Source of the DNA: Gammaproteobacteria bacterium
GTDB lineage: Bacteria > Pseudomonadota > Gammaproteobacteria > Ga0077536
DNA length: 64,000 nucleotides
Direction of reading: 5' to 3'
Assembly: GCA_020849475.1 (NCBI GenBank)
Contig: JADLGE010000023.1
Span: forward strand, 8,153 to 72,152
Shown: positions 1 to 64,000 of the stretch, piece after piece
Layout: each line of letters begins with the position of its first letter
Position numbering within the stretch: position 1 is the first letter of the stretch
Notes under the pieces: generated by a model
What the model was told of the DNA's origin: nothing
Databases searched by the model: none
Seen by the model: only the letters and a program-made list of their open reading frames with translations
Program-made: the position numbers and the translations under genes

Positions 1-51
1 GGGAGATGACGGGAGAACCGACGCCAGCGCCTGCGGCCGGCGTCGCTGCAA

Positions 52-1620
52 TCACGCGCCGCAGGTCGGCACGCGCAGTGTCTGCCCTTCGCGCAGCGAA
101 TAACGCGGCGCCGACAGGCCATTCATGCTGGCGAAATCCTTGAGGCTGTTGCAGCCGTGCTTGCGCGCGATGGTGATGAGGGTTTCGCCCTTGGCGACTT
201 TATGGGTCTGCTTGCTGCTCGCGGTGGCGCTCGCCGCCGCGCTGCCCGTCGCCCCACGCGCGGCCGGCGCCGCGCTGCTGGCGGCCACCGTGCGCACGCC
301 GACGCGCGGCGCCACGCCGGGAATGCGTGCATCCTGCAGCGCCTGCAGGCGCGCCACCATTTCGGGCGCGGTGCAACGGCGCTTGAAGGCCTCGGCGGCG
401 CGTGCCGGCGCTTCGAGACGCGTGCCTGCCGGCAGACGGGTATCGGCTTGCCAACGCGGATTGAGATTGCGCATGGTGCGAAACCAACCACGCTCGTTAC
501 CGTCCTGGCCGAGACAGATGCTGACTTCGTTGAGCGACATCGCGGTCGCGAGATTGATTTCACCGGGCCTTTGATCGACTTTCGGCCAGCGCAGTCCGTA
601 ATCCTCGGGGTGCAGGAACAGCCACGCCGCCGCCAGCACCATCGGCACATACTCGCGGGTCTCGGGCGCCAGCGCCTGGAACACGCGCGGATCCCAGAAG
701 CGCCGCGCGCCGCCCTGCGAGAGCTGCACCATGCGTGACTCGCCGCCGTTGTAAGCGCCGAGCACCAGTTCCAGATCGTTGTTCAATCGTTTGAGCTGAT
801 CGTTGAGATAGGCGGCATTGGCTTCGGTCGAGGCGGTCGGGTCGAAGCGCTGATCGAAACCGTTGTCGGCGCCGAGACCATAGCGCTTGCCGGTGGCCGG
901 CATGAACTGCAGCAGGCCCGACGCGCCGCTGGGCGACACCGCGTGCACCTTGCCGCCCGACTCCTTGGCCATGATGCCGAACAGCACCGCTTCCGGCAGA
1001 CCGTTCTTGGCATAGGTCGGCCACATCTTGTAGCGCAGGTACTGGTAGTTCTCGTAGGTGTCGAGCAACTGCGGGCGCATCCAGGTCAGCCATTCGCGCA
1101 GCGCCGCGCGCAGCGGCTCGTTGACCTTGATGAGCTCGCGCAAATCCTGACCGTTCAAAAGATTGATGCTGCGTTCGCTCTCGGGCAGCGCCGCCAACAC
1201 CGGCGAGGGCTGGCCATCGTCGCTGGTGCTGGTGTCGCTGGCGCCGGTCGCGCCGAGCCCGACCAGCGCCTGAGTCTGGGCTTCGAGCAGCGCGTCCTGG
1301 GCCTTGGCGATGCGTTCGACCGCGCAGCCGTGCATGGCCGCGCAACGCTCGGCGGCGGCGGCAAGGCGACTGCGCGCCTCGGCCAGGCCATCGGCGGCAG
1401 CGGCGGAATCACCCGCGCGCAGCTTTTCCAGGGCTTGTTCGCCCTGTGTGCGGGCAGCGTCGCCGTCGTCATAGACGGCCTGGATGAACACCGCGCTGGC
1501 GGCGGAGATGTCGTTGGGGCGGTTGGCGAAAGCGTTAGTCGAAGAGCGGGAACCGGAATGATTGCAGGCCGACAACAGGCACAGGGCAAGGACGAAAGCG
1601 ACGCGAAAAAAACGGGGCAT
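52..1620 (-). CDS. mltD: Membrane-bound lytic murein transglycosylase D-like lipoprotein (SLT domain plus C-terminal LysM)
   Basis: 522-aa ORF. N-terminal lipoprotein signal MPRFFRVAFVLALCLLSAC. SLT catalytic-region motifs (GLLQFMPATGKRYGL, AYNGG). C-terminal LysM-like GETLITIARKHGCNSLKDFASMNGLSAPRYSLREGQTLRVP. Confidence 0.8.
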   Translation of the reverse strand: MPRFFRVAFVLALCLLSACNHSGSRSSTNAFANRPNDISAASAVFIQAVYDDGDAARTQGEQALEKLRAGDSAAAADGLAEARSRLAAAAERCAAMHGCAVERIAKAQDALLEAQTQALVGLGATGASDTSTSDDGQPSPVLAALPESERSINLLNGQDLRELIKVNEPLRAALREWLTWMRPQLLDTYENYQYLRYKMWPTYAKNGLPEAVLFGIMAKESGGKVHAVSPSGASGLLQFMPATGKRYGLGADNGFDQRFDPTASTEANAAYLNDQLKRLNNDLELVLGAYNGGESRMVQLSQGGARRFWDPRVFQALAPETREYVPMVLAAAWLFLHPEDYGLRWPKVDQRPGEINLATAMSLNEVSICLGQDGNERGWFRTMRNLNPRWQADTRLPAGTRLEAPARAAEAFKRRCTAPEMVARLQALQDARIPGVAPRVGVRTVAASSAAPAARGATGSAAASATASSKQTHKVAKGETLITIARKHGCNSLKDFASMNGLSAPRYSLREGQTLRVPTCGA

Positions 1621-1742
1621 GCACAGACTCCGACAAGAAACGCCGCAAAGGTAACGGCACGGCGGCCGCGGCGCAACGTTTAAGCCAGGTGTCGCCGTCG
1701 ACTGGCCTCTGTGCGAGGACAGTCGAGGTTGACCGACGCGGC

Positions 1743-3212
1743 TCAGGCCACCTGCTCAAAGGCCTCGAACTTCGGCGCCGCCATTTCCTCGGCGAAGCGC
1801 GCATAGCTCCACGGCCAACTGGCCGGCACACCGAACTTGTCGAGATACCAGCTCTTGCAGCCGGTCGACCAGATGGCGCCCTTGGCCGCTTCGATGCGGG
1901 CCTGGTCGAACGCGCTGGTGGCGCTGGCGCTGGCGCTGATCTCGCGACAGGCGCCGTCGCGCAGCTTGTTCAACAACTGGATGACATAACCAAGCTGCAT
2001 CTCGGCAATCTGAATCAGCGAAAAGTTGCCTACCGGTCCATTGGGGCCATTCAACAGGAACATGTTGGGGAAGCCCGGCACCGACAGCGACAGATAGGCT
2101 ATCGGGCGGTCGGCCCACACGTCATCGAGCGTCACGCCGCCACGCCCCGCCACCAGCGTCGGACGAATGAAACGGTCGGCGCGAAAACCGGTGGCGAGCA
2201 CCAGCGCGTCGAGTTCATGCAGGCGGCCGTCGGCGGTGCGCACGCCGCCCGCTTCGACACGCGTGATGCCCTCGGTCACGAGTTCGGCGTTGGGACGCTG
2301 GATGGCGTCGTAAAAATCCGGCGAGAAGATCAGACGCTTGCAGGCCGCGCGGTAATTGGGCCTGAGCTTCTCGCGCAACACCGGATCCTTGACGTTGTTT
2401 TCCAGATTCTCGAGGCAGGCGCGCTCGATGCTGGCCATTTCCTTGGAATCGGCATTGATGACGGCGTTGGCGATGAAGTCGGTCATCATGCGCTTCGCTT
2501 CATCGCGGATGGCGAAAATGCGCGTCGGGTCGGCGGCGAAGGCGGCACGCTCCTCGCTGCTGTAGGCCGGATTCTCTATCGGCATCACCCATTGCGCGGT
2601 GCGCTGGAAGAGTTCGAACTTGGCGACCTTTGGCACCAGCGCCGAAGTGATCTGGATGGCGGTCGAGCCGGTGCCGATCACGCCCACGCGCTTGCCGTCC
2701 AGCGCCACGTCGTGATTCCAGCGTGCGCTGTGAAAGCAGGCGCCCTTGAAATCCTCGAGGCCGGCGATGTCTGGCGTGTTCGGATAATGCAGCACGCCGG
2801 TCGCCGCGATCACGACATCGGCGCTGTCGCTCTTGCCGGTGGCAGTGGTGAGTTGCCAGCGTCCGTTCTCGAACACGCAGCGCGTGATTTCGGTGTTGAA
2901 CTCAATCGACGGCAGCACCTTGTATTTTTTCGCCACGCCTTCGAAATAGGCCTGGATCTCCTCGCCCGGCGCGAACACATGGCTCCAGTGCGGATTCGGC
3001 TCGAAGGTGTAGGTGTAAAGATGGGCCGGCACGTCGCAGGCGATGCCGGGGTAGGTGTTCTCGCGCCAGGTGCCGCCGAGGCGCGCGGCCTTTTCGTAGA
3101 TGACAAAGTTGTCGTAACCCGCTTCGCGCAGCTTGATGGCGGCCAGGATGCCGGCCATGCCGGCGCCGATCACGACTATGCGCAAAGCGCGCCCGTTTGC
3201 TTGAGACATCAT
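1743..3212 (-). CDS. FAD/NADPH-dependent flavin monooxygenase with type I Baeyer-Villiger monooxygenase fingerprint
   Basis: 489 aa. N-terminal Rossmann motif VVIGAGMAGILAA. Second dinucleotide motif VGVIGTGSTAIQ. BVMO fingerprint FxGxxxHxxxW present as FKGACFHSARWNHD. Confidence 0.8.
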   Translation of the reverse strand: MMSQANGRALRIVVIGAGMAGILAAIKLREAGYDNFVIYEKAARLGGTWRENTYPGIACDVPAHLYTYTFEPNPHWSHVFAPGEEIQAYFEGVAKKYKVLPSIEFNTEITRCVFENGRWQLTTATGKSDSADVVIAATGVLHYPNTPDIAGLEDFKGACFHSARWNHDVALDGKRVGVIGTGSTAIQITSALVPKVAKFELFQRTAQWVMPIENPAYSSEERAAFAADPTRIFAIRDEAKRMMTDFIANAVINADSKEMASIERACLENLENNVKDPVLREKLRPNYRAACKRLIFSPDFYDAIQRPNAELVTEGITRVEAGGVRTADGRLHELDALVLATGFRADRFIRPTLVAGRGGVTLDDVWADRPIAYLSLSVPGFPNMFLLNGPNGPVGNFSLIQIAEMQLGYVIQLLNKLRDGACREISASASATSAFDQARIEAAKGAIWSTGCKSWYLDKFGVPASWPWSYARFAEEMAAPKFEAFEQVA

Positions 3213-3453
3213 TCGCTCCTTTCAATGCCAGACACATCGCCAGCGGCGACTTCGAAGCCAGCCCGCCAGCGCCTGAGTACACTGGCTATGGTCGTGCAAC
3301 TCAAGAGCGCGCCCGCGGAGCCCATGATCTCGATCAAGCCGAGAGGTCCGCCGCGGGGGCTGCCCAGCCGGGCAGGATGACGATTAAGATGGTCGCGGAC
3401 AAGACTCCAGGGTGGGCATCGATGCCAGCTCCGCACGCGGCGCACGACCAGCC

Positions 3454-4299
3454 ATGACCGCTGAGCACCGACAGCCGGCGCTGATCAGCGCCGCCGGCGT
3501 GCGCATGCCGCGCCTCATCTACGGCACGGCGTGGAAGGCCGAGCACACCGCGGCGCTGGTCGAAGCGGCGCTGCGCACCGGCTTCCGCGGCATCGACAGC
3601 GCCGCGCAACCCAAACACTACGACGAAGCCGGTGTCGGCGCGGGGCTCGCCGAAGTCGCACTGCCACGCGACAGTCTCTACCTGCAAACCAAGTTCACAC
3701 CGCCCGACGGCCAGGACAAGACGCGCCTGCCCTATGCACTGGACGCCCCCCTCGCCACGCAGATAGAGCAGTCGCTGCAGAGTTCATTGCGCCACCTGGG
3801 CAGTGACTACATCGACGGGCTGATCCTGCATTCACCGCTCGCCAGCCGCGCGGCGACGCTCGATGCATGGCGCGCCATGCAGCAGTGGGTGACGCGCGGC
3901 GTGGTGCGCCAGCTCGGCATCAGCAACTGCTATGCGCTGGCGGAATTCGACGCCCTTTATCGCGCGGCTGACATCAAGCCGGCGGTCTTGCAGAACCGCT
4001 TCTATGCACGCACCCGACATGACCGCGAACTGCGCGCCTACTGCCGCGCCCATGATGTGATCTACCAGAGCTTCTGGACCTTGACCGCCAACCCCGAAGC
4101 CTTGGCCAGCGCCACGCTGCGCAACCTCGCGCTACGCCATCGCTGCGCGCCCGCGCAGATCCTGTATCGCTATTTGACGCATATCGATGTCGTGCCGCTG
4201 ATCGGCACCACCTCGGTCGCGCACATGCGTGAAGATCTTTCCATCTTCGAATTCGCGCTCGATGCGCGTGAGTGCGACGCGCTGAGCCTGTTGTTCTGA
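3454..4299 (+). CDS. Aldo/keto reductase (DkgA-like)
   Basis: Start refined to MTAEHRQ, an in-frame ATG 15 codons before the MPRLIYGTAW motif typical of the AKR N-terminus. AKR-like segments include LGISNCYALAEFDALY. Confidence 0.8.
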   Translation: MTAEHRQPALISAAGVRMPRLIYGTAWKAEHTAALVEAALRTGFRGIDSAAQPKHYDEAGVGAGLAEVALPRDSLYLQTKFTPPDGQDKTRLPYALDAPLATQIEQSLQSSLRHLGSDYIDGLILHSPLASRAATLDAWRAMQQWVTRGVVRQLGISNCYALAEFDALYRAADIKPAVLQNRFYARTRHDRELRAYCRAHDVIYQSFWTLTANPEALASATLRNLALRHRCAPAQILYRYLTHIDVVPLIGTTSVAHMREDLSIFEFALDARECDALSLLF

Positions 4300-4599
4300 G
4301 CGCACTGCGCGTTGCGCGCGCATAACGGTAGTGCTTCACGTTTCAGCTGGCATTGCGCCAAAAACTTCGTTACGCGCGCGACGCCGCCGGCAGCACGCAG
4401 TTCATCAACGCATGCGCTTCTTTTGGTGAACACAGTCTCAGTTCATCGCGCCCAGGCGCCAGAGTGTGAATTTTTGACAGCGTCGCGTTAAGGCGCCTCC
4501 CTAGCATCGCAGCCACTCGACACCCAACCCGCGTTGCGTAGCACGCTCGCGGGCTTGGTGAACGAGCGAGGACCACGTATCAACAGGGAGTACACATCG

Positions 4600-6147
4600 A
4601 TGACTATCCGTCACTCATCTCATCACCGTCACGCCGGCACACCTTCATCACGCAATACTTTGGCCGCGGCACTGCTGCTGGCGCTCGCGCCCTCTGCCCA
4701 TGCCGTCAACGGCGTCGACCCGCAGGAAAACGTCGCGCTGCAATGGAATGATGCCGCGCTGGAAGCGATACGCATCACCCACCCCGGCCCGCCGATGGTG
4801 GCGCGCATGCTGGCGGTGTTGAACACCTGCGCGTTCGACAGTTGGGCGGCGTTCGACGCGCAGGCGCGCGGCACACGCTACGGCCGCCAGTTGAAGGCGC
4901 CGCAGAACCTGCGCACTGATGCCGCCAAGCGCGAAGCGGTCGCCTATGGCGCCTATCGCGCGGCGCTCGATCTGTTTCCGCAGCCCGAACAGCAGGCCTA
5001 TTTCCGGGCCCTGCTCGGCGAGCAGGGCTACAACCCGGACTACGCATTGCGCAATGTCACCACCGCGGCCGGCCTTGGCAACAAGGCCTGCCAGGCGGTG
5101 CTCGAATTCCGACACCGCGACAAGTCCAACCAGCGCGGCGAAATGAACGGCGGCGCGCCCTACTCCGACTGGACCGGTTATCAACCGGTCAATACGCCCG
5201 ATCAGATCAATGACCCGAATCGCTGGCAGCCCTTGCGCATCGCCGACGGCCACGGCGGCACGGTAATGCAGAAATTCATCGCGCCCCATTGGGGCCGTGT
5301 CACGCCGTTCGCATTGCGCGACTGGAACAAGGACGTCATCAAGCCGGTGCGGCGCCTGGTCAAGGACACCACCGGCCACGTCGGTCCGGTCAAGGTCGAT
5401 GACCCGGCGTACAAGGAGCAGGCCGACCAGGTCATCGCCTACAGCGCCAGCCTGGTCGACACCCAGAAAGTGATTGCCGAATTCTGGGCCGACGGACCGG
5501 CCTCGGAACTGCCGCCCGGTCACTGGAATTTATTTGCGCAGGAAGTCTCGGCGCGCGACACCCATACGCTCGATGCCGACGTGAAGATGCTGTTCGCGGT
5601 GTCCAACACCGTGTTCGACACCAGTATCGCCATCTGGGGCGCGAAGGTGTTGTTCGATTCCGTGCGTCCCGTCACCGCCATTCACTATCTCTACAACGGT
5701 CAGAGCATCCATGCGTGGGCCGGCCCCGGTCAGGGCACGCAGACGATCTCGGGTGAGAATTGGCAGCCCTACCAGGCCAGCACCGTGGTCACGCCGCCGT
5801 TTTCGGAATACCCGTCCGGACACAGCGCGTTCTCGTCGGCGGGCGCCGAGATCCTGAAGCGCTTCACCGGCAGTGATGTATTTGGCGGCGGGGTCACGCT
5901 GCCGGCCGGCAATTCGCGCGTCGAACCCGGCCAGGTGCCGGCCTTCGATCTCAGTTTGAGTTGGGCGACTTTCAGCGACGCCGCCGATGAAGCCGGCATC
6001 TCGCGGCGCTATGGCGGCATCCACTTTGTTGACGGCGATCTCGATTCACGTCTGATGGGTCGCCGTGTCGCGGCGCTCGACTGGCCGGCCATCCAGTACT
6101 ACTTCGGTGCATCGCCGGGCGGGCATGACGGTCATCACCACGACTGA
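4600..6147 (+). CDS. Secreted PAP2-superfamily protein, vanadium-dependent haloperoxidase-like
   Basis: Start refined to MTIRHSS with signal peptide AAALLLALAPSAHA. PAP2/vanadate-site motifs PSGHSAFS and SRRYGGIHFVDGD. Length of about 515 aa fits bacterial vanadium haloperoxidases rather than small acid phosphatases. Confidence 0.65.
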   Translation: MTIRHSSHHRHAGTPSSRNTLAAALLLALAPSAHAVNGVDPQENVALQWNDAALEAIRITHPGPPMVARMLAVLNTCAFDSWAAFDAQARGTRYGRQLKAPQNLRTDAAKREAVAYGAYRAALDLFPQPEQQAYFRALLGEQGYNPDYALRNVTTAAGLGNKACQAVLEFRHRDKSNQRGEMNGGAPYSDWTGYQPVNTPDQINDPNRWQPLRIADGHGGTVMQKFIAPHWGRVTPFALRDWNKDVIKPVRRLVKDTTGHVGPVKVDDPAYKEQADQVIAYSASLVDTQKVIAEFWADGPASELPPGHWNLFAQEVSARDTHTLDADVKMLFAVSNTVFDTSIAIWGAKVLFDSVRPVTAIHYLYNGQSIHAWAGPGQGTQTISGENWQPYQASTVVTPPFSEYPSGHSAFSSAGAEILKRFTGSDVFGGGVTLPAGNSRVEPGQVPAFDLSLSWATFSDAADEAGISRRYGGIHFVDGDLDSRLMGRRVAALDWPAIQYYFGASPGGHDGHHHD

Positions 6148-6162
6148 GTCCAGGCGGTGAAG

Positions 6163-6205
6163 GGCCCGGGCGCGTGGCTCGACGCGCCCGGGTCGGTGTT
6201 GCTCT
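6163..6205 (+). terminator. Candidate terminator hairpin after the PAP2/haloperoxidase-like gene
   Basis: GCCCGGGCGCG-TGGCTCGA-CGCGCCCGGG followed by a T-rich stretch. Confidence 0.45.
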
Positions 6206-6264
6206 GAATTACGCCATCGGCCGTCCTGCGAGCGCGACATGCACGCTTCGGGTATTGTCTCGCC

Positions 6265-7479
6265 ATGCCCGCTTCCAATGCCCCCGCGCCGCGACCGTGG
6301 TTGATGTTGAGTCTTGCCTTGTTGTGCCAGGTGGCGGTATCGCTGGTGGTGCAGGGCGTGCCGACCCTCGCGCCCTTTCTGCAGGATGATCTCGGCCTGA
6401 CGCGCGCCCAGGTCGGCATGTTCAACTCCGCCTTGATGGGCGGCTCGCTGGTGGCGATGTTCGCGGCCGGCTGGGTGGTAGACGTCAAAGGCGAACGCGC
6501 GGCGCTGGTGTGGGGCAACGTGGTGGTCGGTGTGTTCTGCATGACCGTGATCGGCACGCACACTTTTGTCACCGCGCTTATCGCACTGTTTTTCGCCGGC
6601 ATCGGCGGCGCTTTCCCGACGCCGGCCGGCAGCAAGACCGTGATGGCGTGGTTCCCCATTCACCAGCGCGGCATGGCCATGGGTGTGCGCCAGACCGGCA
6701 TTCCGCTCGGCGGCGCGCTGGCCGCCGCGACCTTGCCCTTCATCGCCCATGCGGCGGGCTGGCGCATGGCGGTGGTGGTCGGTGGTCTCGCGTGTTTCGC
6801 CAGCGCGGCCTTGTGCCAATGGCGCTACCGCGCACCGGACATCGTGCAGCGCGCCACCGCGGTGAATCAGCCGCTGTCGCGCTTTCGAGACTTCGCGACG
6901 CGCGAAGTGGTGTTGCTCGGCGCCGCCGGCGGGCTCGCGACCTTGGGCCAGTTCACCCTCGTCACCTATCTCGCGCTGTATTTGAAGGAAACCCAGGACA
7001 TCGCCGTCACCACTTCGGCGAGCCTGTTGGTGCTCGCGCAAATCGCCGGCGCCAGCGGACGCGTGCTGTGGGGCGTGGCCAGCGATCGACTGTTCGGCCA
7101 TCGTCGGCGCCCGGCGCTGCTGCTGCCGGTCACGCTGTCGGCGCTCGGCGCGCTGGCGCTGGGTTGGCTACCCCATGGCACGCCGTTCTGGGTGATAGCG
7201 CTGCTGGTCACCAGCCATGCATTCTGTGCACTCGGCTGGCACGGCAACTGGATTGCGCTGGTGGCCGAGGTGGCCGGCCCTGAACGTCAGGGCCGCACCG
7301 TCGGCGTGGCGATGTCGCTCATGTATCCGTGCATCATCGTGTTCCCACCGCTGTTCGGTTTTTTGGTCGACAAGAGCCATTCGTGGCCCGGCGCGTGGAC
7401 CGGTCTGGCCGTGGTACTGCTGTTGGCGGCAGCCTTGATTCGACTGGTCGACGAGCGCAGTGTCGCGCAGCGCAACTGA
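6265..7479 (+). CDS. MFS transporter
   Basis: 404 aa, about 12 predicted hydrophobic spans, glycine-rich MFS loops such as GIPLGGALAAA. Confidence 0.85.
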   Translation: MPASNAPAPRPWLMLSLALLCQVAVSLVVQGVPTLAPFLQDDLGLTRAQVGMFNSALMGGSLVAMFAAGWVVDVKGERAALVWGNVVVGVFCMTVIGTHTFVTALIALFFAGIGGAFPTPAGSKTVMAWFPIHQRGMAMGVRQTGIPLGGALAAATLPFIAHAAGWRMAVVVGGLACFASAALCQWRYRAPDIVQRATAVNQPLSRFRDFATREVVLLGAAGGLATLGQFTLVTYLALYLKETQDIAVTTSASLLVLAQIAGASGRVLWGVASDRLFGHRRRPALLLPVTLSALGALALGWLPHGTPFWVIALLVTSHAFCALGWHGNWIALVAEVAGPERQGRTVGVAMSLMYPCIIVFPPLFGFLVDKSHSWPGAWTGLAVVLLLAAALIRLVDERSVAQRN

Positions 7480-7513
7480 AATTCGCACAAGTGAAACAGA
7501 GAGAGGACCTGCC

Positions 7514-8797
7514 ATGTGGTCATTCGCCACCGACCCTGAATTCCAGGAGCAACTCGACTGGATAGACTATTTCGTCAAGCACGAGGTCGAGCCGCTCGAC
7601 CATCTGCTCGGCAGTCAGTGGAACATCCACGACCCGCGTTTCAAGAAACTGGTGCGTCCGCTGCAGGCCAAGGTCCGCGCGCGCGGACTGTGGGCGTGCC
7701 ATCTCGGCCCGCATCTCGGTGGCAAGGGTTATGGCCAGCTTAAGCTCGCGCTCATGAACGAACTGTTCGGCCGCTCGCGCTTCGGGCCCATCGTTTTCGG
7801 CGCCCAGGCGCCCGATACCGGCAATGCCGAGATCCTCGCCCACTACGGCACCCCCGAGCAGAAGAAGCGCTTTCTCGAACCGCTGCTCGCCAATGAAATC
7901 GTGTCGTGCTTTTCCATGACCGAGCCGCAGGGCGGCGCCGACCCGCTGGTGTTCACCACGCGCGCCGTGCAGGACGGCGACGAGTGGGTCATCGACGGCG
8001 AGAAATGGTTTTCATCCAACGCCCGTTACGCCGCGTTCTACATCGTCATGGCGGTCACCGATCCGGATGCCGCGCCCTACAAGCGCATGTCGATGTTCAT
8101 CGTGCCGGCCGCTACGCCCGGCGTCGAAATCAAACGCAACCTGACTTTCTACGGCGAGCCGGAAGCGACCCACGCCTACATGGCCTATAAGGGCGTGCGC
8201 GTGCCAAAAGAAAACATGCTCGGCGGCCGCGGCGACGCCTTCGTGGTGGCGCAGGTGCGGCTAGGCGGCGGGCGCCTGCATCACGCCATGCGCACCGTCG
8301 CGCAGGCGCGCCGCGCGCTGGAAATGATGTGCGAACGTGCGCTGTCACGCACCACCAAGGGTGAACTCCTGGCGCGCAAGCAGATGGTGCAGGAAAAGAT
8401 TGCGGACTCGTGGGTGCAGCTGCGCCAGTTCCGCCTGTTGGTGCTGGAGACGGCGTGGCTGTGCGATCAGGGCCATGACTACAAGGCGGTGCGCAAGAAC
8501 ATCGCGGCGGTCAAAGCCGTCATGCCCAAGGTGCTGCACGATATCTCCGAACGTGCGCTGCACCTGCACGGCTCCTTGGGCCTGTCGACGGAAATGCCGT
8601 TCGCCGACTGGCTGGTCAATTCCTATCACGTCGGTCTCGCCGATGGCCCGACCGAGGTGCACAAGATCACGGTCGCGCGCGAAGTGCTGAAGGAATACGA
8701 GGGCACGACCAAGCTGTTTCCTGACTACCACAACCTGAGCGAAGCGGAGCGCGCCCACGACCTCTACGACGCCCTGCTCGATGAGCTGGGTGAATAG
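7514..8797 (+). CDS. Acyl-CoA dehydrogenase family protein
   Basis: Start refined to ATG at 7514 (MWSFATDPEF), preceded by GAGAGAGG. ACAD-like architecture throughout. Segments FSMTEPQGGADP and FIVPAATPGVEI are typical of the ACAD middle domain. Confidence 0.85.
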   Translation: MWSFATDPEFQEQLDWIDYFVKHEVEPLDHLLGSQWNIHDPRFKKLVRPLQAKVRARGLWACHLGPHLGGKGYGQLKLALMNELFGRSRFGPIVFGAQAPDTGNAEILAHYGTPEQKKRFLEPLLANEIVSCFSMTEPQGGADPLVFTTRAVQDGDEWVIDGEKWFSSNARYAAFYIVMAVTDPDAAPYKRMSMFIVPAATPGVEIKRNLTFYGEPEATHAYMAYKGVRVPKENMLGGRGDAFVVAQVRLGGGRLHHAMRTVAQARRALEMMCERALSRTTKGELLARKQMVQEKIADSWVQLRQFRLLVLETAWLCDQGHDYKAVRKNIAAVKAVMPKVLHDISERALHLHGSLGLSTEMPFADWLVNSYHVGLADGPTEVHKITVAREVLKEYEGTTKLFPDYHNLSEAERAHDLYDALLDELGE

Positions 8798-8809
8798 GCG
8801 GCGGGCGCG

Positions 8810-9811
8810 GTGATGGACGACCACACAGCTCCCGACGCCAAGCCCTCGCCGTTCAACGACGGCGAAGTCGCGATGCAGACGCGTGCCGGCGTGCGTGAGC
8901 GCGCCGAGCAGCTCGGGCAGGTGATGATTCGCGATCACCTGCTCGACCACCACCGCGAGTTCTTTCCGATGCTGCCGTCGATCCTGGTCAGCGCCCTCGA
9001 CGCCGATGGCCAGGTATGGGCGAGCATGCTGGCCGGCGCGCCGGGCTTCGTCACCACGCTGGATGACATCCATCTGCGCATCGACGCGCTGCCCGACGAT
9101 GACGACCCGCTGCGGGCCGGCATCGTGGTGGGCGCGCCTTTCGGACTGCTGGGCCTGCAAGCCCACACCCGTCGGCGCAATCGCATGAACGGCGAAATCA
9201 CGGCGGTCGATGGCGAGGGATTCACGGTTGCCGCGCGCCAGAGTTTCGGCAACTGCCCGAAATACATTCAGGCGCGCGAGGCGCAGTGGCTTGGTCCCCG
9301 CGCGCGCGACCGCTCACGCAATCAGTGCGGTGGCGCGGTGTTGGATGGTGCTGCGCGCGCGTGCATCCACGGCGCCGACACCTTGTTCGTCGCCAGCCGT
9401 TCGCGCGACTCCCGCGCCGCGCGGGCCGCTGGCGCCGGACTGGATGTCTCCCATCGCGGCGGCAAGCCGGGCTTCGTGCGCATCGATGACGGCGATACCC
9501 ACAGCGTGCTGGTGATTCCGGATTTCATCGGCAACAACCTGTTCAACACACTCGGCAATCTTCTGCAACACCCGGCCTGCGCCCTGCTGTTCGTCGACTT
9601 TGAGAACGGCGGCATGTTGCACCTGGCGGGCGACGGCGAGCTCGATTTTGACAGCGCTGATGTGGCGCGCTTCAAAGGCGCGCAACGTCTATGGCGCTTC
9701 CATGTGCGCGAAGCCGTGTGGCGGCCAGGCGTGTTGCCGTTGAGTTGGAGTGCGGCGCAGATGGCGCCGCAGTTAGACGGTCTCGGTGAGTGGCCTGACT
9801 CCACTCCCTGA
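8810..9811 (+). CDS. PNPOx-like FMN-binding split-barrel family protein
   Basis: 333 aa, 13 nt downstream of the ACAD stop. C-terminal half resembles the pyridoxamine-5-phosphate-oxidase-like fold (FVRIDDGDTHSVLVIPDFIGNNLFNTLGNLLQHPACALLFVDFENGGMLHLAG). Function assignment is by resemblance only. Confidence 0.55.
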   Translation: MMDDHTAPDAKPSPFNDGEVAMQTRAGVRERAEQLGQVMIRDHLLDHHREFFPMLPSILVSALDADGQVWASMLAGAPGFVTTLDDIHLRIDALPDDDDPLRAGIVVGAPFGLLGLQAHTRRRNRMNGEITAVDGEGFTVAARQSFGNCPKYIQAREAQWLGPRARDRSRNQCGGAVLDGAARACIHGADTLFVASRSRDSRAARAAGAGLDVSHRGGKPGFVRIDDGDTHSVLVIPDFIGNNLFNTLGNLLQHPACALLFVDFENGGMLHLAGDGELDFDSADVARFKGAQRLWRFHVREAVWRPGVLPLSWSAAQMAPQLDGLGEWPDSTP

Positions 9812-9823
9812 TTGCCTCTTCAT

Positions 9824-9851
9824 TGTGGGTCAGACTTCAGTCTGACCCACA
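9824..9851. repeat. Family B hairpin element
   Basis: TGTGGGTCAGAC-TTCA-GTCTGACCCACA (12-bp arms, TTCA loop) between convergent gene ends. Confidence 0.75.
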
Positions 9852-9875
9852 CAAGAAAGGACCGTAGCGACTCGC

Positions 9876-11600
9876 TCAGGCTACTTGCTGCTGCGCCCAC
9901 CAGCGGCGCACCGAGGCATTGACCTCGGCGGCGTGGAAACGCGCGACCTTGTTGCTCGGTTCGAGCGCTTCTTCGTAGAAGAAAGTCGGCAGTTCGTCGT
10001 CGGCTTCGGTGAAACCCGCGGCCTTGTTGAACTCCGCTTCCATGCGCAGCGTCTGACGACCGAGGGTACGGAACCAGTCGGTGCTGAACGCCGTGCCGCA
10101 GGCCGCGTTGATGGAGTCCACCACCATCTCGACATTGGCATTCGTCACTGAGCGGCCGAACACGCACAGACCGAGGGAATCGGCGGTCGCGCACAGGGTC
10201 TGCATTTCCATGCTGACATCGACCAGCTCATCGACGTTCTTGCCGCTGCATTCGAACTTCGGTGCGTTGCCGGTGGTGTGATCGGCGCCCTGCGCGGTGA
10301 CCATCATGGAGATGCCAGTCACTTCAATCACGCGCGGATCGTAGGCGCTGATGCCCTGCTTCTTGATCACCGGGCAGCGCGCCACCCGGTAATGCGCACC
10401 CACAGCCGCCGTGCCCTGAGCCCACAGGCGGCCGTCGGCACTGCCCGCACGCAGTTCTTCCATCACGCGCGTCAGGAAGGCCACATCGCCGAAAGGCGCG
10501 AGGCCGGCATCGAGCAACACGCCCATCATGGCGCCGGTCTCGATGGTGTCGATGCCGAGATCGTTGGCGTGCCAGTTCAAACGCGCGAGGTCGTCCGGGT
10601 CGGTGAGGCCGCAGTTGGTGCCCATGAGGCCCAGGGTCTCGTACTCCACCGGTGAGACTATCTCTTTTCCGTCAGCGTCGGCGTAGACATTGCTGCATTC
10701 GATGAGGCAGCCCGGCATGCAGGCATGGGAGGTCTCGCCACCGCGCTCGAGATTCTGCGCGCGAATGAAATCGCCGCCCATCTTCAACACGCCGTTGGCG
10801 ATATCCACCTGTCGGCCAGACGTGAAATTGTTCACCGGCAGGCCGCCGACGTGGTTGGTGTAGTCGGCCATCATGGCCGTGCCGTAATCCTTCAGCACGT
10901 TGATGGCCTCATCGGCGCGCAGCTTGGCGCCGTAGTCCTTGATGTTGCCCAGCACCTTCTTACGATCGTGAAAGGTCGGCATGCGATCGAGATCGATGAC
11001 GATGGCCTTCAGTTTCTTCACGCCCATCACCGCGCCCACGCCACCGCGCGCGGCGAGACGCGCCGGGCGCTTGTCGGTGTCGCTCATGGAGATGCCGGCC
11101 AGCAGGCCGCCATATTCACCGACAGGCCCGCAAATCGCGACGCTGACTTTCTGTCCGTAGACCTCGTGCAGCATGGCGGCCGTTTCAAACGTGCCGCGGC
11201 CGACATAGGGCGTGCCACTGGTGAATTCCACCGTGCCGTCCTTCTTGAGATACATGACGGTCCAGTCGTCGCAGCCGCCGTAGAGCGTGAAGCCGGCGAT
11301 GGAGAGCTGGCCCATGGCGAGCCCGAAAGAACCACCGGCATTGGCTTCCTTGATGCCGCCGGTCAGGGGACTCTTGCAGCCGACGCTGGTGCGGTTGGCA
11401 TTGGACCAGTTGCTGCCGGCGAAGGGCCCGGCGGAAAAAATCAGCGGATTGTCGGTGCTGAGCGGGTCGACCGTGGCGGCGCCGAGTTCGAGCAGGGTCT
11501 TGGCGATGAAATAGCGCCCGGCGTGGGCCACCTGCTCGCCGCTGAACTGCTCCTCGCGCACGCTGCGCTGGGTCAGACTGATGTGTAGGTATTTGCGCAC
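9876..11600 (-). CDS. aor: Aldehyde:ferredoxin oxidoreductase (tungsten/molybdopterin AOR family)
   Basis: 574 aa. AOR N-terminal domain (HISLTQRSVREE...GRYFIAKTLLELGA...NPLIFSAGPFAGSN...TSVGCKSPLTGG) and AOR C-terminal segments (EYETLGLMGTNCGLTDPDDLARLNWHANDLGIDTIETG). Confidence 0.85.
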   Translation of the reverse strand: MRKYLHISLTQRSVREEQFSGEQVAHAGRYFIAKTLLELGAATVDPLSTDNPLIFSAGPFAGSNWSNANRTSVGCKSPLTGGIKEANAGGSFGLAMGQLSIAGFTLYGGCDDWTVMYLKKDGTVEFTSGTPYVGRGTFETAAMLHEVYGQKVSVAICGPVGEYGGLLAGISMSDTDKRPARLAARGGVGAVMGVKKLKAIVIDLDRMPTFHDRKKVLGNIKDYGAKLRADEAINVLKDYGTAMMADYTNHVGGLPVNNFTSGRQVDIANGVLKMGGDFIRAQNLERGGETSHACMPGCLIECSNVYADADGKEIVSPVEYETLGLMGTNCGLTDPDDLARLNWHANDLGIDTIETGAMMGVLLDAGLAPFGDVAFLTRVMEELRAGSADGRLWAQGTAAVGAHYRVARCPVIKKQGISAYDPRVIEVTGISMMVTAQGADHTTGNAPKFECSGKNVDELVDVSMEMQTLCATADSLGLCVFGRSVTNANVEMVVDSINAACGTAFSTDWFRTLGRQTLRMEAEFNKAAGFTEADDELPTFFYEEALEPSNKVARFHAAEVNASVRRWWAQQQVA

Positions 11601-11703
11601 GGGACCTCCTCGAATTCACTGTGCTTGGCTGACGCCGAGTATATCGACAGGTCGACGCTTTGCCGTCATTCCCCCAAGCACTGTGTGGCCAAGGGCTCGC
11701 GGC

Positions 11704-12456
11704 TCAGTCGTCGTCGATGTGCTTACGCAGTTCTATCGGCGCCACCGTACGGCGGCGCAGTTGCAGGTTGAGCAGTTCCACCGCCACCGAGAACGCCATG
11801 GCGAAATAGATGTAGCCCTTGGGAATGTGGAAATCGAGCCCTTCGCCGATCAGCGCCACACCGATCAGCACCAGGAAGGAGAGGGCCAGCATCTTGATGG
11901 TGGGATGGGCGTCGACGAAGTCCGATATCGGCCCGGACGCCACCATCATCACCGCCACCGCGATCATGATGGCCGCGATCATGATCTCGATGTCGCTGGC
12001 GAGACCGACAGCCGTGATCACCGAGTCCAGTGAAAACACGATATCGAGCACGCCTATCTGGATGATGGTGCTGAAGAAGCCTGCGTGGCCGCCGGCCGCG
12101 TTGCCGGTGTCTTCGACACCTTCCAGTGAGTGATGAATCTCGAGCGTGGACTTGGCGAGCAGGAACAGGCCGCCGCCGATGAGGATGAAATCACGGCCCG
12201 ACAGTTCCACACCGAAGACGGTCATGAGCGTGGCCTTGAGCTTCATGATCCAGGTCAGCGCCAGCAGCAGCAGGATGCGCGTGCCCATGGCGAGGCCGAG
12301 GCCAATCACGCGTCCGCGCTTGCGTTGCTCGGGCGGCAGGCGGCCGACCAGGATGGCGATGAAGATGATGTTGTCGATGCCGAGCACGATCTCGAGGAAC
12401 GTGAGGGTGGCCAACGCCACCCAGGCTTCCGGTGAACTCAACCATTCCATCGCCAA
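11704..12456 (-). CDS. TerC family integral membrane protein
   Basis: 250 aa. TerC hallmark EIVLGIDNIIFIAILVGRLPPEQRKRGR and a repeated membrane-core architecture. Confidence 0.85.
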   Translation of the reverse strand: MAMEWLSSPEAWVALATLTFLEIVLGIDNIIFIAILVGRLPPEQRKRGRVIGLGLAMGTRILLLLALTWIMKLKATLMTVFGVELSGRDFILIGGGLFLLAKSTLEIHHSLEGVEDTGNAAGGHAGFFSTIIQIGVLDIVFSLDSVITAVGLASDIEIMIAAIMIAVAVMMVASGPISDFVDAHPTIKMLALSFLVLIGVALIGEGLDFHIPKGYIYFAMAFSVAVELLNLQLRRRTVAPIELRKHIDDD

Positions 12457-13605
12457 TCAACCCTCGCTGTCCGGCGCCAGTCGCGCGCGAATCAAATCAC
12501 AGACTTCACGCACCGCGCCGGCGCCGGCGCCTGCCTGGCACACATAATTCACCGCGCGCCGCACCGCCGGCACGGCATCGGCCGGACAGCATGACAGCCC
12601 CACGACGCGCAGACCGGGCAGATCGTTGACGTCATCGCCGATGTACGCCATTTCCGCCAGGCTCACACCAAACTGCGGTGCGTATTCATCCAGCCACGCG
12701 CGCTTGTTCTTCACGCCCGGGAAATAATCGGTGATGCCGAGCTTGCGCATGCGCGCGCGCACCACCGCGCTGGTCTCGGCCGTCACCACGCACACCCGCA
12801 CGCCGGCATCGCGCAGCATGAGCATGCCCTTGGCATCGCGCGTGTCGAATTTCTTCAAGGCTTCGCCGCGGCCGTCGTAATACATGCCGGCATCGGTCAA
12901 GGTGCCGTCCACGTCGACCACCAAGAGGCGAATATCGTGGGCGGCCGTCACGCGCGGCTTGAGCAGCGCCTCGATGACGGGCCAGTCGGCCGGTTCGTCG
13001 AGCTCCGCCGCGCACTCCTCGTGCATCACGTGTACGCCTGTGCGACCGCCCAGGCGCACGCCGGTTTCATCGAGCAGGCGACGCCGCGTGAAATAGAACG
13101 CGCCGTTCTCCATCACCGTGCCGGCGAAGTCCTGGCGGCGGGGTCGATGGGCGGGGTCGTAGTTGAGCGCCTGGCCATCGTGACGCCAGAAGAAACGCTT
13201 GAGTTCGACGCCGGTCAGCAGCGAATCGAGCCCTTCACTTTCAAAGCGCGCACGCGCGGCGCGGAAATCCTCGACACGGGTCAAGGGTGAGGTGGCCTGG
13301 ATCAGGCACAGCACATCGCAGTCGACGTTCGCGGCGAGTTCCAGCATCACCGACTCGCTGCTGGCGGTGTCGGTGGCGTTGGCGGGATCGCGGTCCACCA
13401 CTTCGATGCGCGCGCCGTAGCGGGCGCGGGCGTCGGCGCGGATGTCCTCGGCGTCGGACATCACGTAGATGGCATCGAAGCAGCCCGAGTCGAGCGCGGC
13501 TTCGAGGCTCCAGGCGTACAGCGGTCGCCCGGCGATGGTGCGCAGATTCTTGCCGGGTATCGACTTCGAGCCACCGCGCAGCGGCAGCAGGGCGACCCAG
13601 CGCAT
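12457..13605 (-). CDS. neuA: Bifunctional acylneuraminate cytidylyltransferase-family CMP-sugar synthetase fused to a KdsC-type HAD sugar-phosphate phosphatase
   Basis: The real start is the internal Met of the 587-aa track ORF (MRWVALLPLRGGSKSIPGKNL = CMP-NeuAc synthetase N-terminus). The C-terminal half matches the KdsC/YrbI family (VVDVDGTLTDAGMYYD...IGDDVNDLPGL...AGAGAVREVCDLI). The start codon overlaps the upstream stop (TGATG). Confidence 0.8.
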   Translation of the reverse strand: MRWVALLPLRGGSKSIPGKNLRTIAGRPLYAWSLEAALDSGCFDAIYVMSDAEDIRADARARYGARIEVVDRDPANATDTASSESVMLELAANVDCDVLCLIQATSPLTRVEDFRAARARFESEGLDSLLTGVELKRFFWRHDGQALNYDPAHRPRRQDFAGTVMENGAFYFTRRRLLDETGVRLGGRTGVHVMHEECAAELDEPADWPVIEALLKPRVTAAHDIRLLVVDVDGTLTDAGMYYDGRGEALKKFDTRDAKGMLMLRDAGVRVCVVTAETSAVVRARMRKLGITDYFPGVKNKRAWLDEYAPQFGVSLAEMAYIGDDVNDLPGLRVVGLSCCPADAVPAVRRAVNYVCQAGAGAGAVREVCDLIRARLAPDSEG

Positions 13606-14492
13606 CAGCGCAGATGCACTCCGGGCAGGCGCTTCAGCTTGGCGCGCTGCGGGGCTTCGATGTCGAGAATGGCGGTCGGCTTGTGCGTGAGGGCGATGGC
13701 CACCGCGCGCACGTCGCGCACCAGCTTGCGCAGACCGTCGGGCTCGAGCGAGGCCGGATGATCGGTGCCCTTCCAGGTGCGGTCGAGAGTGAAATGGCGC
13801 TCCACCCAGTTGGCGCCCAAGGTCACCGCGGCGACGTCGACGGCAATGCCGAGATGGTGACCGGAGAAACCGATGTCGTTGACGCGATGGGCATAGAGCT
13901 CGCGCAGGCGCGCGACTTCCAGCAGGCACACCTGATCGAACGGCACCGGGTAGCCCGAGGTGCAGGCATACAGCACCACGCGGCCCTGCACGCCGAGGCG
14001 CTCGAGCAGGGTGACGATTTCTTCCTGTTCGGCGGGCGTGGTCATGCCCATCGAAATATGTATTTCGCCGGCGTAGTCGCGGGCCAGGAACTCCAGCATC
14101 TCGAAATGCAGGTTGCAGGCCGACGGCACTTTCAACATGTAGGGCTTGAGCGCGACCATTTCGCGCGCCGAGGTCATGTCCCACACCGAAGTCGAATAGC
14201 CGATGCCGAACTCTTCGCACCAGCGCATGAGCTGGCGATGCTGATCGGGATCGAACTCGAGGAATTCGCGGTGCTCGCCATAGGTCTCGCCATAGCTGTT
14301 GGCGGGATTGGGATGGGGCGCGTTGTATTCCTCGGGTGTCAGGAGCTCGCGGTTGCAGCGCTTCTGGAACTTGACGAAATCGGCCTTGGCGAAGCGCGCC
14401 GCCGATTCAATCAGGTCGCGGGCGATGGCCATGTCGCCTTTGTGGTTGCAGCCGATTTCGGCTACCACGCGTGGATGCGGTCGTTGGCTCAC
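13605..14492 (-). CDS. neuB: NeuB-family nonulosonic acid (sialic acid / KDN-9-phosphate type) synthase
   Basis: NeuB motif VVAEIGCNHKGDM and TIM-barrel segments (KADFVKFQKR, YMLKVPSACN). Start taken as GTG at 14492, preceded by a perfect AAGGAG Shine-Dalgarno 7 nt upstream. Alternative ATG at 14588 has no SD and would overlap the upstream gene by 76 nt. About 295 aa, apparently lacking a C-terminal SAF domain. Confidence 0.7.
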   Translation of the reverse strand: MSQRPHPRVVAEIGCNHKGDMAIARDLIESAARFAKADFVKFQKRCNRELLTPEEYNAPHPNPANSYGETYGEHREFLEFDPDQHRQLMRWCEEFGIGYSTSVWDMTSAREMVALKPYMLKVPSACNLHFEMLEFLARDYAGEIHISMGMTTPAEQEEIVTLLERLGVQGRVVLYACTSGYPVPFDQVCLLEVARLRELYAHRVNDIGFSGHHLGIAVDVAAVTLGANWVERHFTLDRTWKGTDHPASLEPDGLRKLVRDVRAVAIALTHKPTAILDIEAPQRAKLKRLPGVHLR

Positions 14493-14511
14493 TGCCCTGC
14501 TCCTTAAAATA

Positions 14512-15966
14512 TCAAGGCGCGACCTGGTCGGTCGCGCGACTGGCCGAAGCGGGCGCGCCGGCAAGGCGGCGGGCGGCTTCGGGGTCATGGATGCGAAACA
14601 CGTAGGGTGAACGGGCCTCGGCCCGCACACTGCCAAAGCGCCCGAGTTCGGCGCCGAAGCGCGCGATACGGGCATTCAGTTCGGGCACGGTCACGCCCGG
14701 GAATCGATGCGCATGGTAGGCGGCACTGTTGCGGTGGTTGGGCCTCATGCCGTTGATGCGCTTGACCAGAGTGCGGATGTTACCGGTCAGCCACGCGCGG
14801 AGCCAGGGTAAGGGCGCTGGCCGTCGCGGCGCCTGCTCGGCGTAGCCATTGGCCAGCAGCACGTCCATGACGCGATCACAGGCCAGCGCGCCATGGGTGG
14901 CGGCGAGGTGACGGTCGAACAGACGCTCACGGGTGGCGGCGTCGACCAGGCCGCGGCGACCGTCGAGAATTTCACCGAGCATGGCGCGCACCTCGTCCTG
15001 GCTGGCCGCGCAGTGGCTCAGACCATTCGGCAGGTGATAGTCGAAAGTCTCGGACCTGACCGGCATGTAGCTCACGGCCGGAGTGTCGAGCACGCTCGCT
15101 TCGACCGCCGTCGTGCAGCCGTTATGCAGCAGCACCTTGGCCGCCATCAGCCATGGCACCACGTTGCCGTGATGGGCGACCTCGACCGCCGGGCACGCGG
15201 CAAGGATGTCGCGCCACACGTCATGGTTTTCCGAGGGATGCGGGCGCAGCACGATGCGCTGGCCGGGAAACCAGCCGGCGAGACGTGGCAAAAGATCGCG
15301 GAAATGATCGTAAATCGCCTGTTGATGGGCGGCCATGCCGCGCGCGAACTCGAGACTCATGCCGCGCCCGGTGCGACTCACCTGCGCCTGCCCGTGGCCG
15401 TCGCGTTCGATGAGATTGAGCGCCGGCACGAAGTTGTTCACGAACGAAAAATTGGTGTTGACCAGGATGAAGTCGCCATAGCGCGCTTTCAGCGCCGCTA
15501 CTTCCTCGGCGAAATAGCCGCGCACTTCGGGGCGCAATTGATCGATGCGCGGGTTGCCGGTCACATGCACCGGCACGCCGTTGTAGCCTTCATAGCTCTT
15601 GAAGAACTCGGCGTCGTCCTCACCCCATGCGAACAGCCGGTCGATGACCTTGAAGGTCTCTTCCGAATAGCGCCACGCGTAGTACTCAGGCGAGGTGTAG
15701 CGCACCAGGCTCTCTTCATCCCAGGCCACGATGTCGTGGCCGAGACCGCGGATGAGATTGAGCATGAGTTTGCTCAAAGACCGCATGCTCTTGGCCAGGA
15801 ACAGGCCGCGCGGCAGATAGGGCATGGCGAAGTTGATGTAAGTGCGCGAGCCGATGATGACCGGCAGGCCGCGTTCGGCCGCCACGCACGCCAGCAGCAG
15901 CTTGGCGTCCATTTCACGCACCTGGTTCTCGACCGGAATGATGAGCGTGGACGGGCTGGCCGTCAT
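14512..15966 (-). CDS. Putative CMP-sugar-dependent glycosyltransferase (HP-motif, sialyl-/Kdo-transferase-like surface carbohydrate biosynthesis protein)
   Basis: 484-aa ORF immediately upstream of, and co-directional with, neuB/neuA (stop 20 nt before the neuB SD). Contains a His-Pro motif (RIVLRPHPSENHD) of the kind used by GT-B sialyl/Kdo transferases to bind the CMP phosphate. CDS call is confident; function is inferred. Confidence 0.5.
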   Translation of the reverse strand: MTASPSTLIIPVENQVREMDAKLLLACVAAERGLPVIIGSRTYINFAMPYLPRGLFLAKSMRSLSKLMLNLIRGLGHDIVAWDEESLVRYTSPEYYAWRYSEETFKVIDRLFAWGEDDAEFFKSYEGYNGVPVHVTGNPRIDQLRPEVRGYFAEEVAALKARYGDFILVNTNFSFVNNFVPALNLIERDGHGQAQVSRTGRGMSLEFARGMAAHQQAIYDHFRDLLPRLAGWFPGQRIVLRPHPSENHDVWRDILAACPAVEVAHHGNVVPWLMAAKVLLHNGCTTAVEASVLDTPAVSYMPVRSETFDYHLPNGLSHCAASQDEVRAMLGEILDGRRGLVDAATRERLFDRHLAATHGALACDRVMDVLLANGYAEQAPRRPAPLPWLRAWLTGNIRTLVKRINGMRPNHRNSAAYHAHRFPGVTVPELNARIARFGAELGRFGSVRAEARSPYVFRIHDPEAARRLAGAPASASRATDQVAP

Positions 15967-16129
15967 GGGAGTGAAAGCTTCATGGGCGTGGCGACTGAAA
16001 AACGGGACGGCGCGGCATCAAGGCGCGCAGTTGACCCGAATTGCCGGCGCTTGGCAACCGCTGACGCCGTTACGCCGACGGCGCGCGGCTGTGCCATCAT
16101 CCCGCGCCCGTCAGCACAGGAACGAGACC

Positions 16130-16975
16130 ATGAACCAAGCCAGCACGCCCGCTAATGAGCAGGCCGCCTACTGGAACGAGGAAGGCGGCGCACGCTGGGT
16201 GCGCCACATCGACGGCGTCGAAACCATGCTTGAGCCCTTGAACGCGCGCCTGCTGGAATGCGTGGCGGCCGCGGCCGGCGAACGGGTGCTGGATGTCGGC
16301 TGCGGCGGTGGCATCACCAGCGCGGCGCTCGCGCGCGCGGTCGGCGAGCGCGGCCACGTGACGGGACTCGATGTCTCGAAAGTCATCCTCGATGTCGCGC
16401 GCGCACGCTACGCCAGCCTCCCCAACCTCGAATTCCTGCTCGCTGATGCCGGCATGCACGCCTTCGCGCCGGCCAGTTACGACCTCCTGACCTCGCGTTT
16501 CGGCGTGATGTTCTTTCCCGCCCCGCACGCCGCCTTTGCCAACCTGCGGCGCGCCATGAAGCTTGGCGCAAGGCTGTGCTTCCTGTGCTGGCGCCGCTTG
16601 GACGAGAACCCGTGGATGGGTCTGGCCGCCGCGGCTGCCTTCAGCGTGCTGCCACCGCCGCCCCGGCCCGAGCCCGGCGCGCCGGGGCCGTTCTCGTTTG
16701 CCAAGCGCGAGCGTGTCACCGACATCCTGACGGTCGCGGGTTTCGGCAACATCGAATTCGAAGCGGTCGACCGCGGCATCGACCTCGGCAGTCTCGACGA
16801 AGCGATGACATGGCTGACGAACATGGGCCCCGCCGCGCAACCGCTGCGTGAAGCGAATGAAGATCATCGTGCGCAGGCGCTGGACGCCATGCGCGAGGCC
16901 CTGGGCAATGCGGAGCGTAACGGCCGGGTGGTGTTGAACGGCGCGACCTGGGTGGTGAAGGCGCAGGCCTCGTAG
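16130..16975 (+). CDS. Class I SAM-dependent methyltransferase
   Basis: Start refined to MNQAS (ATG 16130, AGGAA upstream). SAM-binding motif VLDVGCGGGITSAALA. Confidence 0.8.
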   Translation: MNQASTPANEQAAYWNEEGGARWVRHIDGVETMLEPLNARLLECVAAAAGERVLDVGCGGGITSAALARAVGERGHVTGLDVSKVILDVARARYASLPNLEFLLADAGMHAFAPASYDLLTSRFGVMFFPAPHAAFANLRRAMKLGARLCFLCWRRLDENPWMGLAAAAAFSVLPPPPRPEPGAPGPFSFAKRERVTDILTVAGFGNIEFEAVDRGIDLGSLDEAMTWLTNMGPAAQPLREANEDHRAQALDAMREALGNAERNGRVVLNGATWVVKAQAS

Positions 16976-17050
16976 GTGCGATTTCAATCGCACATTCATG
17001 GCGCGGCACCGGCGTGTCGCCAATCGAATGTGCGAATGAATTCGCACCTG
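16974..17050. repeat. Family A palindromic intergenic element, paired form (U - 28 nt - U')
   Basis: U = AGGTGCGATTTCAATCGCACATTCA. U' = AATGTGCGAATGAATTCGCACCTG. The element begins with the TAG stop of the methyltransferase gene. Confidence 0.8.
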
Positions 17051-17082
17051 CCGCGCTGCCATCGCCTGGCGGCGATAGACCT

Positions 17083-18789
17083 CTAGCGCGCCAACGGCCC
17101 GCGCACCAACTGCCCGGGCAGGTTGCCGGTAGGCACATTGTTTTCGAGCAGCACTTCACCGTTGACGATGGAGGTGCTGATGCCGGTGGCGGTCTGCTTG
17201 AGGCGCTGTGCGCCGGCCGGCAAGTCGTTCACCAGTTCCGGCATGTTCTGCGCGATGGTGTCGGGGTCGAAGATCACGAGATCGGCATTCAAACCTTCAC
17301 GCACCAGGCCGCGGTCGTACAGGCCCCAGGCGGTCGCGGTGTCGTGGGTGATGAGGCGCACGGCTTCTTCCAAGGTGAAGGCCTGCTTGTCCCGCACCCA
17401 GTGGCTCAACAGATGCGTCTGCAAGGATGAATCCATGATCTGCGCGACATGCGCGCCGGAGTCGGAGAACGTCACCACGCTGCGCGGGTGCTTCATCATG
17501 GTCAGCACATGATCCTGGTCCTCGTTGGCAAGCGGCTGACGGAAGAAGGCATTGCCATTGGTTTCAAGCGCGATGTCGATCATGGCCTCGGCGCCGCTCA
17601 CGCCGCGCTCACGCGCAACGTCGCTCATCAAGAGCTCATCGCCAATGCCGCGCATGTAATAGAACCAGTCCCATTCCGGCGGACGCGCTTCGGCGCCGAC
17701 GATTTCGGGACCGTTGTACGGCGCGTTGGCGACTTCGACCAGCTTGCGCTTGACCGCCGGGTCGCGCAGCAGCGCCAGCTGTTCATCGATGGGCTTGGCG
17801 CGGATGTCGCGCCACACGTCCCAATTGTCGAATGGCGTATGGGATTTGAACGACAGCAGCGTCGAGATGGAGCGGCTGTGGGCCTGCACGAACATGCGCC
17901 CGCCGGCCGCGCATACATCGTTGGCGAGCTGGTAGTAATCCGGCCACACGTCGGGCGCGATGCGGATGCTGGGCATGCCGAAAGTGATGGGCACACCGGA
18001 TTCCACTGCGAGCGTGGTCAGGCGTTCGAAGTAATCCTTCTTGCGCCGCTCACTGCGGCCCGGCGCTTCGCCGGCCAGTTCGAAAATGCCGGCGCCGGTC
18101 TCGCCCATGGCATTGACGATGGCGCGCACTTCCGACCAGTCGGCGATGCGGCTCGCCACGGGGCGGTCGTCGGCGGTCTGATGGTTGTAGGTGCGCGAAG
18201 TCGAGAAGCCGATCGCCCCGGCGCGCACTGCGTCCTGCACTTCGAACTGCATGCGTTTCAATTCATCGGGCGTGGCTTGCTCGCTGAACGCACGCTCGCC
18301 CATCACGTAAGTGCGCAGCGCCGAGTGGCCGATGTAACCGCCGTAGTTGATGCCCTTGGGCAAGCCATCGAGCACGTCGAGATATTCGCGGAAGGTTTCC
18401 CAGCGCCAGTTGATGCCGGCGCGCATCGCGTCGCGCGACAGATCCTCGGCGCGTTCGAGATTGCGGAACACCATGTCGGCGTCTTTCGCCGCGCAGGGCG
18501 CGAGCGTGAAGCCGCAGTTGCCCATGATGACGGTGGTGACGCCGTGGTAGCAGGAGCAGGAGCCGAGCGGGTCCCAGAAGATCTGGGCGTCCATGTGGGT
18601 GTGGCCATCGACGAAGCCCGGCGACACGATTTGGCCGCCGGCATCGATGCTGCGCTGCGCGCGCTCGTTGATGCGACCAATCTTGACTATCTTGCCGCCC
18701 TTCACGCCGACGTCCGCCGCAAAGCGCGGGCCACCGGAACCGTCCACCACGAAGCCGTTCTTGATCACGAGGTCGTACATCGTCGCCAC
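17083..18789 (-). CDS. N-acyl-D-amino-acid deacylase (D-aminoacylase) family amidohydrolase
   Basis: 568 aa. N-terminus MYDLVIKNGFVVDGSGGP...IVSPGFVDGHTHMD...GVTTVIMGNCGF is the hallmark of D-aminoacylases. Confidence 0.85.
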   Translation of the reverse strand: MATMYDLVIKNGFVVDGSGGPRFAADVGVKGGKIVKIGRINERAQRSIDAGGQIVSPGFVDGHTHMDAQIFWDPLGSCSCYHGVTTVIMGNCGFTLAPCAAKDADMVFRNLERAEDLSRDAMRAGINWRWETFREYLDVLDGLPKGINYGGYIGHSALRTYVMGERAFSEQATPDELKRMQFEVQDAVRAGAIGFSTSRTYNHQTADDRPVASRIADWSEVRAIVNAMGETGAGIFELAGEAPGRSERRKKDYFERLTTLAVESGVPITFGMPSIRIAPDVWPDYYQLANDVCAAGGRMFVQAHSRSISTLLSFKSHTPFDNWDVWRDIRAKPIDEQLALLRDPAVKRKLVEVANAPYNGPEIVGAEARPPEWDWFYYMRGIGDELLMSDVARERGVSGAEAMIDIALETNGNAFFRQPLANEDQDHVLTMMKHPRSVVTFSDSGAHVAQIMDSSLQTHLLSHWVRDKQAFTLEEAVRLITHDTATAWGLYDRGLVREGLNADLVIFDPDTIAQNMPELVNDLPAGAQRLKQTATGISTSIVNGEVLLENNVPTGNLPGQLVRGPLAR

Positions 18790-18941
18790 TCACTGTGAGA
18801 GAAACTCAAGCGAGATTAGCACACCAAAACCGGCGAACCCGCCAACCCATTAGTAGGTATCTCAACCCCGTCGCGCGGGTCAGCGCCAAACCGGTGACGC
18901 TGCGCCTACAATTGCCCCACCACCCGCAGGAGATCCCGCGC

Positions 18942-20114
18942 ATGCCGGCTTACAGCATCATCGACGTCGATACTCATGTCACCGAGTCGGCGGATCTGTG
19001 GACCAGCCGCGTGCCGGCGCGCATGCGCGACGCGGTGCCACAGCTCGTCAAGGACAAACGCGGACGACATATGTGGTTTTTGAACGGCAAGCCGATTGCG
19101 AAACTCGGCTTGTCGGCGACCGCCGGCGTCGGCGACATGAAAGACCCGCCCGATCACTATGACGACATGCATCCCGGCGCCTTCGATGCCAAGGCACGCC
19201 TCGCCTACATGGACAAGATGGGCATCTGGGCGATGGTCATGTATCCCAATGTCGGCGGCTTCGGCAGCCAGGTGTTCCTGCAGCTTGGCGATCCGGAACT
19301 GATGCTGACCTGCGTGAAGGTCTACAACGACTGGCAGACCGAGTGGGCGTCGGCCGACAGTCGCCGCCTGTTGCCCATCATCTCCACGCCGTTCTGGGAC
19401 GTGAATGCCGCCGTCGCCGAGGTGCGCCGCTGTGCGGCCATGGGCCATCGCGGCATCCTCTTCACTGGTGAACCGCAGTCTTTCGGGCAGCCGGTGATTG
19501 GCGACCCGTACTGGAATCCACTTTGGGAAGTGGCGGTGGAACTCGATTTACCGATCAGCTTCCACATCGGTTCCGGCAACATGGAGTCGGGCCTGCAGAA
19601 ACAGAAGATGCAAGTCTATGGGCGCATGGCGGCGTTCACGGAAGTGTCGGTCGCCTACTTCATGCGTAACGGCGTGCAGATGGCCGATCTGATTCTGTCA
19701 GGCGTGCTGGCGCGCTATCCCACGATCAAGTTCGTATCGGTGGAAAGCGGCATCGGCTGGATTCCCTTCCTGCTCGAAGCGCTCGACTACCAGTTTCTCG
19801 GCAACCGGGTAAGTGAAGAGCGCCCCGATCTCGATCTGCTGCCTTCGCAGTATTTCGCGCGCAACATCTACGGCTGCTACTGGTTTGAGCAGACCGCGCC
19901 GCGCCGCCTGCTCGATAAGGTCGGCATCGACAACATCCTGTTCGAAACCGATTTTCCACATCCGACCTCGCTTTTCGGCAAGGACGTACACGCGCGCATC
20001 GCCACCGGTCTTGCTGAATGCAGCGAAGAAGCGCGACGCAAGATTCTGTGGAGCAACGGCCAGCGTCTGTACAAGGTGGAGGAACCGGGCGCGGCGGATC
20101 TCGCGCGCGCCTGA
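18942..20114 (+). CDS. Amidohydrolase-2 family metal-dependent hydrolase/decarboxylase (ACMSD-like)
   Basis: Start refined to MPAYSIIDVDTHV (metal-binding HxH near the N-terminus). Later signatures include ILFETDFPHP. Divergent from the D-aminoacylase gene. Confidence 0.8.
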   Translation: MPAYSIIDVDTHVTESADLWTSRVPARMRDAVPQLVKDKRGRHMWFLNGKPIAKLGLSATAGVGDMKDPPDHYDDMHPGAFDAKARLAYMDKMGIWAMVMYPNVGGFGSQVFLQLGDPELMLTCVKVYNDWQTEWASADSRRLLPIISTPFWDVNAAVAEVRRCAAMGHRGILFTGEPQSFGQPVIGDPYWNPLWEVAVELDLPISFHIGSGNMESGLQKQKMQVYGRMAAFTEVSVAYFMRNGVQMADLILSGVLARYPTIKFVSVESGIGWIPFLLEALDYQFLGNRVSEERPDLDLLPSQYFARNIYGCYWFEQTAPRRLLDKVGIDNILFETDFPHPTSLFGKDVHARIATGLAECSEEARRKILWSNGQRLYKVEEPGAADLARA

Positions 20115-20127
20115 TGGGCTAAAGGCG

Positions 20128-20445
20128 ATGTCAGAAACCCCGGTCACGAGCGCCTGCGTCGAATTTCGCGAGACTCTCGCACGACACATCAAGGAACTGA
20201 CGCGCGCCGACCCGGAGCGTCACGGCACGGCCTGGTATTTCCTGCGGTATCTGCAGCGCGTCGCCAAGCGCGCGCACGCGAGCCCCAAGGCCAGTGAGGC
20301 GAGTGGCGCGATGCGCGGGCTGACAAGGTTTTATGTCGATTCAGCGGCGAACGATGCCGACTTGAGCGCGCGTTTCGACGACGTGCTGGCGGCGCATCGT
20401 CATGCGCTGCGCGTTGAGCACAGCACCCCTGCTGATGGCTATTGA
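20128..20445 (+). CDS. Hypothetical small protein
   Basis: Inner in-frame Met (MSETPVTSACVEFRE...) of the 210-aa track ORF. The 5' part of that ORF overlaps the preceding amidohydrolase-2 gene in another frame. No recognisable domain. Confidence 0.3.
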   Translation: MSETPVTSACVEFRETLARHIKELTRADPERHGTAWYFLRYLQRVAKRAHASPKASEASGAMRGLTRFYVDSAANDADLSARFDDVLAAHRHALRVEHSTPADGY

Positions 20446-20450
20446 CGTGT

Positions 20451-20528
20451 AGGTGCGACAAATTCCCACATTCATCTCCAATCGGGCGACCGCGCGCCGC
20501 CACTCAATGTGCGAATTTGTCGCACCTG
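20451..20528. repeat. Family A element, paired form with co-varying arms
   Basis: U = AGGTGCGACAAATTCCCACATTCA. U' = AATGTGCGAATTTGTCGCACCTG. The ACAAATT / AATTTGT variant is present in both arms. Confidence 0.8.
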
Positions 20529-20548
20529 CAAGCTACGCCCCCGTCAGA

Positions 20549-22894
20549 TCACACCGCGATGCGCTGCATCTCCCCCGTCGCCCGGTGCAAATCCTCGAAC
20601 AGCTCCGCGAGTGGCACCGGCTTGCCGATGCCATAGCCCTGCAGGTAATCGATGCCCAAGCGCGTCAGCACTTCGGCCTGCTGTGGCCCTTCGACGAATT
20701 CGGCGACGGTGGTCTTGTCCATGATGCGCGCGACCTCGGCAATCGAGCGCACCATCGCTTCGTCGAGTCGGTCGAGGGCGATGTTGCGCACGAAGATGCC
20801 ATCTATCTTGACCACGTCCACCGGCAAAGCTTTCAAGTAGGCAAACGACGACAGGCCGCTGCCGAAATCATCCAGCGCGAAACGGAAGCCGAGCTGCTTG
20901 AGACCGTTGATGAAGGACTGCGCGGTGTTGATGCTGGCGATGGCAGCGGTCTCGGTGATCTCGAAACAGAACTTCGCGGGCGGCAGATGATGCTTGCAAA
21001 ACTGCTGTTCGATGAAGCTCTGCAACTCCTGGTCTGCGAGTGACTGGCCGGAAATGTTGATGGAGCACGATTCAATCAAGGCCAGGCAATCGCGATGGGC
21101 GGCGAACCATTCGCAGGCGTGACGAATCACCCAGCGGTCGATACGCGGCGCGAGGCCGAAGCGCTCGGCCGCCGGCAGGAACAGGCCGGGCGAGATCATC
21201 GCGCCACGGTCGTCACGCATGCGCACCAGGATCTCGAGATGCGTCGACGGCGCCTCGGGGCGGCTGCGGGTGGCGCGTATCGGCTGCGCGTGCAGTTCGA
21301 AGCGGTCGTTTTCAAGCGCGCGGTTGATGACCGCCACCGAATCGACCTGCTGGCGATGGCGATTCAACTCGGCGTCGTCGGGGTCGAACTGGTAGACGCG
21401 CCCGCGGCCCATTTCCTTGGCCGCGTAGCACGCGGCATCGGCCGCCTTCATCACGCTCGCGGCGCTGGAATCAGGCGACAGCAGCGCCACCAGGCCGATG
21501 CTCACGCCGGCGTTGAAGAACTTGTCTTCCCAGGCGAAGCGATGCGCTTCGATGGCCTTGCACAGCTTGTCGGCGATGGCGCTGGCCTGGGCGCGCGTGC
21601 AGTGCTCGAGCAGGATCGCAAACTCATCACCGCCGAGTCGCGCCACCGCGTCGTGTTTGCGCACATGTTCGCGCAACAGCGCCGCGACCTCGCGCAGCAT
21701 GGCATCGCCCGCTTCATGGCCGCAGGCGTCATTGATGACCTTGAAGCTGTCGAGATCGAGATACAGCACCGCGTGCTGGGTGCTGTCGATGCGTATCGAC
21801 TCCAGCGCGCGCTTCAAGCGGGTTTCAAATTCGTGGCGATTCAGAAGCTCGGTCAGTTCATCGTGGGTTGCCTGGTAGGCCAAGCGGTCGGCCATGATGC
21901 GCGTGGTGGTGACGTCCTGAATCTGTACGATGGCGCGCACCCCGCCCTCGGTCGAACGCGGAATCGGCGAACCCGACACCATCACCCACAGCGGCGCGCC
22001 GTGGCTCGATGACTGGCGAGTCTCCAGGCAGAACTCGGTGATGCGTCCATCCAGCAAGGCGCTGAAGCGCTCCATCAGGCGCGCGCTGTCGACCGCGTCG
22101 GCGAGCGCCCAGAACGGCCGGTTTTTCCAATAGTCGGCGCCGGTCGCGTAGATGCCTTCGGTGACGCGGTTGGCGTGCACCACCGCGCCGTCGGCGTCGA
22201 TGAGCAGCATGCCGATGGGGGCGTTGTGGAACGCACTGGCGAAACGCGCCTCGGTCTGCTGCAGCGCCGAGGCCAGCTCCGCGGAACGATTGAAATGCCG
22301 GCTGTAATGGCGACCGGCGGACAACAGTGCCACACCGAACAACACCGCCATCAGTGCCAGCGTGCGAAACGCCGCGTTGTCATGCAGGGCGCACCACAAG
22401 GTCACGGGGATCAGCATCAAAGGTACGTACAGCCGGTAGCTGTTCAGCACCGGCGACAGATGCACGATGCCGCCGGCGCACAGGCCGGCCAGCACCAGGA
22501 TGGCGAGAAACTGATGTTCGAACGGCACGCCCGTCATCAACAGCAGTACGCCGATGCCCCAGGTCAGCCCGGTCAAGGCCACCAGCGCGCTGAACTGCTG
22601 CTCGGCCTGCGTCACCGGCAGGCGACTGGGGCCGGCCAGATAGCGCGCGCGCTGCTGCATGCGCAGCAGGCACAAGGCGCCGAGCCCGAGATACCAGCCG
22701 CCGAGCACGCCGTGATTGCCATAGGGCCACCACAGGCACAGCAGCAAGGTCGCGAGCGCGAGGTTACAGATGAATCCGAGCTGCGCCTGTTGGTGCACAT
22801 AGCCCAGGCGCAATTCACGCAAAGAGGTCTGCGCGGCGTCGCTGGGCACGTATTCAAGGGCCTGCGATGGATGGGTGGCGGCGGCCGAAAGCAT
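20549..22894 (-). CDS. Membrane-anchored sensory diguanylate cyclase/phosphodiesterase (multi-TM N-terminus, PAS, GGDEF, EAL)
   Basis: About 8 hydrophobic helices at the N-terminus, a PAS region, GGDEF motif RLGGDEFAIL, and EAL-domain motifs (CFEITETAAI, ALDDFGSGLSSFAYLK). Start is uncertain: Met-53 of the track ORF is used here. Confidence 0.8.
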   Translation of the reverse strand: MLSAAATHPSQALEYVPSDAAQTSLRELRLGYVHQQAQLGFICNLALATLLLCLWWPYGNHGVLGGWYLGLGALCLLRMQQRARYLAGPSRLPVTQAEQQFSALVALTGLTWGIGVLLLMTGVPFEHQFLAILVLAGLCAGGIVHLSPVLNSYRLYVPLMLIPVTLWCALHDNAAFRTLALMAVLFGVALLSAGRHYSRHFNRSAELASALQQTEARFASAFHNAPIGMLLIDADGAVVHANRVTEGIYATGADYWKNRPFWALADAVDSARLMERFSALLDGRITEFCLETRQSSSHGAPLWVMVSGSPIPRSTEGGVRAIVQIQDVTTTRIMADRLAYQATHDELTELLNRHEFETRLKRALESIRIDSTQHAVLYLDLDSFKVINDACGHEAGDAMLREVAALLREHVRKHDAVARLGGDEFAILLEHCTRAQASAIADKLCKAIEAHRFAWEDKFFNAGVSIGLVALLSPDSSAASVMKAADAACYAAKEMGRGRVYQFDPDDAELNRHRQQVDSVAVINRALENDRFELHAQPIRATRSRPEAPSTHLEILVRMRDDRGAMISPGLFLPAAERFGLAPRIDRWVIRHACEWFAAHRDCLALIESCSINISGQSLADQELQSFIEQQFCKHHLPPAKFCFEITETAAIASINTAQSFINGLKQLGFRFALDDFGSGLSSFAYLKALPVDVVKIDGIFVRNIALDRLDEAMVRSIAEVARIMDKTTVAEFVEGPQQAEVLTRLGIDYLQGYGIGKPVPLAELFEDLHRATGEMQRIAV

Positions 22895-23263
22895 AGTCGT
22901 GAAGTCCGTCAGGCTGCGCCAAGGCGCAAGGTTCGAGTTCGTGGGCATGGGGACGAGGCTTGCGCGACACCGCGCAGGGGCGGCCTCATGACGGCTGCGC
23001 GGAGGATGGGGCGCGGCACAATCAAGCGCAGGGGCAGGCGCACATGCCAAGCGCGCGCAGCGGTCATGTCACCGCTACCGGCAGTCCAGGCACGCAAACG
23101 CCGCTGAGACATAAGCCCTCCGATCGGGCGCCGTCACTGTCTCGCGTCCACGGTGGATCTGCGCTCCGCGGCGACTGACGCTCAGGGGTTAGCGACCCGA
23201 GGCTGGCATGCCTTTAATTTCGCGCGCGACACAGCATCGCGAATGGCCACGTTACAATGGCCC

Positions 23264-24361
23264 ATGACCCGAATTCTCGCTCACTACCATATTGGCGGCG
23301 TGGCCGCCGACATCGAGGCGCGCGCCGCCGCCCTCGCCCTGGAACAAAGCATCGAGATGCCGCTGACAGCGGTCGCCAGCCGCTACGTGCGCGATGAAGT
23401 GGTGGCGCGCGTCGCGAACATCCGCGCGCTCGGCCCCGCGCTGCACGAAGTGACGCTCGCTATCGCGACGGCCACCGTCGGGCGTGACATCGGCCAACTC
23501 ATGAACATGCTGTTCGGCAACTGTTCGCTGCAGGACGATGTGGTGCTGCACGATGTTGAACTGCCCGCGACCCTGCTCAGCCACTGGCGCGGACCGCGTC
23601 ACGGCCTCGCCGGCCTGCGCACACTGGTGGGCGCCGGTCCGCGCGCCTTGACCATGACGGCGCTGAAACCCCAGGGCCTGCCGGCCACCGAACTCGCGCA
23701 GCTGGCGGCCACCTTCGCCGACGCCGGCATCGACATCATCAAGGATGACCACGGCATCGCCGACCAGGACTATGCGCCGTTCGCGGCGCGGGTGGTGGCC
23801 TGCCAGCAGGCCGTGGCACGCGCCAACGCCGCCCGCGGCGGCCACAGCGTCTACGCCCCGACCCTGTCCGGCGGCCCGCGCCAGCTCGCCGCCCAGGCGC
23901 ATATCGTGCGCGAGGAAGGCGTGCGCATGGTGCTGGCCTGTCCTTTGCTGATGGGCCTGCCGGTGTTCGATGAACTGCTACGCCACGAACTCGATTGCGC
24001 GGTGCTGGCGCACCCGGCCCTGGGCGGCGCCGCGCGCATCGCGCCGCCGCTGCTGTTCGGCAAGCTGTTCCGCATGCTCGGCGCCGATGCCACGGTGTTT
24101 CCGAATCACGGCGGACGCTTCAGCTACAGCCCCGCGACCTGCCAGGCACTGGCGCAGGCCGCGCTCGCGCCCTGGCACGATTACGCACCCTGCGCGCCGG
24201 TGCCGGCCGGCGGCATGAGTGTCGAGCGCGTCGCCGAGATGCTGGACTTCTACGGTCGCGACGTCATTCTTCTCATCGGCGGCGCGCTGCTGGCGGCCGG
24301 CGACGCGCTGCCGGCGCGCGCGCGCGAATTCGTCAGCCGCGTCCACGCCGCCACGCTTTGA
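23264..24361 (+). CDS. RuBisCO-like protein (form IV RLP, RuBisCO large-subunit family)
   Basis: Start refined to MTRILAHYH. RuBisCO large-chain active-site region conserved as DIIKDDHGIADQDY (KDDH in place of KDDE) and KPQGL in place of KPKLGL. About 365 aa, too short for a bona fide RuBisCO. No small subunit or cbb genes nearby. Confidence 0.85.
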   Translation: MTRILAHYHIGGVAADIEARAAALALEQSIEMPLTAVASRYVRDEVVARVANIRALGPALHEVTLAIATATVGRDIGQLMNMLFGNCSLQDDVVLHDVELPATLLSHWRGPRHGLAGLRTLVGAGPRALTMTALKPQGLPATELAQLAATFADAGIDIIKDDHGIADQDYAPFAARVVACQQAVARANAARGGHSVYAPTLSGGPRQLAAQAHIVREEGVRMVLACPLLMGLPVFDELLRHELDCAVLAHPALGGAARIAPPLLFGKLFRMLGADATVFPNHGGRFSYSPATCQALAQAALAPWHDYAPCAPVPAGGMSVERVAEMLDFYGRDVILLIGGALLAAGDALPARAREFVSRVHAATL

Positions 24362-24378
24362 ACAGAGAGCGCAATCCC

Positions 24379-24828
24379 ATGAGCAACGACACCCATCGCC
24401 GCCACGACGGCGAGTTTCATTGGCAGGACGTCGAGGTGCTGGCCTACAAGCAGAGCGGCGAGGCGCCCTTCAAGGACGTCACCCGCCAGGTATTGTTCGA
24501 AGACCCGGATCTCGGCTGCCAGTGGCGCTATTTCGAAGTCGCGCCGGGCGGCCACACCACGCTCGAACGTCACCAGCACGTGCACGCCGTGATGGTGGTG
24601 CGCGGCCATGGTCGCGCGCTGGTCGGCGCGCACATCCATGAGCTGGCGAATCACGACCTGGTGAAAGTCCCAGCCCTGACCTGGCACCAGTTCCGCGCCC
24701 CGGACGACCAGCCGCTGGGGTTCCTGTGCCTGGTGAATGCTGAACGCGATCGCCCGCAGTTGCCGCAGGCGGAGGATCTGGAGGAGCTGCGGGCAGACGC
24801 GGCGACGGCGGAGTTCATCCGGGTCTGA
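24379..24828 (+). CDS. Cupin-domain protein
   Basis: 149-aa ORF 17 nt after the RLP stop (start MSNDTHRR, AGAGAG upstream). His-rich cupin metal motif GGHTTLERHQHVHAVMVVRGHG plus a second motif HIHELANHD. Confidence 0.7.
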   Translation: MSNDTHRRHDGEFHWQDVEVLAYKQSGEAPFKDVTRQVLFEDPDLGCQWRYFEVAPGGHTTLERHQHVHAVMVVRGHGRALVGAHIHELANHDLVKVPALTWHQFRAPDDQPLGFLCLVNAERDRPQLPQAEDLEELRADAATAEFIRV

Positions 24829-24871
24829 CATCCGGTGTCACAACAGGAATGTCAGACTGAAGTCTGACTTT
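24822..24871. repeat. Family B hairpin element (opposite orientation, nested)
   Basis: GTCTGACA ... AATGTCAGAC-TGAA-GTCTGACTTT directly after the cupin stop. Confidence 0.7.
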
Positions 24872-25005
24872 CGAGGCAAATGACAACGCTGCATCGGGCT
24901 CGCAATAAAGCCCTTGTGTAGACCGGCCACCGCCCCCCGTCACCGCTATTGCCGCCCCCTGCCCCACGGGCTATGTTCGCCGCTCGCAAGATCGGGGGGA
25001 GAGTC

Positions 25006-26838
25006 ATGGTCGCGCACCGCTATTGGAAGTTTTTCGCGCTGCTGGTTGCGGTGTTGGGCGGGCTGCCCGCATTCGCCGCTGGCGACGGCAAGGATGATTT
25101 GAGCCCCATCGCCGACAGCGAATGGGACCGCGCCCACGCCGCGCATCTGCTCGAACGCGCAGGCTTCGGCGGCACGCCGGCGGAAATCGACAAGCTTGCA
25201 CACATGACGCCGCGCCAGGCGGTGCGTTACCTGGTCTATTTCGAAGGTGTGGATGCCAAGGCCATCGAGGGCCAGGCCGCGTTCGATGAATCCGGCATCT
25301 TCGAGCCGGGGCTCGATCCTTTTCCGCCCAGCCGCCCAGCCACCACCGAACTCGCCAAGGCCAAGGGCGAGGCCTTGGGCGTCAAGGTCAAGGCCAGCGG
25401 CAACCGTCCCTACCAGCCGGTGGTCGACAAATTCTTCTACTGGTTACGCGCCAGTCGTCTCGAAACCGACCGCGTCGCCTACTGGTGGGCGAACCGCATG
25501 GTGTCGTCGCCGACGCCGCTGAAAGAAAAGATGGCGGTGTTCTGGCACGGCCATTTCACCAGTAGCGAAGAGAAGGTGCGTGACTACCGCAAGATGCTGC
25601 GCCAGCTCACGCTGTTCCAGGACCAGGGCCTCGGCAACTTCCGCACCCTGCTCATCGGCGCCGCGCAGGACCCGGCCATGCTCACCTACCTCGATGCCGG
25701 CGTGAACGTGAAAGGCGCGCCCAACGAAAACTTCGCCCGCGAGATCATGGAAATGTTCACCATGGGCGTCGGCAACTACAGCGAGCACGACATCCGCGAA
25801 GCGGCGCGCGCCTTCACCGGCTGGTACTACAGCGGTCTGGAATTCAAGATCGATGCCGCCAAGCACGACGACGGCGAAAAGGAATTCCTGGGCGCCAAGG
25901 GCAACTTTGACGGCATTCAGGTTATCGACCACATCCTCGCGCAAGACGCCACCAGTCAATACATCGCCGCAAGACTCTACCGTTACCTGGTGCGCGACGA
26001 GCTTTCGCCGACACTGAAAGCCGCGCTCGCCGCACGCCTGAAGACCGGCAATTACGACATCGCCGCGTACCTCGAGACGCTGTTCCTGTCTCACGACTTC
26101 TACAGCCCCGCGTCGGTCGCGACGCGCATCAAGAGCCCGGTGGAACTCGTGATCTCGACCTATCACAAGCTCGGTCTCGTGACCGTGCCGGGCGCGCCGG
26201 ACTTCAACCTCCTGACCGAGTCACTCGGCCAGCGCCTCATGCATCCGCCGACCGTCGCCGGCTGGAGCTATGGCCGCAGCTGGGTGACGCCGAGTCTCTT
26301 GATCGAACGCGGCAACTTCGCGCTCGACGTGATGTTCCCCGACATCGAGTTCATTGCCGCCGATCGCTACCCGGTCTATCCCACCGGCGACGAAATTCGC
26401 CAGGTGCACGAGCGCATACGCGCCGGCCTCGACATGACCGCCGCCACCGCGCCGGTCGCCAAGGACGGGGGCCGCGACATGATGGCAATGTCCAACCAGG
26501 TCGAGCACGCCGAGGAATTCAACACCCGCTATGCCAGCTATCGCGGCTGGCAGATGGCGATTGAACGCGTCAAGCCGATACCGCGCGATGCACCGCGCGT
26601 GGAGTTGACGCGCATGGTGATGAGCAATGAACTCGCGACGCCGGCGGCGGTGGTCGATTACTTCATCGCGCGCTTCCTGTCGGTGCCACTCGACGTCGCT
26701 ACCCGCCAGAAACTGATCGCGAGCTTCACCACCGAACTCGGCACCAGCGACGTGCTGGCGGCGGCGAGCTACATGGAAGATCCCCTGCGCTTGCTGCTGC
26801 ATTTATTGCTGAGCCGCCCCGAGTACCAGTTAGGTTGA
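25006..26838 (+). CDS. DUF1800 family protein (secreted)
   Basis: Start refined to MVAHRYWKFFALLVAVLGGLPAFAAG (signal peptide; GGGGGAGAG SD upstream). About 610 aa, typical DUF1800 size. Paired with the downstream DUF1501 gene. Confidence 0.75.
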   Translation: MVAHRYWKFFALLVAVLGGLPAFAAGDGKDDLSPIADSEWDRAHAAHLLERAGFGGTPAEIDKLAHMTPRQAVRYLVYFEGVDAKAIEGQAAFDESGIFEPGLDPFPPSRPATTELAKAKGEALGVKVKASGNRPYQPVVDKFFYWLRASRLETDRVAYWWANRMVSSPTPLKEKMAVFWHGHFTSSEEKVRDYRKMLRQLTLFQDQGLGNFRTLLIGAAQDPAMLTYLDAGVNVKGAPNENFAREIMEMFTMGVGNYSEHDIREAARAFTGWYYSGLEFKIDAAKHDDGEKEFLGAKGNFDGIQVIDHILAQDATSQYIAARLYRYLVRDELSPTLKAALAARLKTGNYDIAAYLETLFLSHDFYSPASVATRIKSPVELVISTYHKLGLVTVPGAPDFNLLTESLGQRLMHPPTVAGWSYGRSWVTPSLLIERGNFALDVMFPDIEFIAADRYPVYPTGDEIRQVHERIRAGLDMTAATAPVAKDGGRDMMAMSNQVEHAEEFNTRYASYRGWQMAIERVKPIPRDAPRVELTRMVMSNELATPAAVVDYFIARFLSVPLDVATRQKLIASFTTELGTSDVLAAASYMEDPLRLLLHLLLSRPEYQLG

Positions 26839-26849
26839 GCAAGGACATC

Positions 26850-28055
26850 ATGATGAACCGTCGCCAACTCCTCGCCCGTCTTGCCGCCCTCGGCGGTGGC
26901 CGACTGGTGGCCGGCGCCGTGCCGGGCATTTTTCAGCAGGCGCTGGCCGCCGACGGCGCGGCCAACGAGCGCATCCTGGTGGTGTTTGAAATGTCGGGCG
27001 GTAACGATGGATTGACCACCATCGTGCCCTACGCCGACGACACCTATTACAAGCTGCGCCCGCGTATCGCCATCAAAAAAGACAAACTCCTGAAGCTCGA
27101 CGACCACTTCGGCTTCAACCCTGGCATGCTCGGCATGCAGCGCCTGTGGCAGGACGGCAAGCTCGCCATCGTGCACGGCGCGGGCTATGCGCAACCGTCG
27201 TTCTCGCACTTCACCTCGATGGCTTACTGGCACACCGCCGCGCCCAATTCCGGCGATGAGTACGGCTGGTGCGGACGTCTGGCCGATACCCTGGCGCCGC
27301 AGCCGGTGCCGAATTTCCTGGTCAATGTCGACACCACCCAGAGCCTCGCGGTGCGCAGCCGCGTGCATACGCCAGTGGTGTTCGACGAGCCGGAGCGATT
27401 TACGCGCCTCGGCATGAAACAGGAACGCGAGGTGCTCGACTATGTATCGAGTTCGGCGGGTGGCAATGCGAGTCTCGAGTATCTCAACCAGGTGGCGCAC
27501 AGCGCCGATGAAGCCTCGCAGCTGGTGCGCGATGCATGGGCGAAATACAAGACGCCGATAGACTACGGCATTCTGCCGGCACAACTGCCCAAGGTTGCGG
27601 CCTGCATCGCCGCCGGCCTGCCGGCGCGCATCTACTACCTCGCGTTTCGTAACAACGCCTTCGACACCCACGTGCAACAGCCCGATCTGCATCAGCGCCT
27701 GTTGAGCTACATGGCCGACGCCATCCATGGCTTTCAACGCGACCTTGAGCGTCTCGGCGTCGCCGAGCGCGTCAGCACCATGATCTTTTCCGAGTTCGGT
27801 CGGCGCGCGCCGGAGAACACCAACGGCGGCACCGATCACGGCGCGGCCAACAATATGTTCATGGTCGGCAGCAAAGTGCGTGGCGGGCATTACGGTCAGC
27901 CGGTCAGCCTCACCACGCTCGATGAAGGCGACAACCTCATCTACACCACCGACTTTCGGCGCGTGTACGCGACCGCCATCGACAACTGGCTGCAGCCCGG
28001 CACGGCCAAGGCGGTACTCAAGGGTGAATTCGAGACCTTGCCGATCTTCGGCTGA
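26850..28055 (+). CDS. DUF1501 family protein (sulfatase/alkaline-phosphatase-like fold) with twin-arginine signal
   Basis: Tat motif NRRQLLARLAALGGG. The stop of the DUF1800 gene overlaps the start region. Conserved DUF1501 segments include MSGGNDGLTTIVPY and NGGTDHG. Confidence 0.8.
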   Translation: MMNRRQLLARLAALGGGRLVAGAVPGIFQQALAADGAANERILVVFEMSGGNDGLTTIVPYADDTYYKLRPRIAIKKDKLLKLDDHFGFNPGMLGMQRLWQDGKLAIVHGAGYAQPSFSHFTSMAYWHTAAPNSGDEYGWCGRLADTLAPQPVPNFLVNVDTTQSLAVRSRVHTPVVFDEPERFTRLGMKQEREVLDYVSSSAGGNASLEYLNQVAHSADEASQLVRDAWAKYKTPIDYGILPAQLPKVAACIAAGLPARIYYLAFRNNAFDTHVQQPDLHQRLLSYMADAIHGFQRDLERLGVAERVSTMIFSEFGRRAPENTNGGTDHGAANNMFMVGSKVRGGHYGQPVSLTTLDEGDNLIYTTDFRRVYATAIDNWLQPGTAKAVLKGEFETLPIFG

Positions 28056-28131
28056 GACGCAGGCACACACACCAGCGCGCGCCACTCCCGTGGCGCGTGT
28101 CGTTCCCGTCATCGTTCAATGAGGCAACAGA

Positions 28132-28455
28132 ATGAGCATTTACGAACGGCGCACTTATTCGGTAATCGTCGGCAAGATGCAGGAAGTCATCCGCGTCTAT
28201 TCCGAAGTCGGCTATCCAATGTTCGAAGCGGGTGGCTTTGCCAAGAACCTGGTCGGCTACTTCATCAGCGACACCGGCCCGCTGCATCAACTCATCCACA
28301 TCTGGCGCTTCGATGACGACGCCGCGCGCCGTGACTTCTGGCAACGTCTGTACGGTCATCCTGATTTCGCCAATTTCGCGACCCAGATTCGCCCGCTGCT
28401 GCATGCGCAGGAGAACCAGTTGATGGTGTCGGCGCCGTGGGGGCCGAAACCCTGA
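28132..28455 (+). CDS. NIPSNAP family protein
   Basis: 107 aa. MSIYERRTYSV...LHQLIHIWRFDDDAARRDFWQRLYG is typical of NIPSNAP (dimeric alpha/beta-barrel) proteins. Confidence 0.7.
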   Translation: MSIYERRTYSVIVGKMQEVIRVYSEVGYPMFEAGGFAKNLVGYFISDTGPLHQLIHIWRFDDDAARRDFWQRLYGHPDFANFATQIRPLLHAQENQLMVSAPWGPKP

Positions 28456-28573
28456 GGCGCCACCGCGCGGCCCATCGGCAATGGCCTGCGCGGCGCATGA
28501 ATTGCCCGCCGCGCAGGGCGCGCATACCATGCGCTGACACCCATTCCACCCCGTCAACGCCCCGGGAGGCTCC

Positions 28574-29080
28574 ATGGATTCCGAATCATTGAAAGCGCTG
28601 CAGGCGCCGCTGAAAGATCAATACCGCAGCCAGCCTGACGCCGCGCTCATCACCCTGTCGGCCGAATCGAACGGCGTCGACGGCATCGCCTGCAAACTCG
28701 CCACCAGCAAGGGCATGGTCGAAGCCGGCCTGCATCCCGCCACCGGCGGTCCCGGCACCCAGGCCTGCTCCGGCGACATGCTGCTCGAAGCCTTGGCCGC
28801 CTGCGCCGGCGTGACCTTGCAGGCGGTCGCCACCGCTTTCGGCGTCAAGCTCAGCCGGTCGACGGTGCGCGCCGAAGGCGACCTCGATTTCCGCGGCACC
28901 TTAGGTGTGGCCAAGGACGCGCCGGTCGGCTTTCGCGACATCCGTCTCGTGTTCGACATCGCCGGCGACGCGCCGGAAGAAACCCTCAAGAAAATCGTCG
29001 CCACCAGCGAACGCTACTGCGTGGTGCTGCAAACCATTCAACAGCGTCCCAACATCACCATTGAAGCGCACGTCGCTTGA
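28574..29080 (+). CDS. OsmC/Ohr family peroxiredoxin
   Basis: 168 aa. OsmC-like conserved Cys pair (GTQACSGDMLLEALAACAG ... ERYCVV). Confidence 0.8.
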   Translation: MDSESLKALQAPLKDQYRSQPDAALITLSAESNGVDGIACKLATSKGMVEAGLHPATGGPGTQACSGDMLLEALAACAGVTLQAVATAFGVKLSRSTVRAEGDLDFRGTLGVAKDAPVGFRDIRLVFDIAGDAPEETLKKIVATSERYCVVLQTIQQRPNITIEAHVA

Positions 29081-29090
29081 GGAAACGCCC

Positions 29091-29687
29091 ATGGCCGCCA
29101 ATCCCCATACGCTCGAAGTTGCACGCCCGAATTTCAAATCGCTGTCGACCAGCAGCGCCGCAGACTGGCAGGTGATTTGCGACGAGCACCGGCAATTTTT
29201 CGCCGGTTTGCCAGACCGTATCCTGGGCCATCTCAAGCTGCTGGATGCCGATTACGGCGGCTTCCCGGTCGACCGCCTGCAGCATTCGATGCAGACCGCC
29301 GAACTCGCCGCCGCCGATGGCCGCGATGACGAATACGTGGTGTGCGCGCTCCTGCACGACATCGGTGACACGCTCGGCTCAGCCAACCACCCCGATGTGG
29401 CGGCGGCCATCCTCTACCCCTACGTGTCGGAGGCCAACCACTGGATGGTGAAACACCACGGTATCTTCCAGGGCTATAACTTCTTCCATCACTTAGGCAT
29501 GGATCGCAACATGCGTGACCAATTTCGCGGCACGCATTACTACGATCAGACCGAAGAATTCATCGCCAGGTACGATGACCCGGCCTTCGATGCCGACAAG
29601 CCCAGGCTTGAGCTGGCGCTGTTTGAACCGATGGTGCGCAAGGTGTTCGCGCAGCCGGTGAATACGATTTATAAGACTTTGCGCTGA
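29091..29687 (+). CDS. HD-domain metal-dependent phosphohydrolase/oxygenase-like protein
   Basis: Start refined to MAANPHTLEV, 10 nt after the OsmC stop. HD signature QHSMQTAELAA...LLHDIGDT, plus further His ligands HPDVAAA and HH. Confidence 0.7.
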   Translation: MAANPHTLEVARPNFKSLSTSSAADWQVICDEHRQFFAGLPDRILGHLKLLDADYGGFPVDRLQHSMQTAELAAADGRDDEYVVCALLHDIGDTLGSANHPDVAAAILYPYVSEANHWMVKHHGIFQGYNFFHHLGMDRNMRDQFRGTHYYDQTEEFIARYDDPAFDADKPRLELALFEPMVRKVFAQPVNTIYKTLR

Positions 29688-29696
29688 GGCCGGGCT

Positions 29697-29724
29697 TTAA
29701 TGTGCGAATTCATTCGCACACTGG
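29697..29724. repeat. Family A element, solo hairpin unit
   Basis: TTAATGTGCGAATTCATTCGCACACTGG between convergent gene ends. Confidence 0.75.
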
Positions 29725-29737
29725 CCTTGCATGTTCA

Positions 29738-31105
29738 CTACCAGCCGCGCCGCGTCTTCGCCGCCGGATGCGGTAACTGCGCGCGCGCCGGCCGGCCGGC
29801 GAACAATTTCTCGCGCAGACTGCCTGGCTGATATTCCTTCTGCATGCGGCCGCGCTTCTGCAGCACCGGCACCACGCCGTCGATGAAATCCTCGAAGCTG
29901 CCGGGCAAGGTCGCGTAGGCGAGATTGAATCCGTCGACGCCGGCCGCTATCCATTCTTCCAGTTGATCCGCAATCTGCTCTGGTGCACCGACCAGCACCG
30001 GGCCGGCGCCGCCGATGCCGACATAGTTGGCGATGTCGCGCATGGTCCACATGCGATTCGGATCGGCATGGGTGAAGCTGTGCAGGAAGGTGCGTATTGC
30101 ATTGGTCTCAATGTATTCGACCGGCATGTCCGGCTCGTACTTGCTTAGATCAATACCGCTCCAGCCGCATAGCAGCGCCAGCGCACCCTCATAGCTCACC
30201 TGGCTGTAGAACTCTTCGTATTTGGCACGCGCCTCGGCTTCGGTGCTGCCGGTGATGACCTTCATGTAGGCAAAGCACAGCACGTCTTCGGCGCGCCTGC
30301 CGAAATTCTGCGCCTTGCTCTTGATGGCGTGCGCGTATTCGCCGGCGACCTTGGGGCTGGAACCGATCACGAACACACATTCGCTGTGCTCAGCGGCGAA
30401 ATCAGTGCCGCGCGGCGAGGTGCCGGCCTGGAACAACACCGGCGTGCGCTGCGGCGAAGGCTCGGAAATATGCGGGCCGTTGACCTTGTAGTACTTGCCG
30501 TCGTGCACGACATCGCGCACGCGACTGGGGTCGGTATAGATGCCGCGCCGCTTGTCGGCCAGCACTGCGTCGTCGGCCCACGAGTCCTCCCACAGCTGGT
30601 AGCACACGCGGCAATACTCATCGGCCATCGCGTATCGCACGTCGTGATCCGGCAGGCCCTTGAGCCCGTAGCTGCGGCCGGTGCTTTCGAGATAGGACGT
30701 GACGATATTCCATGCCACACGTCCCTGGGTCAGGTGGTCAAGCGTGGTGATGAAGCGCGCGAACGTGAACGGATGGTGTTGCAGGATGGAACTGGTGAAG
30801 CCGAAACCGAGATGCTCGGTGACCGCCGCCATGGCCGGAATCAGGAGCATGGGGTCGTTGACCGGCGTCTGCGCGGCATTGCGCAGGGCCGCGTCGCGAT
30901 TGGCGCCGTACACGTCGTAGACACTCAGCACGTCCGCCAGGAAGATGGCATCGAAGCAGCCGCGCTCGATGAGCTTGGCGAAGTTCATCCAATGGTCGAG
31001 CCGCTTGTAATCGACCATATGATCGTCGTTGCGCGTCCACAGTCCGGGGGACTGGTGCACTACGCAGTTCATCTGGAAAGCATTGAAGTAGATGCGCTTG
31101 GACAT
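29738..31105 (-). CDS. LLM-class flavin-dependent monooxygenase (NtaA/SnaA/DszA family)
   Basis: 455 aa. Family-typical N-terminus MSKRIYFNAFQMNCVVHQSPGLW and overall length. Confidence 0.85.
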   Translation of the reverse strand: MSKRIYFNAFQMNCVVHQSPGLWTRNDDHMVDYKRLDHWMNFAKLIERGCFDAIFLADVLSVYDVYGANRDAALRNAAQTPVNDPMLLIPAMAAVTEHLGFGFTSSILQHHPFTFARFITTLDHLTQGRVAWNIVTSYLESTGRSYGLKGLPDHDVRYAMADEYCRVCYQLWEDSWADDAVLADKRRGIYTDPSRVRDVVHDGKYYKVNGPHISEPSPQRTPVLFQAGTSPRGTDFAAEHSECVFVIGSSPKVAGEYAHAIKSKAQNFGRRAEDVLCFAYMKVITGSTEAEARAKYEEFYSQVSYEGALALLCGWSGIDLSKYEPDMPVEYIETNAIRTFLHSFTHADPNRMWTMRDIANYVGIGGAGPVLVGAPEQIADQLEEWIAAGVDGFNLAYATLPGSFEDFIDGVVPVLQKRGRMQKEYQPGSLREKLFAGRPARAQLPHPAAKTRRGW

Positions 31106-31163
31106 GGAAGGCTCCTGGGCAGCGAAGGCGCCCGGCGGTGGAGTTGCACCTTGGGCGCGTTCT

Positions 31164-31195
31164 GTTGAATGTGCGATTTCAATCGCACATTCAAC
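31164..31195. repeat. Family A element, solo hairpin unit (TTCA-loop variant)
   Basis: GTTGAATGTGCGATTTCAATCGCACATTCAAC. 14-bp arms around TTCA. Same internal variant as the U arm at 16974. Confidence 0.75.
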
Positions 31196-31207
31196 CTCAA
31201 GGCAAGC

Positions 31208-32314
31208 TCACGCCGCCCGTATATCCAACATGCCGGGCTCCGCCATCGGCGTGGTCTGCCACTTGTGCAATTCCGGCAGCACATACTCGGCAAAACAGCG
31301 CACGTTGCGTTCCGCCTCTTCATGCGGCATGCCGGCATAGCTCAGATTGCACAGCACCGCATTGGGATTGATGATCTCGCGGATGTAGGCAATCTTCTCC
31401 AGCACCTGTTTGGGCGTGCCCCACGGCATGAGATCGGTGAAGTCCTTGGCCGCGCCATCCATGCCGTGCCGCGAGATGTACTTGCCGACGTTGCGGTAGA
31501 ACTCGTAGCCCTTGTGCTGGCCGAATTTCTCTGCAGTCATTTCGTAATGCTTCATGGCACTGTGGTAGTAGGCGTTGATGTACTTGTAGGCCATGTCCTC
31601 GGCGCGCGCGGCGTCCTTGTCGACGAAGAAGAAGCCACCGCACAAGGGTTGCGGCGGCGCACAGCCGTTCACTTTCTGATAGGTCTCGGTGTAAATCGCA
31701 AAATCCTGCTTGACCACATCCCACGGCTTTTGCGGGATCACCAAGAGGCCGACGCCGAGCCTGGCCATGATCGGCATCGACTCCGGCGACACCGCCGCCG
31801 CATAGGAGCGACCGCGGAACGAGCGCAACGGAAAGGGACGAATGTCGCGGCGCGGCTGCTTGGTGTGCGCACCGCCTTCGAGGTAGCCGCGTTCCAAGCC
31901 TTCGAGCAGCAGTTCGGCGTATTCGACGAAGCGCTCACGCCCCTCGCCCTGGTCGATGCGGAAACCGGAATATTCAACATTGCCGAGGCCGCGCCCCAGG
32001 CCCAGGATCATGCGGCCGCCGGACAAATGATCGAGCATCGAGATCTGCTCGGCGACGCGCATCGGGTCATGCCAGGGCAACACAATCACGCTGGAGCCCA
32101 ATTTGACCTTGCTGGTCTTGCCGGCCATGTAGGTCAGGAACTGCACCACGTCCGGGCACATGGTGTAGTCAGTGAAATGATGTTCGATGCCCCACACGGA
32201 ATCGAAGCCCAGCGGCTCGGCCATTTCCGCCAAGCGCACTTCTTCCCGATAGACATCGGCATCCGAGCGCAGATTGCCGGGATTCTGGAAAATCGGCGTA
32301 TATCCCACGTGCAT
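31208..32314 (-). CDS. LLM-class flavin-dependent oxidoreductase
   Basis: Start refined to MHVGYTPIF (AGGGGAAC upstream). Luciferase-like monooxygenase segments such as DSVWGIEHHF and MILGLGRG. The 5' two-fifths of the 587-aa track ORF (N-terminal extension upstream of this start) is a non-coding read-through. Confidence 0.8.
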   Translation of the reverse strand: MHVGYTPIFQNPGNLRSDADVYREEVRLAEMAEPLGFDSVWGIEHHFTDYTMCPDVVQFLTYMAGKTSKVKLGSSVIVLPWHDPMRVAEQISMLDHLSGGRMILGLGRGLGNVEYSGFRIDQGEGRERFVEYAELLLEGLERGYLEGGAHTKQPRRDIRPFPLRSFRGRSYAAAVSPESMPIMARLGVGLLVIPQKPWDVVKQDFAIYTETYQKVNGCAPPQPLCGGFFFVDKDAARAEDMAYKYINAYYHSAMKHYEMTAEKFGQHKGYEFYRNVGKYISRHGMDGAAKDFTDLMPWGTPKQVLEKIAYIREIINPNAVLCNLSYAGMPHEEAERNVRCFAEYVLPELHKWQTTPMAEPGMLDIRAA

Positions 32315-32564
32315 GTCGTTCCCCTGGTGGCGTTGAAGACCGACGAATCTAGCATGCGCTTCCAGGGCCACGGCACCACCCTTCGTGGAGGGGGTGGGCG
32401 CGGGGCCCTGTGCTAGACTCGTGGCCCATCCGCACACGGGGCCGGGCCTGATGCACTTCTTTCCAGTGCCGGCCGCGCGACCGTGGTTCAAGTCAACGAA
32501 CACATTCCCATGCCGCGCCACGGCCACGACGCGCGCTGACGTGGCTGGCTGACAGGAGCTCATC

Positions 32565-33230
32565 ATGTTGCAAGGCAAGGTTGTAGTCGTGACCGGCGCC
32601 AATGGCGCACTCGGACGCGCGGCCGTCGCACTGGCCGCCGAACAAGGCGCCGAAGTCGTGGAACTCGATCTGCGTTTTGACGGCGCGCCCGGCGCGCGCC
32701 AGCACGCGGTCGACCTGACCGATGCCGCCGCCGCGGCGGCCTGCCTAAGCGCCATTGGTCGTATCGACGTGGTGCTGAATATCGCCGGCGGTTTCGCCAT
32801 GGGCCCGGCCGTGCACGAGACCACGCCCGAGCAATGGCTGCATATGACGCGCATGAATGTCGACACCGCGCGCAATGTAATGACCGCCGTGGTGCCCGGC
32901 ATGTTGGCGCGGGGTCGCGGCAGCATCGTCAATGTGGGCGCGCTGTCGGCGCGCGAGGGCCAGGCCAACATGAGCGCCTACTGCGTGGCCAAGAGCACGG
33001 TCATGCGCTTGACCGAGAGTCTGTCCAAGGAGCTGCGCGCCAAGGGCATCAACGTCAACGCGGTGTTGCCGAGCATCATCGACACGCCGACCAACCGCAA
33101 AGATATGCCCGACGCCGATCACAGCCGTTGGGTGGCGCCGCGCGATCTGGCGGCCGCGATGTGTTTCTTAGGCTCCGACGCGGCGCGCGCCATTCACGGC
33201 GTGCTGCTGCCGGTCGCGGGCCTCGCCTGA
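32565..33230 (+). CDS. Short-chain dehydrogenase/reductase (SDR)
   Basis: 221 aa. GKVVVVTGANGALG Rossmann motif and a catalytic YxxxK context (SAYCVAK). Confidence 0.85.
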   Translation: MLQGKVVVVTGANGALGRAAVALAAEQGAEVVELDLRFDGAPGARQHAVDLTDAAAAAACLSAIGRIDVVLNIAGGFAMGPAVHETTPEQWLHMTRMNVDTARNVMTAVVPGMLARGRGSIVNVGALSAREGQANMSAYCVAKSTVMRLTESLSKELRAKGINVNAVLPSIIDTPTNRKDMPDADHSRWVAPRDLAAAMCFLGSDAARAIHGVLLPVAGLA

Positions 33231-33239
33231 GTCGCGGCC

Positions 33240-34388
33240 ATGAGCATCCGCGACCAGGCCTGCGTCACCGGCATCGGTGAAACCAGATACACCCGAGAAA
33301 CCACCCGCAGCCAGGCCGAGCTGACCTTCGAAGCCGCGCTCGCCGCGATTGCCGACGCCGGCCTCGAACCGAAAGACATCGACGGCGTGGTGCCCTATGT
33401 GATGGGCGGCGTGATTGCCGAAGACTTCATCACCAATTTCGGCCTGCCGGATCTGCGCTACTCGGCGCTGACGCCCATGGGCGGCGCGAGTTCGGTGGCG
33501 GCCTTGCAGAACGCAGCATTGGCGGTCGCTGGTGGACTCGCCAACCATGTCTTGATCACGCTCGGTCGCGGCGCGCTGTCTACCGGGCGCATCACCGATC
33601 GCATCGGCCAGATGCCACAGTTCCGCGTGGTCGGTGAATTCGAGATGCCGATGGGCACAGTCGCGCCCGCGCAGTTCTATGCACCGATGGCGCGGCGTCA
33701 CATGGAACTCTATGGCACCACCAGCGCGCAGCTCGGTGAAATCGCCGTGACGTTCCGCAAGCATGCGCGATTGCACGACAACGCCATGATGCAGAAGCCC
33801 ATGACGCTGGCCGATCATCAGGCCTCGCGCATGATTGCCGATCCGCTGCGCCTGTATGACTGCTGCCTGGAAAGCGCCGGCGCGGCGGCGGTGGTGATCA
33901 GCCGCGCCGACCGTGCGCGCGACCTGCGCCAACCGCCGATCTACATCGGCGGTGTGGCCGAGGGCCATCCCGATTCGCCGAGCACCATCACGCAACGCCC
34001 GGACATCTGCCGCATCGGTCTCGCCAAGGCCGCGCCCAAGGCCTTCGCCATGGCCGGCGTCACGCACAAGGATATCGACGTCGCCGAGATCTACGACTGC
34101 TTCACCTACATCGTCTTGTGCCAGCTCGAAGACATGGGCTTCTGCGCCAAGGGTGAAGGCGGCGCCTTCGTACAGGGAGGCCGCATCGCGCTCGGCGGCG
34201 AACTGCCGGTCAACACCCACGGCGGCCTGTTGTCGCAGGCGCATATCGCCGGCATGAATCACATCGTCGAACTGACCCGCCAGCTGCGCGGCCAGGCCGG
34301 CGCGCGCCAGGTGGCCGATGCCGAAGTCGGCCTCGTCACCGGCTATGGCGATCTCGGCGATGGCTCGATAGCCATCATGCACAGGTGA
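33240..34388 (+). CDS. Thiolase-like lipid-transfer protein (SCP-x / Ltp-type, non-Claisen thiolase-fold)
   Basis: 382 aa, begins 10 nt after the SDR stop. Thiolase-fold motifs (CVTGIGETRYTRE, CCLESAGAAAVVI, NTHGGLLSQAH). Confidence 0.85.
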   Translation: MSIRDQACVTGIGETRYTRETTRSQAELTFEAALAAIADAGLEPKDIDGVVPYVMGGVIAEDFITNFGLPDLRYSALTPMGGASSVAALQNAALAVAGGLANHVLITLGRGALSTGRITDRIGQMPQFRVVGEFEMPMGTVAPAQFYAPMARRHMELYGTTSAQLGEIAVTFRKHARLHDNAMMQKPMTLADHQASRMIADPLRLYDCCLESAGAAAVVISRADRARDLRQPPIYIGGVAEGHPDSPSTITQRPDICRIGLAKAAPKAFAMAGVTHKDIDVAEIYDCFTYIVLCQLEDMGFCAKGEGGAFVQGGRIALGGELPVNTHGGLLSQAHIAGMNHIVELTRQLRGQAGARQVADAEVGLVTGYGDLGDGSIAIMHR

Positions 34389-34813
34389 ACATCCGCATGA
34401 ATGCCCCGACCTACGACAAACCGCAGCCCGACATCAGCGCCGTGTCGCGCCCGTTCTGGGATGGCCTGCGCGAGCACCGTCTGCTGCTGCAGGCCTGCGC
34501 GCGCTGCCACACCGTGCGCCATTACCCGCGGCCGGTGTGCGACCGCTGCTACTCGATGGACTGTGAGTGGATAGCGGGCAGCGGGCGCGGCACGGTGCAT
34601 AGCTGGACGGTGAATCATCATCCGTTTCACTTCGCTTTCAAGCGCGAGAGTCCGTTCATCACGCTGACGGTCGATCTCGAGGAAGGCGTGCGCATGCAGG
34701 CGCCGCTGCGCGATGCGGATGCCAGTCAGCTCAAGATCGGCATGGCCGTCAAGTTGATGTATGAAGACATGACGCCGGAGTTGACGCTGCCGGCCTTTCG
34801 GCGGGCGCTGTAG
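34385..34813 (+). CDS. DUF35 OB-fold / Zn-ribbon protein (thiolase-associated)
   Basis: GTG start overlapping the upstream stop (GTGA). Zn-ribbon CxxC...CxxC (CARCHTVRHYPRPVCDRC) followed by an OB-fold region. The classic partner of SCP-x-type thiolases. Confidence 0.8.
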   Translation: MNIRMNAPTYDKPQPDISAVSRPFWDGLREHRLLLQACARCHTVRHYPRPVCDRCYSMDCEWIAGSGRGTVHSWTVNHHPFHFAFKRESPFITLTVDLEEGVRMQAPLRDADASQLKIGMAVKLMYEDMTPELTLPAFRRAL

Positions 34814-34958
34814 GTGCGAATTCATTCGCACATCCAACGGACAGGAGCGGTGGTTCGTTTTCAATGTCCGACTGAAGTCGGACCCACAAAGGGATCCTCT
34901 CCTTTGTGGGTCAGGCTTCAACCCGACATTCAATTGTGCGAATGAATTGGCGCCTACA
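34812..34958. repeat. Family A composite element enclosing a family B-like long hairpin
   Basis: U (AGGTGCGAATTCATTCGCACAT) ... inner imperfect 30-bp-arm palindrome with TGAA/TTCA loops ... degenerate U' (CAATTGTGCGAATGAATTGGCGCCTACA). Starts with the TAG stop of the DUF35 gene and ends 9 nt before the MaoC-N ATG. Confidence 0.8.
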
Positions 34959-34966
34959 GAGACATC

Positions 34967-35422
34967 ATGGATACCCTGATTAACGACGACATCCGCGCCT
35001 GGATCGGGCGCCGCGACGCGCCGCAGACCATCGAGGTCACGCGCCGCGACATCATCAAGTACGCATTGGCCAGCGAGCAGCAGCTGCCGCGCTATTTGAA
35101 CGGCGATGAAGCGCCGCCGATGTTCCTGTTCGGCGCCGACCGGCCGCTGACCGCGCTCGCCGATCTCGGGCCCGACGGCCTGCGCCAGGACAGCCTGCTG
35201 CCGCCCCTGCCACTCAAGCGTGTGATGGCCGGTGGCGTCAAACAGCGCTATCACCGCGCCATCGTGCCGGGCGACGTGCTCAGTATCACGCGCACCGTCA
35301 GTGACATCTTCGAGAAACAGGGCGCCAGCGGGCCGCTGATCTTCGTTGTCTACGACATCGAAGTCCGCGATGCCGGCGGCGCGCTCGTCATGCAAGAAAC
35401 CCAGACACGCATCATTCGTTGA
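34967..35422 (+). CDS. MaoC-like hotdog-fold protein (N-terminal-type hydratase subunit)
   Basis: 151 aa with a hotdog-fold pattern lacking the catalytic motif. Lies directly 5' of and overlapping the MaoC dehydratase gene. A repeat element sits 9 nt upstream of its ATG. Confidence 0.7.
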   Translation: MDTLINDDIRAWIGRRDAPQTIEVTRRDIIKYALASEQQLPRYLNGDEAPPMFLFGADRPLTALADLGPDGLRQDSLLPPLPLKRVMAGGVKQRYHRAIVPGDVLSITRTVSDIFEKQGASGPLIFVVYDIEVRDAGGALVMQETQTRIIR

Positions 35423-35424
35423 CC

Positions 35425-35838
35425 ATGCCAGCATTCAAAGCCCTGAGCGTCGGCACCGAGTTGCCGACCCGCAATTGCACGGCGAGCAATGTCTCGCTGT
35501 TCCTGTACAACGCCGCGATCTGGAATCCGCATCGCATTCATTACGACGAAAGCTATACGCTCAACGTCGAAAAACATCCCGGCATCGTCATCGACGGTCC
35601 CTTGCAGGGCGACTGGCTGACGCAGGTGGTGAGCGGCTGGCTCGGCGACGATGGCGTGCTGCTGGAATTCGAATACAGCAACCGGCGCGCGTCGTATATC
35701 GGCGATCACCTGACGGCCAGCGGCCGCATTGTCGCGCTCGATGCCGAGCGCAACGAAGCGACGCTGGAACTCGAGATTCGCGACGCGCGCGGTGAAGTCA
35801 CCACGCCCGGTCGTGCGCTGGTGCGCTTTACGCGCTGA
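35425..35838 (+). CDS. MaoC family (R)-specific enoyl-CoA hydratase/dehydratase
   Basis: MaoC signature region ...NPHRIHYDESYT...GIVIDGPLQGDW. ATG at 35425 is preferred over the TTG track start at 35419. Confidence 0.8.
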   Translation: MPAFKALSVGTELPTRNCTASNVSLFLYNAAIWNPHRIHYDESYTLNVEKHPGIVIDGPLQGDWLTQVVSGWLGDDGVLLEFEYSNRRASYIGDHLTASGRIVALDAERNEATLELEIRDARGEVTTPGRALVRFTR

Positions 35839-35860
35839 GCGACGCGGCGCGGGATCGCGC

Positions 35861-35875
35861 CTGATCGGGATCAAG
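35861..35875. promoter_or_regulatory. Candidate FNR/Anr box upstream of the USP gene
   Basis: CTGATCGGGATCAAG = TGAT-N4-ATCA core, one mismatch from TTGAT-N4-ATCAA. Centre about 64 nt upstream of the USP ATG. Confidence 0.5.
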
Positions 35876-35931
35876 ACGCCTCGGCGCGTGTGGCGCGAGC
35901 ATAGGCCAACGCCAGCAGTCGAGGTCTCACC

Positions 35932-36765
35932 ATGAGCTACAAGGATATTGTCGTCCAGATTGCCGACGGCCCTGACTGCGCGACGCGCGTGAAGGTGGCC
36001 CTCGATCTTGCCACCCTGCATGGCGCCCATGTCACTGGCCTGTACGTCGAACCGCCGTTGCCGATGTCGGCCTTTCCGGAAATACCGGTGCCGGTCGAGA
36101 TCATCGACGCGCAGGAGGCCGCCGCCGCGCAGCGCCTCGCCGCCCTCGAGCAACAGTTCGCACAGGCCACCGCCCATGCCGGCGTGAACGCCGAATGGCG
36201 CGTCTCCCACGCGGATGCCGTCACCGCCCTCAACGTCAATGCACGCTACGCGGATCTGCTGGTCATCGGTCACAGCGAAGACCGCACTGTGAGCTGGTTC
36301 GATATCGCAGCCACCAAGCACATTGCACTCGAATCGGGACGGCCGGTGCTGGTGGTGCCCTGTCATGCCGCGGTCGCGAGCTTGGGCGAGCGCATCCTGG
36401 TGGCCTGGAACGGCAGCCGCGAAGCGGTGCGCGCGGTGCACGACGCACTGCCGCTCTTGAAGCGTGCGTCGTTCGTGCAGGTGGTGGTGGTCAATCCCAG
36501 TGTCGGCTACGGCGAACACGGCGCCGAGCCGGGCGCGGACATCTGTCGGCACCTGGCACGACACGGCGTGCAGGCCGAAGCCTATGTCGGCCATGCCGAC
36601 ACGCAGGCCATTGGCGCGGCGCTGCATCAGCAGGCCACCGCCATCGGCGCCGACCTGGTGGTGATGGGCGCCTACGGTCATTCGCGTTTTCGCGAACTGG
36701 TGCTGGGTGGCGTCACGCGGCACTTGCTGCAGCACCTGCCCGTGCCGATGTTGATGGCGCATTGA
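35932..36765 (+). CDS. Tandem-domain universal stress protein (UspA family)
   Basis: 277 aa, two USP domains. C-terminal ATP-binding-like motif MGAYGHSRFRELVLGGVTRHLLQHLPVPMLM. Confidence 0.85.
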   Translation: MSYKDIVVQIADGPDCATRVKVALDLATLHGAHVTGLYVEPPLPMSAFPEIPVPVEIIDAQEAAAAQRLAALEQQFAQATAHAGVNAEWRVSHADAVTALNVNARYADLLVIGHSEDRTVSWFDIAATKHIALESGRPVLVVPCHAAVASLGERILVAWNGSREAVRAVHDALPLLKRASFVQVVVVNPSVGYGEHGAEPGADICRHLARHGVQAEAYVGHADTQAIGAALHQQATAIGADLVVMGAYGHSRFRELVLGGVTRHLLQHLPVPMLMAH

Positions 36766-36800
36766 GGACGCGCGCGCGCTGACTGCCGCGCGCGGACAGC

Positions 36801-37991
36801 ATGGGCAACGTTTCCGTGGTCGATGAATTGCTGGGCCTCGACGCGCAGCCGGCAGCGCGCGGCGTCGCCGATTTCGCCGCCACCATCGCCGCCAGCAATG
36901 GCATGCTGATTCCGCTCGAGTTGCTGGTGCAGGCACGCCTGCCGGCCGGCGCCACCCATGAACAGGCCGCGCTGTTGAAGCGCGAGTACCGTCACAAGAG
37001 CCGCCTGCTCGACAGCGATCGGCCGCTACTCGCCTGCGTGTGCGACATCCTCGCCGACAGCACGCCCGAGCCCATCGCCCTTGCCGCCTGTGTGGCGGCA
37101 CTCGCGCCACCGGAGGTGCCGCGTGTGCTCGCCATGTCGCTCGATCTGGCGCGAGCCCTGACGGCACCGATAGAGGCTGACGAAATCATCATCCGCGCGG
37201 CGCTGAACAGCGACCCGCGGCACGCCGCCGCCGGTTTGCAGACCCTGCGCAGCGCGCTCGCGGCCCGATCTGATACACGACTGCTGGTGGTCCTGCATGA
37301 TGTCCGTAATGGCGTGGCCTCGCCCACCGCGCCCCACGACCTCATGCGAGCACTGGCGGATCTGGCGGACATGGTATGTGCGTTGCCGCTGCTGACACGC
37401 GCCCGTGGCACCGCGGCGGCCGCCCAGCGTGCGCTCTACATGGACACCGCGACCCGCCTGGACGCTCTGGGTCTCAAGCGCCTGGCGCCCGGCTTGTATG
37501 GGCAGCGACACGCGCGGGTGCCGGCGCGCCCTTCGGCGTGGCTCACGCGCATCATGAATCGCCTGCCGCAGGCCGACGTGCTGGGGCTGGGGCCGGCCGC
37601 GCACAGTCGCTTCAATGAAATGCATTTCGACAACCACACCGATGCCGGCCTGCACGCGCGCGACGTGAAGCGCGGCGGCTACGGCATCGCCCGCACCTAC
37701 GCCAGTTCGCCGCTTGAACAGTTCGTCGAAGCCTTGCTGCACAAGCTCGCGGGCGGCGGCGTGGTCGACGTCACGGCGCTGGCGGTGCGCTGTCAGTGCG
37801 CCTCGCCGATGTTCATGAAAGCATGCGACTCGACCATCGATGCGTTGCGCAACAGCGGTGCGCTAAGCGGCAAGGATGCGCGTCGGGTGAGCTTGCAGGC
37901 GAGCAACGACGCCCACTTCGGCGAGACGCATGCACGTCTCGGTCAATTACGCGATGCGCTACCGACCATCGCGCCCCTGGGCAAGTGGTGA
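36801..37991 (+). CDS. Hypothetical protein with HemN C-terminal-like region (no radical-SAM cysteine motif)
   Basis: 396 aa. C-terminal third resembles the HemN/HemW family (VLGLGPAAHSRFNEMHFDNHTDAGLHARDVKRGGYGIARTYASSPLEQFVEALLHKLA). The N-terminal half lacks CxxxCxxC. The stop codon is embedded in a 10-bp-stem hairpin. Confidence 0.45.
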   Translation: MGNVSVVDELLGLDAQPAARGVADFAATIAASNGMLIPLELLVQARLPAGATHEQAALLKREYRHKSRLLDSDRPLLACVCDILADSTPEPIALAACVAALAPPEVPRVLAMSLDLARALTAPIEADEIIIRAALNSDPRHAAAGLQTLRSALAARSDTRLLVVLHDVRNGVASPTAPHDLMRALADLADMVCALPLLTRARGTAAAAQRALYMDTATRLDALGLKRLAPGLYGQRHARVPARPSAWLTRIMNRLPQADVLGLGPAAHSRFNEMHFDNHTDAGLHARDVKRGGYGIARTYASSPLEQFVEALLHKLAGGGVVDVTALAVRCQCASPMFMKACDSTIDALRNSGALSGKDARRVSLQASNDAHFGETHARLGQLRDALPTIAPLGKW

Positions 37992-38016
37992 GGTGAGGCA
38001 TCACGCCTCACCTCAA
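37988..38016. terminator. Hairpin between convergent genes (possible bidirectional terminator)
   Basis: GAGGTGAGGC-ATCAC-GCCTCACCTC, a 10-bp perfect stem embedding the stop codon of the upstream + gene. No U-tract. Confidence 0.45.
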
Positions 38017-38030
38017 CTCAGGCAGCGGAA

Positions 38031-38447
38031 TTATTTCTGGATTGATCGCAGATAGATGATCATTTCCAGAATGCGGCCGCGCACCGCGGTTTCGGCGCCC
38101 TGCGCATTGGCGCCCTTCCAGTTGGAACCCCACACCGGCATGTCCTTGGTGCCATGCGCCCCACTCGGGCCGCGCCCGTCTATCGAGTCGTAGACGACGT
38201 TGAATGGAAACGTGCCGCCATTGTTCTTGGCGAGCAGGGTCAGATTGGCTGGCTTCTTGTTCAACAGCGCGGCGTACGGGCCGTCGCCAACGGCTTGCGG
38301 ACCGTGACAGACCGCGCAGCTCTCCATGAAGCGCGCCTTGCCGGCGGCTTCCACTGAATCCTCGGCGGCAAAGGCGGTGCTGCTGATCACCAGCCCAAGC
38401 ATCGGCAACAGGCCTCGAACGACAGCGCTGCGAAGATGTGCGTGCAT
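38031..38447 (-). CDS. Class I c-type cytochrome (periplasmic)
   Basis: 138 aa. Signal peptide, single CxxCH (CAVCHG), Met-containing distal region (KDMPVWG). Confidence 0.8.
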   Translation of the reverse strand: MHAHLRSAVVRGLLPMLGLVISSTAFAAEDSVEAAGKARFMESCAVCHGPQAVGDGPYAALLNKKPANLTLLAKNNGGTFPFNVVYDSIDGRGPSGAHGTKDMPVWGSNWKGANAQGAETAVRGRILEMIIYLRSIQK

Positions 38448-38555
38448 GTAAATCCTCCCATGGAAGCCGACATGGCTCAGAGGCAGGATAGGCGCGCGTG
38501 CTCGACCCTCGCTGACCCAAGTCAGAAAAGCGCGAGGTGCGTTGTCCGCTGCGCC

Positions 38556-39320
38556 TCAGGCGCTGGCGCTGCGCTCGGCTATCTTGTGCAAGGCCGAGCG
38601 CATGAGGATCTCGACCGATTTACCTTTCACCGCAATCGCCCCGGCATCCTGCAGACGGCCCAGCGCGCGGCTGATGGTCTCGGCGGCGAGACCGAGATAA
38701 TTGGCGATGTCGTAGCGCGACATCGACAGGAACAGGGATTGCTCGGCGCGACCGATGGCGCGGAAGCGGTCCGATAATTCCAGGAGGAAATCCGCCACGC
38801 GCTCATCAGCGCTGGCGTGATGCAGCCGCACGCGCGCATGGCGCTCGGCTTCAAAGCTCTGCATGAGTTTTGAAAAGAAACTGTGCAGCAAGCTGGCATC
38901 GGAGCGCAGCAGCGCTTCGAGATCGGTGGCCGACACTTCACACACCGTGCTGCGTTCGAGCAGCACCACGGACTCCGTGTACTGGCGATGCTCGAGCGAG
39001 GCCGCGCCGATCATATCGGTCGGGAAATGAAAACCCATCACGTCCTCGTGACCGTTTTCATTGATCTGGAACGACTTCGCCGAGCCCGAACGCACCAGGT
39101 AAAAAGCCCGGCGTGGTTCACCCTGACGATACAGAAACGCGCCGCGCGGCTGCGGCGTACCCGGCACGATCAAACCCATCAAGGAACGCGCGGCATCACT
39201 ATCGTGCATGTGATCCGGCAGACAGGCGGCACGCAGGCGACAGATATCGCAGGTCGCGGAGCGGCGTGCGCCGCCCGGCGGCAGACTGGTGCGTTGGTGA
39301 AGAGGCATTTCTGTGGCCAC
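38556..39320 (-). CDS. fnr: Fnr/Anr-type Crp-family transcriptional regulator (oxygen sensor)
   Basis: N-terminal Cys cluster CDICRLRAAC plus later Cys residues, a cNMP-binding-like beta-roll, and a C-terminal HTH (RYDIANYLGLAAETISRALGRL). Confidence 0.85.
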   Translation of the reverse strand: MATEMPLHQRTSLPPGGARRSATCDICRLRAACLPDHMHDSDAARSLMGLIVPGTPQPRGAFLYRQGEPRRAFYLVRSGSAKSFQINENGHEDVMGFHFPTDMIGAASLEHRQYTESVVLLERSTVCEVSATDLEALLRSDASLLHSFFSKLMQSFEAERHARVRLHHASADERVADFLLELSDRFRAIGRAEQSLFLSMSRYDIANYLGLAAETISRALGRLQDAGAIAVKGKSVEILMRSALHKIAERSASA

Positions 39321-39629
39321 CGGTATTCCTTGCTGTCGAGGGTGCGACGTGTCAGCGCGGGGCAGGCAGGCCGTGCGCTTGGGCAGGTGACCTGACGAAC
39401 AGCCCGGGGCGCCCGGCTATCGATTGAAGCGGAATCACCCGGGATGTGGGGCGAGCAGCGGCGTACACCCAATGCGGGGCGTGCCGGCTGCCCGGAATAG
39501 TGCCAAGAATGTGCGACCGCTTGCAATGCTCATCGCCGCTCATGCGCTTGCCTGGAAGCAGTACTGTGCTGCCTCCTCGCCCTCCTTCACGTCACTCACT
39601 CAGCGTTGAGTCAGTGTCGAACAGCGCGC

Positions 39630-39650
39630 CGTCCGTCATCGTGACGGACG
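39630..39650 (-). terminator. Candidate terminator hairpin downstream of deaD
   Basis: CGTCCGTCA-TCG-TGACGGACG, 9-bp stem, about 25 nt past the deaD stop. Weak U-tract. Confidence 0.35.
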
Positions 39651-39670
39651 TCAAGCACGACGCGATTGCG

Positions 39671-41953
39671 TCAGGGACGTCGACCCGGCCCCTTGGGTGC
39701 GCCCTTGTTCTTGCGATCACGATGACGGTCTTTCTTGTGATCCTTGTCGCGCACACGGTCCGTGCGGCGCGGCGTGGTCGGATCGCCAAGGCGACTGATC
39801 TGCAACTGCTGACCGCCAACCCAGATGCGCTTCAGATGCGACAGCATGTCGTTCGGCATGCCGAGCGGCAGATCGACCGTCGAGTAATCGTCATGAATCT
39901 GGATGCGGCCGATGTCGCGTGAATCGATACCGGCTTCATTGGCGATGGCGCCGACGATATTGCCCGGCATCACACCGTGGCGATGACCGACTTCCAGACG
40001 GAAGCCTTCCATGCCGGCCGGCGGCGGCGTGCGCACGGCGAGGCGCGCGCGACGATCGTCGCCTTCGCCGCGGGGTGGCCGTGTGTCGTTTTCGCGGAAC
40101 GGCGGGCGACGCTCGCCGTCACGTGGCGGGCGCTCGGCGCCAAAGCGCGGCGGACGATCGCCGTCGTTGCGCGGCGCATTGTCGTCACGCGGGAAGCGCG
40201 GCGGACGCTCACCGTCCTGGCGGTCATTCGGAAAACGCGGCGGACGGTCATCATCGCGACGCGGCGGACGCTCGTCGGCGAAGCGTGGCGGACGTGCGTC
40301 ATCGCGACGCGGGCCGCGGTCATCGGGAAAGCGCGGCGGTCTGTCGCCAAACGCCGGACGCTCACCCTCACGGCGCGGCGGTCTGTCACCAAACGGCGGA
40401 CGCTCGCCAAAGCGCGGACGCTCCTCGAAACGGCGCGGACCATCGTTCTCGGTGCGCACCGGGCGTGAGTCTTCGCCACGCGGCGGACGGCGCTCGTAAC
40501 CGCGCTCACCGCGCGGCTCATCTCGCTTCTCCCAGCGCGGCCCATCGCGGCGCGGCCGCTCATCGCGGGAATCACGGCCGTGGCGATCACCCCGCGCCGG
40601 CGGTTCCAGCAACAAGGGCTGGTCGCCCTGCACCATGCTCGCCAACGCGGCGGCGATGCGCGCCGGTTCGACATCGTGTTCGCGCTGATAGCGCTCGACG
40701 AGTTCGGCGAAGATTTCGAGATCGGCGGTCGCGAGGGTGTCGGTGATGGTCTGCATGAAGCGCCCGATGCGCTTGTCGTTGACCATCTCGGTGCTCGGCA
40801 AATCCATGCGTTCGATGGGCTGGCGCGTGGCGCGTTCGATGACACGCAGCATGTGCTGTTCACGCGGCGCGACGAACAGGATGGCATCGCCATGGCGACC
40901 AGCGCGGCCAGTACGGCCGATGCGATGCACGTAGACTTCGGAGTCGTTGGGGATATCGAAATTGATGACGTGGCTGATGCGTTCGACGTCGAGTCCGCGC
41001 GCCGCGACATCGGTCGCGACCAGGATGTCGAGCTTGCCTTCCTTCAACTGGTCGATGGTTTTTTCACGCATCTTCTGCGGCACGTCGCCGCTGATGGCGG
41101 CGCAGGAATAGCCGCGCGCATCGAGACGCTCGGCCAGTTCCATGGTCGCAATCTTGGTGCGCACGAAAATCAGCACGCCCTCGTAGTTCTCGGTCTCGAG
41201 GATGCGCGTCAAGGCATCGAGCTTGTGCAGGCCGCTCACCACCCAGTAGCGCTGACGGATGGTCGCCGCGGTGGTGGTGCTCAAGCGAATGCTGATCTGT
41301 TCCGGCTCGCGCAGGTAGCGCTCGGCAATCTTGCGGATCGGCGGCGGCATGGTCGCCGAGAACAAGGCCACCTGGCGTTCCGGCGGGGTCTGTTCCAGCA
41401 CCCACTCGACATCGTCGATGAACCCCATGCGCAGCATCTCGTCGGCCTCGTCCAGCACCAGGCAGGACAGCGCGGTCAGATCCAGCGTGCCGCGGCGCAT
41501 GTGGTCCATCACACGGCCCGGCGTGCCAACCACCACATGCACGCCACGGCGCAGGCCGCGCAGCTGCACGCCATAGTCCTGACCGCCATAGATGGGCAGC
41601 ACGTGGAAGCCCGGCATGCGCGAGGCGTAGGAATGAAACGCCTCGGCCACCTGGATGGCCAGCTCACGGGTCGGCGCAAGCACCAGCACCTGGGGCAGCG
41701 GCTTGTCGAGATCGATGCGCGTCAGCAGCGGCAGTGCGAACGCCGCGGTCTTGCCGGTGCCGGTCTGGGCCTGGCCAATCAGGTCGCGCCCCGCCATGAA
41801 ATGCGGAATGGTGGCGGCCTGGATGGCAGTGGGCGTTTCGTAGCCGACGTCGGACAGGGCGGCGAGCACGGGCTCGGACAGGCCCAGATCGGCAAAGGTA
41901 ACAGGGGTGGATTCGGTGGTTTCGGTAGTTTCGTCAGAAGAATTCGAGGACAC
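39671..41953 (-). CDS. deaD: DEAD-box ATP-dependent RNA helicase DeaD/CsdA with extended Arg/Asp/Pro-rich repeat linker and DbpA RNA-binding domain
   Basis: Motifs AQTGTGKT, DEAD, SAT, HRIGRTGRAG. C-terminal DbpA-type domain (GAIANEAGIDSRDIGRIQIHDDYSTVDLP). About 190-aa low-complexity region of RPPRF-like repeats in between. Confidence 0.9.
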   Translation of the reverse strand: MSSNSSDETTETTESTPVTFADLGLSEPVLAALSDVGYETPTAIQAATIPHFMAGRDLIGQAQTGTGKTAAFALPLLTRIDLDKPLPQVLVLAPTRELAIQVAEAFHSYASRMPGFHVLPIYGGQDYGVQLRGLRRGVHVVVGTPGRVMDHMRRGTLDLTALSCLVLDEADEMLRMGFIDDVEWVLEQTPPERQVALFSATMPPPIRKIAERYLREPEQISIRLSTTTAATIRQRYWVVSGLHKLDALTRILETENYEGVLIFVRTKIATMELAERLDARGYSCAAISGDVPQKMREKTIDQLKEGKLDILVATDVAARGLDVERISHVINFDIPNDSEVYVHRIGRTGRAGRHGDAILFVAPREQHMLRVIERATRQPIERMDLPSTEMVNDKRIGRFMQTITDTLATADLEIFAELVERYQREHDVEPARIAAALASMVQGDQPLLLEPPARGDRHGRDSRDERPRRDGPRWEKRDEPRGERGYERRPPRGEDSRPVRTENDGPRRFEERPRFGERPPFGDRPPRREGERPAFGDRPPRFPDDRGPRRDDARPPRFADERPPRRDDDRPPRFPNDRQDGERPPRFPRDDNAPRNDGDRPPRFGAERPPRDGERRPPFRENDTRPPRGEGDDRRARLAVRTPPPAGMEGFRLEVGHRHGVMPGNIVGAIANEAGIDSRDIGRIQIHDDYSTVDLPLGMPNDMLSHLKRIWVGGQQLQISRLGDPTTPRRTDRVRDKDHKKDRHRDRKNKGAPKGPGRRP
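40003..40588 (-). repeat. In-frame low-complexity coding repeat within deaD (RPPRF / DER-type units)
   Basis: Protein region of iterated ERPPRFxDDR-like units, for example ...GDRPPRFPDDRGPRRDDARPPRFADERPPRRDDDRPPRFPNDRQDGERPPRFPRDD.... It generates shadow ORFs in the other frames. Confidence 0.7.
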
Positions 41954-42211
41954 AGGGGGGTACCTTAAGAAGCTGCGTGCGACGGCGGTGTGGCCGAGGG
42001 AGGCCGCGAATTATAGGCGCTTCGCCGCAATAGTCACGAAAAGCGCATGATCGCACGACCTCCCAGCCGCGCCGCACGCGGCCAGCGGACGGGCTGCGCA
42101 GTCCGACCTTGTTTAACATTTCCGCGCTGGTCGCGACCCGGCGACCGGCCTAGCATGGCATCCACCGTGGGCGCGGCAACCGGCCGCTGCCTCTGCACAA
42201 GTAGCGGCCCG

Positions 42212-42550
42212 ATGGCACTCAGCGACACCCACCTCGTATTGATGTTCACCCCCTGGGCGCTGCTCGTGACCTTGGGTCATGTCGCCAAACAGGAGTTTCG
42301 CGCCCACCTGCGGCGCCGCCACCCCGAGGCCTACCGCCGCATCTACGGCGTGCATGCCGACCGCCGCCGCCACAGCGCTCTCGACCCCGTGGCCTGGCTG
42401 CTGCAACTACGCTTCGAAATGTCGAGCGCCTGGCGCGCCTTCGGCGACCATCAACTGGAACGCCTCGGCCAGCGTCTGCGCCAGCGCATGCTGGCCGCGG
42501 TGGTGCTTTACTTCGGCGCCGTGGGCTGGGTGCTGGCGGCGGGGCTGTAA
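42212..42550 (+). CDS. Hypothetical small membrane protein (doubtful)
   Basis: ORF in the gap between gloB and deaD, both on the opposite strand. Two hydrophobic segments. Could instead be a non-coding deaD leader region. Confidence 0.2.
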   Translation: MALSDTHLVLMFTPWALLVTLGHVAKQEFRAHLRRRHPEAYRRIYGVHADRRRHSALDPVAWLLQLRFEMSSAWRAFGDHQLERLGQRLRQRMLAAVVLYFGAVGWVLAAGL

Positions 42551-42600
42551 CGCTTCAACCGAATTCGCACCTGCAGCGCCCACCGCAATGGGCAAGCGCA

Positions 42601-43392
42601 TCACCAGGAATTACGCAGCTCCCGCAACTTCAGGAACACGGTCTTCGCGTCGACCTCGGCCGGCAGGTCCGGAAACGATTCGCGCAGCGCCGCGATCACC
42701 GATGGGCTGCGCAGACGGAAGAACGTGTTGACCTCTTTTTCCAGCGCCAAAGTCGAGACCAGCGGCGCATTCGGATCCTGTCCACTGACGGACTTCAGCA
42801 GCTCACCGGCACGCGCATTGTCCGGTTCGCGGTTCAAGGTGAAGCCGAGGTTGTTGGCGATGTAATCATGCCCGGGATAGATGAGGGTGTGGTCGGGCAG
42901 CGTCGCCAGTTGCCTGACGAAGGTGTCGTAGAGCTGCGCCGGGTGACCGCCGTGGTGGCAGTTGCCGGCGCCGGCGTTGAACAAGGTGTCGCCACAGAAG
43001 AGTGCCGGCGTGTCGGTGTGCGACAGCAGGCAGACATGGGCCAGGGTATGACCGGGAGTGTCGAGCGCTTCGAGTTCGACGCGCTTGCCAATCTTGATCA
43101 CATCACCCGCCTTGAGGCCGCGATCGAGTCCCGGAATGCTGTCCCGCGCGTTGGCATGGGCCAGTACTTTCGCACCGGTGGCGGCCACCACCGCGCCATT
43201 GCCGCCGATGTGATCATGATGCTCGTGGGTGTTCAGCACCTGGGTGATGCGCCAGCCGCGCGCCTTGGCGACCGCCAGGCACTTTTCATGATCGAGCGGA
43301 TCGATGGCCAAGGCCTCACCGGTTTCCCCACAGGCGATGAGGTAGTTGAAATTGCGGTAGGCATTACCGGTCCAGATCTGTTCAACGATCAC
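42601..43392 (-). CDS. gloB: Hydroxyacylglutathione hydrolase (glyoxalase II), MBL fold
   Basis: 263 aa. THEHHDHIGGN metal motif. GloB-like throughout. Confidence 0.85.
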   Translation of the reverse strand: MIVEQIWTGNAYRNFNYLIACGETGEALAIDPLDHEKCLAVAKARGWRITQVLNTHEHHDHIGGNGAVVAATGAKVLAHANARDSIPGLDRGLKAGDVIKIGKRVELEALDTPGHTLAHVCLLSHTDTPALFCGDTLFNAGAGNCHHGGHPAQLYDTFVRQLATLPDHTLIYPGHDYIANNLGFTLNREPDNARAGELLKSVSGQDPNAPLVSTLALEKEVNTFFRLRSPSVIAALRESFPDLPAEVDAKTVFLKLRELRNSW

Positions 43393-43580
43393 TTGCGTTC
43401 TCCTTCATTGCGCGCGCCTGCAAAGAAATTCACGAGGCGCCAGACCACAGGTTAGCACGCCCTCCGCTGGCGTCCGCGCTAGCATGTGGACGAGCAGTTC
43501 CTTACGCGAAAGCGTACTTGACGAATCGCGACCAGACCCGACAATGAAGTCATTCCCATCACCGCGGCCCGTCTCGAATC

Positions 43581-44531
43581 ATGAGCGCAGGAGAACGTTT
43601 ACCCGGTACGCCGGACCCCATGCACCGCTGGCCCGGCGTCGGCGGCGTGATGCTGGCAGGAGACAGTTGGGGGCCGAGCGATGGCCCCTTGATCCTGCTG
43701 CAACATGGCGGTGGCCAGACCCGTCATGCGTGGAAGGCTGCCGGCGAAGCGCTGGGCGCGGCCGGCTACCATGCCATTGCCTTCGACGCGCGCGGTCACG
43801 GTGATTCCGACTGGGCGCCGGACGGCGTCTATGGCCAGGACATCATGGTCGAAGACCTGTGTGCGCTCATCAAGGAACTGGGCGGCCAACGTCCGGTGCT
43901 GGTCGGTGCGTCGATGGGCGGCGGCACCAGCCTGGTGGCGATAGGCGAAGATCGCGTCGATGCCACCGCCCTGGTGCTGGTCGACATCGCACCGCAGATC
44001 GAGCCCGAAGGCGTGCAGAAGATCCAGGCCTTCATGAACACCAAACCCGAGGGCTTCGATTCACTCGAAGAAGTGGCGGCCGCCATCGGCGCCTACCAGC
44101 CACACCGCAAGCCACCGAAAGATCTGGCCGGCCTCGCCAAGAACCTGCGTCTGGCGCCCAACGGCAAGTATCGCTGGCATTGGGATCCACGCTTCATGCA
44201 GCTGCGCCGCGAAATGGACAAACGCTTCGAGCGTCTCTCGGCCTGCGCGCGCGCGCTGAAGCTGCCCACCCTGCTGGTGCGTGGCGGCCTGTCGGACGTG
44301 CTGTCGGAAGAAGGCGCGGCCAACTTCCTCACCCTGTGCACCCACAGCGAATACGTCAACATCACCGACGCCGGACACATGGTGGCCGGCGATCGCAATG
44401 ACATCTTCGGCAACGCGGTCATTGAATTCCTGACCCGCACCGTGCCGCTCGACGGGCAGCCGGTGCAAGCGGCGCACACGCCGCAACCTCATCATGAAGG
44501 GCCGCCGGGCGACGTCATCGACGTGCCCTGA
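43581..44531 (+). CDS. Alpha/beta-hydrolase fold protein
   Basis: 316 aa. Nucleophile-elbow GASMGGG. HGGGQTRHAW oxyanion region. Confidence 0.8.
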   Translation: MSAGERLPGTPDPMHRWPGVGGVMLAGDSWGPSDGPLILLQHGGGQTRHAWKAAGEALGAAGYHAIAFDARGHGDSDWAPDGVYGQDIMVEDLCALIKELGGQRPVLVGASMGGGTSLVAIGEDRVDATALVLVDIAPQIEPEGVQKIQAFMNTKPEGFDSLEEVAAAIGAYQPHRKPPKDLAGLAKNLRLAPNGKYRWHWDPRFMQLRREMDKRFERLSACARALKLPTLLVRGGLSDVLSEEGAANFLTLCTHSEYVNITDAGHMVAGDRNDIFGNAVIEFLTRTVPLDGQPVQAAHTPQPHHEGPPGDVIDVP

Positions 44532-44596
44532 ATCAACATCCAGCGCCGCCATCCACGCGGCGCGGCGCGCGAGTACAGAATGCGGGGAGCTATTGC

Positions 44597-45313
44597 ATGT
44601 CACTCAACAACACCACGGTGGTGGTCTTAGGCGGCAGTTCCGGCATCGGTCTCGCGACCGCCCAGGCCGCGCAGGCGGAAGGGGCGAGAGTCATCATCAC
44701 CGGCCGCGATGCTGGACGGCTGGAAACGGCGCGCGTCGCCCTGGGCGGTCATGCCGATGCCAAGGTGCTGGACGCCGCCGATGAAACCGGCACACGCGAA
44801 CTGTTCGCCGGCCTGCCGGCGCTCGATCATGTGTTCATCACCGCCGGCACCCTGGTGCTCGATGCGAAACTCGCGCCCGACACGTCGACGCTCGCGCCGG
44901 CCATGGACATGCGCGTCTGGGGCGCACTGTACGCGGCGAAATACGCGGCGCCCAAGATTCGCCCCGGCGGTTCGATCACGTTCATGTCCGGCACCGCCTC
45001 AAGAAGACCGCTGCCAGGCGCGTCGGTCGCCACCGCGTCCTGCGGTGCGGTCGATGCCTTCGCGCGCGGTCTCGCACTCGATCTCGCACCGATACGCGTC
45101 AACACCATCCAGCCCGGCTATGTCGACACACCCTTGTTCGACGGCATCTTCGGCGCCCAGCGCGACGAGATCCTGGCCGCCGCCGGCGCCAAGCTGCCGG
45201 TAGGTCGCATCGGTCGCCCCGACGAAATCGCACAGGCGGTGCTGTTCCTCATGAAAAACGGCTATGTCACCGGCATCAACCTGGTGGTGGATGGTGGCGG
45301 TTTGCTGGTGTGA
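44597..45313 (+). CDS. Short-chain dehydrogenase/reductase (SDR)
   Basis: 238 aa. VVVLGGSSGIGLATA Rossmann motif. YAAAKYA catalytic Y/K. Confidence 0.85.
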   Translation: MSLNNTTVVVLGGSSGIGLATAQAAQAEGARVIITGRDAGRLETARVALGGHADAKVLDAADETGTRELFAGLPALDHVFITAGTLVLDAKLAPDTSTLAPAMDMRVWGALYAAKYAAPKIRPGGSITFMSGTASRRPLPGASVATASCGAVDAFARGLALDLAPIRVNTIQPGYVDTPLFDGIFGAQRDEILAAAGAKLPVGRIGRPDEIAQAVLFLMKNGYVTGINLVVDGGGLLV

Positions 45314-45337
45314 CGCCGGCTGGCGTCATCCCTGTTG

Positions 45338-45420
45338 AAGGTGCGAATTCATTCGCACATTAATGGCGGACCACGGACGCCAAACGTAATTTTTCGATGT
45401 GCGAATGAATTCGCATCTAC
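45338..45420. repeat. Family A element, paired form
   Basis: U = AAGGTGCGAATTCATTCGCACATTA. U' = GATGTGCGAATGAATTCGCATCTAC. Overlaps the region upstream of gldA. Confidence 0.8.
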
Positions 45421-45452
45421 AAACCAGTCATCAAGCGACGACGGGGTCCACC

Positions 45453-46649
45453 ATGCATCACCACCCTGCTCCGTTTCTCCCCGACGCCGTGTTTGGCGGC
45501 GCCACGCCACCGCAAGTGCTCGCCGCGCCTTCGCGCTACATCCAGGGTGACGGTGTACTCGGCGCGCTCGGCCCCTATCTCTCCATCATCAGCAGCCGCC
45601 GCGCGGCGGTTTTGATCAGCGCCGGTGGACGCAAGCGTGATGGCGCGCGCATCGAACAGGGCTTGAAGGCGGCGGGCATCGCCTGCCTGTTCGTGACGTT
45701 TGGTGGTGAGTGTTCCCTGCAGGAAATCGACGGCGCGGTCACCGCGATACAAAGCGCAGGCCCCGCCATCGACTGCCTGGTCGCGGTCGGCGGCGGCAAG
45801 TGCATCGATGCCGGCAAGTGCATCGCCTATCGTTTGCAGGTGGCGATGGTGAGTTGCCCGTCACTCGCCTCCAACGATGCACCGTGCTCGGCGGTGTCGG
45901 TGATCTACACGCCGGAAGGCGTGACCGAAGCCCTGGAATTCTTTCCGGCCAATCCGGCCCTGGTGGTGGTCGACACGCGCATCGTTGCCGAAGCGCCGGT
46001 GCGTTACCTCGTCGCCGGCATCGGCGACGCCATCGCTACCTGGTACGAAGCGCGCACCTGTTTCGACAATCCGAAAGGTCGCAACATGCTCGCCGCGCGT
46101 CCGACCTTGGCCGCCGCGGCACTTGGTGAACTGTGCGCGAAGATTCTTTTTCAGCACGGCGTGGCGGCGGTCGAAGCGGTCAAGCGCCGCGCAGTGAACG
46201 ATGCGCTCAATCATGTGATTGAAGCGAACACCTTGCTGAGCGGCGTCGGCTTCGAAAGCGGCGGCCTGGCCGGCGCGCACGCGGTCGCGCAGGGACTCAC
46301 GGTATTGCCGCGCCTGCATGCCGATTACCTGCATGGCGAAATGGTCGCGATGGGGCTCATGACGCAGCTGGTGCTGGAAGCGCGCCATGACGAAGCACAA
46401 CAGGTGGCGGAATTTTTGTGCGCGGTCGGCCTGCCCTGTCATCTGGGGCATCTGTCATTGGATGCGAGTCACACGGCCGATCTCGCGGCAGTCATGGAAG
46501 GCACCACCATCCTGCCTTTTCTTGCCAACGAACCCTTCAGCGTCGATGCCGAAAAACTGCTGGCGGCAACACTGGCCGCCGATCGCGTGGGCCGCGACAC
46601 CGTGGCGCGCATCGGCGATGCCGCCTACCGCGCTCTGCACGGCGCATGA
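45453..46649 (+). CDS. gldA: Glycerol dehydrogenase (iron-containing ADH family III)
   Basis: Start refined to MHHHPAPFLP. GldA motifs AVGGGKCIDAGK and a His-rich metal site (HAVAQGL, HGEMVAMG). Confidence 0.85.
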   Translation: MHHHPAPFLPDAVFGGATPPQVLAAPSRYIQGDGVLGALGPYLSIISSRRAAVLISAGGRKRDGARIEQGLKAAGIACLFVTFGGECSLQEIDGAVTAIQSAGPAIDCLVAVGGGKCIDAGKCIAYRLQVAMVSCPSLASNDAPCSAVSVIYTPEGVTEALEFFPANPALVVVDTRIVAEAPVRYLVAGIGDAIATWYEARTCFDNPKGRNMLAARPTLAAAALGELCAKILFQHGVAAVEAVKRRAVNDALNHVIEANTLLSGVGFESGGLAGAHAVAQGLTVLPRLHADYLHGEMVAMGLMTQLVLEARHDEAQQVAEFLCAVGLPCHLGHLSLDASHTADLAAVMEGTTILPFLANEPFSVDAEKLLAATLAADRVGRDTVARIGDAAYRALHGA

Positions 46650-46697
46650 TTGTGCGCGCCTTCGATTTCTCTCAACGCCAATACAGGACTGTTCACC

Positions 46698-48428
<1,731 letters not shown>

Positions 48429-48436
48429 CGTTCTGA

Positions 48437-48745
48437 CTACGACAGCGGCGCAGAGCCGCCGCTGCCGGTCATCAGGTGCTCGAGGTTCTCGAGGATATTC
48501 ACCACCCGCGCGAGGTCGTCCACCACCAGCGCCGCATCGCGCGCGAGTTCCGGCACCAGTTCCTGTTTGGCGCGCGCACAGGCAGTCAGCGCCTCCACCG
48601 CTTCGATGTCACGGCGCAGACGGCGCCGGATCTGGTTCATGGACAAGGCCACTGCCGGCACGTCGGTGTGCGGCACGCGCAGGCGCTGGGTGGTCTCGCC
48701 CGTCGCATCATGTTCAAAGAACAGCGTCTTCAAGGATTGCTCCAT
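48437..48745 (-). CDS. Hypothetical small protein
   Basis: 102-aa inner ORF (MEQSLKTLFFEHDATGET...) with balanced composition, convergent with the upstream amidohydrolase. The overlapping + strand ORF is His/Arg-rich and looks like an antisense artefact. Confidence 0.25.
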   Translation of the reverse strand: MEQSLKTLFFEHDATGETTQRLRVPHTDVPAVALSMNQIRRRLRRDIEAVEALTACARAKQELVPELARDAALVVDDLARVVNILENLEHLMTGSGGSAPLS

Positions 48746-48989
48746 CGTCTCGCCTCCGCTCACCGTGTGCATACCCGAACCATAACGCAGCTTGGCGTCA
48801 TCGCAACGTTTGTGCCGCGCGCTCAGTCGTGGCCGTTTCATGACGCAACGCACAGCGCCACCGGGAACTCTGCCCATCGAGCAGGATTCACGGCGCCCCA
48901 GGCGCGCCATTCGGGCATGCCCGGAGGTTCCCCCAACCGGCACAGGGTTTTATAGTTGCCGACAGACTTCACCGTTATGAGGCAGGCTC

Positions 48990-50240
48990 GTGACCGCAAG
49001 CAATAGCGCAGACCCTTACGCCGTGGCACTCGCTGACATCGATGTCAGCAATCCGCGTCTGTATCAGCACGATGTCATCGCGCCCTACTTCGCGCGGCTG
49101 CGCAAGGAAGCGCCGGTCCATTATTGCGCCAACAGCAACTACGGCCCCTACTGGTCCATCACCCGCTACCAGGACATTGTCACGGTCAACGCCGACGACG
49201 AACGTGTGTCATCCAATTACGAACTCGGCGGACACATCCTGGGTTACGACACCATGTTCCGCAGCCACGGCGTCGACGCGCGCATGTTCCAGTCCACCGA
49301 CCCGCCCATCCACACTGCGCAGCGCAAGGCCATCGCGCCCATCGTCGCGCGCGCCAGCGTGCGCGAGATGGAACAGCAGATCCGCGCCATCTGCGGCCGC
49401 ATTCTCGATGAACTGCCGGTTGGAGAAACATTTGACTGGGTCGAGCGCCTGTCGATAGAAATGACCACCCAGGTGCTGGCCATGCTGTTCGACTTCCCGT
49501 GGGAAAAGCGCCGCCTGCTGACGCGCTGGTCGGACGTTGCCGTCAGCGAGCCGGGCTTCGGCATCGTCGACAGCTGGGAAGCACGCCGCCAGGAACTCGA
49601 AGACTGCTTCACGACCTTCGCCGGCTTGTGGCAGGAGCGATTACAGGGTGAGCCGCGCTCGGATCTATTGTCCTTGATGGTGCATGCCGAGGGCACCAAG
49701 AACCTGAGCCCGGGTGAGTTCCTCGGCAACCTCATCAACCTCATCGTCGGCGGCAACGACACCACCCGCAATTCCCTGACCGGTGGCGTGCTGGCCTTGA
49801 ATCGTTACCCCGCGCAGTACGACAAGCTGCGCGCCAACCCCGCGCTCATCACTTCCATGGTGCCGGAGATCATTCGCTGGCAGACGCCCATCTCGCACAT
49901 GGCACGCACCGCGGTGCGGGACTTTAACTTGAACGGCGCCGACATCAAGGCCGGCGATCGCATTGCGATGTGGTACATCTCGGGCAACCGCGACGAGAGC
50001 GAAATCGAGCAGCCGGAAGATTTCATCATCGACCGCGCCAACCCGCGTCGCCACCTGTCTTTCGGTTTCGGCACCCATCACTGCGTGGGCTATCGTCTTG
50101 GGGAACTGCAGCTGCAGGTGGCGTGGGAGGAGATCATGAAGCGCTTTCGCAGCGTCGAAGTGATGGGTGAACCGACGCGCGTGTGCTCGAACATCATCCA
50201 TGGCTATGCATCGTTGCCGGTGCAGGTGCATCGCTGGTAA
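48990..50240 (+). CDS. Cytochrome P450 monooxygenase
   Basis: GTG start with GAGGCAGG SD. Heme-thiolate loop FGFGTHHCVGYRLGE. EIIRW (ExxR) motif. 416 aa. Confidence 0.9.
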   Translation: MTASNSADPYAVALADIDVSNPRLYQHDVIAPYFARLRKEAPVHYCANSNYGPYWSITRYQDIVTVNADDERVSSNYELGGHILGYDTMFRSHGVDARMFQSTDPPIHTAQRKAIAPIVARASVREMEQQIRAICGRILDELPVGETFDWVERLSIEMTTQVLAMLFDFPWEKRRLLTRWSDVAVSEPGFGIVDSWEARRQELEDCFTTFAGLWQERLQGEPRSDLLSLMVHAEGTKNLSPGEFLGNLINLIVGGNDTTRNSLTGGVLALNRYPAQYDKLRANPALITSMVPEIIRWQTPISHMARTAVRDFNLNGADIKAGDRIAMWYISGNRDESEIEQPEDFIIDRANPRRHLSFGFGTHHCVGYRLGELQLQVAWEEIMKRFRSVEVMGEPTRVCSNIIHGYASLPVQVHRW

Positions 50241-50272
50241 TCCACGAGCCGAAACGCGTTTTGCAGGTGCGA

Positions 50273-51193
50273 TCATCCGCGCCACAGCGCCCATGCCAAC
50301 ACCAGAGGCGTCAACAAACTCGCCGCGACATTGCTGGCTAGATAAGGTGTCAATGCCGCACCGGCCGCATGACGCGCGAGACCGATGACGGTCGGCAGCA
50401 TCGCGCTGAGCGGCAGCAAGCTCAGCCACGCCAGCGGCGGAAACACGCCGCTGGTGACCGCCATCACCACCACGCCCGCCGTCGCCACGGCCAACGATGC
50501 GAACACCCGGCGTGCACGTCGACGCCCATAGGCGATGGCGAGATGTCGCCTTCCGACCGCGCGGTCGGCCTCGATATCGGGAAACTGGTTGGCGAGCAGC
50601 AGGCTCGAACCCAACAGGCCCGGCACCAGCGCGGCGGTAATCGCCAGCAGCGACAGCCTTTCGTTCAACACCGCCACTACGCCCAACACCTGCAATGACC
50701 CGACGCCGAGGCCGGGCGCGACCAGGCATAACAATGGGTGACGATTGATCCATGGTGTGTAGGCGAGCACCAGCGCCACACCCAGCGCACCGATGGGCAA
50801 CAGCAGCGGTCCGTGGCGCGCGACGCACCAGGCGCCGATGACAACAGTCAGCGACAGCATCATGAGCGCGCTGCCGCGCACCGCCCGCATCGCTTCGGGG
50901 TCGTCCTGCAAGGCGCCGCTGCCGCCGCTGAATGGCGTGCGCGTGGTGTGAGCGTCGAGTCCGCTGCGTGCGTCCTCGTATTCATTGAAGAGATTGACGC
51001 TGGCATGGGCGGCGAGCGCGCCGACCAACACCAGCGTCACATCGAGCCACGCGAGCGTCGCGCCACTGCGCCATGCCACCGCGATGCCGAGCAGCACGCA
51101 CACCACGCTCATCAACAGGAAAGGCGGACGCGCCGCACGCCACAGCGTCAGCGCGCGTGTGCCAGTATCCGTGCGCAGCGCGCCACTGATCAT
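50273..51193 (-). CDS. UbiA-family aromatic prenyltransferase (MenA/UbiA-like)
   Basis: 306 aa, polytopic. Asp-rich motifs NEYEDARSGLD (NxxxDxxxD) and DIEADR. Confidence 0.8.
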   Translation of the reverse strand: MISGALRTDTGTRALTLWRAARPPFLLMSVVCVLLGIAVAWRSGATLAWLDVTLVLVGALAAHASVNLFNEYEDARSGLDAHTTRTPFSGGSGALQDDPEAMRAVRGSALMMLSLTVVIGAWCVARHGPLLLPIGALGVALVLAYTPWINRHPLLCLVAPGLGVGSLQVLGVVAVLNERLSLLAITAALVPGLLGSSLLLANQFPDIEADRAVGRRHLAIAYGRRRARRVFASLAVATAGVVVMAVTSGVFPPLAWLSLLPLSAMLPTVIGLARHAAGAALTPYLASNVAASLLTPLVLAWALWRG

Positions 51194-51199
51194 GGGGTT

Positions 51200-52624
51200 T
51201 CAGTCCAGCTGCGGTCGGCGCGCCGCCCACGGTTGCGCGCTTTCGAGTTGCGCGGCGAGCCGGAACAGCGTCGCTTCGTCGGCGTAACGGCCCATCAACT
51301 GCATGCCGATGGGCAGCCCGGCGTCGTTCCAGCACAGCGGCAGGGAAATGGCCGGCTGGCCGGTGACGTTGGCAATCGCCGTAAAGCGCGGGAAGCGTTC
51401 CATGCGTTCGGTAGCCTGATGCGGCGCCTTGCGCTCGAAATCGAAATAACCGAGCGGCACCGGCGGCTCCGGCACGGTCGGCGTCAACCACACGTCGTAG
51501 CGCGAGAAGAACGGCGCGATGGCGCGTGCGAAGCGATGCATTTCATTGACCGCCATGAGAAAGTCCGACGGCCGCGTCTCGCCGTCAATTTCGAACATCT
51601 TCCAGGTGTGTCTCTCGAAATGCGCGGGCGTCGGTGTGCGGCCGAGACGCACGCTCCAGTCACGAATCATCCACGCCACCATCGCCAGCCAGATGGTGGT
51701 GAAGAAGTCATTGAAGCGCGAACCGTCAACCGCGGGCATGGCTTCTTCGACATGATGCCCCAGGCTTTCACACAGCGCCGCGATGTCGCGCACGCCGCGC
51801 TGACAATCGGCATGCACCGGCGTCGGTGTGAGCGGCTGGGTGCTGAAGGCAATGCGCAAACGGCCCGGGTCGACGCCCACTTCCGAGGCGAAGGAGCGCT
51901 GGGGCGGCGGCGGGAAATACGGCGCGCCGAGGTCGGGCCCGGCGGTGACGTCCAGCATCAGCGCATTGTCGAGCACGCTGCGCGTGACGACGTGCTCCGA
52001 CAGCAAACCGGCCGCACCGACATCGCCGTAATCCGGGCCGAGCGGATTGCGGCCGCGCGTGGCCTTCAAACCCACCAAGCCGCATACCGACGCCGGCAGG
52101 CGCGTCGAACCACCGCCGTCATTGGCATGCGCCACCGCCACCATGCCGGCCGCCACCGCCGCGCCAGCGCCACCGGACGAACCGCCCGGCGAACGCGTGA
52201 CATCCCAGGGATTGCGCGTCGGCCCGTAGAGTTCAGGTTCGGTGGTGGGCTTGGAAGCGAACTCCGGCGAATTGGTCTTACCGACCACGATGAAGCCGGC
52301 GCGCTGATAGCGTGCCACCAGCTCGCTGTCGCGCGGCGAGATATAACCCTGCAAAAAACGCGAGCCTTCGGTGAGCGGCGCGCCAGCGTATTCGGCGCAC
52401 ATGTCCTTCAACAGCAGCGGCACGCCAGCATAGGGCTCGTCGCCCTTCAATTCCTTCACCGCGCGGCGCGCGATGTCGTACATCGGCAGCACCACCGCGT
52501 TGAGCCGCGGGTTGTATTTCTCGATGGCGGCGATCGCCGCTTCAACCATTTCCAGCGGCGACACTTCGCCAGCACGGATGAGACGGGCCTGCTCGGCAAC
52601 GCCGAGACGCATGAGTTCGAGCAT
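51200..52624 (-). CDS. Amidase signature (AS) family amidase
   Basis: Start refined to [11 protein letters not shown] motif [33 protein letters not shown] with a Ser-cisSer-Lys triad context. Confidence 0.85.
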
Positions 52625-52900
52625 GGGGCACTCCTCGCTGCATGGTGGGTGCATCAAGTGTAACCGCTGGCCGCAGCAAGAGACCCCGGCGTATGTCGAG
52701 CCCTAGCGGGCACGCTAGCGGTCGATTAAGAAGCGTGCGCTAGTGTGCTGTCCCGTGATGAACTTCGATAATTCGCGCGGCTACCGGGCCGCCAGGCAAG
52801 GCGCGCGGAGGAGTAATAGCGGGGCTATTGCGACGACAAGCAACGCCGCATGGCGGTTCGAGAGCAAACGAATTACGAAGATTCATTGCGGGACAGCGCA

Positions 52901-54781
52901 CTAGAGCGTCTGCACGAATGCCGCGACGTCGGCGACATCCTGCGCGCTGAGTGTGGACGGAAACAGTCGCGGCATCTTGGCCGACGGATTTTCTATCCAG
53001 CGCACGGTCGCCGCCTGATCGAGACGCTGCCTGAGGCCTGCCAGGCGCGGCCCTGCACCGCCTTCGCCCTGCGCGCCGTGACACGCGGCGCAGTTGTGTC
53101 CGTATACCTCACGACCGCGTGAGCCATCGCCCGCCGTGACGGCGGCGGTCATGACGGAGGTTGGCGTGGCTGCCGCGTCCGACACGGCCTTGCCGTCACT
53201 CGCCGCCCCCTCTGGCAAGGCATAAATCACCACCGAAGGCTTGCCGTTTTCACCGAAGGACAGGCGCGAGACATTGCCCGAATCGATGGCGACATACTGC
53301 CGGCCGCCCAAGGCGTAGGTGATGATGCCGCCCGCCACCGCACCGCCGGTCGCGACCTTGTGCAGCACCGCGCCGGTTTTCGAATCGAGCGCGATGAAGT
53401 TGCCGCTCATGTCGCCGCCGAAGGTCACACCGCCGGCGGTGGGCGTGATGCCTGCCACCACCGGCGCCTCGGCGTGATACTGCCAGCGCAGCGCGCCGCT
53501 GTCGGGGTCGAGCGCGCTGATCCAGCCGCTGCGTTTGTCGTCCCAGATCCAGCTGCCTGCCACCAGGAATTTGCCGGGCTGAAAGTCGACCTTGTCGGAC
53601 TTGATGACCGCGCACCAGTCGACCGCACCCACCACCAGCTGGCGGGTCTTCTCGTCATAGGCCGGACCATTCCATTCCACGCCGCCTACCGGCCCTGGGC
53701 AGGAATGCACGCCGTCGGCGGTCGGCGCCTTGGTCGGCTTCTCGATGGTGGTGACGGCGGTTTTAAAAACGCGCTTGCGGGTTTCGCGATTGACGGCGTA
53801 CAGATGGCCATCCTTGCTGCCGAAGGCGACCATGGCATCGCCCTTGCTGTTCCAGTACAGCATCGGCGCCGCACCGAGATCGAGATCCAGGCCGTCGTTC
53901 GATTCCATCTGGTGCCACCACTTCAGGGCCCCGGTCTGCGCGTCCAATACCACCATGCTGTTGGTAAACAGGTTTTCGCCCGGACGATGACCGGGCACGA
54001 AATCCGGCGCCGGATTGCCTACCGGCACGAACACTTCGCCGGCCGCCATGTCGAGCGTGTAAGTGGTCCAGCTACCACCACCGCCGTAGCGCGCGCTGTC
54101 GGCCACCTTCCAGCTTTCGGCGCCGACTTCCTTGCCGCGCGGGATGGTATTGAAGCGCCACAGCTGCTGGCCGTTGTCCTGGTCATAGGCCATCACACGG
54201 CCGCGTATGCCCCAGTCACTGCCGGCCGCGCCGACAATCAAAGTGCCCTGCCACACCGCCGGCACCGAGCTGAAGAACTCGCCCTGCGCCGGGTCGCCGA
54301 CCTGCTGCAGCCACAAGGTCCTGCCGCTGGCGGCGTCTATCGCCATGAGGCGCGCGTCGGGCGTACCGCGAAACAGTTTGCCGTTGGCATAGGCCACGCC
54401 GCGGTTGATCTGGAATACGTCCTGTTGCTGCGGACGATAGACGTTGCGCCAGCGTAGCGCACAGCTGCGCGCGTCGATGGCAAGGGTGTCGTGGGCGTTG
54501 GTCAGGTAGAGCGTGCCGTCGAGTTGCACGAGGCCGGCCTGGAAGGTGCCCGAGTCATCGACCTTGATGCGGCAGACCTCCTGCAACTGCTTGACGTTGG
54601 CTGTGTTGATCTGATCGAGCTGCGAATAGCGCTGACCGTTGGCGGTGTTGTTATAAGCCGGCCAGTCGGTGTCGGCGAGGCGGCCTGCCTGTGCGGTGGC
54701 GGCCGCGAATGCCGCGATCATGCAAGCCCCGCACATCATGCGGCCACGTATCCCCACCATCGGCTTTACCGCTGCCCTCAT
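52901..54781 (-). CDS. Quinohemoprotein PQQ-dependent alcohol dehydrogenase (type II, C-terminal cytochrome c domain)
   Basis: 626 aa. Signal peptide. Eight-bladed PQQ propeller with W-repeat segments. C-terminal CAACHG heme-binding motif. Confidence 0.85.
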   Translation of the reverse strand: MRAAVKPMVGIRGRMMCGACMIAAFAAATAQAGRLADTDWPAYNNTANGQRYSQLDQINTANVKQLQEVCRIKVDDSGTFQAGLVQLDGTLYLTNAHDTLAIDARSCALRWRNVYRPQQQDVFQINRGVAYANGKLFRGTPDARLMAIDAASGRTLWLQQVGDPAQGEFFSSVPAVWQGTLIVGAAGSDWGIRGRVMAYDQDNGQQLWRFNTIPRGKEVGAESWKVADSARYGGGGSWTTYTLDMAAGEVFVPVGNPAPDFVPGHRPGENLFTNSMVVLDAQTGALKWWHQMESNDGLDLDLGAAPMLYWNSKGDAMVAFGSKDGHLYAVNRETRKRVFKTAVTTIEKPTKAPTADGVHSCPGPVGGVEWNGPAYDEKTRQLVVGAVDWCAVIKSDKVDFQPGKFLVAGSWIWDDKRSGWISALDPDSGALRWQYHAEAPVVAGITPTAGGVTFGGDMSGNFIALDSKTGAVLHKVATGGAVAGGIITYALGGRQYVAIDSGNVSRLSFGENGKPSVVIYALPEGAASDGKAVSDAAATPTSVMTAAVTAGDGSRGREVYGHNCAACHGAQGEGGAGPRLAGLRQRLDQAATVRWIENPSAKMPRLFPSTLSAQDVADVAAFVQTL

Positions 54782-54966
54782 CGTGCTCCCCTTGTATGCC
54801 CAGACCGCAAGGCGCGGCCGAGCATGAAACTAACACAGAGCGCCAAGTGCTCACTGCCCCCCCAAGTGTGTAGGCAGCGCGTAGCCCAGGCGATGGGAGT
54901 CAGTCGCCAAGACGTCGCCGTGCTCGCCGCTATTCGTTCTTCAAGGACCGCAAAGCTCGCTGCGCC

Positions 54967-56859
54967 TTGCGCACGCTTGACAGTCATCAAGCATACGATG
55001 CGCCGCATTGCGCTAACGTACTTCAGAGCATGCTGGTGCCTTTGCTGGCGCGCGAAACGCGGCTCGAAGTCCAGGAAGTCCGCGAGGGTGAACGGCCGCG
55101 CGCCAACGTCGTCGACATCACGCCCGCGCGCTGGAATATCACCCTGCGTGATCGCCGCCTGCATTTGACCGAAGCCACCGCGCCCGGCACACCCAAGCCA
55201 TCGGTCGAGCAATTCTTCGCCTCGCTTGCCGAAGATCTCGGCGAAGCGGCAATGGCGGTGGTGTTGTCCGACACCGGTTCGGACGGCGCACGCGGCATGC
55301 GTGCGATCCGTGCGGCCGGCGGCATCACCTTTGCGCAGGACGAGAGCAGCGCCAAGCACAACGGCATGCCGCGCGCGGCGGTCGAGTCCGGCTGCGTTGA
55401 TTACGTGCTGCCACCCGACGCCATCGCGCGCCATCGCGCGCCATCTCGACGCCGTGTCGCGCCTCTGCGCCGGCGCCGAGAGTGAATTGAATGGCGTCGG
55501 CCAATGAAGAACTGCAGTCGACGAATGAAGAGTTGACCACGGTCAATGAGGAACTCGAGACCAACACCCACGAGCTCATTCGGCTCAACAGTGACCTGCG
55601 CAACGTCAAGGACAGCTTGAACCATCCCTTGGTCGTGCTCGACGAATGTCTGCGCGTGACGCTCTACAACCCGCCGGCCATGCAGCTGTTCGATCTCACG
55701 CCGGCGACGGTGGGCGAGAGTCTCTTTTCCATTCCGTCGACGCTGGATCTCGGCGACCTGCGTATCCGCCTGGCGGGCGTGATCGCCAGTGGCGTCACCT
55801 TCACCCGGCAGTTCACCGGCGCGGTCTGCCACTTGTTGCAGGCCGACCCCTATATCGACAAAGGCAATCATCGCAAGGGTGTGGTGCTGACCTTCGTCGA
55901 CAACACTGCCATCAAGAACGCCGCGCTGCGCCTCGAAGGCTTCGCCCGCCAACTGGAAGACTCGGAACGCTTCAGCCGCTCGACCATCGACGCGCTGGCC
56001 ATGCACATCTGCGTGGTCGACGCCAGCGGTGTCATTGTCACCGTCAATCGTGCCTGGGAAGCGTTCATCCACCACAATGCTGGCCTCGTCCGGACCTGCG
56101 GCATGGGCGCCAATTACATCGAGGTCTGCGAACGTTCACGTCACGCCGGTGATGTCTTGGCCGACCGCTTCGTGCGTGGCCTGCGCGCGGTGCTCGCTGG
56201 CGAGCAGGACGGCTTCACCATGGAATATCCCTGCCATGCCCCCGACCTGCAGCGTTGGTTCGAGGTCAACTGTTCACGCTTCCAGGGCGCGGGTCCGACT
56301 TACGTGGTGATCGCCCATGAAGACTTCACCCACCGCGTCATCGCCGAAGCGCGCGATCGCGGTCAATTTCTCGGCCGTGCAGTTTCGTCAGCGCAATGTC
56401 ATCACCAAGGTCGCGCAGGCCTTGTCCGACAGCGGCCTCGCGCCCGCGCTGCTCGAAATCGAACTGACCGAGAGCGCCATCATGTGCAGCGGCAGCGACA
56501 CCACGGAGATCCTCAACAACCCGCGGCGGCTCGGCATCCGCCTCGCCATCGATGACTTCGGCACCGGCTATTCGAGCTTGCAGCACCTGCGCCGCTTCCC
56601 GATAGACAAACTCAAGATTGACCGCAGCTTGATTGCCGATCTGCCCAACGACGACAACGCCTCCACCATCGCGCGCGCCATGATCATGCGCGGGCGCAGC
56701 CTCGGGCTGGAGGTGGTGGCGGAAGGCGTCGAGAACCAATCGCAGTGGGATTTTCTGCGCAATCTCGAATGCAGTTCCTTCCAGGACTACTACCAGACGC
56801 CGGCGGTGGATGCAGAGAGCTTCGAAGCCTTGTTGCGCACGCAGCCACCGCGCGGCTGA
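54967..56859 (+). pseudogene. Decayed multidomain signalling gene (CheB-methylesterase fragment / coiled-coil + two PAS / EAL C-terminal half) in three different frames
   Basis: ORF 54967-55485 matches only the C-terminal half of a CheB methylesterase domain (VVLSDTGSDGARGMRAIRAAGGITFAQDESSAKHNGMPRAAVESGCVDYVLP). ORF 55491-56555 starts with the CheB/CheR-fusion coiled coil EELQSTNEELTTVNEELE and has two PAS domains. ORF 56317-56859 is the second half of an EAL domain (IAVNFSAVQFRQ...ELTESAIM...DDFGTGYSSL). The CheR and GGDEF domains and the first half of EAL are absent. Frames are 1, 0 and 1. Confidence 0.6.
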
Positions 56860-56919
56860 CGGCGCGCACGCTTCGCAAAGCCGCTGCGCAGTGCGCAAGC
56901 GAGTGCAGTAAGGAAGACC

Positions 56920-57303
56920 TCAGCAGGGCGCCGCACCACGCGCAGGCGGCCCGGCCCGCAGTAAGGCCGCCTGCTCGTCGGCTGTGAACACGCGCGAACG
57001 GATCAGGAAGCGCACGCCGCGCGGCGATTCCAGCGAAAAGCCGCTGCCACGACCCGCCACCACGTCCACCGTCAAGTGAGTGTGCTGCCAGACTTCGAAT
57101 TGCGGGCCGCTGATATAGAACGGGCAATCCGCCACCATGCCGAGCCACACATCGCGTTCACCGACGCGAAACTCGGCGCGCGGATAGCACATAGGCGCGC
57201 TGCCGTCGCAACAGCCGCCCGACTGATGAAACATCAGCGGCCCGTGGGCCGCTTTCAGTTCCGCTATCAAGGCAATCGCTGCGTCGGTCGCCTCGACGCG
57301 CAT
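56920..57303 (-). CDS. DUF779 family protein (aldehyde-dehydrogenase-associated)
   Basis: Start refined to MRVEATDAAIALI. Conserved HQSGGCCDGS motif. Confidence 0.75.
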   Translation of the reverse strand: MRVEATDAAIALIAELKAAHGPLMFHQSGGCCDGSAPMCYPRAEFRVGERDVWLGMVADCPFYISGPQFEVWQHTHLTVDVVAGRGSGFSLESPRGVRFLIRSRVFTADEQAALLRAGPPARGAAPC

Positions 57304-57355
57304 GACCTCGCCGCAACCAGGTGCGCCGGCCTTGAACTGCATGGCCGTGTTGCGC

Positions 57356-58894
<1,539 letters not shown>

Positions 58895-58953
58895 CTCGAC
58901 CTCCAATGATGTTCTGCAATGCGACGCCGCCGGGCAGGGCCGGACGGCGGAAT

Positions 58954-59244
58954 TCAATGCACCGATGGACTGCCGCCCGCACAGCGGCTGCCCGCCAGGG
59001 CCGCCGCCTCGCTGAGCGCCGACAGTCGCTCGACCCAAATCGCATGGGCAGTGGCGAGACTCGCGAGCACCGCCGGCTGACGCGGCAGGTCGGGGTGGTC
59101 GCGCAACTGCCGCAACAAGCTCAGCAGGGTGCGTATATGCGCCTCTTCGCTGCTGTTCGCGCACTGCGCCATGAGGCGGATGACCGCCGCCATGAGCGTC
59201 GCGGTCTCGGGTCCGTCGTTGTCTCCTCGCGGCTCGGGCGGCAT
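58954..59244 (-). CDS. Hypothetical small protein (doubtful)
   Basis: 96-aa ORF between the two aldehyde dehydrogenase genes. No recognisable motif. Confidence 0.2.
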
Positions 59245-59422
59245 AATGGCCTCGGTAATTTATGCACCCGAAAACATAAATTTTCTCGGGTTATTGGTGA
59301 TATTAGCCAGCCTGCCCGTCGACGAAATATGTATCACCGTGCCGCTAGAGATCGACCGCGTGCCCAAGCACATTGGCGGTACGCACACGGCTTTGCGCCG
59401 TTCACATTCCAAGGAGTCAGTA

Positions 59423-60853
59423 ATGCAGAGTTGTCTTAAGTTCTACATCAACGGTGCATGGGTCGAGCCGAGCGCCCCGCAGCCGTTAGACGTGATCAAT
59501 CCCGCCACCGAACAAGTCGTCGGCCAGATCATGCTGGGCAATGCCCAGGACGTGAACAAGGCCGTGGCCGCCGCCAAGGCCGCTTTTCCCGCCTTTGCCC
59601 GCACCAGCGTCGACGAGCGCGTCGCCCTGCTGGAAAAGATTGGCGCCGTCTACAAGGAGCGCTATGCCGAAATGGTGGAGACCATTTCCAGCGAAATGGG
59701 CGCGCCCATCTGGCTGTGCAAGGCCGCGCAGGCCGCCATGGGCCCGGCCCATCTCAATACCGCCATCGAAGTGCTGAAGAACTACGTGTTCGAAGAAAAG
59801 CGCGGCAACATCACGCTGCGTCGCGAGCCGGTAGGCGTGTGCGGATTCATCACGCCGTGGAACTGGCCCATCAACCAGATTGCCTGCAAGGTGCTGCCCG
59901 CCCTCGCCGCCGGTTGCACGATGGTGCTCAAGCCTTCGGAAGTCGCACCGCTGAACGCAGCCATCTTCGCCGAAGTGCTGCATGCGGCCGGCGTACCCGC
60001 CGGTGTGTTCAATCTCGTCAACGGTGACGGCCCGGGCGTCGGCACGCCGCTGTCCTCGCATCCCGATGTCGACATGGTGTCGTTCACCGGCTCGACCCGC
60101 GCCGGCATCCTGGTGGCCAAGGCCGCCGCCGATACCGTCAAGCGCGTCGCGCAGGAACTCGGTGGCAAGTCGGCCAACATCATTCTCGAAGACGCCGACC
60201 TCAAGACCGCGGTCGCCGGCGGCGTGCAGTCGATGATGATGAACTCCGGCCAGTCCTGTAATGCGCCGAGCCGCATGCTGGTGCCGGCCAAGTTGCACGA
60301 CCAGGCGGTCGCGATCGCCAAGGAAGCGGTGGCCAACGTCAATGTGGGCGATCCGAAGATGAAGGATTCGACCATTGGCCCTGTGGTCAGCAAGGTCCAG
60401 TTCGACAAGATTCAAGCCCTCATCAACAAGGGCATCGCCGAAGGCGCGACGCTGGTCGCTGGTGGCCCCGGACTGCCGGAAGGCATCACTGCCGGTTACT
60501 TCGTCAAGCCCACCATCTTCGCCAACGTCAATAACGACATGACCATCGCGCGCGAAGAGATCTTCGGGCCGGTGCTGTGCATGATGCCCTACAAGGACGA
60601 TGCCGAAGCCATCGCGATTGCCAACGACACTGTGTACGGCCTGTCGGGCTATGTATCCGGTGGCGACCCCAAGCGCATCGCCGAAGTCGCCAACCAGCTG
60701 CGCTGCGGCAACGTGCATGTCAACGGCGCGGGCCTCGACTTCCACGCACCTTTCGGCGGCTACAAGCAGTCGGGCAACGGGCGTGAGTGGGGCGAATTCG
60801 GCTTCGAGGAGTTCCTCGAAGTCAAAGCCGTGATGAATACCGCCGCGGCTTAA
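59423..60853 (+). CDS. NAD(P)-dependent aldehyde dehydrogenase
   Basis: Start refined to MQSCLKFYING with AAGGAG 6 nt upstream. ELGGKSANII and NSGQSCNAPSR catalytic motifs. Followed by a clean rho-independent terminator. Confidence 0.9.
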   Translation: MQSCLKFYINGAWVEPSAPQPLDVINPATEQVVGQIMLGNAQDVNKAVAAAKAAFPAFARTSVDERVALLEKIGAVYKERYAEMVETISSEMGAPIWLCKAAQAAMGPAHLNTAIEVLKNYVFEEKRGNITLRREPVGVCGFITPWNWPINQIACKVLPALAAGCTMVLKPSEVAPLNAAIFAEVLHAAGVPAGVFNLVNGDGPGVGTPLSSHPDVDMVSFTGSTRAGILVAKAAADTVKRVAQELGGKSANIILEDADLKTAVAGGVQSMMMNSGQSCNAPSRMLVPAKLHDQAVAIAKEAVANVNVGDPKMKDSTIGPVVSKVQFDKIQALINKGIAEGATLVAGGPGLPEGITAGYFVKPTIFANVNNDMTIAREEIFGPVLCMMPYKDDAEAIAIANDTVYGLSGYVSGGDPKRIAEVANQLRCGNVHVNGAGLDFHAPFGGYKQSGNGREWGEFGFEEFLEVKAVMNTAAA

Positions 60854-60871
60854 GGCCCAGCGTGTCTTGCA

Positions 60872-60908
60872 AGGCGTCGTCGCGACAGCGGCGACGCCTT
60901 TTTTATTG
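60872..60908 (+). terminator. Rho-independent terminator after the aldehyde dehydrogenase gene
   Basis: AAGGCGTCGTCGC-GACA-GCGGCGACGCCTT stem-loop followed by TTTTTATT. Confidence 0.75.
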
Positions 60909-61021
60909 CCTGCATTAATGGTTATGCTCAGCGCGCCGCGCGGCCGTCGTCGCGCTGGCTCATCCATCAGTGTCGGTAATGAGCGCGGTGCCGGGCATCG
61001 CGACACCCGCGGGAGCCGTCT

Positions 61022-62296
61022 GTGCAGAACATCGATGCCGACCGGCTCTACGCGCGGGTCACCTGGCGGCTGGTGCCGTTCCTGTTCCTTTGCTACATCT
61101 GCGCCTATCTCGACCGCGTCAACGTCGGCTTTGCCAAATTACAGATGCAAAGCCAGCTCGGCTTCAGCGAAACCGTCTACGGCCTCGGCGCCGGCATCTT
61201 TTTCCTGGGCTATTTTCTGTTCGAGATCCCGAGCAACCTCGGCCTGCATCGTTACGGCGCGCGCCGCACCATCGCACGCATCATGATTGCCTGGGGCCTG
61301 TTGTCGGCGGCCACCCTGTGGGTCACCACGCCCACGCAGTTCTACGTCGTGCGCTTTCTGCTCGGCGCCGCCGAGGCCGGCTTCTTCCCCGGCATCATCC
61401 TGTATCTCACCTACTGGTTCCCGGCCGCGCGCCGTGGCCAGGTGACGGCGCTGTTCGCCACCGCCGTGCCGATAGCGACCGTGATTGGCGCACCGCTGTC
61501 GGGCTATGTGTTGCAACACTTCGACGGCGTGCATGGCTGGCACGGCTGGCAGTGGCTGTTCCTGCTCGAAGCCTTGCCGTCCATCGTGTGCGGATGCGCG
61601 GCGTGGTGGTGTCTCGCCGACCAGAGTCGTGACGCGCGCTGGCTGACGGCCGAGGAACAAGCGTTCATCGCCGCCGAGGTGCAACGCGACAACGCCGCCA
61701 TTGCGCACATGAGCGTTGCCCAGGGCCTGCGCATGCCGCAGGTCTGGGCGCTGGCCGCCATCTATTTCGCGTTCGTGATGGGCCTCTATGGACTCAATTT
61801 CTGGCTGCCGAGCATCGTCAAGGATCTGGGCTATGCGCAACCGCTCGACATCGGGCTGGTGTCCGCCATCCCTTTTGGCGCCGCCTGCGTGGCGATGCTG
61901 GTCATCGCGCGCCATGGCGACAGGCATGACGAACGGCGCTGGCATATCGTGATACCGGCCACCCTGGGCGGCCTGGGCCTGCTGGCCAGCGCCCTGCTCG
62001 CCACCACCCCGCACTGGGCGGTGGCGGCCCTCACCCTCGGCGCCTGCGGCGTCCTCGCGGCAATCGTGCAGACCTGGTCATTGGCGACCGCCATCGTCGG
62101 CGGCGGCGCGGCGGCATCGGGCATTGCCCTCATCAATTCCTTCGGCAACCTGTCGGGCTTCGTCGGGCCCTATGCCATCGGCTGGTTGAAGGACGCCACC
62201 GGCAGCACCGCGGCCGGTGTCACGATGCTCGCGATTTCGATGCTGGTCGGCGCCGCGCTGGTGCTGCGTGTCACGGCGCCCGATGAGCGGGGGTAA
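61022..62296 (+). CDS. MFS transporter (anion:cation symporter-like)
   Basis: GTG start. MFS signature GxLaDRxGxRR-like (GLHRYGARRT). 12 TM helices. Confidence 0.85.
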   Translation: MQNIDADRLYARVTWRLVPFLFLCYICAYLDRVNVGFAKLQMQSQLGFSETVYGLGAGIFFLGYFLFEIPSNLGLHRYGARRTIARIMIAWGLLSAATLWVTTPTQFYVVRFLLGAAEAGFFPGIILYLTYWFPAARRGQVTALFATAVPIATVIGAPLSGYVLQHFDGVHGWHGWQWLFLLEALPSIVCGCAAWWCLADQSRDARWLTAEEQAFIAAEVQRDNAAIAHMSVAQGLRMPQVWALAAIYFAFVMGLYGLNFWLPSIVKDLGYAQPLDIGLVSAIPFGAACVAMLVIARHGDRHDERRWHIVIPATLGGLGLLASALLATTPHWAVAALTLGACGVLAAIVQTWSLATAIVGGGAAASGIALINSFGNLSGFVGPYAIGWLKDATGSTAAGVTMLAISMLVGAALVLRVTAPDERG

Positions 62297-63260
62297 GGGT
62301 CGGCGAGTGCAATTCGTCGCGCTTGGCGCGGTTCTTCAAGCGCTCGGCAAGGCGCGGCGCTGATTCCGGCCCGTGCAGGAGGGCGTCGAGATACACCGCG
62401 ACATAGCTTCTGTCGACCAGCGCGCCGCTGTCAGCAATTTGATCCTTGAGCAAATGATGCAACTGCCCGAGGTTGTACCACGGCACGCCGGGATAGACGT
62501 GGTGGCCGATATGCAGATTGATGTTGTTCCAGAAAAAGGCCTGCAGCGGGTTGGACAACACCGTGCGCGTGCCGGCCAGCGGACCGGCATTCCACTGCGT
62601 GCCGTAGTGCTCGGCAATGAAGCGCATGGAATTGAACAGCGAGAAAAAGAAGATCGGCCACAGCCATAGCGCCAGCGTCTGCGCCAATACACCGTGCCGC
62701 GCGGCGCTGGTCAGCACCCACCAGTAGACGAGCGCCTTCAGCAGGGTCTCGAAGCCATGCAATGCCCACTGCCGTGCGTTGAAGCGCTTGCACGGATAGA
62801 TGAAATTGAAATGCACGAAACTCAGCAGCGCACCGGCGACCGCGTAGGCATAGAACAACAGGAAGTCGACCGGCCCGCGCTTGCCCATGGTGAAAGCGTC
62901 CGGGTCGCGCGGTGAACGGTTGTAGCGATGGTGTTCGAGATGGTCGGCCTTGAAGGCCGTGAAGGACGCAAAGATCGGAATCATGGTGACGATGCCGAAC
63001 AGCCAGCCCAGGCGGCGACTGCGAAACAGCACGTCGTGGGTGGCGTCATGCATGAACGTTACCATGCTCATCCACAGGTAGCCGAGCGCGACATAGGCCG
63101 ACCAGCGCACCACACTGGAGGGCGTGTGCCAGGCAAGCCAGCTCAAGACCAGCATCAAGGCCACGAACGCGGGCAGCTTGACGAGATTGGGCAGCGTGCG
63201 CAGCGTGCTCAAGCGCGCGAGATCATCCGCGGCGATGCGCGGTTTCACCTGGGAGGACAT
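62271..63260 (-). CDS. Membrane fatty-acid desaturase
   Basis: Three His boxes HDATHD, HLEHH and HIGHHV. 329 aa. The 3' end overlaps the MFS gene by 26 nt (convergent). Confidence 0.85.
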   Translation of the reverse strand: MSSQVKPRIAADDLARLSTLRTLPNLVKLPAFVALMLVLSWLAWHTPSSVVRWSAYVALGYLWMSMVTFMHDATHDVLFRSRRLGWLFGIVTMIPIFASFTAFKADHLEHHRYNRSPRDPDAFTMGKRGPVDFLLFYAYAVAGALLSFVHFNFIYPCKRFNARQWALHGFETLLKALVYWWVLTSAARHGVLAQTLALWLWPIFFFSLFNSMRFIAEHYGTQWNAGPLAGTRTVLSNPLQAFFWNNINLHIGHHVYPGVPWYNLGQLHHLLKDQIADSGALVDRSYVAVYLDALLHGPESAPRLAERLKNRAKRDELHSPTLTPAHRAP

Positions 63261-63386
63261 CGGGAAACCCGTCGCAATGGTAATCGGACCGTGAGACTAG
63301 CATGCGCCCGTGTCAGAAAGACGTTATGAACACGCCGGCGGCGAACAATCGATGAATTGCCTGCCGCCGACGTGGCTCGCGCGGCC

Positions 63387-63926
63387 TCAGCGGCGTCGAC
63401 GCGCCGCCAGGCCCACCAGCGTGGCGCCGAACATCCACACCATGCCCGGCGCCGGCACCGGCGAAGCCTTGAACGTCAACGTCCCGAGCACGACATTCGA
63501 CGCTCCAGCGGCCATGCCGCCACCGGCGGCGATGGTGTAATCGCCGGCGGCCAGCAGATGGTCCATCAATGCCACTGCATTGCCGCCCTGCGGCGCGACG
63601 TGTGTCAGATAGCGAATCACGCTCCACTCGCCGGCCGCCGCCGCCTCGGCCAGCGCCGTGGCATTGCACGCGCCGCCCGGCTGTGTGAGGCAATGCACGT
63701 CGGCATCGGCATTGGCCATGCTCCAGTCGCCGAGCGCATTGAACTGGCCATCGAAGCTGGCATTGGCGGTATCGCGCAATGGTGAGACATCGCCGTCAGC
63801 ATCCAGCGCCACACCATCGTCGGCCAGCGCTGCATCCTTCACTACATGCGGAAACGGCGTCGTCACCAGATGCGAAGGGTTCAGCGCGTCGATGCGCGTG
63901 TCGTCATGGGATTCGCCCGGCAGCAA
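63387..63926 (-). CDS. PEP-CTERM sorting-signal protein (N-terminus probably beyond the window end)
   Basis: C-terminus VPAPGMVWMFGATLVGLAARRRR = PEP-CTERM-like motif followed by a TM helix and basic tail. The ORF may run beyond position 64000. Confidence 0.55.
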   Translation of the reverse strand: MLPGESHDDTRIDALNPSHLVTTPFPHVVKDAALADDGVALDADGDVSPLRDTANASFDGQFNALGDWSMANADADVHCLTQPGGACNATALAEAAAAGEWSVIRYLTHVAPQGGNAVALMDHLLAAGDYTIAAGGGMAAGASNVVLGTLTFKASPVPAPGMVWMFGATLVGLAARRRR

Positions 63927-64000
63927 GCCCGCGTACAGAGAGAACGCGGGATTGAGCAGGCCGCTGTTGTCGGTATCACTGAAGGTGATGGTGACCCGCG

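Follow-up and report, generated by a model that had tools for sequence, protein, structure and literature searches.

A three-gene cassette of an uncultured gammaproteobacterium with a predicted route from mannose-6-phosphate to CMP-Kdn and a candidate Kdn transferase

The formation of Kdn through a phosphorylated intermediate is known from two systems. In Bacteroides thetaiotaomicron, the pathway comprises the synthase BT1714, the phosphatase BT1713 and a CMP-KDN synthetase, according to a later paper's account of the original work (Wang et al. 2008, cited in PMC6200933). In Prymnesium parvum, the Kdn-9-phosphate (Kdn-9-P) synthetase converts mannose-6-phosphate (Man-6-P) as its sole substrate, and no conversion occurs with ManNAc-6-P, Ara-5-P, Man, ManNAc, ManN or Ara. 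The CMP-Kdn synthetase of this organism, PpNeuA, is a eukaryotic enzyme that lacks a HAD domain and carries a transmembrane anchor at its C-terminus. Its gate Arg is in steric conflict with the 5-N-acetyl group, and Neu5Ac enzymes usually have Leu at this position. Mutation of this residue, Arg196, switches the preference from Kdn to Neu5Ac, and the Arg gate is characteristic of Kdn-only organisms (PMC12934254). Vertebrate CMAS combines an N-terminal cytidylyltransferase with a C-terminal KdsC-like HAD domain, and the mouse enzyme prefers Neu5Ac. The C-terminal domain of mouse CMAS is considered a tetramerisation module without catalytic activity. Among nonulosonic acid transferases, those of Tannerella forsythia (Tanf_01245, TFUB4_00887 and BFO_1060) use Pse or Leg derivatives as donors and a protein-linked O-glycan as the acceptor, and the terminal Pse or Leg residue is lost when members of the BFO_1060 family are knocked out (PMC5420450).

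The window, i.e., the whole 64-kb stretch of DNA analysed here, contains three co-directional, tightly packed genes on the minus strand, exactly where the original prediction had placed them. These genes encode a 484-aa TIGR04396 protein (14512..15966, ATG start), a 295-aa synthase (13605..14492) and a 382-aa fusion protein (12457..13605). The GTG at 14492 is the best choice for the synthase start: an AAGGAG Shine-Dalgarno sequence (14505-14500) ends seven nucleotides before it, and the gap to the 484-aa gene is then 19 nucleotides, whereas the alternative 356-aa ORF would overlap that upstream gene. The junction sequence also bore out the predicted TGATG overlap, in which the synthase TGA and the ATG of the fusion gene have one base in common. 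Of 36 orthologous cassettes, 25 have the same 1-nucleotide overlap, and in four more the genes overlap by 4 nucleotides. This arrangement suggests translational coupling, which would keep the synthase and the bifunctional enzyme at matching levels.

Pfam scans of 30 other ORFs in the window revealed unrelated metabolism genes only. The predicted lack of NeuC, aminotransferase and dehydratase genes held across the whole 64 kb, with the caveat that the GT-B fold of the 484-aa protein is also epimerase-like. In the same scans, neither a UDP-GlcNAc 2-epimerase or ManNAc kinase nor an acceptor, flippase or export gene was found in the window.

The synthase matched PF03102 (NeuB; E 1.9e-65), which confirmed its assignment to the NeuB family, and consists of the NeuB TIM-barrel domain alone. 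It lacks an SAF/antifreeze-like domain, as does the Prymnesium enzyme. The sequence of the latter was taken from a published supplement and aligned with the synthase over 283 aa at 59.4% identity (348 bits, E 1e-124). The two proteins have in common the signature PHPNPxNSYGxTYGxHREFLEF and both metal-binding His residues. An acidic residue equivalent to E134 of Neisseria meningitidis NeuB (NmNeuB) is missing from the synthase clade, and the active Prymnesium enzyme also lacks it. NmNeuB gave only about 68 bits against the synthase, which scored far below the cut-offs of the NeuB and PseI equivalog models. In a neighbour-joining tree, all the cassette synthases and the Prymnesium enzyme formed one clade adjoining human NANS, while NmNeuB, SpsE and the NeuB-like proteins with an SAF domain branched far away. 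The phylogenetic placement asked for in the original prediction thus put the synthase outside the ManNAc-using NeuB, PseI and LegI enzymes and together with the Prymnesium Kdn-9-P synthetase. From these comparisons, we infer that the synthase is a Kdn-9-P synthase, although 59% identity does not guarantee the same substrate specificity.

Profile searches detected both predicted domains in the fusion protein, and the peptide motifs quoted in support of them were present in its translation. The N-terminal domain (aa 1-215; 12961..13605, minus strand) is a CMAS-type cytidylyltransferase that matched CTP_transf_3 at residues 4-179 (E 3.6e-21). Its best match in the PDB was PpNeuA (9t4z; 160.7 bits, 43% identity), followed by mouse CMAS (1qwj). 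R184 aligned with the Kdn gatekeeper Arg196 of PpNeuA, and 43 of 44 homologues also have Arg there. In mouse CMAS, the corresponding residue is not Arg but Leu or Gln in the HMMER and MAFFT alignments, respectively. These features suggest that the domain is a CMP-Kdn synthetase.

The C-terminal domain (aa 216-382 plus the stop codon; 12457..12960, minus strand) belongs to the KdsC-family C0 HAD phosphatases, and the KdsC/Kdn-9-P-phosphatase-type match covered residues 219-373. The scores for KdsC (139.7 bits) and for the Kdn-9-P phosphatase model NF058599 (132.5 bits) were about equal and both below the equivalog cut-offs, and the domain passed the cut-off of TIGR01670 (122.8 bits; cut-off, 107). 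The DxD nucleophile motif was present as D231 and D233, and the remaining catalytic residues (T275, K301, D324 and D328) were also intact. The domain is 37% identical to BT1713, which is a stand-alone protein of 164 aa, and has in common with it all the catalytic residues and E56, R64 and K67, which correspond to E277, R285 and K288 in the alignment. In 2009, Lu et al. reportedly identified E56 and K67 as specificity residues of BT1713. The catalytic and E/R/K positions are kept in 40 of 40 homologues, with position 275 being Thr in 30 of them and Ser in the other 10. The HAD domain is therefore predicted to be a Kdn-9-P phosphatase. The cytidylyltransferase and HAD domains are fused in 39 loci, the HAD domain is a separate gene adjoining the synthase gene in one locus (L043), and the cytidylyltransferase occurs without a HAD domain in four loci. 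This pattern of fusion and fission supports a shared pathway, and the fusion plausibly holds free Kdn near the activating site.

The 484-aa protein gave no match in a Pfam scan, but scored 375 bits against TIGR04396 (surface carbohydrate biosynthesis protein; cut-off, 125). A BFO_1060 glycosyltransferase domain was detected at residues 9-335 (E 1e-17); however, at 64 bits the match falls far short of the cut-off of 200, which places the protein outside the BFO_1060 family. The AlphaFold model (pLDDT 89.7) showed a confident TagF-like GT-B fold. Its top structural neighbour was TarL, which uses a cytidine nucleotide donor (CDP-ribitol), and the TagF, Bcs3 and Cps3D polymerases also scored highly. 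The GT-B fold of the model resembled UDP-GlcNAc 2-epimerases about as well as TagF-like transferases. The W82-D-E-E and R241-P-H-P motifs are invariant. The Tannerella transferases, which are distant homologues with a GT-B/TagB-like fold, likewise have acidic and HP motifs and are encoded next to CMP-nonulosonate biosynthesis genes (PMC5420450). In contrast to these proteins, the predicted donor here is CMP-Kdn. The TagF/TarL CDP-alditol phosphotransferases (PDB 8va1 and 3l7i) are only 13-15% identical to the 484-aa protein, transfer alditol phosphate and act as polymerases, and a very weak match to Pfam Glyphos_transf appeared in at most one member of the 484-aa alignment. No transmembrane segment was found, and the C-terminal extension is basic (18 K+R versus 7 D+E); the protein is predicted to be a soluble or peripheral GT-B enzyme. 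As judged from its fold and motifs as well as from gene context and distant homology, it is probably a CMP-Kdn-dependent Kdn transferase.

Taken together, it is likely that the cassette converts Man-6-P to Kdn, activates it with CMP and transfers it to a molecule of the cell surface, all four steps being considered jointly. The SAF-less synthase would condense Man-6-P and phosphoenolpyruvate into Kdn-9-P, as judged from its 59% identity to a strictly Man-6-P-specific enzyme. The C-terminal HAD domain of the fusion protein, with its intact catalytic motifs and the specificity positions of the Bacteroides phosphatase, would then remove the 9-phosphate. The N-terminal domain would form CMP-Kdn from Kdn and CTP, given that the Prymnesium CMP-Kdn synthetase is the enzyme that it most resembles and that the gate Arg is retained. 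Finally, the TagF-like GT-B enzyme with its HP motif may move Kdn from CMP-Kdn to an acceptor encoded outside this window; this step is proposed from the fold, the motifs, the distant homology to validated nonulosonic acid transferases and the conserved gene order. The original KDN-like reading was strongly supported by the synthase clade, R184 and the intact HAD motifs. The pathway logic is already known from B. thetaiotaomicron, with the same three chemical steps, and from Prymnesium. The bifunctional phosphatase/activating fusion and the candidate transferase, on the other hand, are not known to have been studied before. In Prymnesium, by contrast, a Kdn-9-P phosphatase has not been found, and the candidate transferase encoded alongside is a further difference of this cassette. 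We know of no TIGR04396-type gene in the Bacteroides KDN cluster.

The public annotation (N-acetylneuraminate synthase family protein and N-acylneuraminate cytidylyltransferase) would fit an animal-type route from ManNAc-6-P via Neu5Ac-9-P and Neu5Ac to CMP-Neu5Ac, as would the fusion architecture, which equals that of vertebrate CMAS (mouse 1QWJ and 3EWI; 129 and 87 bits). Human NANS uses ManNAc-6-P, and the synthase is 38% identical to NANS. However, the Man-6-P-only Prymnesium enzyme is a much nearer relative of the synthase (59% versus 38%), the gate is Arg rather than the usual Leu of Neu5Ac enzymes, and the window contains no UDP-GlcNAc 2-epimerase or ManNAc kinase; the animal-type route is most improbable. 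It is quite unlikely that the product is another ulosonic acid, made from a different sugar phosphate or by modification of Kdn. The specificity of the cassette is deduced from homology only, the HAD domain scores equally for Kdo-8-P and Kdn-9-P phosphatases, and the divergent upstream methyltransferase gene with its conserved synteny could point in that direction. Nevertheless, the Prymnesium orthologue rejects Ara-5-P and all non-phosphorylated sugars, the Arg typical of KdsC is missing from the position of BT1713 E56, and the Arg gate characterizes Kdn-only organisms (PMC12934254).

The roles of the HAD domain and the 484-aa protein could also differ from those in the Man-6-P to Kdn pathway proposed above. 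The HAD domain shares its fold with the C-terminal domain of mouse CMAS, its fifteenth-best solved match, and Oschlies et al. are said to have reported in 2009 that the mouse domain lacks activity. A structural oligomerisation module, with a separate housekeeping phosphatase acting on the 9-phosphate, would agree with the four homologous cassettes that have no HAD and with Prymnesium, which has no recognisable Kdn-9-P phosphatase. This is highly unlikely, since the HAD domain of the cassette and 40 of 40 homologues retain the nucleophile Asp, the general acid Asp, Thr/Ser, Lys and the GDDxxD Mg site, whereas in the mouse domain Asn takes the place of the nucleophile and motif IV is degenerate (GNEVSD); moreover, L043 retains the HAD domain as a separate gene. 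It is rather unlikely that the 484-aa protein is a NeuC-like sugar-nucleotide epimerase/hydrolase, or a TagF-like polymer-building polymerase/phosphotransferase, instead of a single-addition Kdn transferase. Weak per-member Pfam matches to DUF354, Glyphos_transf and Epimerase_2 and the TGNPRxD motif, which resembles motifs of both families, are in favour of these roles. In contrast, a route starting at Man-6-P gives an epimerase no role, and the protein is homologous to genetically validated Pse/Leg transferases. In addition, its paralogues adjoin other NeuB-like and CMAS genes in second cassettes that carry a separate, genuine NeuC-like gene, which argues that the TIGR04396 family is not the epimerase. 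Since an enzyme that polymerises Kdn would itself be a transferase dependent on CMP-Kdn, the polymer variant is a sub-case of the preferred explanation.

The cassette occurs widely: at least 559 species genomes contain relatives of the 484-aa gene, and the order GT, synthase, CMAS-HAD recurs across many lineages (41 of 82 loci). In many relatives, the cassette lies among ceramide and phosphosphingolipid genes, none of which is present in this window. Their flanks encode serine palmitoyltransferase, an NAD-reductase, an AMP-binding acyl ligase and a DAGK-type lipid kinase, together with a CDP-alcohol phosphotransferase, a metallophosphoesterase, nucleotidyltransferases, and ABC and LptF/G-like transport genes. 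Judged by domain content, the same set occurs in the Caulobacter crescentus cluster for ceramide and ceramide-phosphoglycerate (CPG/CPG2; CC_1152-CC_1168), for which no Kdn genes have been described (PMC11324152); none of its gene types is found in this window. The gene context in the relatives suggests an outer-membrane lipid, and not a protein or capsule, as the Kdn acceptor.

A methyltransferase gene lies divergently upstream of the cassette, and this synteny is kept in close relatives. Downstream, a gene for a TerC-family membrane protein (11704..12456, minus strand; PF03741, E 1.3e-46) begins 0-6 nucleotides past the stop codon of the fusion gene, an arrangement also seen in three other loci (L004, L005 and L039), and is probably co-transcribed with the fusion gene. 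Within the cassette, a GC-rich hairpin with a T-rich tail (14517..14537, minus strand) spans the final codons of the 484-aa gene just upstream of the synthase Shine-Dalgarno sequence. A terminator scan of the region gave 3 sites against 2.4 expected, and the hairpin is thus not significant on its own; it is possibly a partial terminator or an mRNA-stabilising element.

Three co-directional and tightly packed genes were found on the minus strand at 12457-15966, in agreement with the original prediction. Gene 1 (14512-15966) encodes a 484-aa protein, gene 2 (13605-14492) a synthase of 295 aa, and gene 3 (12457-13605) a fusion protein of 382 aa. The synthase gene starts with a GTG located 7 nucleotides past an AAGGAG Shine-Dalgarno sequence, and its TGA has one base in common with the ATG start of the fusion gene, which is the TGATG overlap noticed previously. 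The longest open reading frames (ORFs), of 356 and 587 aa, were ruled out as the genes on the basis of the GTG with its good Shine-Dalgarno sequence, the ATG overlapping the synthase stop, and the lengths of the homologues, which are 292-295 aa in hundreds of synthases and approximately 382 aa for the fusion protein. In the public annotation of the source, an uncultured 'Gammaproteobacteria bacterium' metagenome-assembled genome (MAG) whose protein accessions include MCC6707213 and MCC6707215, the products of genes 1 to 3 are named hypothetical protein, N-acetylneuraminate synthase family protein, and N-acylneuraminate cytidylyltransferase, respectively. A GC-rich 8-bp hairpin followed by the T-rich tail CTTGATATTTT is located at 14517-14537 on the minus strand, over the last codons of gene 1 and just ahead of the ribosome-binding site of the synthase gene. 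A role in transcript attenuation or stabilisation is conceivable; the terminator-scan count for this region was at chance level. No σ70 promoter was found upstream of gene 1 by a scan that is weak at 65% GC. A TerC-family membrane gene (11704-12456, minus strand), which starts 0-6 nucleotides past the stop of the fusion gene, may be co-transcribed with the cassette, with no evident link to Kdn. A horizontally acquired island was rejected, the GC content and skew being unremarkable.

The synthase contains the NeuB barrel (PF03102, E 1.9e-65) at residues 27-270, covering 238 of the 241 profile positions. The protein ends after the barrel, and no SAF domain, the carrier of the substrate-binding Arg314, was found in it. 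The cut-offs of the NeuB equivalog TIGR03569 (184 bits versus 399.65) and the PseI equivalog TIGR03586 (120 bits versus 340.25) were not reached, and similarity to the solved NeuB and PseI enzymes is low (56-74 bits, with approximately 68 for NmNeuB of Neisseria meningitidis and 56 for PseI). The Kdn-9-P synthetase of the haptophyte Prymnesium parvum, whose sequence was obtained by translating the DNA in the supplement of PMC6200933, shows 59% identity with the synthase over 283 aa (348 bits, E 1e-124) and likewise has no SAF domain. This enzyme converts Man-6-P completely and shows 0% conversion of ManNAc-6-P, Ara-5-P, Man, ManNAc, ManN, and Ara (PMC6200933). In a neighbour-joining tree, the cassette synthases of 40-odd loci formed one clade with the Prymnesium enzyme as its sister, and human NANS was placed next to them, a placement that serves only as a lead; the tree was built without the Bacteroides synthase BT1714. 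NmNeuB, SpsE, 6NCS, and the SAF-containing NeuB-like proteins of second cassettes lay far from the cassette synthases. The clade has in common the signatures PHPNPxNSYGxTYGxHREFLEF and ERHFTxDRTWKGTDHxASLEP. Both metal-binding histidines (in GFSGHH and ERHFT), the AEIG glutamate, and the KFQ lysine align with NmNeuB, and the equivalent of NmNeuB E134 is missing across the clade, the active Prymnesium enzyme included. Among the enzymes compared, the closest characterised relative is a Man-6-P-specific Kdn-9-P synthase and not a ManNAc-using NeuB, PseI, or LegI, which upholds the proposed Kdn-type logic. The comparison predicts that the window synthase is a Kdn-9-P synthase, which would form Kdn-9-P from Man-6-P and PEP. 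The stated lack of NeuC, aminotransferase, and dehydratase genes nearby also holds, 30 other ORFs scanned across the 64 kb all having unrelated functions.

The fusion predicted for gene 3 is borne out, both the cytidylyltransferase and the KdsC-type HAD domain being present in the 382-aa polypeptide. CTP_transf_3 (PF02348) was matched at residues 4-179 (E 3.6e-21). The best solved relative of this half is PpNeuA, the CMP-Kdn synthetase of P. parvum (PDB 9t4z; 160.7 bits, 43% identity), and mouse CMAS is the second. In PpNeuA, Arg196 gates the specificity, and R196L flips the preference from Kdn to Neu5Ac; the enzymes of Kdn-only organisms have Arg at this position, and Neu5Ac enzymes usually have Leu (PMC12934254). 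With the residue numbering of PpNeuA verified against the published sequence, both HMMER and MAFFT aligned R184 of the fusion protein with Arg196, the residue that gates against the 5-N-acetyl group. Arg stands at this position in 43 of 44 homologues, and the CTP-binding arginine (R10) and the strictly conserved glutamine (Q103) are kept in all 44.

Residues 219-373 match KdsC, the model of the Bacteroides Kdn-9-P phosphatase, and TIGR01670. The score for TIGR01670 was above the cut-off (122.8 bits versus 106.95), and those for the equivalog models NF058599 (132.5 versus 180) and PRK09484 (139.7 versus 208) were below. This half also matches many solved KdsC-type enzymes, BT1713 (the Kdn-9-P phosphatase of Bacteroides thetaiotaomicron), and the C-terminal domain of mouse CMAS. 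On alignment, the DxD nucleophile motif is intact (D231/D233), as are the remaining catalytic motifs, namely T275, K301, and GDDxxD with D324 and D328. E277, R285, and K288 correspond to E56, R64, and K67 of BT1713. Glu56 and Lys67, in place of the KdsC Arg, reportedly determine the specificity of BT1713 for Kdn-9-P. At the Glu56 position, four of five other solved relatives (three named KdsC and XCC2798) have Arg, and 3n1u has Ala. The catalytic and E/R/K positions are conserved in 40 of 40 homologues, with position 275 being T in 30 and S in 10. In the C-terminal domain of mouse CMAS, by contrast, Asn occupies the nucleophile position and motif IV reads GNEVSD, as checked against PDB 3ewi. 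With the motifs intact in the bacterial domain and degenerate in the mouse one, the bacterial HAD domain looks catalytically complete, unlike its vertebrate counterpart.

The predicted chemistry of the window cassette is the same as that of the Kdn pathway of B. thetaiotaomicron and Prymnesium, and its fusion has the same two-domain architecture as vertebrate CMAS, whereas Prymnesium is without the phosphatase that is fused here. The synthase and cytidylyltransferase of P. parvum are much closer to the products of 12961-14492 than the other characterised enzymes compared, and identities of 59% and 43% to haptophyte enzymes suggest gene transfer between bacteria and haptophytes. What appears to be new is an apparently active bacterial fusion, its tie to an unstudied family of candidate transferases, and the breadth of its distribution.

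Kdn is generally associated with cold-blooded vertebrates, a few pathogens, the cell walls of actinomycetes, Bacteroides, and some microalgae. In a scan of one genome per species, relatives of the 484-aa protein were found in at least 559 genomes. The carriers include Nitrosomonas, Nitrosospira, Nitrosovibrio, and Panacagrimonas, as well as many MAGs assigned to Gamma- and Betaproteobacteria, Myxococcota, Thermodesulfobacteriota, and Methylomirabilota. The full cassette is carried by cultured nitrifiers, such as Nitrosospira multiformis Nl12, Nitrosovibrio tenuis Nv1, and Nitrosomonas mobilis (L080, L063, and L081); among the papers listed by a literature search on Kdn in nitrifiers, none mentions Nitrosomonas. 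A sample of 82 loci (L numbers; 80 from the species scan plus L002 and L003) was compared. The Kdn-type synthase and cytidylyltransferase genes were adjacent in 41 of these, almost always in the order candidate glycosyltransferase, synthase, CMAS-HAD, and the 1-nucleotide stop/start overlap was present in 25 of 36 cassettes. The phosphatase was fused in 39 loci and encoded by a separate adjoining gene in L043, and in four loci the cytidylyltransferase occurred without it. In L013 (Panacagrimonas perspica DSM 26377) and L015 (a Panacagrimonas MAG), the gene for the relative of the 484-aa protein is directly followed by the CMAS-HAD fusion gene. No Kdn-9-P synthase was found between these genes or by tblastn at either locus; the synthase may be encoded elsewhere in the genome, or the pathway may be incomplete. 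The Nitrosomonas europaea/eutropha loci L062, L067, and L078 have a second paralogue of the 484-aa protein together with a SAF-containing NeuB-like synthase and another cytidylyltransferase.

The 484-aa protein matches TIGR04396 with 375.4 bits (cut-off 125) over 426 of the 427 profile positions. Pfam returned nothing for it even at E 5, and a sequence search of the PDB returned only noise. An AlphaFold model made from 28 homologues was confident (pLDDT 89.7) and has the two Rossmann domains of a GT-B fold; no transmembrane segment is present, and the C-terminal extension is basic. HP and acidic D/E-D/E-G-like motifs, as defined in literature quoted by PMC5420450, are features of bacterial sialyltransferases that also occur in the Pse/Leg transferases of Tannerella forsythia; when these transferases are knocked out, the terminal nonulosonic acid is lost (PMC5420450). 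The invariant R241-P242-H243-P244 and W82-D83-E84-E85 of the 484-aa protein resemble these motifs, although the second is without the Gly. The NCBIfam model of BFO_1060, the family of the Tannerella enzymes, was matched with E 1e-17 and 64.3 bits (cut-off 200), and on this score the protein is a distant relative of that family and not a member.

The fold alone does not distinguish a transferase from an epimerase. We prefer a candidate transferase to an epimerase because the Man-6-P route requires no epimerase, and because paralogues of the 484-aa protein adjoin a separate NeuC-like epimerase in L029, L033, L037, and L040. In these four loci, the TIGR04396 paralogue is accompanied by a SAF-containing NeuB-like synthase and a second cytidylyltransferase. 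The second paralogues are 35-39% identical, and the NeuB-like synthases paired with them are 28-37% identical to the Kdn synthase. With its paralogues paired with different synthases, the TIGR04396 family seems to include paralogues specialised for the donors of different nonulosonic acids. The 484-aa protein is accordingly put forward as a named candidate for a bacterial Kdn transferase; to our knowledge, no such transferase has been characterised. In the literature searched, the family name 'surface carbohydrate biosynthesis protein' turned up in a single paper, on genome comparison. Little is known about nonulosonic-acid transferases overall (PMC5420450).

Genes for outer-membrane lipids recur beside the cassette in its more distant relatives. 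Six such genes were considered, encoding a PLD-like protein, an MsbA-like ABC transporter, a DAGK-type lipid kinase, a CDP-alcohol phosphotransferase, LptF/G-like permeases, and serine palmitoyltransferase, and at least one of them was located within 10 kb in 18 of the 27 well-flanked Kdn-positive loci. The recurrent neighbourhood consists of these six genes, with the PLD-like (PLDc_2) gene directly upstream, plus metallophosphoesterase and nucleotidyltransferase genes; an LpxL-like acyltransferase, an NAD-reductase, HIT, and a 328-aa protein without an assigned function also occur. Leaving serine palmitoyltransferase aside, it was seen in L002, L003, L008, L009, L012, L014, L016, L027, L043, L044, L063, L077, and L080. 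In L043, L050, L060, L065, and L072, which are assigned to several phyla, among them Methylomirabilota, Thermodesulfobacteriota, and Proteobacteria, a gene for a bona fide serine palmitoyltransferase (NF047599, 626 bits versus a cut-off of 500) lies a few genes at most from the PLD, TIGR04396, or Kdn genes. L043 and L060 also encode an AMP-binding ligase and an NAD-reductase beside it, and L072 encodes the reductase without the ligase. The domain set of the neighbourhood equals that of the Caulobacter cluster for ceramide and ceramide-phosphoglycerate (CPG2), orthologues of which have been reported in Nitrosomonas eutropha (PMC11324152). This shared domain set suggests that the acceptor of Kdn is an outer-membrane lipid, and the serine palmitoyltransferase context hints at a Kdn-modified sphingolipid. 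Within the window, however, the cassette stands alone without the lipid neighbourhood of its relatives: tblastn with the lipid and LPS genes that adjoin the cassette in relatives gave no match, and no export or LPS genes were found among the 30 other ORFs.

A Kdn-sphingolipid has been reported in the haptophyte alga Emiliania huxleyi. A joint reading of all these observations, which we regard as improbable when taken as a whole, would make TIGR04396 a family of CMP-nonulosonate transferases, the Kdn members of which may cap an outer-membrane sphingolipid or phosphosphingolipid (of the ceramide-phosphoglycerate type) or the LPS core, giving a ganglioside-like anionic lipid in environmental Proteobacteria including ammonia oxidisers. 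The fusion would then be the catalytically complete form of the CMAS architecture, whose phosphatase domain is dead in vertebrates, and the 59% synthase identity would reflect gene transfer between bacteria and algae. The cassette itself predicts de novo CMP-Kdn synthesis in a large and mostly uncultured set of environmental Proteobacteria. A natural and probably active CMAS-phosphatase fusion bears on the evolution of vertebrate CMAS, and if the association with sphingolipid genes in the relatives is functional, it would indicate a bacterial outer-membrane glycolipid of a new class. The predicted two-protein route from Man-6-P to CMP-Kdn is compact and offers itself for chemoenzymatic glycan synthesis, for which Kdn-specific enzymes are in demand (PMC12934254).

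Several other features of the window and its relatives were observed. An ORF at 62274-63296 on the minus strand encodes a DesA-type fatty-acid desaturase/hydroxylase (PF00487); a member of this family opens locus L002, beside the lipid-kinase gene, and a DesA-type enzyme is cited as hydroxylating the sphingolipids of Caulobacter (PMC11324152). Since the ORF is 46 kb from the cassette, any link is speculative. The product of an ORF at 23108-24358 (plus strand) has a weak and partial match to the RuBisCO large chain (E 3e-15) and may be RuBisCO-like; an ORF for a DUF1800 protein comes next (24922-26835, plus strand), and neither is related to the cassette. Upstream of gene 1 is a divergent SAM-methyltransferase gene, and the order methyltransferase, cassette, TerC is common to the window and its closest relatives, L004, L005, and L039. 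The cassette and flanks of L004 (CAMCBY010000111.1) show 87-90% protein identity to those of the window, and this contig bears the label 'MAG: Klebsiella pneumoniae', almost certainly through mis-binning or mislabelling.

Follow-up and report, generated by a model that had tools for sequence, protein, structure and literature searches.

A putative CMP-ulosonic acid transferase of the TIGR04396 family heads a compact three-gene operon in a gammaproteobacterium

The first gene of a small nonulosonic acid operon, found in a stretch of 64,000 nucleotides of gammaproteobacterial DNA (the window), probably encodes a soluble or peripheral GT-B transferase that moves the CMP-activated ulosonic acid of the next two genes onto a surface glycoconjugate whose synthesis is encoded in other parts of the genome. 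A sequence-only reading had already seen in it the likely consumer of the downstream CMP-sugar. Homology to the Pse and Leg transferases of T. forsythia and linkage to NeuB and NeuA genes now add to that proposal, and the function remains a prediction. What the analysis establishes is the structure of the gene, its family, the predicted fold, the conservation of the motifs and the linkage to other genes; donor, residue roles, stereochemistry and acceptor are inferred. Within its family, which is known but uncharacterised, the protein is an ordinary member, and the NCBI pipeline has already given it a generic name.

The target gene (14512-15966, minus strand) is a real open reading frame of 484 aa, with its ATG at 15966 and its TGA at 14514-14512. 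Its codon-position G+C content (GC3 0.81 vs. GC2 0.47) is usual for true genes of the window, and at the N-terminus the alignments with homologues begin at residues 1-8. There is no transmembrane segment in the whole 484-aa protein. Residues 385-470 (14557-14814, minus strand) form a C-terminal extension that consists of helices and a beta-hairpin in the secondary structure of the AF2 model. The extension is very basic (17 K/R vs. 5 D/E) and its conservation, 0.32, is below that of the core; it may serve in membrane or acceptor binding.

Upstream, a divergent intergenic region of 163 bp (15967-16129) separates the target from a methyltransferase gene (ATG at 16130, plus strand). To go by the sequence, this is presumably the promoter region of the operon. 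A scan upstream of the target for the sigma-70 consensus gave no match, and hence the position of the promoter is not fixed. At its other end the target directly precedes the NeuB-like gene, as first described, but the spacing had been misjudged: the stop codon was put 20 nt before the Shine-Dalgarno sequence of neuB, whereas it lies 6 nt from that sequence (AAGGAG, 14500-14505, minus strand) and 19 nt from the GTG start (14492). A possible attenuator between the two genes, a terminator-like hairpin at 14517-14537, was rejected, since the count of such sites is not above that in shuffled sequences and the fold z-score is -1.2.

The operon is tightly packed, the target being followed by a short NeuB-type synthase and then by a cytidylyltransferase fused to a KdsC-type phosphatase. 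The synthase gene (13605-14492, minus strand, GTG start) encodes a NeuB-family ulosonic acid synthase of 295 aa without an SAF domain (PF03102, E 3.5e-65). It scores under the NeuB and PseI equivalog cutoffs, its best PDB match is 6ncs (290 aa), and the protein is 63-95% identical across syntenic loci. The ATG of the fusion gene (12457-13605, minus strand) overlaps the stop codon of neuB (TGATG), and Pfam and NCBIfam models recognize in it a CMP-ulosonate synthetase (CTP_transf_3) joined to a KdsC/YrbI-type phosphatase. The downstream genes thereby recall the KDN pathway of B. thetaiotaomicron and the vertebrate NANS/NANP/CMAS set, in which a NeuB-type synthase likewise goes with a phosphatase of the KdsC/KDN-9-P type and a cytidylyltransferase. 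The fusion, with the synthetase N-terminal and the KdsC-like part C-terminal, has the architecture of CMAS, and its best PDB matches include mouse CMAS (1qwj) and BT1713-type phosphatases. The differences from the KDN and CMAS systems are that all scores of the downstream genes lie under the equivalog cutoffs, and that the HAD domain keeps the catalytic DxDGT and GDDxND motifs (DVDGT and GDDVND, both intact in the translation).

The route that these two genes would provide can be sketched. The SAF-less NeuB homologue would condense PEP with a phosphorylated sugar, for which mannose-6-P or ManNAc-6-P is a plausible candidate, the KdsC-type HAD domain would take off the phosphate, and the fused cytidylyltransferase domain would yield the CMP-sugar, KDN or sialic acid being the most likely products. 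Given the translational coupling and the intact phosphatase, the synthase, phosphatase and activation steps would form a closed route in which just the consumer is wanting.

Beyond the fusion gene lies a gene for a TerC-family membrane protein (11704-12456, minus strand; PF03741, E 1.3e-46). It starts 0-6 nt past the preceding stop and is possibly co-transcribed with the operon; among the related loci it is found downstream in L002, L003 and L036 only. Neither TerC nor the divergent methyltransferase was accepted as part of the module, as both are conserved in the nearest relatives only. A scan of 34 large ORFs over the 64 kb gave no other glycosyltransferase, polymerase, flippase or exporter, which bears out the early remark that no polymerase or exporter lies nearby, and the window has no acceptor-related gene either.

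The target had been called unannotatable, lacking family motifs, and a candidate for a novel protein. It is novel, however, not in the sense of being unclassifiable: the protein is a member of NCBIfam TIGR04396, which it matches over its full length at 375.4 bits against a cutoff of 125 (E 4.4e-112; residues 8-437, profile positions 1-426 of 427). The family, named "surface carbohydrate biosynthesis protein", has more than 4,400 cluster representatives, and close homologues of the target carry that name publicly. A Pfam search with the target protein gave no match. The target also matches NF046086 (BFO_1060 family glycosyltransferase) at 64.3 bits (E 1e-17, residues 9-335); as the cutoff there is 200, it is homologous to that family but belongs to another subfamily, TIGR04396. 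All of the 106 diverse TIGR04396 members compared match both models, with a best NF046086 E of 8.8e-32. A sequence search of the PDB with the target and a 123-sequence profile returned only spurious ankyrin and 14-3-3 matches. Literature on TIGR04396, on nonulosonic acids in Nitrosomonas and on newer transferase families yielded nothing specific, and what was found mentions no CAZy family number for TIGR04396 or NF046086.

The relation to BFO_1060 connects the target to genetic data. When BFO_1060, Tanf_01245 or TFUB4_00887 of T. forsythia is deleted, the CMP-Pse/CMP-Leg pool is kept and the sugar is lost from the O-glycan (PMC5420450). These Pse and Leg transferases thus act after CMP activation, and their acceptor is ManNAcA of the protein O-glycan (PMC5420450). 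The target resembles Tanf_01245, TFUB4_00887 and BFO_1060 in being homologous, free of transmembrane segments, cytoplasmic and encoded next to the genes of a CMP-nonulosonate pathway. Both sides also have an HP motif and a motif putatively of the D/E-D/E-G type. The target differs in being about 40 aa longer, with its basic C-terminal extension, and in its partners, a NeuB that lacks SAF and a synthetase fused to a phosphatase, unlike the Pse and Leg pathways of T. forsythia.

Linkage to ulosonic acid genes extends well beyond this genome. Neighbours of the family loci were found by tblastn from defined seeds, and the order target, NeuB, NeuA-HAD recurs in Gamma- and Betaproteobacteria, Myxococcota and Methylomirabilota, being kept in about 45 of 81 loci. 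Among the 50 well-flanked loci (at least 5 kb on both sides), NeuB or NeuA lies within 10 kb in 39, representing several phyla, and 11 have neither nearby. Distant family members adjoin other NeuB and cytidylyltransferase types, and there are paralogues away from any NeuB that adjoin GT61 genes. A PLD-like partner gene accompanies 26 of 81 related loci; together with an unusually conserved N-domain and the basic C-terminal extension, it hints at an acceptor that is itself conserved.

The AlphaFold (AF2) model of the target is a GT-B fold with two Rossmann domains (pLDDT 91.5, pTM 0.90). A non-glycosyltransferase fold had been named beforehand as grounds for giving up the transferase idea, and the fold predicted is of the glycosyltransferase kind. 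In a Foldseek comparison with the PDB, every one of the 50 matches listed is a GT-B protein; PimB' is among them and so, at rank 50, is TagF. UDP-GlcNAc 2-epimerases are the closest solved folds, whether the full model is compared (E 5e-9; TM scores of 0.55-0.61 normalised to the target) or just the C-domain (E 3.5e-5); structures of GT38, GT52, GT80, GT99 and GT107 are absent from the 50 listed. With hhalign the probability is 2.7% against E. coli NeuS (GT38), 1.2% against KpsS, 8.9% against KpsC and 0.2% against NeuC, although single E. coli sequences (NeuC, NeuS, NeuE, KpsS, KpsC) are too insensitive for ranking families. Pfam Capsule_synth (PF05159, GT107) does not match the target and matches 8 of the 106 members weakly (best E 0.0065); polyST (GT38) does not match it either, and matches two members very weakly (E 0.3). 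The families put forward in the sequence-only reading do not fit, then, given that Pfam membership in Capsule_synth, polyST or TagF is lacking, the hhalign values for KpsS, KpsC and NeuS stay at 1-9% and epimerases top the Foldseek matches. The target falls short of membership in GT38, GT52, GT80, GT99 or GT107; among the sialyltransferase families the direct profile comparison covers GT38, and for GT52 and GT80 the statement refers to their absence from the Pfam and Foldseek matches listed.

The His-Pro motif on which the first proposal turned is present, in the peptide RIVLRPHPSENHDVW (residues 237-251), H243-P244 being encoded at 15235-15240. The motif proper, R241-P242-H243-P244-S245-E246 (15229-15246, minus strand), sits where strand 237-242 of the C-terminal Rossmann domain ends. 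A motif not conserved in homologues would have told against the proposal, but RPHPxE is found in about 100% of 126 diverse homologues and also in an Azospirillum member at 29% identity. It aligns with the HP of NeuS (KPHPKE), KpsC (KPHPD) and KpsS (HHP) in hhalign alignments of 1-9% probability. D83-E84-E85-S86 (15709-15720, minus strand), right after strand 78-82 of the N-domain, would be the family version of the D/E-D/E-G motif. E84 and E85 are each 98% conserved, and the variants among the 126 are DEEG (54), DEEA (39), CEEG (18) and DEES (7), the target having DEES, not DEEG. At the end of the N-domain lies G137-N138-P139-R140-I141-D142 (15541-15558, minus strand): all eight of the commonest variants listed, accounting for 112 of the 126, read GNPRxD, and G137, N138, P139, R140 and D142 are each conserved in at least 95%. 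The stretch H281-N-G-C-T-T-A-V-E289 (15100-15126, minus strand) is a strand-to-helix nucleotide-binding motif of the C-domain, with C284 and E289 98-99% conserved. Overall, RPHPxE, E84/E85, GNPRxD, R17-E18 and C284...E289 are 95-100% conserved in the 126 members (33-56% identity) and kept in the 29%-identical one. Retaining beta-Kdo transferases have, besides HP, a conserved Asp nucleophile in a QxxxKD-type motif; the residues of the target family that reach at least 85% conservation include no such motif.

These motifs suggest how a transferase reaction might proceed. The C-terminal Rossmann domain would bind CMP, with H243 of RPHPxE contacting or protonating the phosphate leaving group and E289 holding the ribose. 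In the manner of inverting GT-B sialyltransferases, E84/E85 of the N-domain DEE(G/A/S) would activate the hydroxyl of the acceptor, making the DEES of the target a candidate general base. The target is like NeuS of GT38 and the GT52 and GT80 (PmST1) enzymes in its predicted GT-B fold, the HP after the first strand of the nucleotide domain, a putative counterpart of the acidic N-domain motif and the CMP-sugar expected as donor; the HP and D/E-D/E-G motifs are used here as defined by Freiberger (2007), as cited in PMC5420450. Unlike these families, it shows no detected sequence-family membership with them, and its GNPRxD and R-E motifs in the N-domain are nearer to the epimerase/MurG/LpxB branch. 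With the retaining enzymes WbbB (GT99), KpsC/KpsS (GT107), KpsS1 (GT118) and KrkA (GT140) it would share a CMP-ulosonic acid donor, putative in the target, and the equivalent position of HP. It departs from these Kdo and Pse transferases in having no PF05159 match and no conserved QxxxKD-type nucleophile, and none of them is among the Foldseek matches listed.

NeuC/WecB/PseG-like enzymes also have the GT-B fold, and the resemblance to WecB and NeuC (PF02350), the closest solved folds, calls for a different assignment to be weighed. The target would then be a nucleotide-sugar 2-epimerase or hydrolase that supplies the substrate of the NeuB-like synthase, taking the first step of the pathway and not the last. 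The target is indeed first in the operon, and no other gene there makes a NeuB substrate. In addition to the Foldseek ranking, hhalign aligns the target with E. coli WecB at 87% probability over the C-domain, placing H243 on the active-site H213 and E289 on E296 (DSGGIQEEA). The likeness fades in the N-domain, where the catalytic acids of WecB (D95, E117 and E131) have no confident alignment. The only alignment that reaches this domain, in local mode against a six-sequence epimerase profile, has a probability of 4%; it pairs WDEEG with HVEAG (so that E84/E85 may pair with E117 of WecB) and GNPRxD with GNTVID, the similar TGNxxID motif of WecB, and the D95 segment is absent. DUF354 (14 of 106) and Epimerase_2 (PF02350; 10 of 106, below threshold, best E 7.8e-4) lead the weak Pfam matches of the members. 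Epimerase_2 does not match the target, and no NCBIfam epimerase family is among the 25 listed of the 27 families that members match. Also, enzymes with CMP- or CDP-linked donors typically have HP exactly, whereas WecB has H-x-N-P there.

Genetics and gene context weigh further against an early step. The homologous mutants of T. forsythia still make the mature CMP-sugar, which places the function of the relatives after CMP activation. The intact phosphatase of the operon points to a phosphorylated sugar from central metabolism as the substrate; an epimerase would not be needed for it, and a hydrolysing epimerase yields no such product. Moreover, true NeuC homologues stand with canonical NeuB and NeuA in four family loci (L026, L030, L033 and L037), and L038 has a NeuC homologue only, at the contig end. 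An Azospirillum member is surrounded by a full legionaminic acid gene cluster that includes a NeuC/LegG, and Herbaspirillum AU14040 has neuABC plus a protein of the target's family (PMC6679464). The presence of a true NeuC, or of a complete Neu or Leg pathway, in loci with family members argues against a biosynthetic role, and we consider an epimerase or hydrolase unlikely.

The transferase might instead use another donor, a CDP-alcohol or an NDP-sugar, in the manner of the TagB/TagF phosphotransferases, and decorate the same glycan without transferring the ulosonic acid. TagF is among the Foldseek matches listed, eight of the 106 members match Glyphos_transf weakly (PF04464, best E 0.0047) and one matches TarB weakly, and it was a TagB-like domain that first drew notice to the T. 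forsythia relatives. A cautionary case is SpsB of B. subtilis, a TagB-domain protein with DEG and HP motifs encoded beside a Leg pathway, which is dispensable for Leg transfer (PMC7439481); motifs plus location can thus mislead. However, PF04464 does not match the target, no gene for a CDP-alcohol or other donor occurs in the operon or the conserved module, where CMP-ulosonate is the sole activated product encoded, and what disappears in the T. forsythia mutants is precisely the nonulosonic acid. We find this donor change very improbable. Least likely is a NeuS-like polymerase that makes an ulosonic acid homopolymer or capsule instead of adding a single residue, a reading to which the resemblance of RPHPSE to KPHPKE of NeuS and the very weak polyST matches lend themselves, but neither the window nor the conserved module contains an ABC or Wzx/Wzy exporter or any KpsS/KpsC-like primer genes, NeuS aligns poorly, and the characterised relatives add one terminal residue.

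If the target is a CMP-ulosonic acid transferase, a broader view may be offered tentatively, with the chances rather against all of its parts holding together. TIGR04396 and NF046086 might constitute a distinct, still unclassified family of CMP-nonulosonic acid glycosyltransferases that descends from the epimerase/MurG-like branch of GT-B and has an origin separate from those of GT38/52/80 and the retaining Kdo/Pse transferases. Here it would work in a minimal three-gene module that makes CMP-KDN or CMP-sialic acid by a eukaryote-like 9-phosphate route and hands its product to a conserved acceptor, for instance a membrane lipid or the LPS core, not to a variable O-antigen.

Knowledge of the transferases that bring Pse, Leg, KDN or related sugars to non-flagellar surface structures has been called scarce (PMC5420450), and in 2020 it was reported that no bacterial enzyme transferring legionaminic acid to cell surfaces was known (PMC7439481). 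TIGR04396 occurs in many environmental bacteria, cultured nitrifiers included; Panacagrimonas perspica DSM 26377, Nitrosomonas europaea and Nitrosospira multiformis are cultured carriers. The three-gene module is about the simplest context available for it, as it consists of a single synthase, a single phosphatase-synthetase fusion and a single putative transferase. The three genes could be moved together into E. coli, where the donor sugar, the roles of H243 and E84/E85, and the acceptor could be defined.

The 484-aa ORF at 14512-15966 (-), with its ATG at 15966 and its TGA at 14514-14512, is a real gene. Its GC3 of 0.81 against a GC2 of 0.47 resembles the remaining genes of the window, and its homologues number in the thousands, with alignments starting within the first few residues. 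The ORF limits, HP motif and genomic context given by the sequence-only reading are confirmed; its description of the protein as unannotatable was wrong. Pfam gives no match. In NCBIfam, the protein scores 375 bits (cutoff 125) over residues 8-437 against TIGR04396 ("surface carbohydrate biosynthesis protein"), and residues 9-335 also hit the related NF046086 ("BFO_1060 family glycosyltransferase"), though under the cutoff of that family (E 1e-17). The family is large: among sequences clustered at 50% identity, 4,497 representatives match at E ≤ 1e-3 and 1,216 at E ≤ 1e-30. Each of 106 diverse members scanned hits both TIGR04396 and NF046086, and no epimerase family is among the 25 listed of the 27 NCBIfam families that these members hit. 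By sequence, then, the protein is a further member of a known, named family that is biochemically uncharacterised (literature and structure searches found none of its members assayed in vitro or structurally solved), and the gene itself is unsurprising.

The nearest relatives are MAGs labelled Steroidobacteraceae, Panacagrimonas or unclassified Pseudomonadota. The labels of close relatives are mixed, several being Methylibium or Burkholderiales, and a contig with 87% protein identity to this high-GC locus (L002, CAMCBY010000111.1) was deposited as a 'Klebsiella pneumoniae' MAG. The assignment of bins or taxa around this lineage seems unreliable.

The AlphaFold2 model (pLDDT 91.5, pTM 0.90, from a 53-sequence alignment) has an N-terminal Rossmann domain (strands 7-12, 36-40, 54-58, 78-82, 110-113 and 133-135), a linker helix and a C-terminal Rossmann domain interrupted by an insertion (about 172-232); as is usual, a C-terminal helix returns to the N-domain. 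An extra C-terminal extension (385-470) is very basic, with 17 K/R against 5 D/E; no TM segment was found in the protein. Across 126 members of 33-56% identity, 95-100% conservation is seen at E13 and R17-E18 of the first loop, E84-E85 directly after strand 78-82, W114-G115, G137-N-P-R-x-D142, R241-P-H-P-x-E246 at the end of strand 237-242, C284 and E289. Residues 83-86 vary as DEEG (54 members), DEEA (39), CEEG (18) and DEES (7, including the present protein). The HP motif lies in the peptide RIVLRPHPSENHDVW (residues 237-251). It passes the conservation check that the sequence-only reading had set, since it is kept in these members and also in an Azospirillum member of 29% identity, which retains W114, TGxPRxD, RPHPxE and SSTAIEA. 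It aligns with the HP of NeuS (KPHPKE), KpsC (KPHPD) and KpsS (HHP), and with the active-site H213 of WecB. The two domains are equally conserved (mean column identity 0.51 in the N-domain and 0.48 in the C-domain).

In Foldseek searches of the PDB with the full model, UDP-GlcNAc 2-epimerases come top (E 5e-9, TM 0.55-0.61 on the target), with PimB' and TagF trailing by about 1.5 orders of magnitude. A model of the C-domain alone agrees, its matches being epimerases intermixed with GT1 enzymes, GtfA and WaaC. The sialyl- and Kdo-transferase families named in the sequence-only reading fail here: no GT38, GT52, GT80, GT99 or GT107 structure is among the 50 matches listed for either model. The hhalign probability is 0.1-9% against NeuC, NeuS, NeuE, KpsS and KpsC. 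Against E. coli WecB it is 87%, in the C-domain only, and against a six-sequence epimerase profile 4% over the full length, with sensible pairing of WDEEG with HVEAG and of GNPRxD with GNTVID. Pfam matches among the 106 members, all weak and sub-threshold, are spread over the GT-B clan: DUF354 (14 members), Epimerase_2 (10), Glyphos_transf, Capsule_synth and LpxB (8 each), DUF6716 (NeuE; 3, best E 2.6e-4) and polyST (2). NeuE of E. coli K1 (L083, strain UTI89, 28473-29621 (-)) is now annotated as DUF6716, 'putative glycosyltransferase'; hhalign found nothing between it and the TIGR04396 family. The protein is thus a member of none of the families compared and represents a GT-B lineage of its own. 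The scaffold of this lineage appears most similar to the epimerase/MurG/LpxB branch, and the lineage bears the HP signature typical of CMP- or CDP-donor enzymes.

The NeuB-family gene (295 aa, GTG at 14492, (-)) follows after a 19-nt gap, its Shine-Dalgarno AAGGAG lying 6 nt past the stop codon. A GC-rich hairpin of 8 bp followed by CTTGATATTT (14517-14537 (-)) spans the last codons and stop before this site, and is not above chance (3 such sites vs. 2.9 expected; fold z-score -1.2). The ATG of the next gene, within 12457-14492 (-), overlaps the neuB stop (TGATG); it encodes a CTP_transf_3 cytidylyltransferase fused to a HAD phosphatase of the KdsC/YrbI type, whose catalytic motifs (DVDGT and GDDVND) are intact. 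A TerC-family membrane protein gene (11704-12456 (-)) begins 0-6 nt after it and, because of this short gap, is probably co-transcribed. TerC and a divergent methyltransferase are retained in the nearest relatives only, TerC lying downstream in just the closest ones (L002, L003 and L036). Pfam scans of the 34 large ORFs of the whole 64 kb found no further glycosyltransferase, polymerase, flippase or exporter, in agreement with the sequence-only reading. The window also encodes a vanadium-chloroperoxidase-like protein (DUF6851 + VCPO_2nd; 4534-6147 (+)), an aldehyde:ferredoxin oxidoreductase (9876-11600 (-)), a RuBisCO-large-chain-like protein with a partial Pfam match only (23153-24361 (+)) and a DUF1800/DUF1501 pair (24949-28055 (+)). 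Behind the RuBisCO-like gene of the syntenic locus L001 comes a Cupin_2-called gene, whose counterpart by position in the window is an ORF at about 24.4-24.8 kb.

The order of this gene, a short NeuB and NeuA-HAD recurs in about 45 of 81 loci from GTDB genomes (Gammaproteobacteria, Nitrosomonas, Nitrosospira, Burkholderiales, Myxococcota, Methylomirabilota). Where flanks of at least 5 kb were present on each side (50 loci), NeuB or NeuA lies within 1.5 kb in 36 and within 10 kb in 39. Distant members adjoin other synthase types, such as the 749-aa N. europaea fusion of CBS, NeuB, SAF and a xylose-isomerase-like TIM barrel (L056:7563-9812 (+)). Fusions of NeuB to a cupin/lyxose-isomerase-like domain, accompanied by GFO/IDH/MocA oxidoreductases, occur beside distant members at two other loci (L027:12339-13991 (+); L046:9522-11090 (+)); such fusions suggest uncharacterised ulosonic acid pathways. 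Because the synthase type varies, what stays constant beside the family is a CMP-ulosonate pathway whose chemistry differs from case to case; this is to be expected if the enzyme recognises the CMP donor.

This context and homology to genetically characterised enzymes make a transferase the best-supported reading, and we consider it quite likely; resemblance to the sialyl- and Kdo-transferase families first proposed does not contribute. In Tannerella forsythia, BFO_1060, Tanf_01245 and TFUB4_00887 are candidate transferases for pseudaminic or legionaminic acid derivatives, in which HP and D/E-D/E-G motifs were pointed out; deletion mutants lack the terminal nonulosonic acid on the protein O-glycan (PMC5420450). 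The main rival, prompted by the epimerases being the best structural matches, is a NeuC/PseG-like biosynthetic enzyme. However, the T. forsythia mutants still hold the fully modified CMP-sugar in their nucleotide-sugar pool (PMC5420450), and true homologues of NeuC (30% identical to that of E. coli K1, E 1e-40 to 1e-47) share five loci with family members (L026, L030, L033, L037, L038), adjoined in all except L038 by canonical NeuB and NeuA. Likewise, an Azospirillum thermophilum plasmid has a member within a complete legionaminic acid cluster (LegB, LegC, NeuC/LegG, acetyltransferase, nucleotidyltransferase, cytidylyltransferase and NeuB), and in Herbaspirillum seropedicae AU14040 neuABC is followed by a TIGR04396-type protein (PMC6679464). 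In the window itself, synthase, phosphatase and cytidylyltransferase form a closed route from sugar phosphate to CMP-sugar, which needs a consumer and no epimerase.

Also against a biosynthetic role, second copies in some genomes lie far from any NeuB and adjoin GT61 genes, which fits several transferases using one donor. Two paralogues are present in MAGs CAXXLL01 (L021, L033) and JADZEE01 (L034, L042). A GT61 gene (PF04577) lies directly 3' of the family gene in L021 (no NeuB/NeuA within 10 kb), L038 (a NeuC homologue only), and L026 and L037 (NeuB/NeuA at 7-9 kb). B. subtilis SpsB, whose TagB domain has DEG and HP motifs, adjoins a Leg pathway yet proved dispensable for Leg transfer (PMC7439481); it should caution against too ready a transferase reading.

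The genes at 12457-14492 (-) look like a eukaryote-style 9-phosphate route: the synthase is SAF-less, the fusion has the domain order of vertebrate CMAS, and the best PDB matches of the cytidylyltransferase include 'PpNeuA' (9t4z) and mouse CMAS (1qwj). Beyond the observed gene structure, fold, motifs and linkage, we infer a scheme for the transferase. The NeuB homologue would condense a sugar phosphate with PEP, the HAD domain would take the phosphate off, and the cytidylyltransferase domain would yield a CMP-sugar, most likely of KDN or a sialic acid. The C-domain of the TIGR04396 protein would bind CMP, with the ribose held by E289 and H243 acting on the phosphate of the leaving group, and E84/E85 of the N-domain would serve as base toward the acceptor hydroxyl. 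Conservation of the N-domain, the basic extension at the C-terminus and the absence of further glycan genes hint that the acceptor is conserved and comes from elsewhere, perhaps being a membrane lipid or the LPS core. One candidate for making or modifying it is a PLD-like protein (350-360 aa; PF13091 PLDc_2; weak NucT/ClsB similarity) that is absent from the window. In 26 of 81 loci its gene is found close to the TIGR04396 gene (e.g., L073:8884-9975 (+) and L046:5983-7041 (+), with 24 further loci), mostly immediately upstream in the same orientation; in a few cases it lies on the other strand, shortly downstream, or 3-5 kb upstream. The loci belong to Nitrosomonas, Nitrosospira, Deltaproteobacteria, Myxococcota, Methylomirabilota and Lysobacterales; across phyla, the protein retains 50-66% identity. 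The TIGR04396 family is a worthwhile target, for which the three-gene module of the window provides a convenient minimal system.

Follow-up and report, generated by a model that had tools for sequence, protein, structure and literature searches.

The window, a 64-kb stretch of the genome of a gammaproteobacterium, contains 10 full units of a short repeat (family A) at six intergenic sites, plus two probable remnants (Table 1). The unit reads 5'-GTAG-GT-GCGAA-TTCA-TTCGC-AC-3', i.e. 22 nt with its GTAG head and 18 nt for the palindromic, stem-loop forming hairpin alone (7-bp stem and 4-nt loop); three units carry the exact 22-nt consensus. The initial annotation had taken GAATTC as the centre of the element. 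GAATTC is in fact off-centre, and a GTAG head followed by a 7-bp stem and a TTCA loop is the better reading. The four paired elements and two solo units that it listed all lie where it placed them, and all sites are, as it proposed, intergenic and at unrelated loci: the surrounding genes have no functional relation (methyltransferase, amidohydrolases, GGDEF/EAL, HD, LLM oxidoreductases, ChsH2-like protein, MaoC, SDR). Four of the eight sites are in gaps between convergent genes, four between co-directional genes and none between divergent genes. Confinement to the promoters of one regulon, which had been named as the observation that would speak against a repeat family, is thus not what the window displays. 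Every copy lies downstream of at least one gene, at 0–40 bp from stop codons, and in two cases the unit itself supplies the stop codon.

Table 1. Units, doublets and remnants of families A and B (positions counted from the first nucleotide of the window)
Feature	Coordinates	Strand	Parts and setting
Family B unit	9825..9850	+	GTGG-GTCAGACTTCAGTCTGAC-CCAC; between convergent genes
Doublet A1 (REPIN)	16972..17051	.	Head GTAG 16972-16975, whose TAG serves as stop codon for the upstream methyltransferase gene; hairpin GTGCGATTTCAATCGCAC 16976-16993; inverted hairpin 17030-17047; head complement CTGC 17048-17051; small TGGCG..CGCCA hairpin in spacer; between convergent genes
Doublet A2	20449..20529	.	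17-nt variant unit GTGCGA-CAAAT-TC(G/C)CAC; heads GTAG 20449-20452 and CTGC 20526-20529; 105-aa ORF on one side, convergent GGDEF/EAL gene on the other
Family B unit	24851..24868	-	GTCAGACTTCAGTCTGAC on the - strand; co-directional gap
Singlet A5	29702..29719	+	GTGCGAATTCATTCGCAC; TAAT in place of the GTAG head; convergent HD and LLM oxidoreductase genes
Singlet A6	31165..31194	+	TTGAAT-GTGCGATTTCAATCGCAC-ATTCAA; headless, tail sequence on both sides, palindrome with 14-bp stem; compensated stem variant A7T/T12A; flanked by two co-directional LLM genes
Doublet A4	34810..34957	.	Head GTAG 34810-34813, whose TAG serves as stop codon for the ChsH2-like gene; hairpin 34814-34831; inverted hairpin 34936-34953; CTAC 34954-34957; family B doublet nested in spacer
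Family B doublet in A4	34866..34927	.	Heads inward: GTCCGACTGAAGTCGGAC-CCAC, central hairpin, GTGG-GTCAGGCTTCAACCCGAC
Probable family A remnant	42561..42574	-	GAATTCGCACCTGC, i.e. 3' arm and head complement; 14-nt exact match to A1; inside 50-bp gap of convergent genes
Doublet A3	45337..45420	.	Head GAAG 45337-45340; hairpin 45341-45358; inverted hairpin 45399-45416; CTAC 45417-45420; TGGCG..CGCCA hairpin in spacer; between co-directional genes
Possible decayed family A remnant	50263..50276	+	GCAG-GTGCGAT...; 32-bp gap of convergent genes

The repeat is strongly enriched. With at most two mismatches GTGCGAATNNATTCGCAC has 8 matches in the window for 0.08 expected, a count reached by 0 of 100 shuffles, and a covariance model retrieves 10 family A units at E<0.4. 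The pattern used for remnants, GNAGGTGCGA, has 8 matches for 1.0 expected. Three fragments had also been reported: that at 42561-42574 is solid and that at 50263 plausible, but the candidate at 7477-7493 rests on a 9-mer for which 0.7 chance matches are expected, and is indistinguishable from chance. The pair at 20451 is present as described, but it is made of a 17-nt variant (GTGCGA-CAAAT-TCGCAC) and not of the consensus unit; in the strain from which another stretch (L120) comes the arm of this doublet is unmutated. The source genome is readable over about 74 kb, from which any genome-wide abundance is an extrapolation; the extra 10 kb beyond the window has no family A unit.

All four doublets have their heads outward. 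Among the eight doublet heads two are GCAG and one is GAAG, and both singlets are headless, a counterpoint to a family of intact REPs; the five other heads are GTAG, and the last two bases, AG, are kept in all eight. Headless singlets and half-unit remnants go in the direction expected if doublets are better conserved (n = 2 singlets and 4 doublets). As single-stranded DNA each doublet folds into one long hairpin, more stably than any of its shuffles (-25.8 to -46 kcal/mol, z -5.3 to -9.0); the singlet hairpins folded alone have z of -4.7 and -9.6. The RNA folds of the units are also very stable (z -6.5 to -10). Doublets measure 80–150 bp with ~36–40 nt between hairpins, the A4 pair owing its greater length to a doublet of a second, related family within its spacer. 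The spacers had been described as different from copy to copy. They are indeed highly divergent, more than expected of recently copied whole REPINs, but not wholly unrelated: a small TGGCG...CGCC(A/C) hairpin is common to three of them. No target-site duplication or direct repeat borders any of the four doublets, so the MITE-like character suggested by the initial annotation is not supported. No T tract follows any family A unit and none of the units is among the terminator-like sites of the region, which are not enriched (14 for 14.3 expected).

The second family (B), whose unit is GTGG-GTCAGAC-TTCA-GTCTGAC, is a sister of family A in the same genome. The two differ by compensated changes in the stem and by the polarity of their doublets, outward for A and inward for B. 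The nesting of one in the other is a sign of turnover. In close strains (98.5–100% identity) every copy is still in place, and in a relative with 91% protein identity in a flanking gene (L222) the singlets A5 and A6 are absent.

Contrary to the initial claim, family A is not genome-specific: over 113 stretches, from many beta- and gammaproteobacterial genera, contain the 18-mer with its head. The exact 22-nt sequence was not found in the full text of the literature searched. Outside the window 156 copies were compared, from 113 stretches of other genomes. Their 5' flank, not included in the search pattern, reads T-G-T-A-G, the four head positions being G in 145, T in 136, A in 137 and G in 150 copies (GTAG ~88%). 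Immediately before GTAG, T stands in 106 of the 156 copies, and one base further out C stands in 55 and T in 53, which would fit a CT cleavage site. Of 232 perfect hairpins whose loop is TT(C/T)A, 207 have a GTAG, GTGG or GCAG head. In the stem, 86 pair changes are compensated on both sides versus 26 one-sided breaks, and the 16 stem variants all have T12, T13 and A15, with either C or T at position 14. Neighbouring units have mostly outward heads, as in the window (55 of 78 pairs; 9 are inward and 14 direct).

In several of these genomes the unit flanks a gene for a RAYT (REP-associated tyrosine transposase). In a gammaproteobacterium (L134) exact family A doublets stand on both sides of the RAYT P0043, whose stop codon TAG is within a GTAG head. 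A second RAYT (L037) is flanked in the same way, 7 units forming an array around its gene; a third (L111) is flanked by the unit or a close variant, and close variants adjoin RAYTs in four further stretches (L125, L127, L128 and L223). The proteins match NCBIfam NF047646 with 143–151 bits (cutoff 80 bits), Pfam Y1_Tnp and PDB 4er8 TnpArep. Those flanked by family A have 150 aa, and all 11 sequences compared keep H65-x-H67 and Y125. In a set of 80 metagenome RAYT loci, 27 encode proteins at least 55% identical to P0043 and ~18 of these 27 are flanked by GTAG-G..CG(A/G)A-TT(C/T)A units; RAYTs further from P0043 have other REPs alongside. The 22-nt unit GTAGGTGCGAATTCATTCGCAC is identical beside RAYTs only ~66% identical to each other (L037 and L134). 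In the source genome no RAYT or other transposase was found in the window, as initially stated, or in the 10 kb beyond its left end (L224), nor was one found in the stretch L120. The proposed dependence on a distant RAYT is supported by the RAYTs flanked in other genomes, while its counterpart in the source genome was not found in ~74 kb.

The closest known system is REPtron Mb of Marinomonas sp. MWYL1, formed by a group 3 TnpA-REP (TnpAMb, catalytic residue Y125) and REPMb, GTAG-GT-CGGCC-TTTA-GGCCG (Corneloup et al. 2021, PMC8266576). Family A has exactly this unit layout (GTAG, GT, perfect 5-bp stem, TTNA loop, returning stem). SELEX showed in vitro that REPMb requires T12, T13 and A15, that N14 is free, and that the stem needs pairing and not a particular sequence (PMC8266576); the natural variation of family A obeys the same rule. 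On sequence, family A has the frame of a Group 3, REPMb-type unit (GTAG, 2 nt, 5-bp perfect stem, 4-nt loop, T12/T13/A15 fixed, N14 free), and the RAYTs that it flanks in other genomes appear to be Group 3 enzymes (~150 aa, HUH, Tyr125). The invariant Tyr of this clade is Y125, as is the catalytic Tyr of TnpAMb, which was compared by its published description. The two systems differ by the stem (CGGCC in REPMb, GCGAA in family A) and by distribution, REPMb copies clustering near their RAYT whereas family A copies are dispersed, with no RAYT nearby in the window.

Similarities extend to other REPs. Like the REPINs of Pseudomonas fluorescens SBW25, which are proposed to be mobilised in trans by a RAYT (Bertels and Rainey 2011, PMC3116915), family A doublets are inverted REP pairs around a short spacer which form a long hairpin and have arms more conserved than the spacer, and singlets resemble decayed remnants. 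The REP of SBW25, GTGGGAGGGGGCTTGCCCCCGAT with a CTTG-type centre, differs in sequence and loop, the GI REPINs of this strain have a 71-bp register instead of ~36–40 nt between hairpins, and the spacers of family A are more divergent. GTAG-tagged REPs in general (Nunvar et al. 2010, PMC2817692; Di Nocera et al. 2013, PMC3733652) share with family A the GT(A/G)G head, the palindrome with a short non-complementary centre, compensated stem mutations and a location mostly downstream of genes; two inverted REPs flank their RAYT genes too, often starting right at the stop codon. That of Thioalkalivibrio sp. HL-EbGR7, GTAGGTCGGCCTTCAGGCCGAC, shares the GTAG-GT-N5-TTCA-N5-AC frame. These papers for the most part regard REP sequences as species- or genus-specific (PMC2817692, PMC3733652), in contrast to the family A unit, which is common to many genera. 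The REP/BIME and RayT of E. coli (YafM; PDB 4er8; PMC3479197) also associate a GTAG head beside a hairpin, recognition of single-stranded DNA and an HUH/Y1 enzyme, and E. coli RayT used as query detects the RAYTs found in the other genomes (E 1e-10 and 8e-9). Its REP is nevertheless longer (~35 nt) with an essential bulge in the stem, and the enzyme belongs to group 2 and is ~26% identical to the family A clade.

Family A thus consists of ordinary bacterial REP elements, whose unit flanks RAYT genes in other proteobacteria, and the initial view of a REP/BIME-like family is borne out by the head, the hairpin, the inverted-doublet layout and this flanking. The copies in the window are very probably GTAG-headed REPs, mostly arranged as inverted doublets (REPINs) copied in trans by a RAYT, with a few headless singlets and half-unit remnants. 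A REPIN would be a non-autonomous element, dependent for its copying on an HUH/Y1 tyrosine transposase, the RAYT (TnpA-REP), that would bind the hairpin folded on single-stranded DNA and read the GTAG head and the loop bases T12, T13 and A15. The enzyme would cleave at a nearby CT or CA and transfer the strand, leaving no target-site duplication. Tolerated right after the ends of genes, copies would build up there and give transcripts a stable 3' hairpin; the family A copies may in this way have an effect on RNA. The source genome presumably still encodes a matching RAYT, and its copies may still be mobile.

As the RAYT of the source genome was not found in ~74 kb, current mobility is here something that we infer, and the copies could be fossils. 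REPs of the same RAYT-driven origin would then have outlived their RAYT as hairpins useful or harmless to the host, for example as protection for mRNA 3' ends, as insulators of convergent transcription or as binding sites for nucleoid proteins. This explanation, which differs from the preferred one only in present-day activity, is rather unlikely, though the likeliest of the alternatives. It would account for the lack of a RAYT, the mutated heads (GCAG, GAAG) and headless singlets, the divergent spacers, the proximity to stop codons (two of them supplied by units), the very stable RNA folds and the persistence of all copies in close strains. But the RAYT gene is usually single-copy and 74 kb is little sequence in which to find it, the three exact 22-nt consensus units argue against long neutral decay, and element content differs in the relative at 91% protein identity. 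Moreover the AG kept in all eight doublet heads lies where selection in vitro was strongest for REPMb.

Two further explanations concern the nature of the elements. The doublets could be MITEs, moved by a DDE transposase via terminal inverted repeats, as small intergenic elements with ~22-nt inverted-repeat ends and a short spacer might suggest. This seems highly improbable, as is the minor variant in which they are plain intrinsic terminators: target-site duplications are lacking at the four doublets, each arm forms a hairpin of its own next to a GTAG head, the hallmark of REPs, and the gene associated in other genomes is an HUH/Y1 RAYT and not a DDE enzyme; terminators are opposed by the missing T tract and by the unenriched terminator-like sites. 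Still less probable are operators of a dimeric transcription factor controlling a regulon. Perfect 18-nt palindromes repeated at several loci would suit such a factor, but divergent (promoter) gaps have none of the eight sites, all of which are downstream of genes, the flanking genes are functionally unrelated, compensated stem changes conserve pairing and not sequence, the GTAG head is strand-specific and conserved on one side only, and the same unit brackets RAYT genes.

Identification as REPs and REPINs annotates the intergenic palindromes of the window, which are neither operators, nor terminators, nor a new class of elements, and also explains the frequent contig breaks at such sites in this uncultured gammaproteobacterium. 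The natural variation of this REP superfamily reproduces the SELEX rules of the Marinomonas REPtron Mb. More tentatively, and with the odds somewhat against it, a single REPtron lineage (the 150-aa RAYT clade and its GTAG-GT-N5-TT(C/T)A-N5-AC REP) could be common to many beta- and gammaproteobacterial genera, families A and B, one nested in the other, then pointing to two RAYTs of separate specificities in the same cell. If true, this would imply either that the protein-DNA recognition code is conserved to an unusual degree or that the system has repeatedly spread horizontally; the latter would contrast with the view of REPIN-RAYT systems as vertically inherited and lineage-specific. An exact unit and one RAYT clade found across many genera offer a convenient system for studying how REP-RAYT specificity is kept or transferred.

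Family A consists of REP/REPIN elements of the GTAG-GT-N5-TTNA type. Its unit is best written 5'-GTAG-GT-GCGAA-TTCA-TTCGC-AC-3': four head bases, then a hairpin whose stem has 7 bp and whose loop is TTCA. GAATTC lies off-centre in the unit, and the initial annotation was mistaken in describing the elements as GAATTC-centred palindromes. In the doublets two inverted units keep their heads outside (GTAG-hairpin ... hairpin-CTAC). These heads are GTAG in five cases, GCAG in two and GAAG in one, the final AG being kept in all; in A1 and A4 the gene upstream ends on the TAG of the GTAG head, which serves as its stop codon. The singlets A5 and A6 are headless, and A6 (31165-31194) carries tail sequence on both sides, as a palindrome with a 14-bp stem.

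With up to 2 mismatches, GTGCGAATNNATTCGCAC has 8 matches in the 64-kb window (64.6% GC) versus a mean of 0.08 in dinucleotide-preserving shuffles, none of the 100 shuffles reaching 8. On this count and on a reading of the sequence, the four paired elements and two solo units first described are all present. Two of the three fragments are retained as probable remnants (Table); the third, 7477-7493, was left uncounted because it depends on a 9-mer, for which 0.7 matches are expected by chance. A covariance model trained on unit variants from other genomes recovered 10 units of family A and 4 of the second family in the window (E<0.4). The same model matched a GTAG-headed hairpin, GGTAG-GCGCGAT-TGCC-ATCGCGC, at 57547-57572, which in view of its intragenic position (gene 57356-59164, minus strand) and its E of 0.03 was taken as chance, as it probably is; REPs inside genes are known.

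Table. Positions of family A and family B elements (window coordinates unless a locus is named)
Element	Position	Remark
Family A paired element A1	16972-17051	sequence reading
Family A paired element A2	20449-20529	sequence reading
Family A paired element A4	34810-34957	sequence reading
Family A paired element A3	45337-45420	sequence reading
Family A solo unit A5	29702-29719	sequence reading
Family A solo unit A6	31171-31188	sequence reading
Family A fragment	42561-42574	exact 14-nt copy: 3' arm and head complement
Family A fragment	50263	head and 5' arm; GNAGGTGCGA has 8 matches vs 1.0 expected
Family B doublet	34866-34927	in the spacer of A4
Family B unit	9825-9850	
Family B unit	24851-24868	
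Family B doublet	L224, 15465-15545	heads inward; 4 kb past the window's left end

The doublets are predicted to form long hairpins as single-stranded DNA (-26 to -46 kcal/mol, z -5.3 to -9.0), and their predicted RNA folds have z-scores of -6.5 to -10. The units at 16976 and 31171 share a paired A7T/T12A change. It leaves the short hairpin intact but makes a mismatch in the long doublet hairpin of A1. In the pair at 20451 (A2) each arm is a 17-nt variant. The spacers differ among doublets, as had been stated, yet three of them have a small TGGCG...CGCC(A/C) hairpin in common. Two other hairpins were seen in the window. One, a separate perfect 7-bp hairpin at 45311-45328 (TGACGCCGGCTGGCGTCA), is immediately upstream of A3, where it overlaps the SDR gene's stop codon. 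The other, with a 10-bp stem, at 37990-38014 (GAGGTGAGGC-ATCAC-GCCTCACCTC), bears no relation to family A or B; it is placed precisely at the junction of two convergent genes (36801-37991 and 38031-38447), where it may act as a bidirectional terminator.

The unit of family B, GTGG-GTC(A/C)GAC-TTCA-GTC(T/G)GAC, has the same frame as that of family A with different, compensated stem bases. In its doublets the heads point inward, around a CCACAAAGG...CCTTTGTGG hairpin. One such doublet is nested in the spacer of A4, hence the unusual length of A4, and this looks like the insertion of one element into another; the two together sit in an apparent operon (thiolase-like, ChsH2-like and MaoC genes). 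Units of the form GTGG-GTCCGGA-TTCA, resembling family B, flank a RAYT at another locus (L204) that has 52% identity to the family A type.

The family had been called genome-specific. This is wrong: a scan for exact GTGCGAWTTCAWTCGCAC over one genome per prokaryotic species gave at least 113 stretches. The matches listed include Gallionella, Sideroxydans, Sulfuricella, Halothiobacillus, Zoogloea, Casimicrobiaceae, Methylococcaceae and others, and, as isolates, Thiopseudomonas denitrificans, Methylobacter luteus and Thiorhodococcus fuscus. The five bases 5' of GTGCGAWTTCAWTCGCAC, where the head lies outside the search pattern, are T-G-T-A-G in 106, 145, 136, 137 and 150 of 156 copies respectively. 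Neighbouring units in these genomes have their heads outward (55 cases), inward (9) or are direct (14), with spacings in discrete classes of 14, 23-29, 40-43 and 61-64 nt. The whole window gave no Rfam match at gathering thresholds, and nothing relevant came up in searchable full text of papers for the unit or for parts of its sequence. Carriage by phages is unsupported, the exact 22-mer having 0 matches in 2.9 million viral contigs. Four loci (L027, L040, L077 and L112) belong to a MAG labelled Klebsiella pneumoniae (CAMCBY01) and carry family A and B units with the ATTCA tail seen in the window; because their composition of about 62% GC is unlike Klebsiella, contamination or a wrong label of this bin is probable. 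A relative of the source organism may be among its contigs, and the same holds for JAYWAC01 (L003, L005, L006, L021, L062).

To describe the constraint on structure we took all sites G[TC][AG]G-N7-TT[CT]A-N7 from 851 kb of fetched DNA. The 7-bp stem is perfect in 209 of 416 sites, and 14 distinct stem sequences occur among the perfect hairpins with a G..G head. Relative to family A, counted as copies and not as independent events, the changes of stem pairs are 86 compensated on both sides, 13 G-T and 26 one-sided breaks. In the loop T12, T13 and A15 are invariant, and position 14 is C or T.

When ORFs lying up to 600 bp from the motif at 113 loci were clustered, no neighbour gene recurred. RAYTs came to light only with phmmer, run with E. 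coli RayT against six-frame translations of the window and all fetched loci: it gave no RAYT in the window, in agreement with the absence of a transposase initially reported, and two matches elsewhere, both beside the motif. The first is an ORF of 150 aa (L037) bracketed by seven family A units, its stop codon lying within a GTAG head; the second, of 149 aa in Zoogloea (L111), is bracketed by GTGG-headed copies. Both proteins match NCBIfam NF047646 “REP-associated tyrosine transposase” (143-151 bits, cutoff 80), Pfam Y1_Tnp and PDB 4er8. Among homologues followed to their contigs, the RAYT P0043 of a gammaproteobacterium (L134) has exact family A doublets on either side, and RAYT loci of Sideroxydans, Methylomicrobium and two more carry the variants GGGCGAA-TTCA, GTGCGAA-TTTA and GTGCGGA-TTTA. 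A metagenome scan of this clade included 27 RAYT loci at 55% identity or more to P0043, about 18 of which have GTAG-G..CG(A/G)A-TT(C/T)A units on their flanks; more distant RAYTs have other REPs alongside. The HUH motif (H65, H67) and Y125 are invariant in the clade. The proposal of a REP-like, RAYT-dependent family was right, since family A units bracket RAYTs in other genomes.

As to the genomic setting of these RAYTs, the P0043 gene and its REP doublets, in a gammaproteobacterial MAG, lie between a methyltransferase gene and a ResIII-type helicase/restriction gene, which look like a Type III restriction-modification system (region L134, 1265-6388). An N6_N4 methyltransferase gene is directly downstream of the Methylomicrobium RAYT (region L127, 3045-4766). 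P0090 (Sideroxydans MAG, L125) and P0111 (L128), both encoded at 2501-2953, each have a CheB/CheR-PAS gene on one side and a PAS-GGDEF/HD gene on the other, a shared position that fits vertical inheritance of the RAYT locus.

Family A shows the features that define REPs: a GT(A/G)G head, a palindrome with a short non-complementary centre, in other genomes RAYT genes flanked by two inverted REPs that often start at the stop codon, sites preferentially downstream of genes, and compensated stem mutations (PMC2817692, PMC3733652). Its layout is that of the REPIN of Bertels and Rainey, an inverted doublet predicted to form a long hairpin, whose spacer is less conserved and whose singlets appear to be decayed (PMC3116915). 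Among characterised systems, REPtron Mb of Marinomonas sp. MWYL1 comes closest, and its REPMb (GTAG-GT-CGGCC-TTTA-GGCCG) shares its frame with family A. There TnpAMb, with Y125 as catalytic residue, cuts the single-stranded REP at CT or CA, SELEX fixes T12, T13 and A15 and leaves N14 free, and swaps in the stem are tolerated while mismatches are not (PMC8266576). The natural variation of family A obeys the same rules.

On a rough gene map (codon-position GC and Pfam matches) every copy is intergenic. A set of operators does not fit: no copy is in a divergent gap, pairing is conserved rather than sequence, and only one strand carries the head. The adjoining genes are functionally unrelated (methyltransferase, two amidohydrolases, GGDEF/EAL, HD, two LLM oxidoreductases, ChsH2-like, MaoC, SDR), so that the loci are indeed unrelated, as first reported, and confinement to the promoters of one regulon is not seen. 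The MITE-like alternative of the initial annotation fails in its DDE-type form because target-site duplications are absent. Intrinsic terminators do not fit either, as there are no T tracts and terminator-like sites are not enriched. Integron attC sites were dropped on inspection, with no cassette array or integrase and genes of housekeeping type.

The realistic alternative is that the copies are fossil REPs, the RAYT having been lost from the genome and the hairpins kept as harmless or mildly useful 3' structures. Their origin is then the same as for an active REP/REPIN family, and only present activity differs. No RAYT was found in about 74 kb of the genome of the source organism, an uncultured gammaproteobacterium, and no family A unit in the 10 kb beyond the window's left end; we therefore infer genome-wide copy number and present-day mobility. 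RAYT-seeded protein searches and the contigs of their matches led only to other organisms (e.g. P0268 of L223, 47% GC), and the metagenome scan of the clade gave no locus tied to the source organism.

All elements are in place in GCA_964267835.1, GCA_035909955.1 and several metagenome contigs, at 98.5-100% identity to the window. Against window 19738-41075 the first of these genomes (L120) has 62 gap positions over 21 kb, with several genes called fused or split, which look like long-read indel errors rather than biology. No orthologous region from a relative came up when all fetched loci were compared with the window by BLAST. Among LLM oxidoreductase homologues, those of 80-83% identity with DNA to compare are non-syntenic, and only a relative with 91% identity (L222) was informative for empty sites: A5 and A6 are absent, and the gap of A6 holds a different element (L222, 335-395), a 17-bp perfect inverted repeat GGAAATGGTGTCAGGTT...AACCTGACACCATTTCC. 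Together with the nesting of family B in A4, this points indirectly to a turnover of elements.

For the REP/REPIN family that family A is, two points may be of specialist interest: an identical 22-nt REP is shared across many genera beside RAYTs that are only about 66% identical mutually, and two sister families occur in one genome, one nested in the other.

Follow-up and report, generated by a model that had tools for sequence, protein, structure and literature searches.

A two-gene locus in an uncultured gammaproteobacterium in all likelihood encodes the module of RuBisCO-like protein (RLP) and cupin that belongs to the known MTA-isoprenoid shunt, as in R. rubrum and R. palustris. Both proteins show orthology-level similarity to characterised enzymes, both keep all the invariant residues of their families, and the adjacency of their genes is conserved. 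They are 52-63% identical to the characterised enzymes, which is short of near-identity. The initial annotation had taken the pairing as a pointer to MTA or sulfur salvage, a reading borne out by the match of both proteins to shunt enzymes.

The window, meaning the whole 64-kb stretch of DNA that was analysed, carries the RLP gene at 23264-24361 on the + strand (ATG 23264 to TGA 24361, 365 aa) and the cupin gene at 24379-24828 on the same strand (ATG 24379 to TGA 24828, 149 aa). They are separated by a 17-nt spacer (24362-24378, + strand) with a purine-rich, Shine-Dalgarno-like AGAGAG stretch, in agreement with the RLP length and the spacing first annotated. GenBank names the RLP (MCC6707221.1) "ribulose 1,5-bisphosphate carboxylase" and its partner "cupin domain-containing protein". 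The RLP start at 23264 is supported because close homologues begin with the same MTRIL... N-terminus. Longer forms from ATG 23243 or GTG 23153 were ruled out, as the homologues start at the Met equivalent to that of MTRIL. The upstream neighbour, described earlier as a c-di-GMP sensor, is a divergent PAS-GGDEF-EAL gene (20549-23050, - strand), and DUF1800 and DUF1501 genes lie downstream of the cupin (both by Pfam scan). The host, an uncultured MAG, goes by "Gammaproteobacteria bacterium", and its nearest relatives bear gamma- or betaproteobacterial labels.

The RLP and cupin genes are very probably co-transcribed. No terminator was found between them, strong or otherwise, and the junction folds no better than shuffled sequence (z -0.81). 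A terminator-like site at 24396-24413 lies inside the cupin ORF, in a region that folds no better than shuffles, and was put down to chance. A possible weak terminator of the two-gene operon is located at 24851..24868 on the + strand, where a 7-bp hairpin (GUCAGAC-UGAA-GUCUGAC) starts 23 nt past the cupin stop and is followed by UUU. Although the pattern scan reported the palindrome for the - strand, its stem also forms on the + strand, in both the minimum-free-energy and the centroid folds (z -1.5), and termination there is only suggested because the U-tract is short. The intergenic region at 23051..23263 (+ strand), shared with the divergent PAS-GGDEF-EAL gene, is the presumed promoter region of the operon; a pattern scan of it returned no sigma-70 consensus site. 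The region upstream of the RLP showed no SAM or methionine regulatory element, and Rfam gave no riboswitch or leader RNA match at gathering thresholds in the whole window and only chance-level matches at E<=1 in 22900-25100.

Placed by the hierarchy of PDB bit scores and by an NJ tree rooted on MtnW, the RLP is a form IV protein of the DeepYkr clade and no carboxylase. It aligns over its full length with PDB 3QFW from R. palustris (372 bits, E 2.8e-110), at 51.7% identity over 358 aa without gaps. The 3QFW sequence is a 100% match to an R. palustris protein, and identity to the CGA009-type R. palustris RLP1 is 52%, again with no gaps. All YkrW/MtnW, Photo, form I/II and form III structures score at most 110 bits: MtnW <=110, form III 84, the Photo clade and Burkholderia 3NWR 65-74, and forms I and II <=52. 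In the tree, the RLP and 3QFW fall inside one family from which MtnW is set off by a long branch. On the grouping with form I-III RuBisCO that the initial annotation asked about, the bit scores place the protein with DeepYkr instead. The earlier description of the protein as form IV and unable to fix CO2 holds; its description as too short does not, since 359-393 aa is the normal length range of this clade. The RLP is predicted to function as a 5-methylthioribulose-1-phosphate 1,3-isomerase, and one member of its family is named "S-methyl-5-thioribulose 1-phosphate isomerase" by IMG.

Residue conservation was computed over 85 RLPs and 74 cupins, with family-invariant residues defined as those kept in >=95%. 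Residue roles in both proteins were taken from alignment to MtnW and RuBisCO, together with the mechanism literature. The RLP keeps every family-invariant residue: N86, K135-P136, G138, K160-D161-D162-H163, H250-P251 and R285. Eight of these (N86, K135, P136, G138, K160, D161, D162 and H163) occur in 85/85 RLPs, 3QFW included, while H250 and P251 are kept in 84/85 and Q137 in 80/85, all three being present here. The motifs singled out at the start, KPQGL (aa 135-139) and DIIKDDHGI (aa 157-165), are both in place, and the protein carries the clade-specific active-site pattern of Asn at the MtnW-Lys98 position, KPQG, KDDH and AHP. In the motif alignment to RuBisCO, for which positions follow textbook spinach numbering, the equivalents of K175, K201, D203 and H294 are retained, whereas K177, E204 and R295 are replaced by Q137, H163 and P251. 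The active site proposed for inspection is conserved in these four positions but not at E204. In the alignment to MtnW, Lys98 becomes Asn86 and Glu176 becomes His163. Lys98 (G. kaustophilus numbering) is said to be catalytic in the work of Imker et al. in 2007.

The cupin is a putative 1-methylthio-xylulose-5-P methylsulfurylase of the Rru_A2000 family, with orthology-level similarity to its characterised members. It matches Rru_A2000 of R. rubrum (PDB 3JZV, titled "uncharacterized protein Rru_A2000") with 183 bits (E 4e-53) and 57% identity over 141 ungapped aa. The match to 3KGZ, whose source organism is R. palustris (PMC3293032), reaches 192 bits (E 5e-56) at 63% identity, and the cupin adjoining the CGA009-type RLP1 is 59% identical, both without gaps. 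Rru_A2000 and RPA2170 are MTXu-5-P methylsulfurylases (PMC4958253, PMC5893883, PMC4334135); the R. rubrum cupin was shown to release methanethiol and DXP from MTXu-5-P in a thiol-dependent reaction (PMC4334135), and genetic evidence supports the same step in R. palustris (PMC5893883). The cupin in the window keeps every family-invariant residue: E63, H65, H67, H69, W102-H103-Q104-F105 and C117. Its sole Pfam match at E<=0.01 is PF07883 Cupin_2 (E 1.1e-9), and NCBIfam matches are only weak and dioxygenase-like (gentisate and aminosalicylate dioxygenases). Acireductone dioxygenase (ARD, MtnD) and DMSP-lyase cupins (DddK) have the cupin fold and sulfur metabolites in common with it; however, the ARD family profile in Pfam gave no match at E<=0.01 and DddK matched at E 0.05 only.

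The closest described system is the R. palustris pair of RLP1 (RPA2169, DeepYkr) and cupin (RPA2170), which belongs to the MTA-isoprenoid shunt (Miller et al. 2018, PMC5893883). Its genes are adjacent, on one strand and in the same order as those in the window, and the proteins share 52% (RLP) and 59-63% (cupin) ungapped identity with the window pair. Common to both pairs are KPQG, KDDH, AHP and GGRF in the RLP and ExHxHxH/WHQF/C in the cupin. The R. palustris genes overlap, whereas the window pair has its 17-nt spacer, and R. palustris is a purple phototroph, in contrast to an uncultured MAG whose pair is known from sequence. In R. rubrum, the system that defined the isomerase and glutathione-dependent methylsulfurylase reactions (PMC4958253, PMC4334135), locus-tag numbering puts one gene between the RLP (Rru_A1998) and the cupin (Rru_A2000), which are adjacent in the window. 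Photo-clade RLPs (Chlorobaculum tepidum 1YKW; R. palustris RLP2, 2QYG) and Burkholderia 3NWR are members of the same superfamily. Photo-clade RLPs are linked to sulfur metabolism, and R. palustris RLP2 does not perform the shunt reaction in vivo (PMC5893883).

At least 577 species genomes carry a homologue of the RLP. In 70 of the 80 best, the next gene downstream, on the same strand, encodes the cupin, and the adjacency recurs in 4/4 long contigs from metagenomes or MAGs and in R. palustris; relatives join the two genes by a 4-nt overlap or similar closeness. All-against-all ORF clustering around the RLP in 84 loci gave no recurrent cluster besides RLP, cupin and the shadow ORFs antisense to them, with no recurrent mtnA, mtnP, metY, gsh or dxr. 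The next neighbour clusters (MacB/FtsX ABC exporter, SDR, esterase, enoyl-CoA hydratase) occur in <=11 loci and look like lineage-specific synteny. In two contigs, genes for metX/metW, gshA/gshB and gamma-glutamyl transpeptidase lie close to the RLP and cupin, which is suggestive but not recurrent. As first annotated, the window contains no mtn or DXP genes: Pfam found no methionine-salvage or DXP-synthase family among its ~57 ORFs, and genes for MtnP, MtnA, O-acetylhomoserine sulfhydrylase and glutathione are absent within the 64 kb. The initial annotation had concluded that the context was atypical and the substrate possibly new. That conclusion does not stand, since mtnP and mtnA are encoded elsewhere in R. 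rubrum and R. palustris too (PMC4958253, PMC5893883), which makes their absence from the window typical, and the cupin is the only conserved neighbour across the 80 genomes.

We infer the catalytic activities of the pair, and the feeder and downstream enzymes elsewhere in the host genome, from the characterised systems. MTA from SAM-dependent reactions would be converted to 5-methylthioribulose-1-P (MTRu-1-P) by MtnP and MtnA, encoded away from the pair. The RLP, presumably using a RuBisCO-type metal site of K160, D162 and H163, would then catalyze 1,3-isomerisation to 1-methylthio-xylulose-5-P (MTXu-5-P) and some 1-methylthio-ribulose-5-P (MTRu-5-P). Both the R. rubrum and the R. palustris enzyme were shown to convert MTRu-1-P to MTXu-5-P and MTRu-5-P at about 3:1 (PMC5893883). 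With the help of a thiol (R. rubrum uses glutathione), the cupin would strip the methylthio group to give 1-deoxy-xylulose-5-P (DXP) and a methanethiol adduct. The former would enter isoprenoid synthesis, while O-acetylhomoserine sulfhydrylase would re-assimilate methanethiol into methionine.

An unlikely alternative is that fold and chemistry are kept while the physiological substrate is another one, for instance 5-deoxyribulose-1-P (from the radical-SAM by-product 5'-deoxyadenosine) going straight to DXP, or a further 5-thio or 5-deoxy pentulose phosphate. The lack of mtn genes linked to the pair would fit such a role, as would the 52-63% identity to characterised enzymes and a host lineage that appears non-phototrophic and lies outside those where the pathway was studied. 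However, every family-invariant residue is kept, and in the model organisms, too, the pair lies apart from the mtn genes. The RLPs of R. palustris and R. rubrum share 53% identity, and isomerase activity was demonstrated for both (PMC5893883); the RLP studied here stands at the same distance from R. palustris RLP1 as the R. rubrum protein, which argues against a different substrate. The strict coupling to a dethiomethylating cupin (the 70 of the best 80 genomes noted above) argues in turn for a methylthio sugar as the real intermediate. It is quite improbable that the module serves this particular host with another 5-substituted pentulose phosphate (e.g., 5-deoxyribulose-1-P to DXP), or mainly as a Dxs-independent supply of DXP, instead of in MTA salvage. 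Were another substrate or a Dxs-independent DXP source to prove true, DeepYkr RLPs would have a wider range of substrates or a wider physiological role than is known.

A Bacillus-type pairing of MtnW enolase and ARD cupin, acting in classical oxygen-dependent methionine salvage, is very improbable and effectively refuted by the sequence tests. The classical pathway uses both protein superfamilies, and the best NCBIfam models matched by the RLP are MtnW equivalogs; however, NF007095 scores 159 bits (cut-off 409) and TIGR03332 scores 111 (cut-off 513.6). MtnW/YkrW, the 2,3-diketo-5-methylthiopentyl-1-P (DK-MTP-1-P) enolase found in Bacillus and Geobacillus (PDB 2OEK, 2ZVI), shares with the RLP the RuBisCO-like fold, a place in MTA salvage, the KPxxG lysine, the KDD metal/carbamate motif and the His264 equivalent. 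Yet it is ~45 aa longer, its structures score far below 3QFW, and its Lys98 and Glu176 are substituted in the RLP. Its partners are MtnX, MtnB and MtnD, not this cupin, which in Pfam matches Cupin_2 alone at E<=0.01 and which matches Rru_A2000; neither mtnB nor mtnX lies nearby. Of the two precedents named in the initial annotation, the R. rubrum isomerase and sulfurylase survive and Bacillus MtnW/ARD drops out.

A remnant, decaying or no longer functional, is hardly a more credible reading of the pair. Its neighbours have nothing to do with sulfur salvage, and the RLP stops 7 codons before its closest relatives, whose 7 extra residues are C-terminal. Both ORFs are nevertheless intact, with a gene-like GC3 of 0.84 for the RLP and all invariant residues retained, and proteins identical to the RLP and the cupin were recovered from 15 and 23 independent contigs, respectively. 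A bona fide CO2-fixing RuBisCO of forms I-III, as suggested by the GenBank product name and the Pfam RuBisCO_large match (E 2.2e-15), has practically no chance against equivalog scores far below cut-off (form III 95 bits versus 497; form II 36 versus 489), the low structure scores, the loss of K177, E204 and R295, and a window with no small subunit, phosphoribulokinase or cbb genes.

The value of assigning the pair to the MTA-isoprenoid shunt lies mainly in annotation, the two proteins becoming a predicted MTRu-1-P isomerase and MTXu-5-P methylsulfurylase. A naive pipeline would count the host as a CO2 fixer because GenBank names the RLP a carboxylase. Genomes with the module are labelled beta-, gamma- and alphaproteobacterial, Meiothermus, Caldilineaceae/Chloroflexi, Eremiobacterota/Vulcanimicrobiota and Acidobacteriota, so the two-gene module is spread far more widely than the purple bacteria where its function was worked out; this adds useful context and no new mechanism. 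For the host, the re-annotation predicts that sulfur is salvaged from MTA independently of oxygen, that volatile methanethiol is released and that isoprenoid synthesis has a side entry.

The RuBisCO-like protein (RLP) and the cupin lie in tandem on the forward strand of a window of about 64-65% GC. The RLP ORF runs from an ATG at 23264 to a TGA at 24361 (365 aa, with DIIKDDHGI at residues 157-165 and KPQGL at 135-139), and a 17-nt spacer containing AGAGAG (24362-24378) separates it from the His-rich cupin ORF (ATG 24379 to TGA 24828, 149 aa). These coordinates, lengths, motifs and spacer, re-read from the ORFs, are those of the initial annotation. Pfam assigns the two products to RuBisCO_large (E 2.2e-15) and Cupin_2 (E 1.1e-9), and recognizes the reported c-di-GMP-type upstream neighbor as a divergently encoded PAS-GGDEF-EAL protein; DUF1800 and then DUF1501 genes lie downstream. 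The GenBank entries from this gammaproteobacterial MAG are MCC6707221.1, named "ribulose 1,5-bisphosphate carboxylase", and MCC6707222.1, a "cupin domain-containing protein". An identical RLP is found on 16 contigs, with unchanged neighbors on the six shown.

No terminator was found between the two genes, as originally noted, and the fold of their junction resembles that of shuffled sequence (z -0.81). At 24396-24413, inside the cupin ORF, a terminator-like pattern occurs that is within chance expectation. At 24851-24868, pattern scanning and folding identify a 7-bp hairpin with UUU after it, a site that could end the transcript. The DUF1800/DUF1501 pair (24949-28055, +) adjoins the cupin gene on its 3′ side; lying past this hairpin, it probably forms a unit of its own. 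Only the closest relative, L007, shares this pair. Neither a riboswitch nor a sigma-70 consensus was found upstream of the RLP gene.

Equivalog models for MtnW, the Bacillus-type enolase RLP, score the protein at 159 and 111 bits (cut-offs 409 and 514), and RuBisCO models give 95 bits for form III (cut-off 497) and 36 for form II (cut-off 489). Because all these scores fall below their cut-offs, the RLP is neither an MtnW nor a carboxylase. Among PDB structures, 3QFW matches the RLP best by a wide margin (372 bits, E 2.8e-110), with residues 3-360 aligning gap-free to 7-364; other PDB matches are MtnW (89-110 bits), form III (84), Photo RLPs (64-74) and forms I/II (at most 52). The proposal that the protein does not fix CO2 is therefore upheld, but it is not too short, as 365 aa is usual for a clade spanning 359-393 aa. 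Used as a query, the aligned 3QFW fragment recovered a 100% identical Rhodopseudomonas palustris protein, followed by many Rhodopseudomonas and Rhodomicrobium homologs, one of them annotated in IMG as "S-methyl-5-thioribulose 1-phosphate isomerase". The CGA009-type R. palustris homolog (P0166, CP076679.1) and the window RLP share 52% identity across 358 residues without a gap; a cupin gene overlaps the 3′ end of the former, and groES/groEL lie ~2.4-4 kb upstream of it. The R. palustris and R. rubrum enzymes share 53% identity (Miller et al., PMC5893883), so the window RLP is as near to one characterized member as the two characterized members are to each other. In an MtnW-rooted neighbor-joining tree of 85 family members, 3QFW is nested inside an alphaproteobacterial subclade, and the window RLP occupies an adjoining one with its 88% and 70% relatives. 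Distances reach at most 0.59 within the family and are at least 0.68 to MtnW.

Active-site residues were mapped through an ungapped stretch of alignment to Geobacillus kaustophilus MtnW. K98, K147, K173-D174-D175, E176 and H264 of MtnW correspond to N86, K135, K160-D161-D162, H163 and H250. Against the textbook RuBisCO motifs, equivalents of K175, K201, D203 and H294 are retained, and Q, H and P stand in place of K177, E204 and R295. N86, K135, P136, G138, K160, D161, D162 and H163 are invariant in 85 family RLPs, and H250, P251 and R285 are kept in 84. KDDH and KPQGL, present as described, are therefore a signature of the clade rather than an oddity of this gene.

The best PDB matches to the cupin are 3KGZ (E 5e-56), 3JZV, "uncharacterized protein Rru_A2000" (E 4e-53), and 3IBM (E 4e-32), at 63%, 57% and 44% identity; no other match is better than E 6e-9. 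The source of 3KGZ is R. palustris and that of 3IBM is Halorhodospira halophila (PMC3293032). 3KGZ and 3JZV are 56% identical, in agreement with the published figure for the R. palustris and R. rubrum cupins (PMC5893883). Rru_A2000 and RPA2170 are 1-methylthio-xylulose-5-P (MTXu-5-P) methylsulfurylases that yield 1-deoxy-xylulose-5-P (DXP) and a glutathione-methanethiol adduct (PMC4958253; PMC4334135; PMC5893883). The window cupin has all of E63, H65, H67, H69, W102-H103-Q104-F105 and C117, which are kept in at least 95% of 74 family cupins. DddK was matched only at E 0.05. The initial annotation had offered two precedents. A Bacillus-type pairing of MtnW with acireductone dioxygenase (ARD) fails on both genes, as the MtnW equivalogs stay below cut-off and the Pfam ARD profile does not match the cupin; the R. 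rubrum-type pairing of an RLP isomerase with a cupin sulfurylase is the correct one.

Among ~57 ORFs scanned across the window there is no match to a known methionine-salvage or DXP-synthase family, as first observed. This had been read as an atypical context and a possible new substrate. Neither suggestion is supported, since the feeder genes are also unlinked in R. rubrum (Rru_A0361 and Rru_A0360, apart from Rru_A1998/Rru_A2000) and R. palustris (RPA4821 and RPA4820, apart from RPA2169/RPA2170), and their absence here is normal.

The pairing itself is widely conserved. On four long contigs, whose RLPs share 88%, 70%, 59% and 61% identity with that of the window, the cupin gene is always directly next, overlapping by 4 nt in three; all other surroundings differ, save in the 88% relative. 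At least 577 species-representative genomes carry a relative of the RLP. Among the best 80 of these, 70 have the cupin gene on the same strand, at most 222 nt after the RLP; in three it is 0.6-3.5 kb off, and in seven it was not found. Clustering of flanking ORFs revealed no other recurrent neighbor. One of the seven loci is cut by a contig end, and three to four belong to Eremiobacterota/Vulcanimicrobiota MAGs. There, DeepYkr-type RLPs (the clade of 3QFW) at loci L025, L029, L033 and L054 have no cupin homolog in the flanks covered, which reach 1.5 kb downstream in L054 and 6 kb in the others; their partner may be encoded elsewhere or absent. Related Eremiobacterota loci (L014, L038, L080) carry the cupin. 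Within 9 kb of the pair, one relative has metX-like/metW and gshA/gshB genes (L010 12446-19913), and another a gamma-glutamyl transpeptidase gene (L009 19729-21095); these fit a glutathione-dependent shunt with an O-acetylhomoserine step, though they are not conserved neighbors. Three MAG records titled "Klebsiella pneumoniae" (L011, L012, L023) encode RLPs that share 58-69% identity with the window RLP and group with gamma- or betaproteobacterial-labelled sequences, and the label looks wrong.

Elsewhere in the window, 28905-32971 encodes an HD-domain PhnZ-like oxygenase and two luciferase-like FMN monooxygenases, one of the NtaA/DmoA family (TIGR03860, 526 bits). The 88% relative, L007, lacks this inserted block and has OsmC, a small ORF and then SDR and thiolase genes. 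Luciferase-like monooxygenases also flank the pair on both sides in the 70% relative (L008). The setting may be one of organosulfur scavenging, but it is not recurrent across the best 80 of at least 577 genomes. A CheB-methylesterase fragment (54967-55485, profile positions 33-172 of 174), a PAS-PAS ORF (55491-56555) and an EAL fragment (56317-56859, positions 82-233 of 236), all on the forward strand in different frames and partly overlapping, look like the pieces of a single multidomain signaling gene that frameshifts have split; this would be a pseudogene or else an error of assembly. A tungsten-type aldehyde:ferredoxin oxidoreductase (AFOR_N and AFOR_C; 9876-11600, -) and a DUF6851 and vanadium-chloroperoxidase-like helical-bundle protein (4534-6147, +) are unrelated to the pair. 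Three ORFs with gene-like GC3 lack a Pfam match: 14512-15966 (-, 484 aa), 36801-37991 (+, 396 aa) and 8810-9811 (+, 333 aa). The first also occurs in L007, beside NeuB and cytidylyltransferase genes.

By their sequence relationships, conserved residues and gene coupling, the RLP and cupin belong to a two-gene module that is already known, that of the methylthioadenosine (MTA)-isoprenoid shunt, and are a further member of it with generic annotation. The activities of the two proteins, and a complete pathway, are predicted from these relatives. MtnP would convert MTA to MTR-1-P and MtnA would convert this to 5-methylthioribulose-1-P, both presumably encoded elsewhere in the genome. The RLP would then form MTXu-5-P, plus some MTRu-5-P, from which the cupin would produce DXP and CH3S-SG with glutathione. 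Methanethiol would be freed and returned to methionine via O-acetylhomoserine sulfhydrylase.
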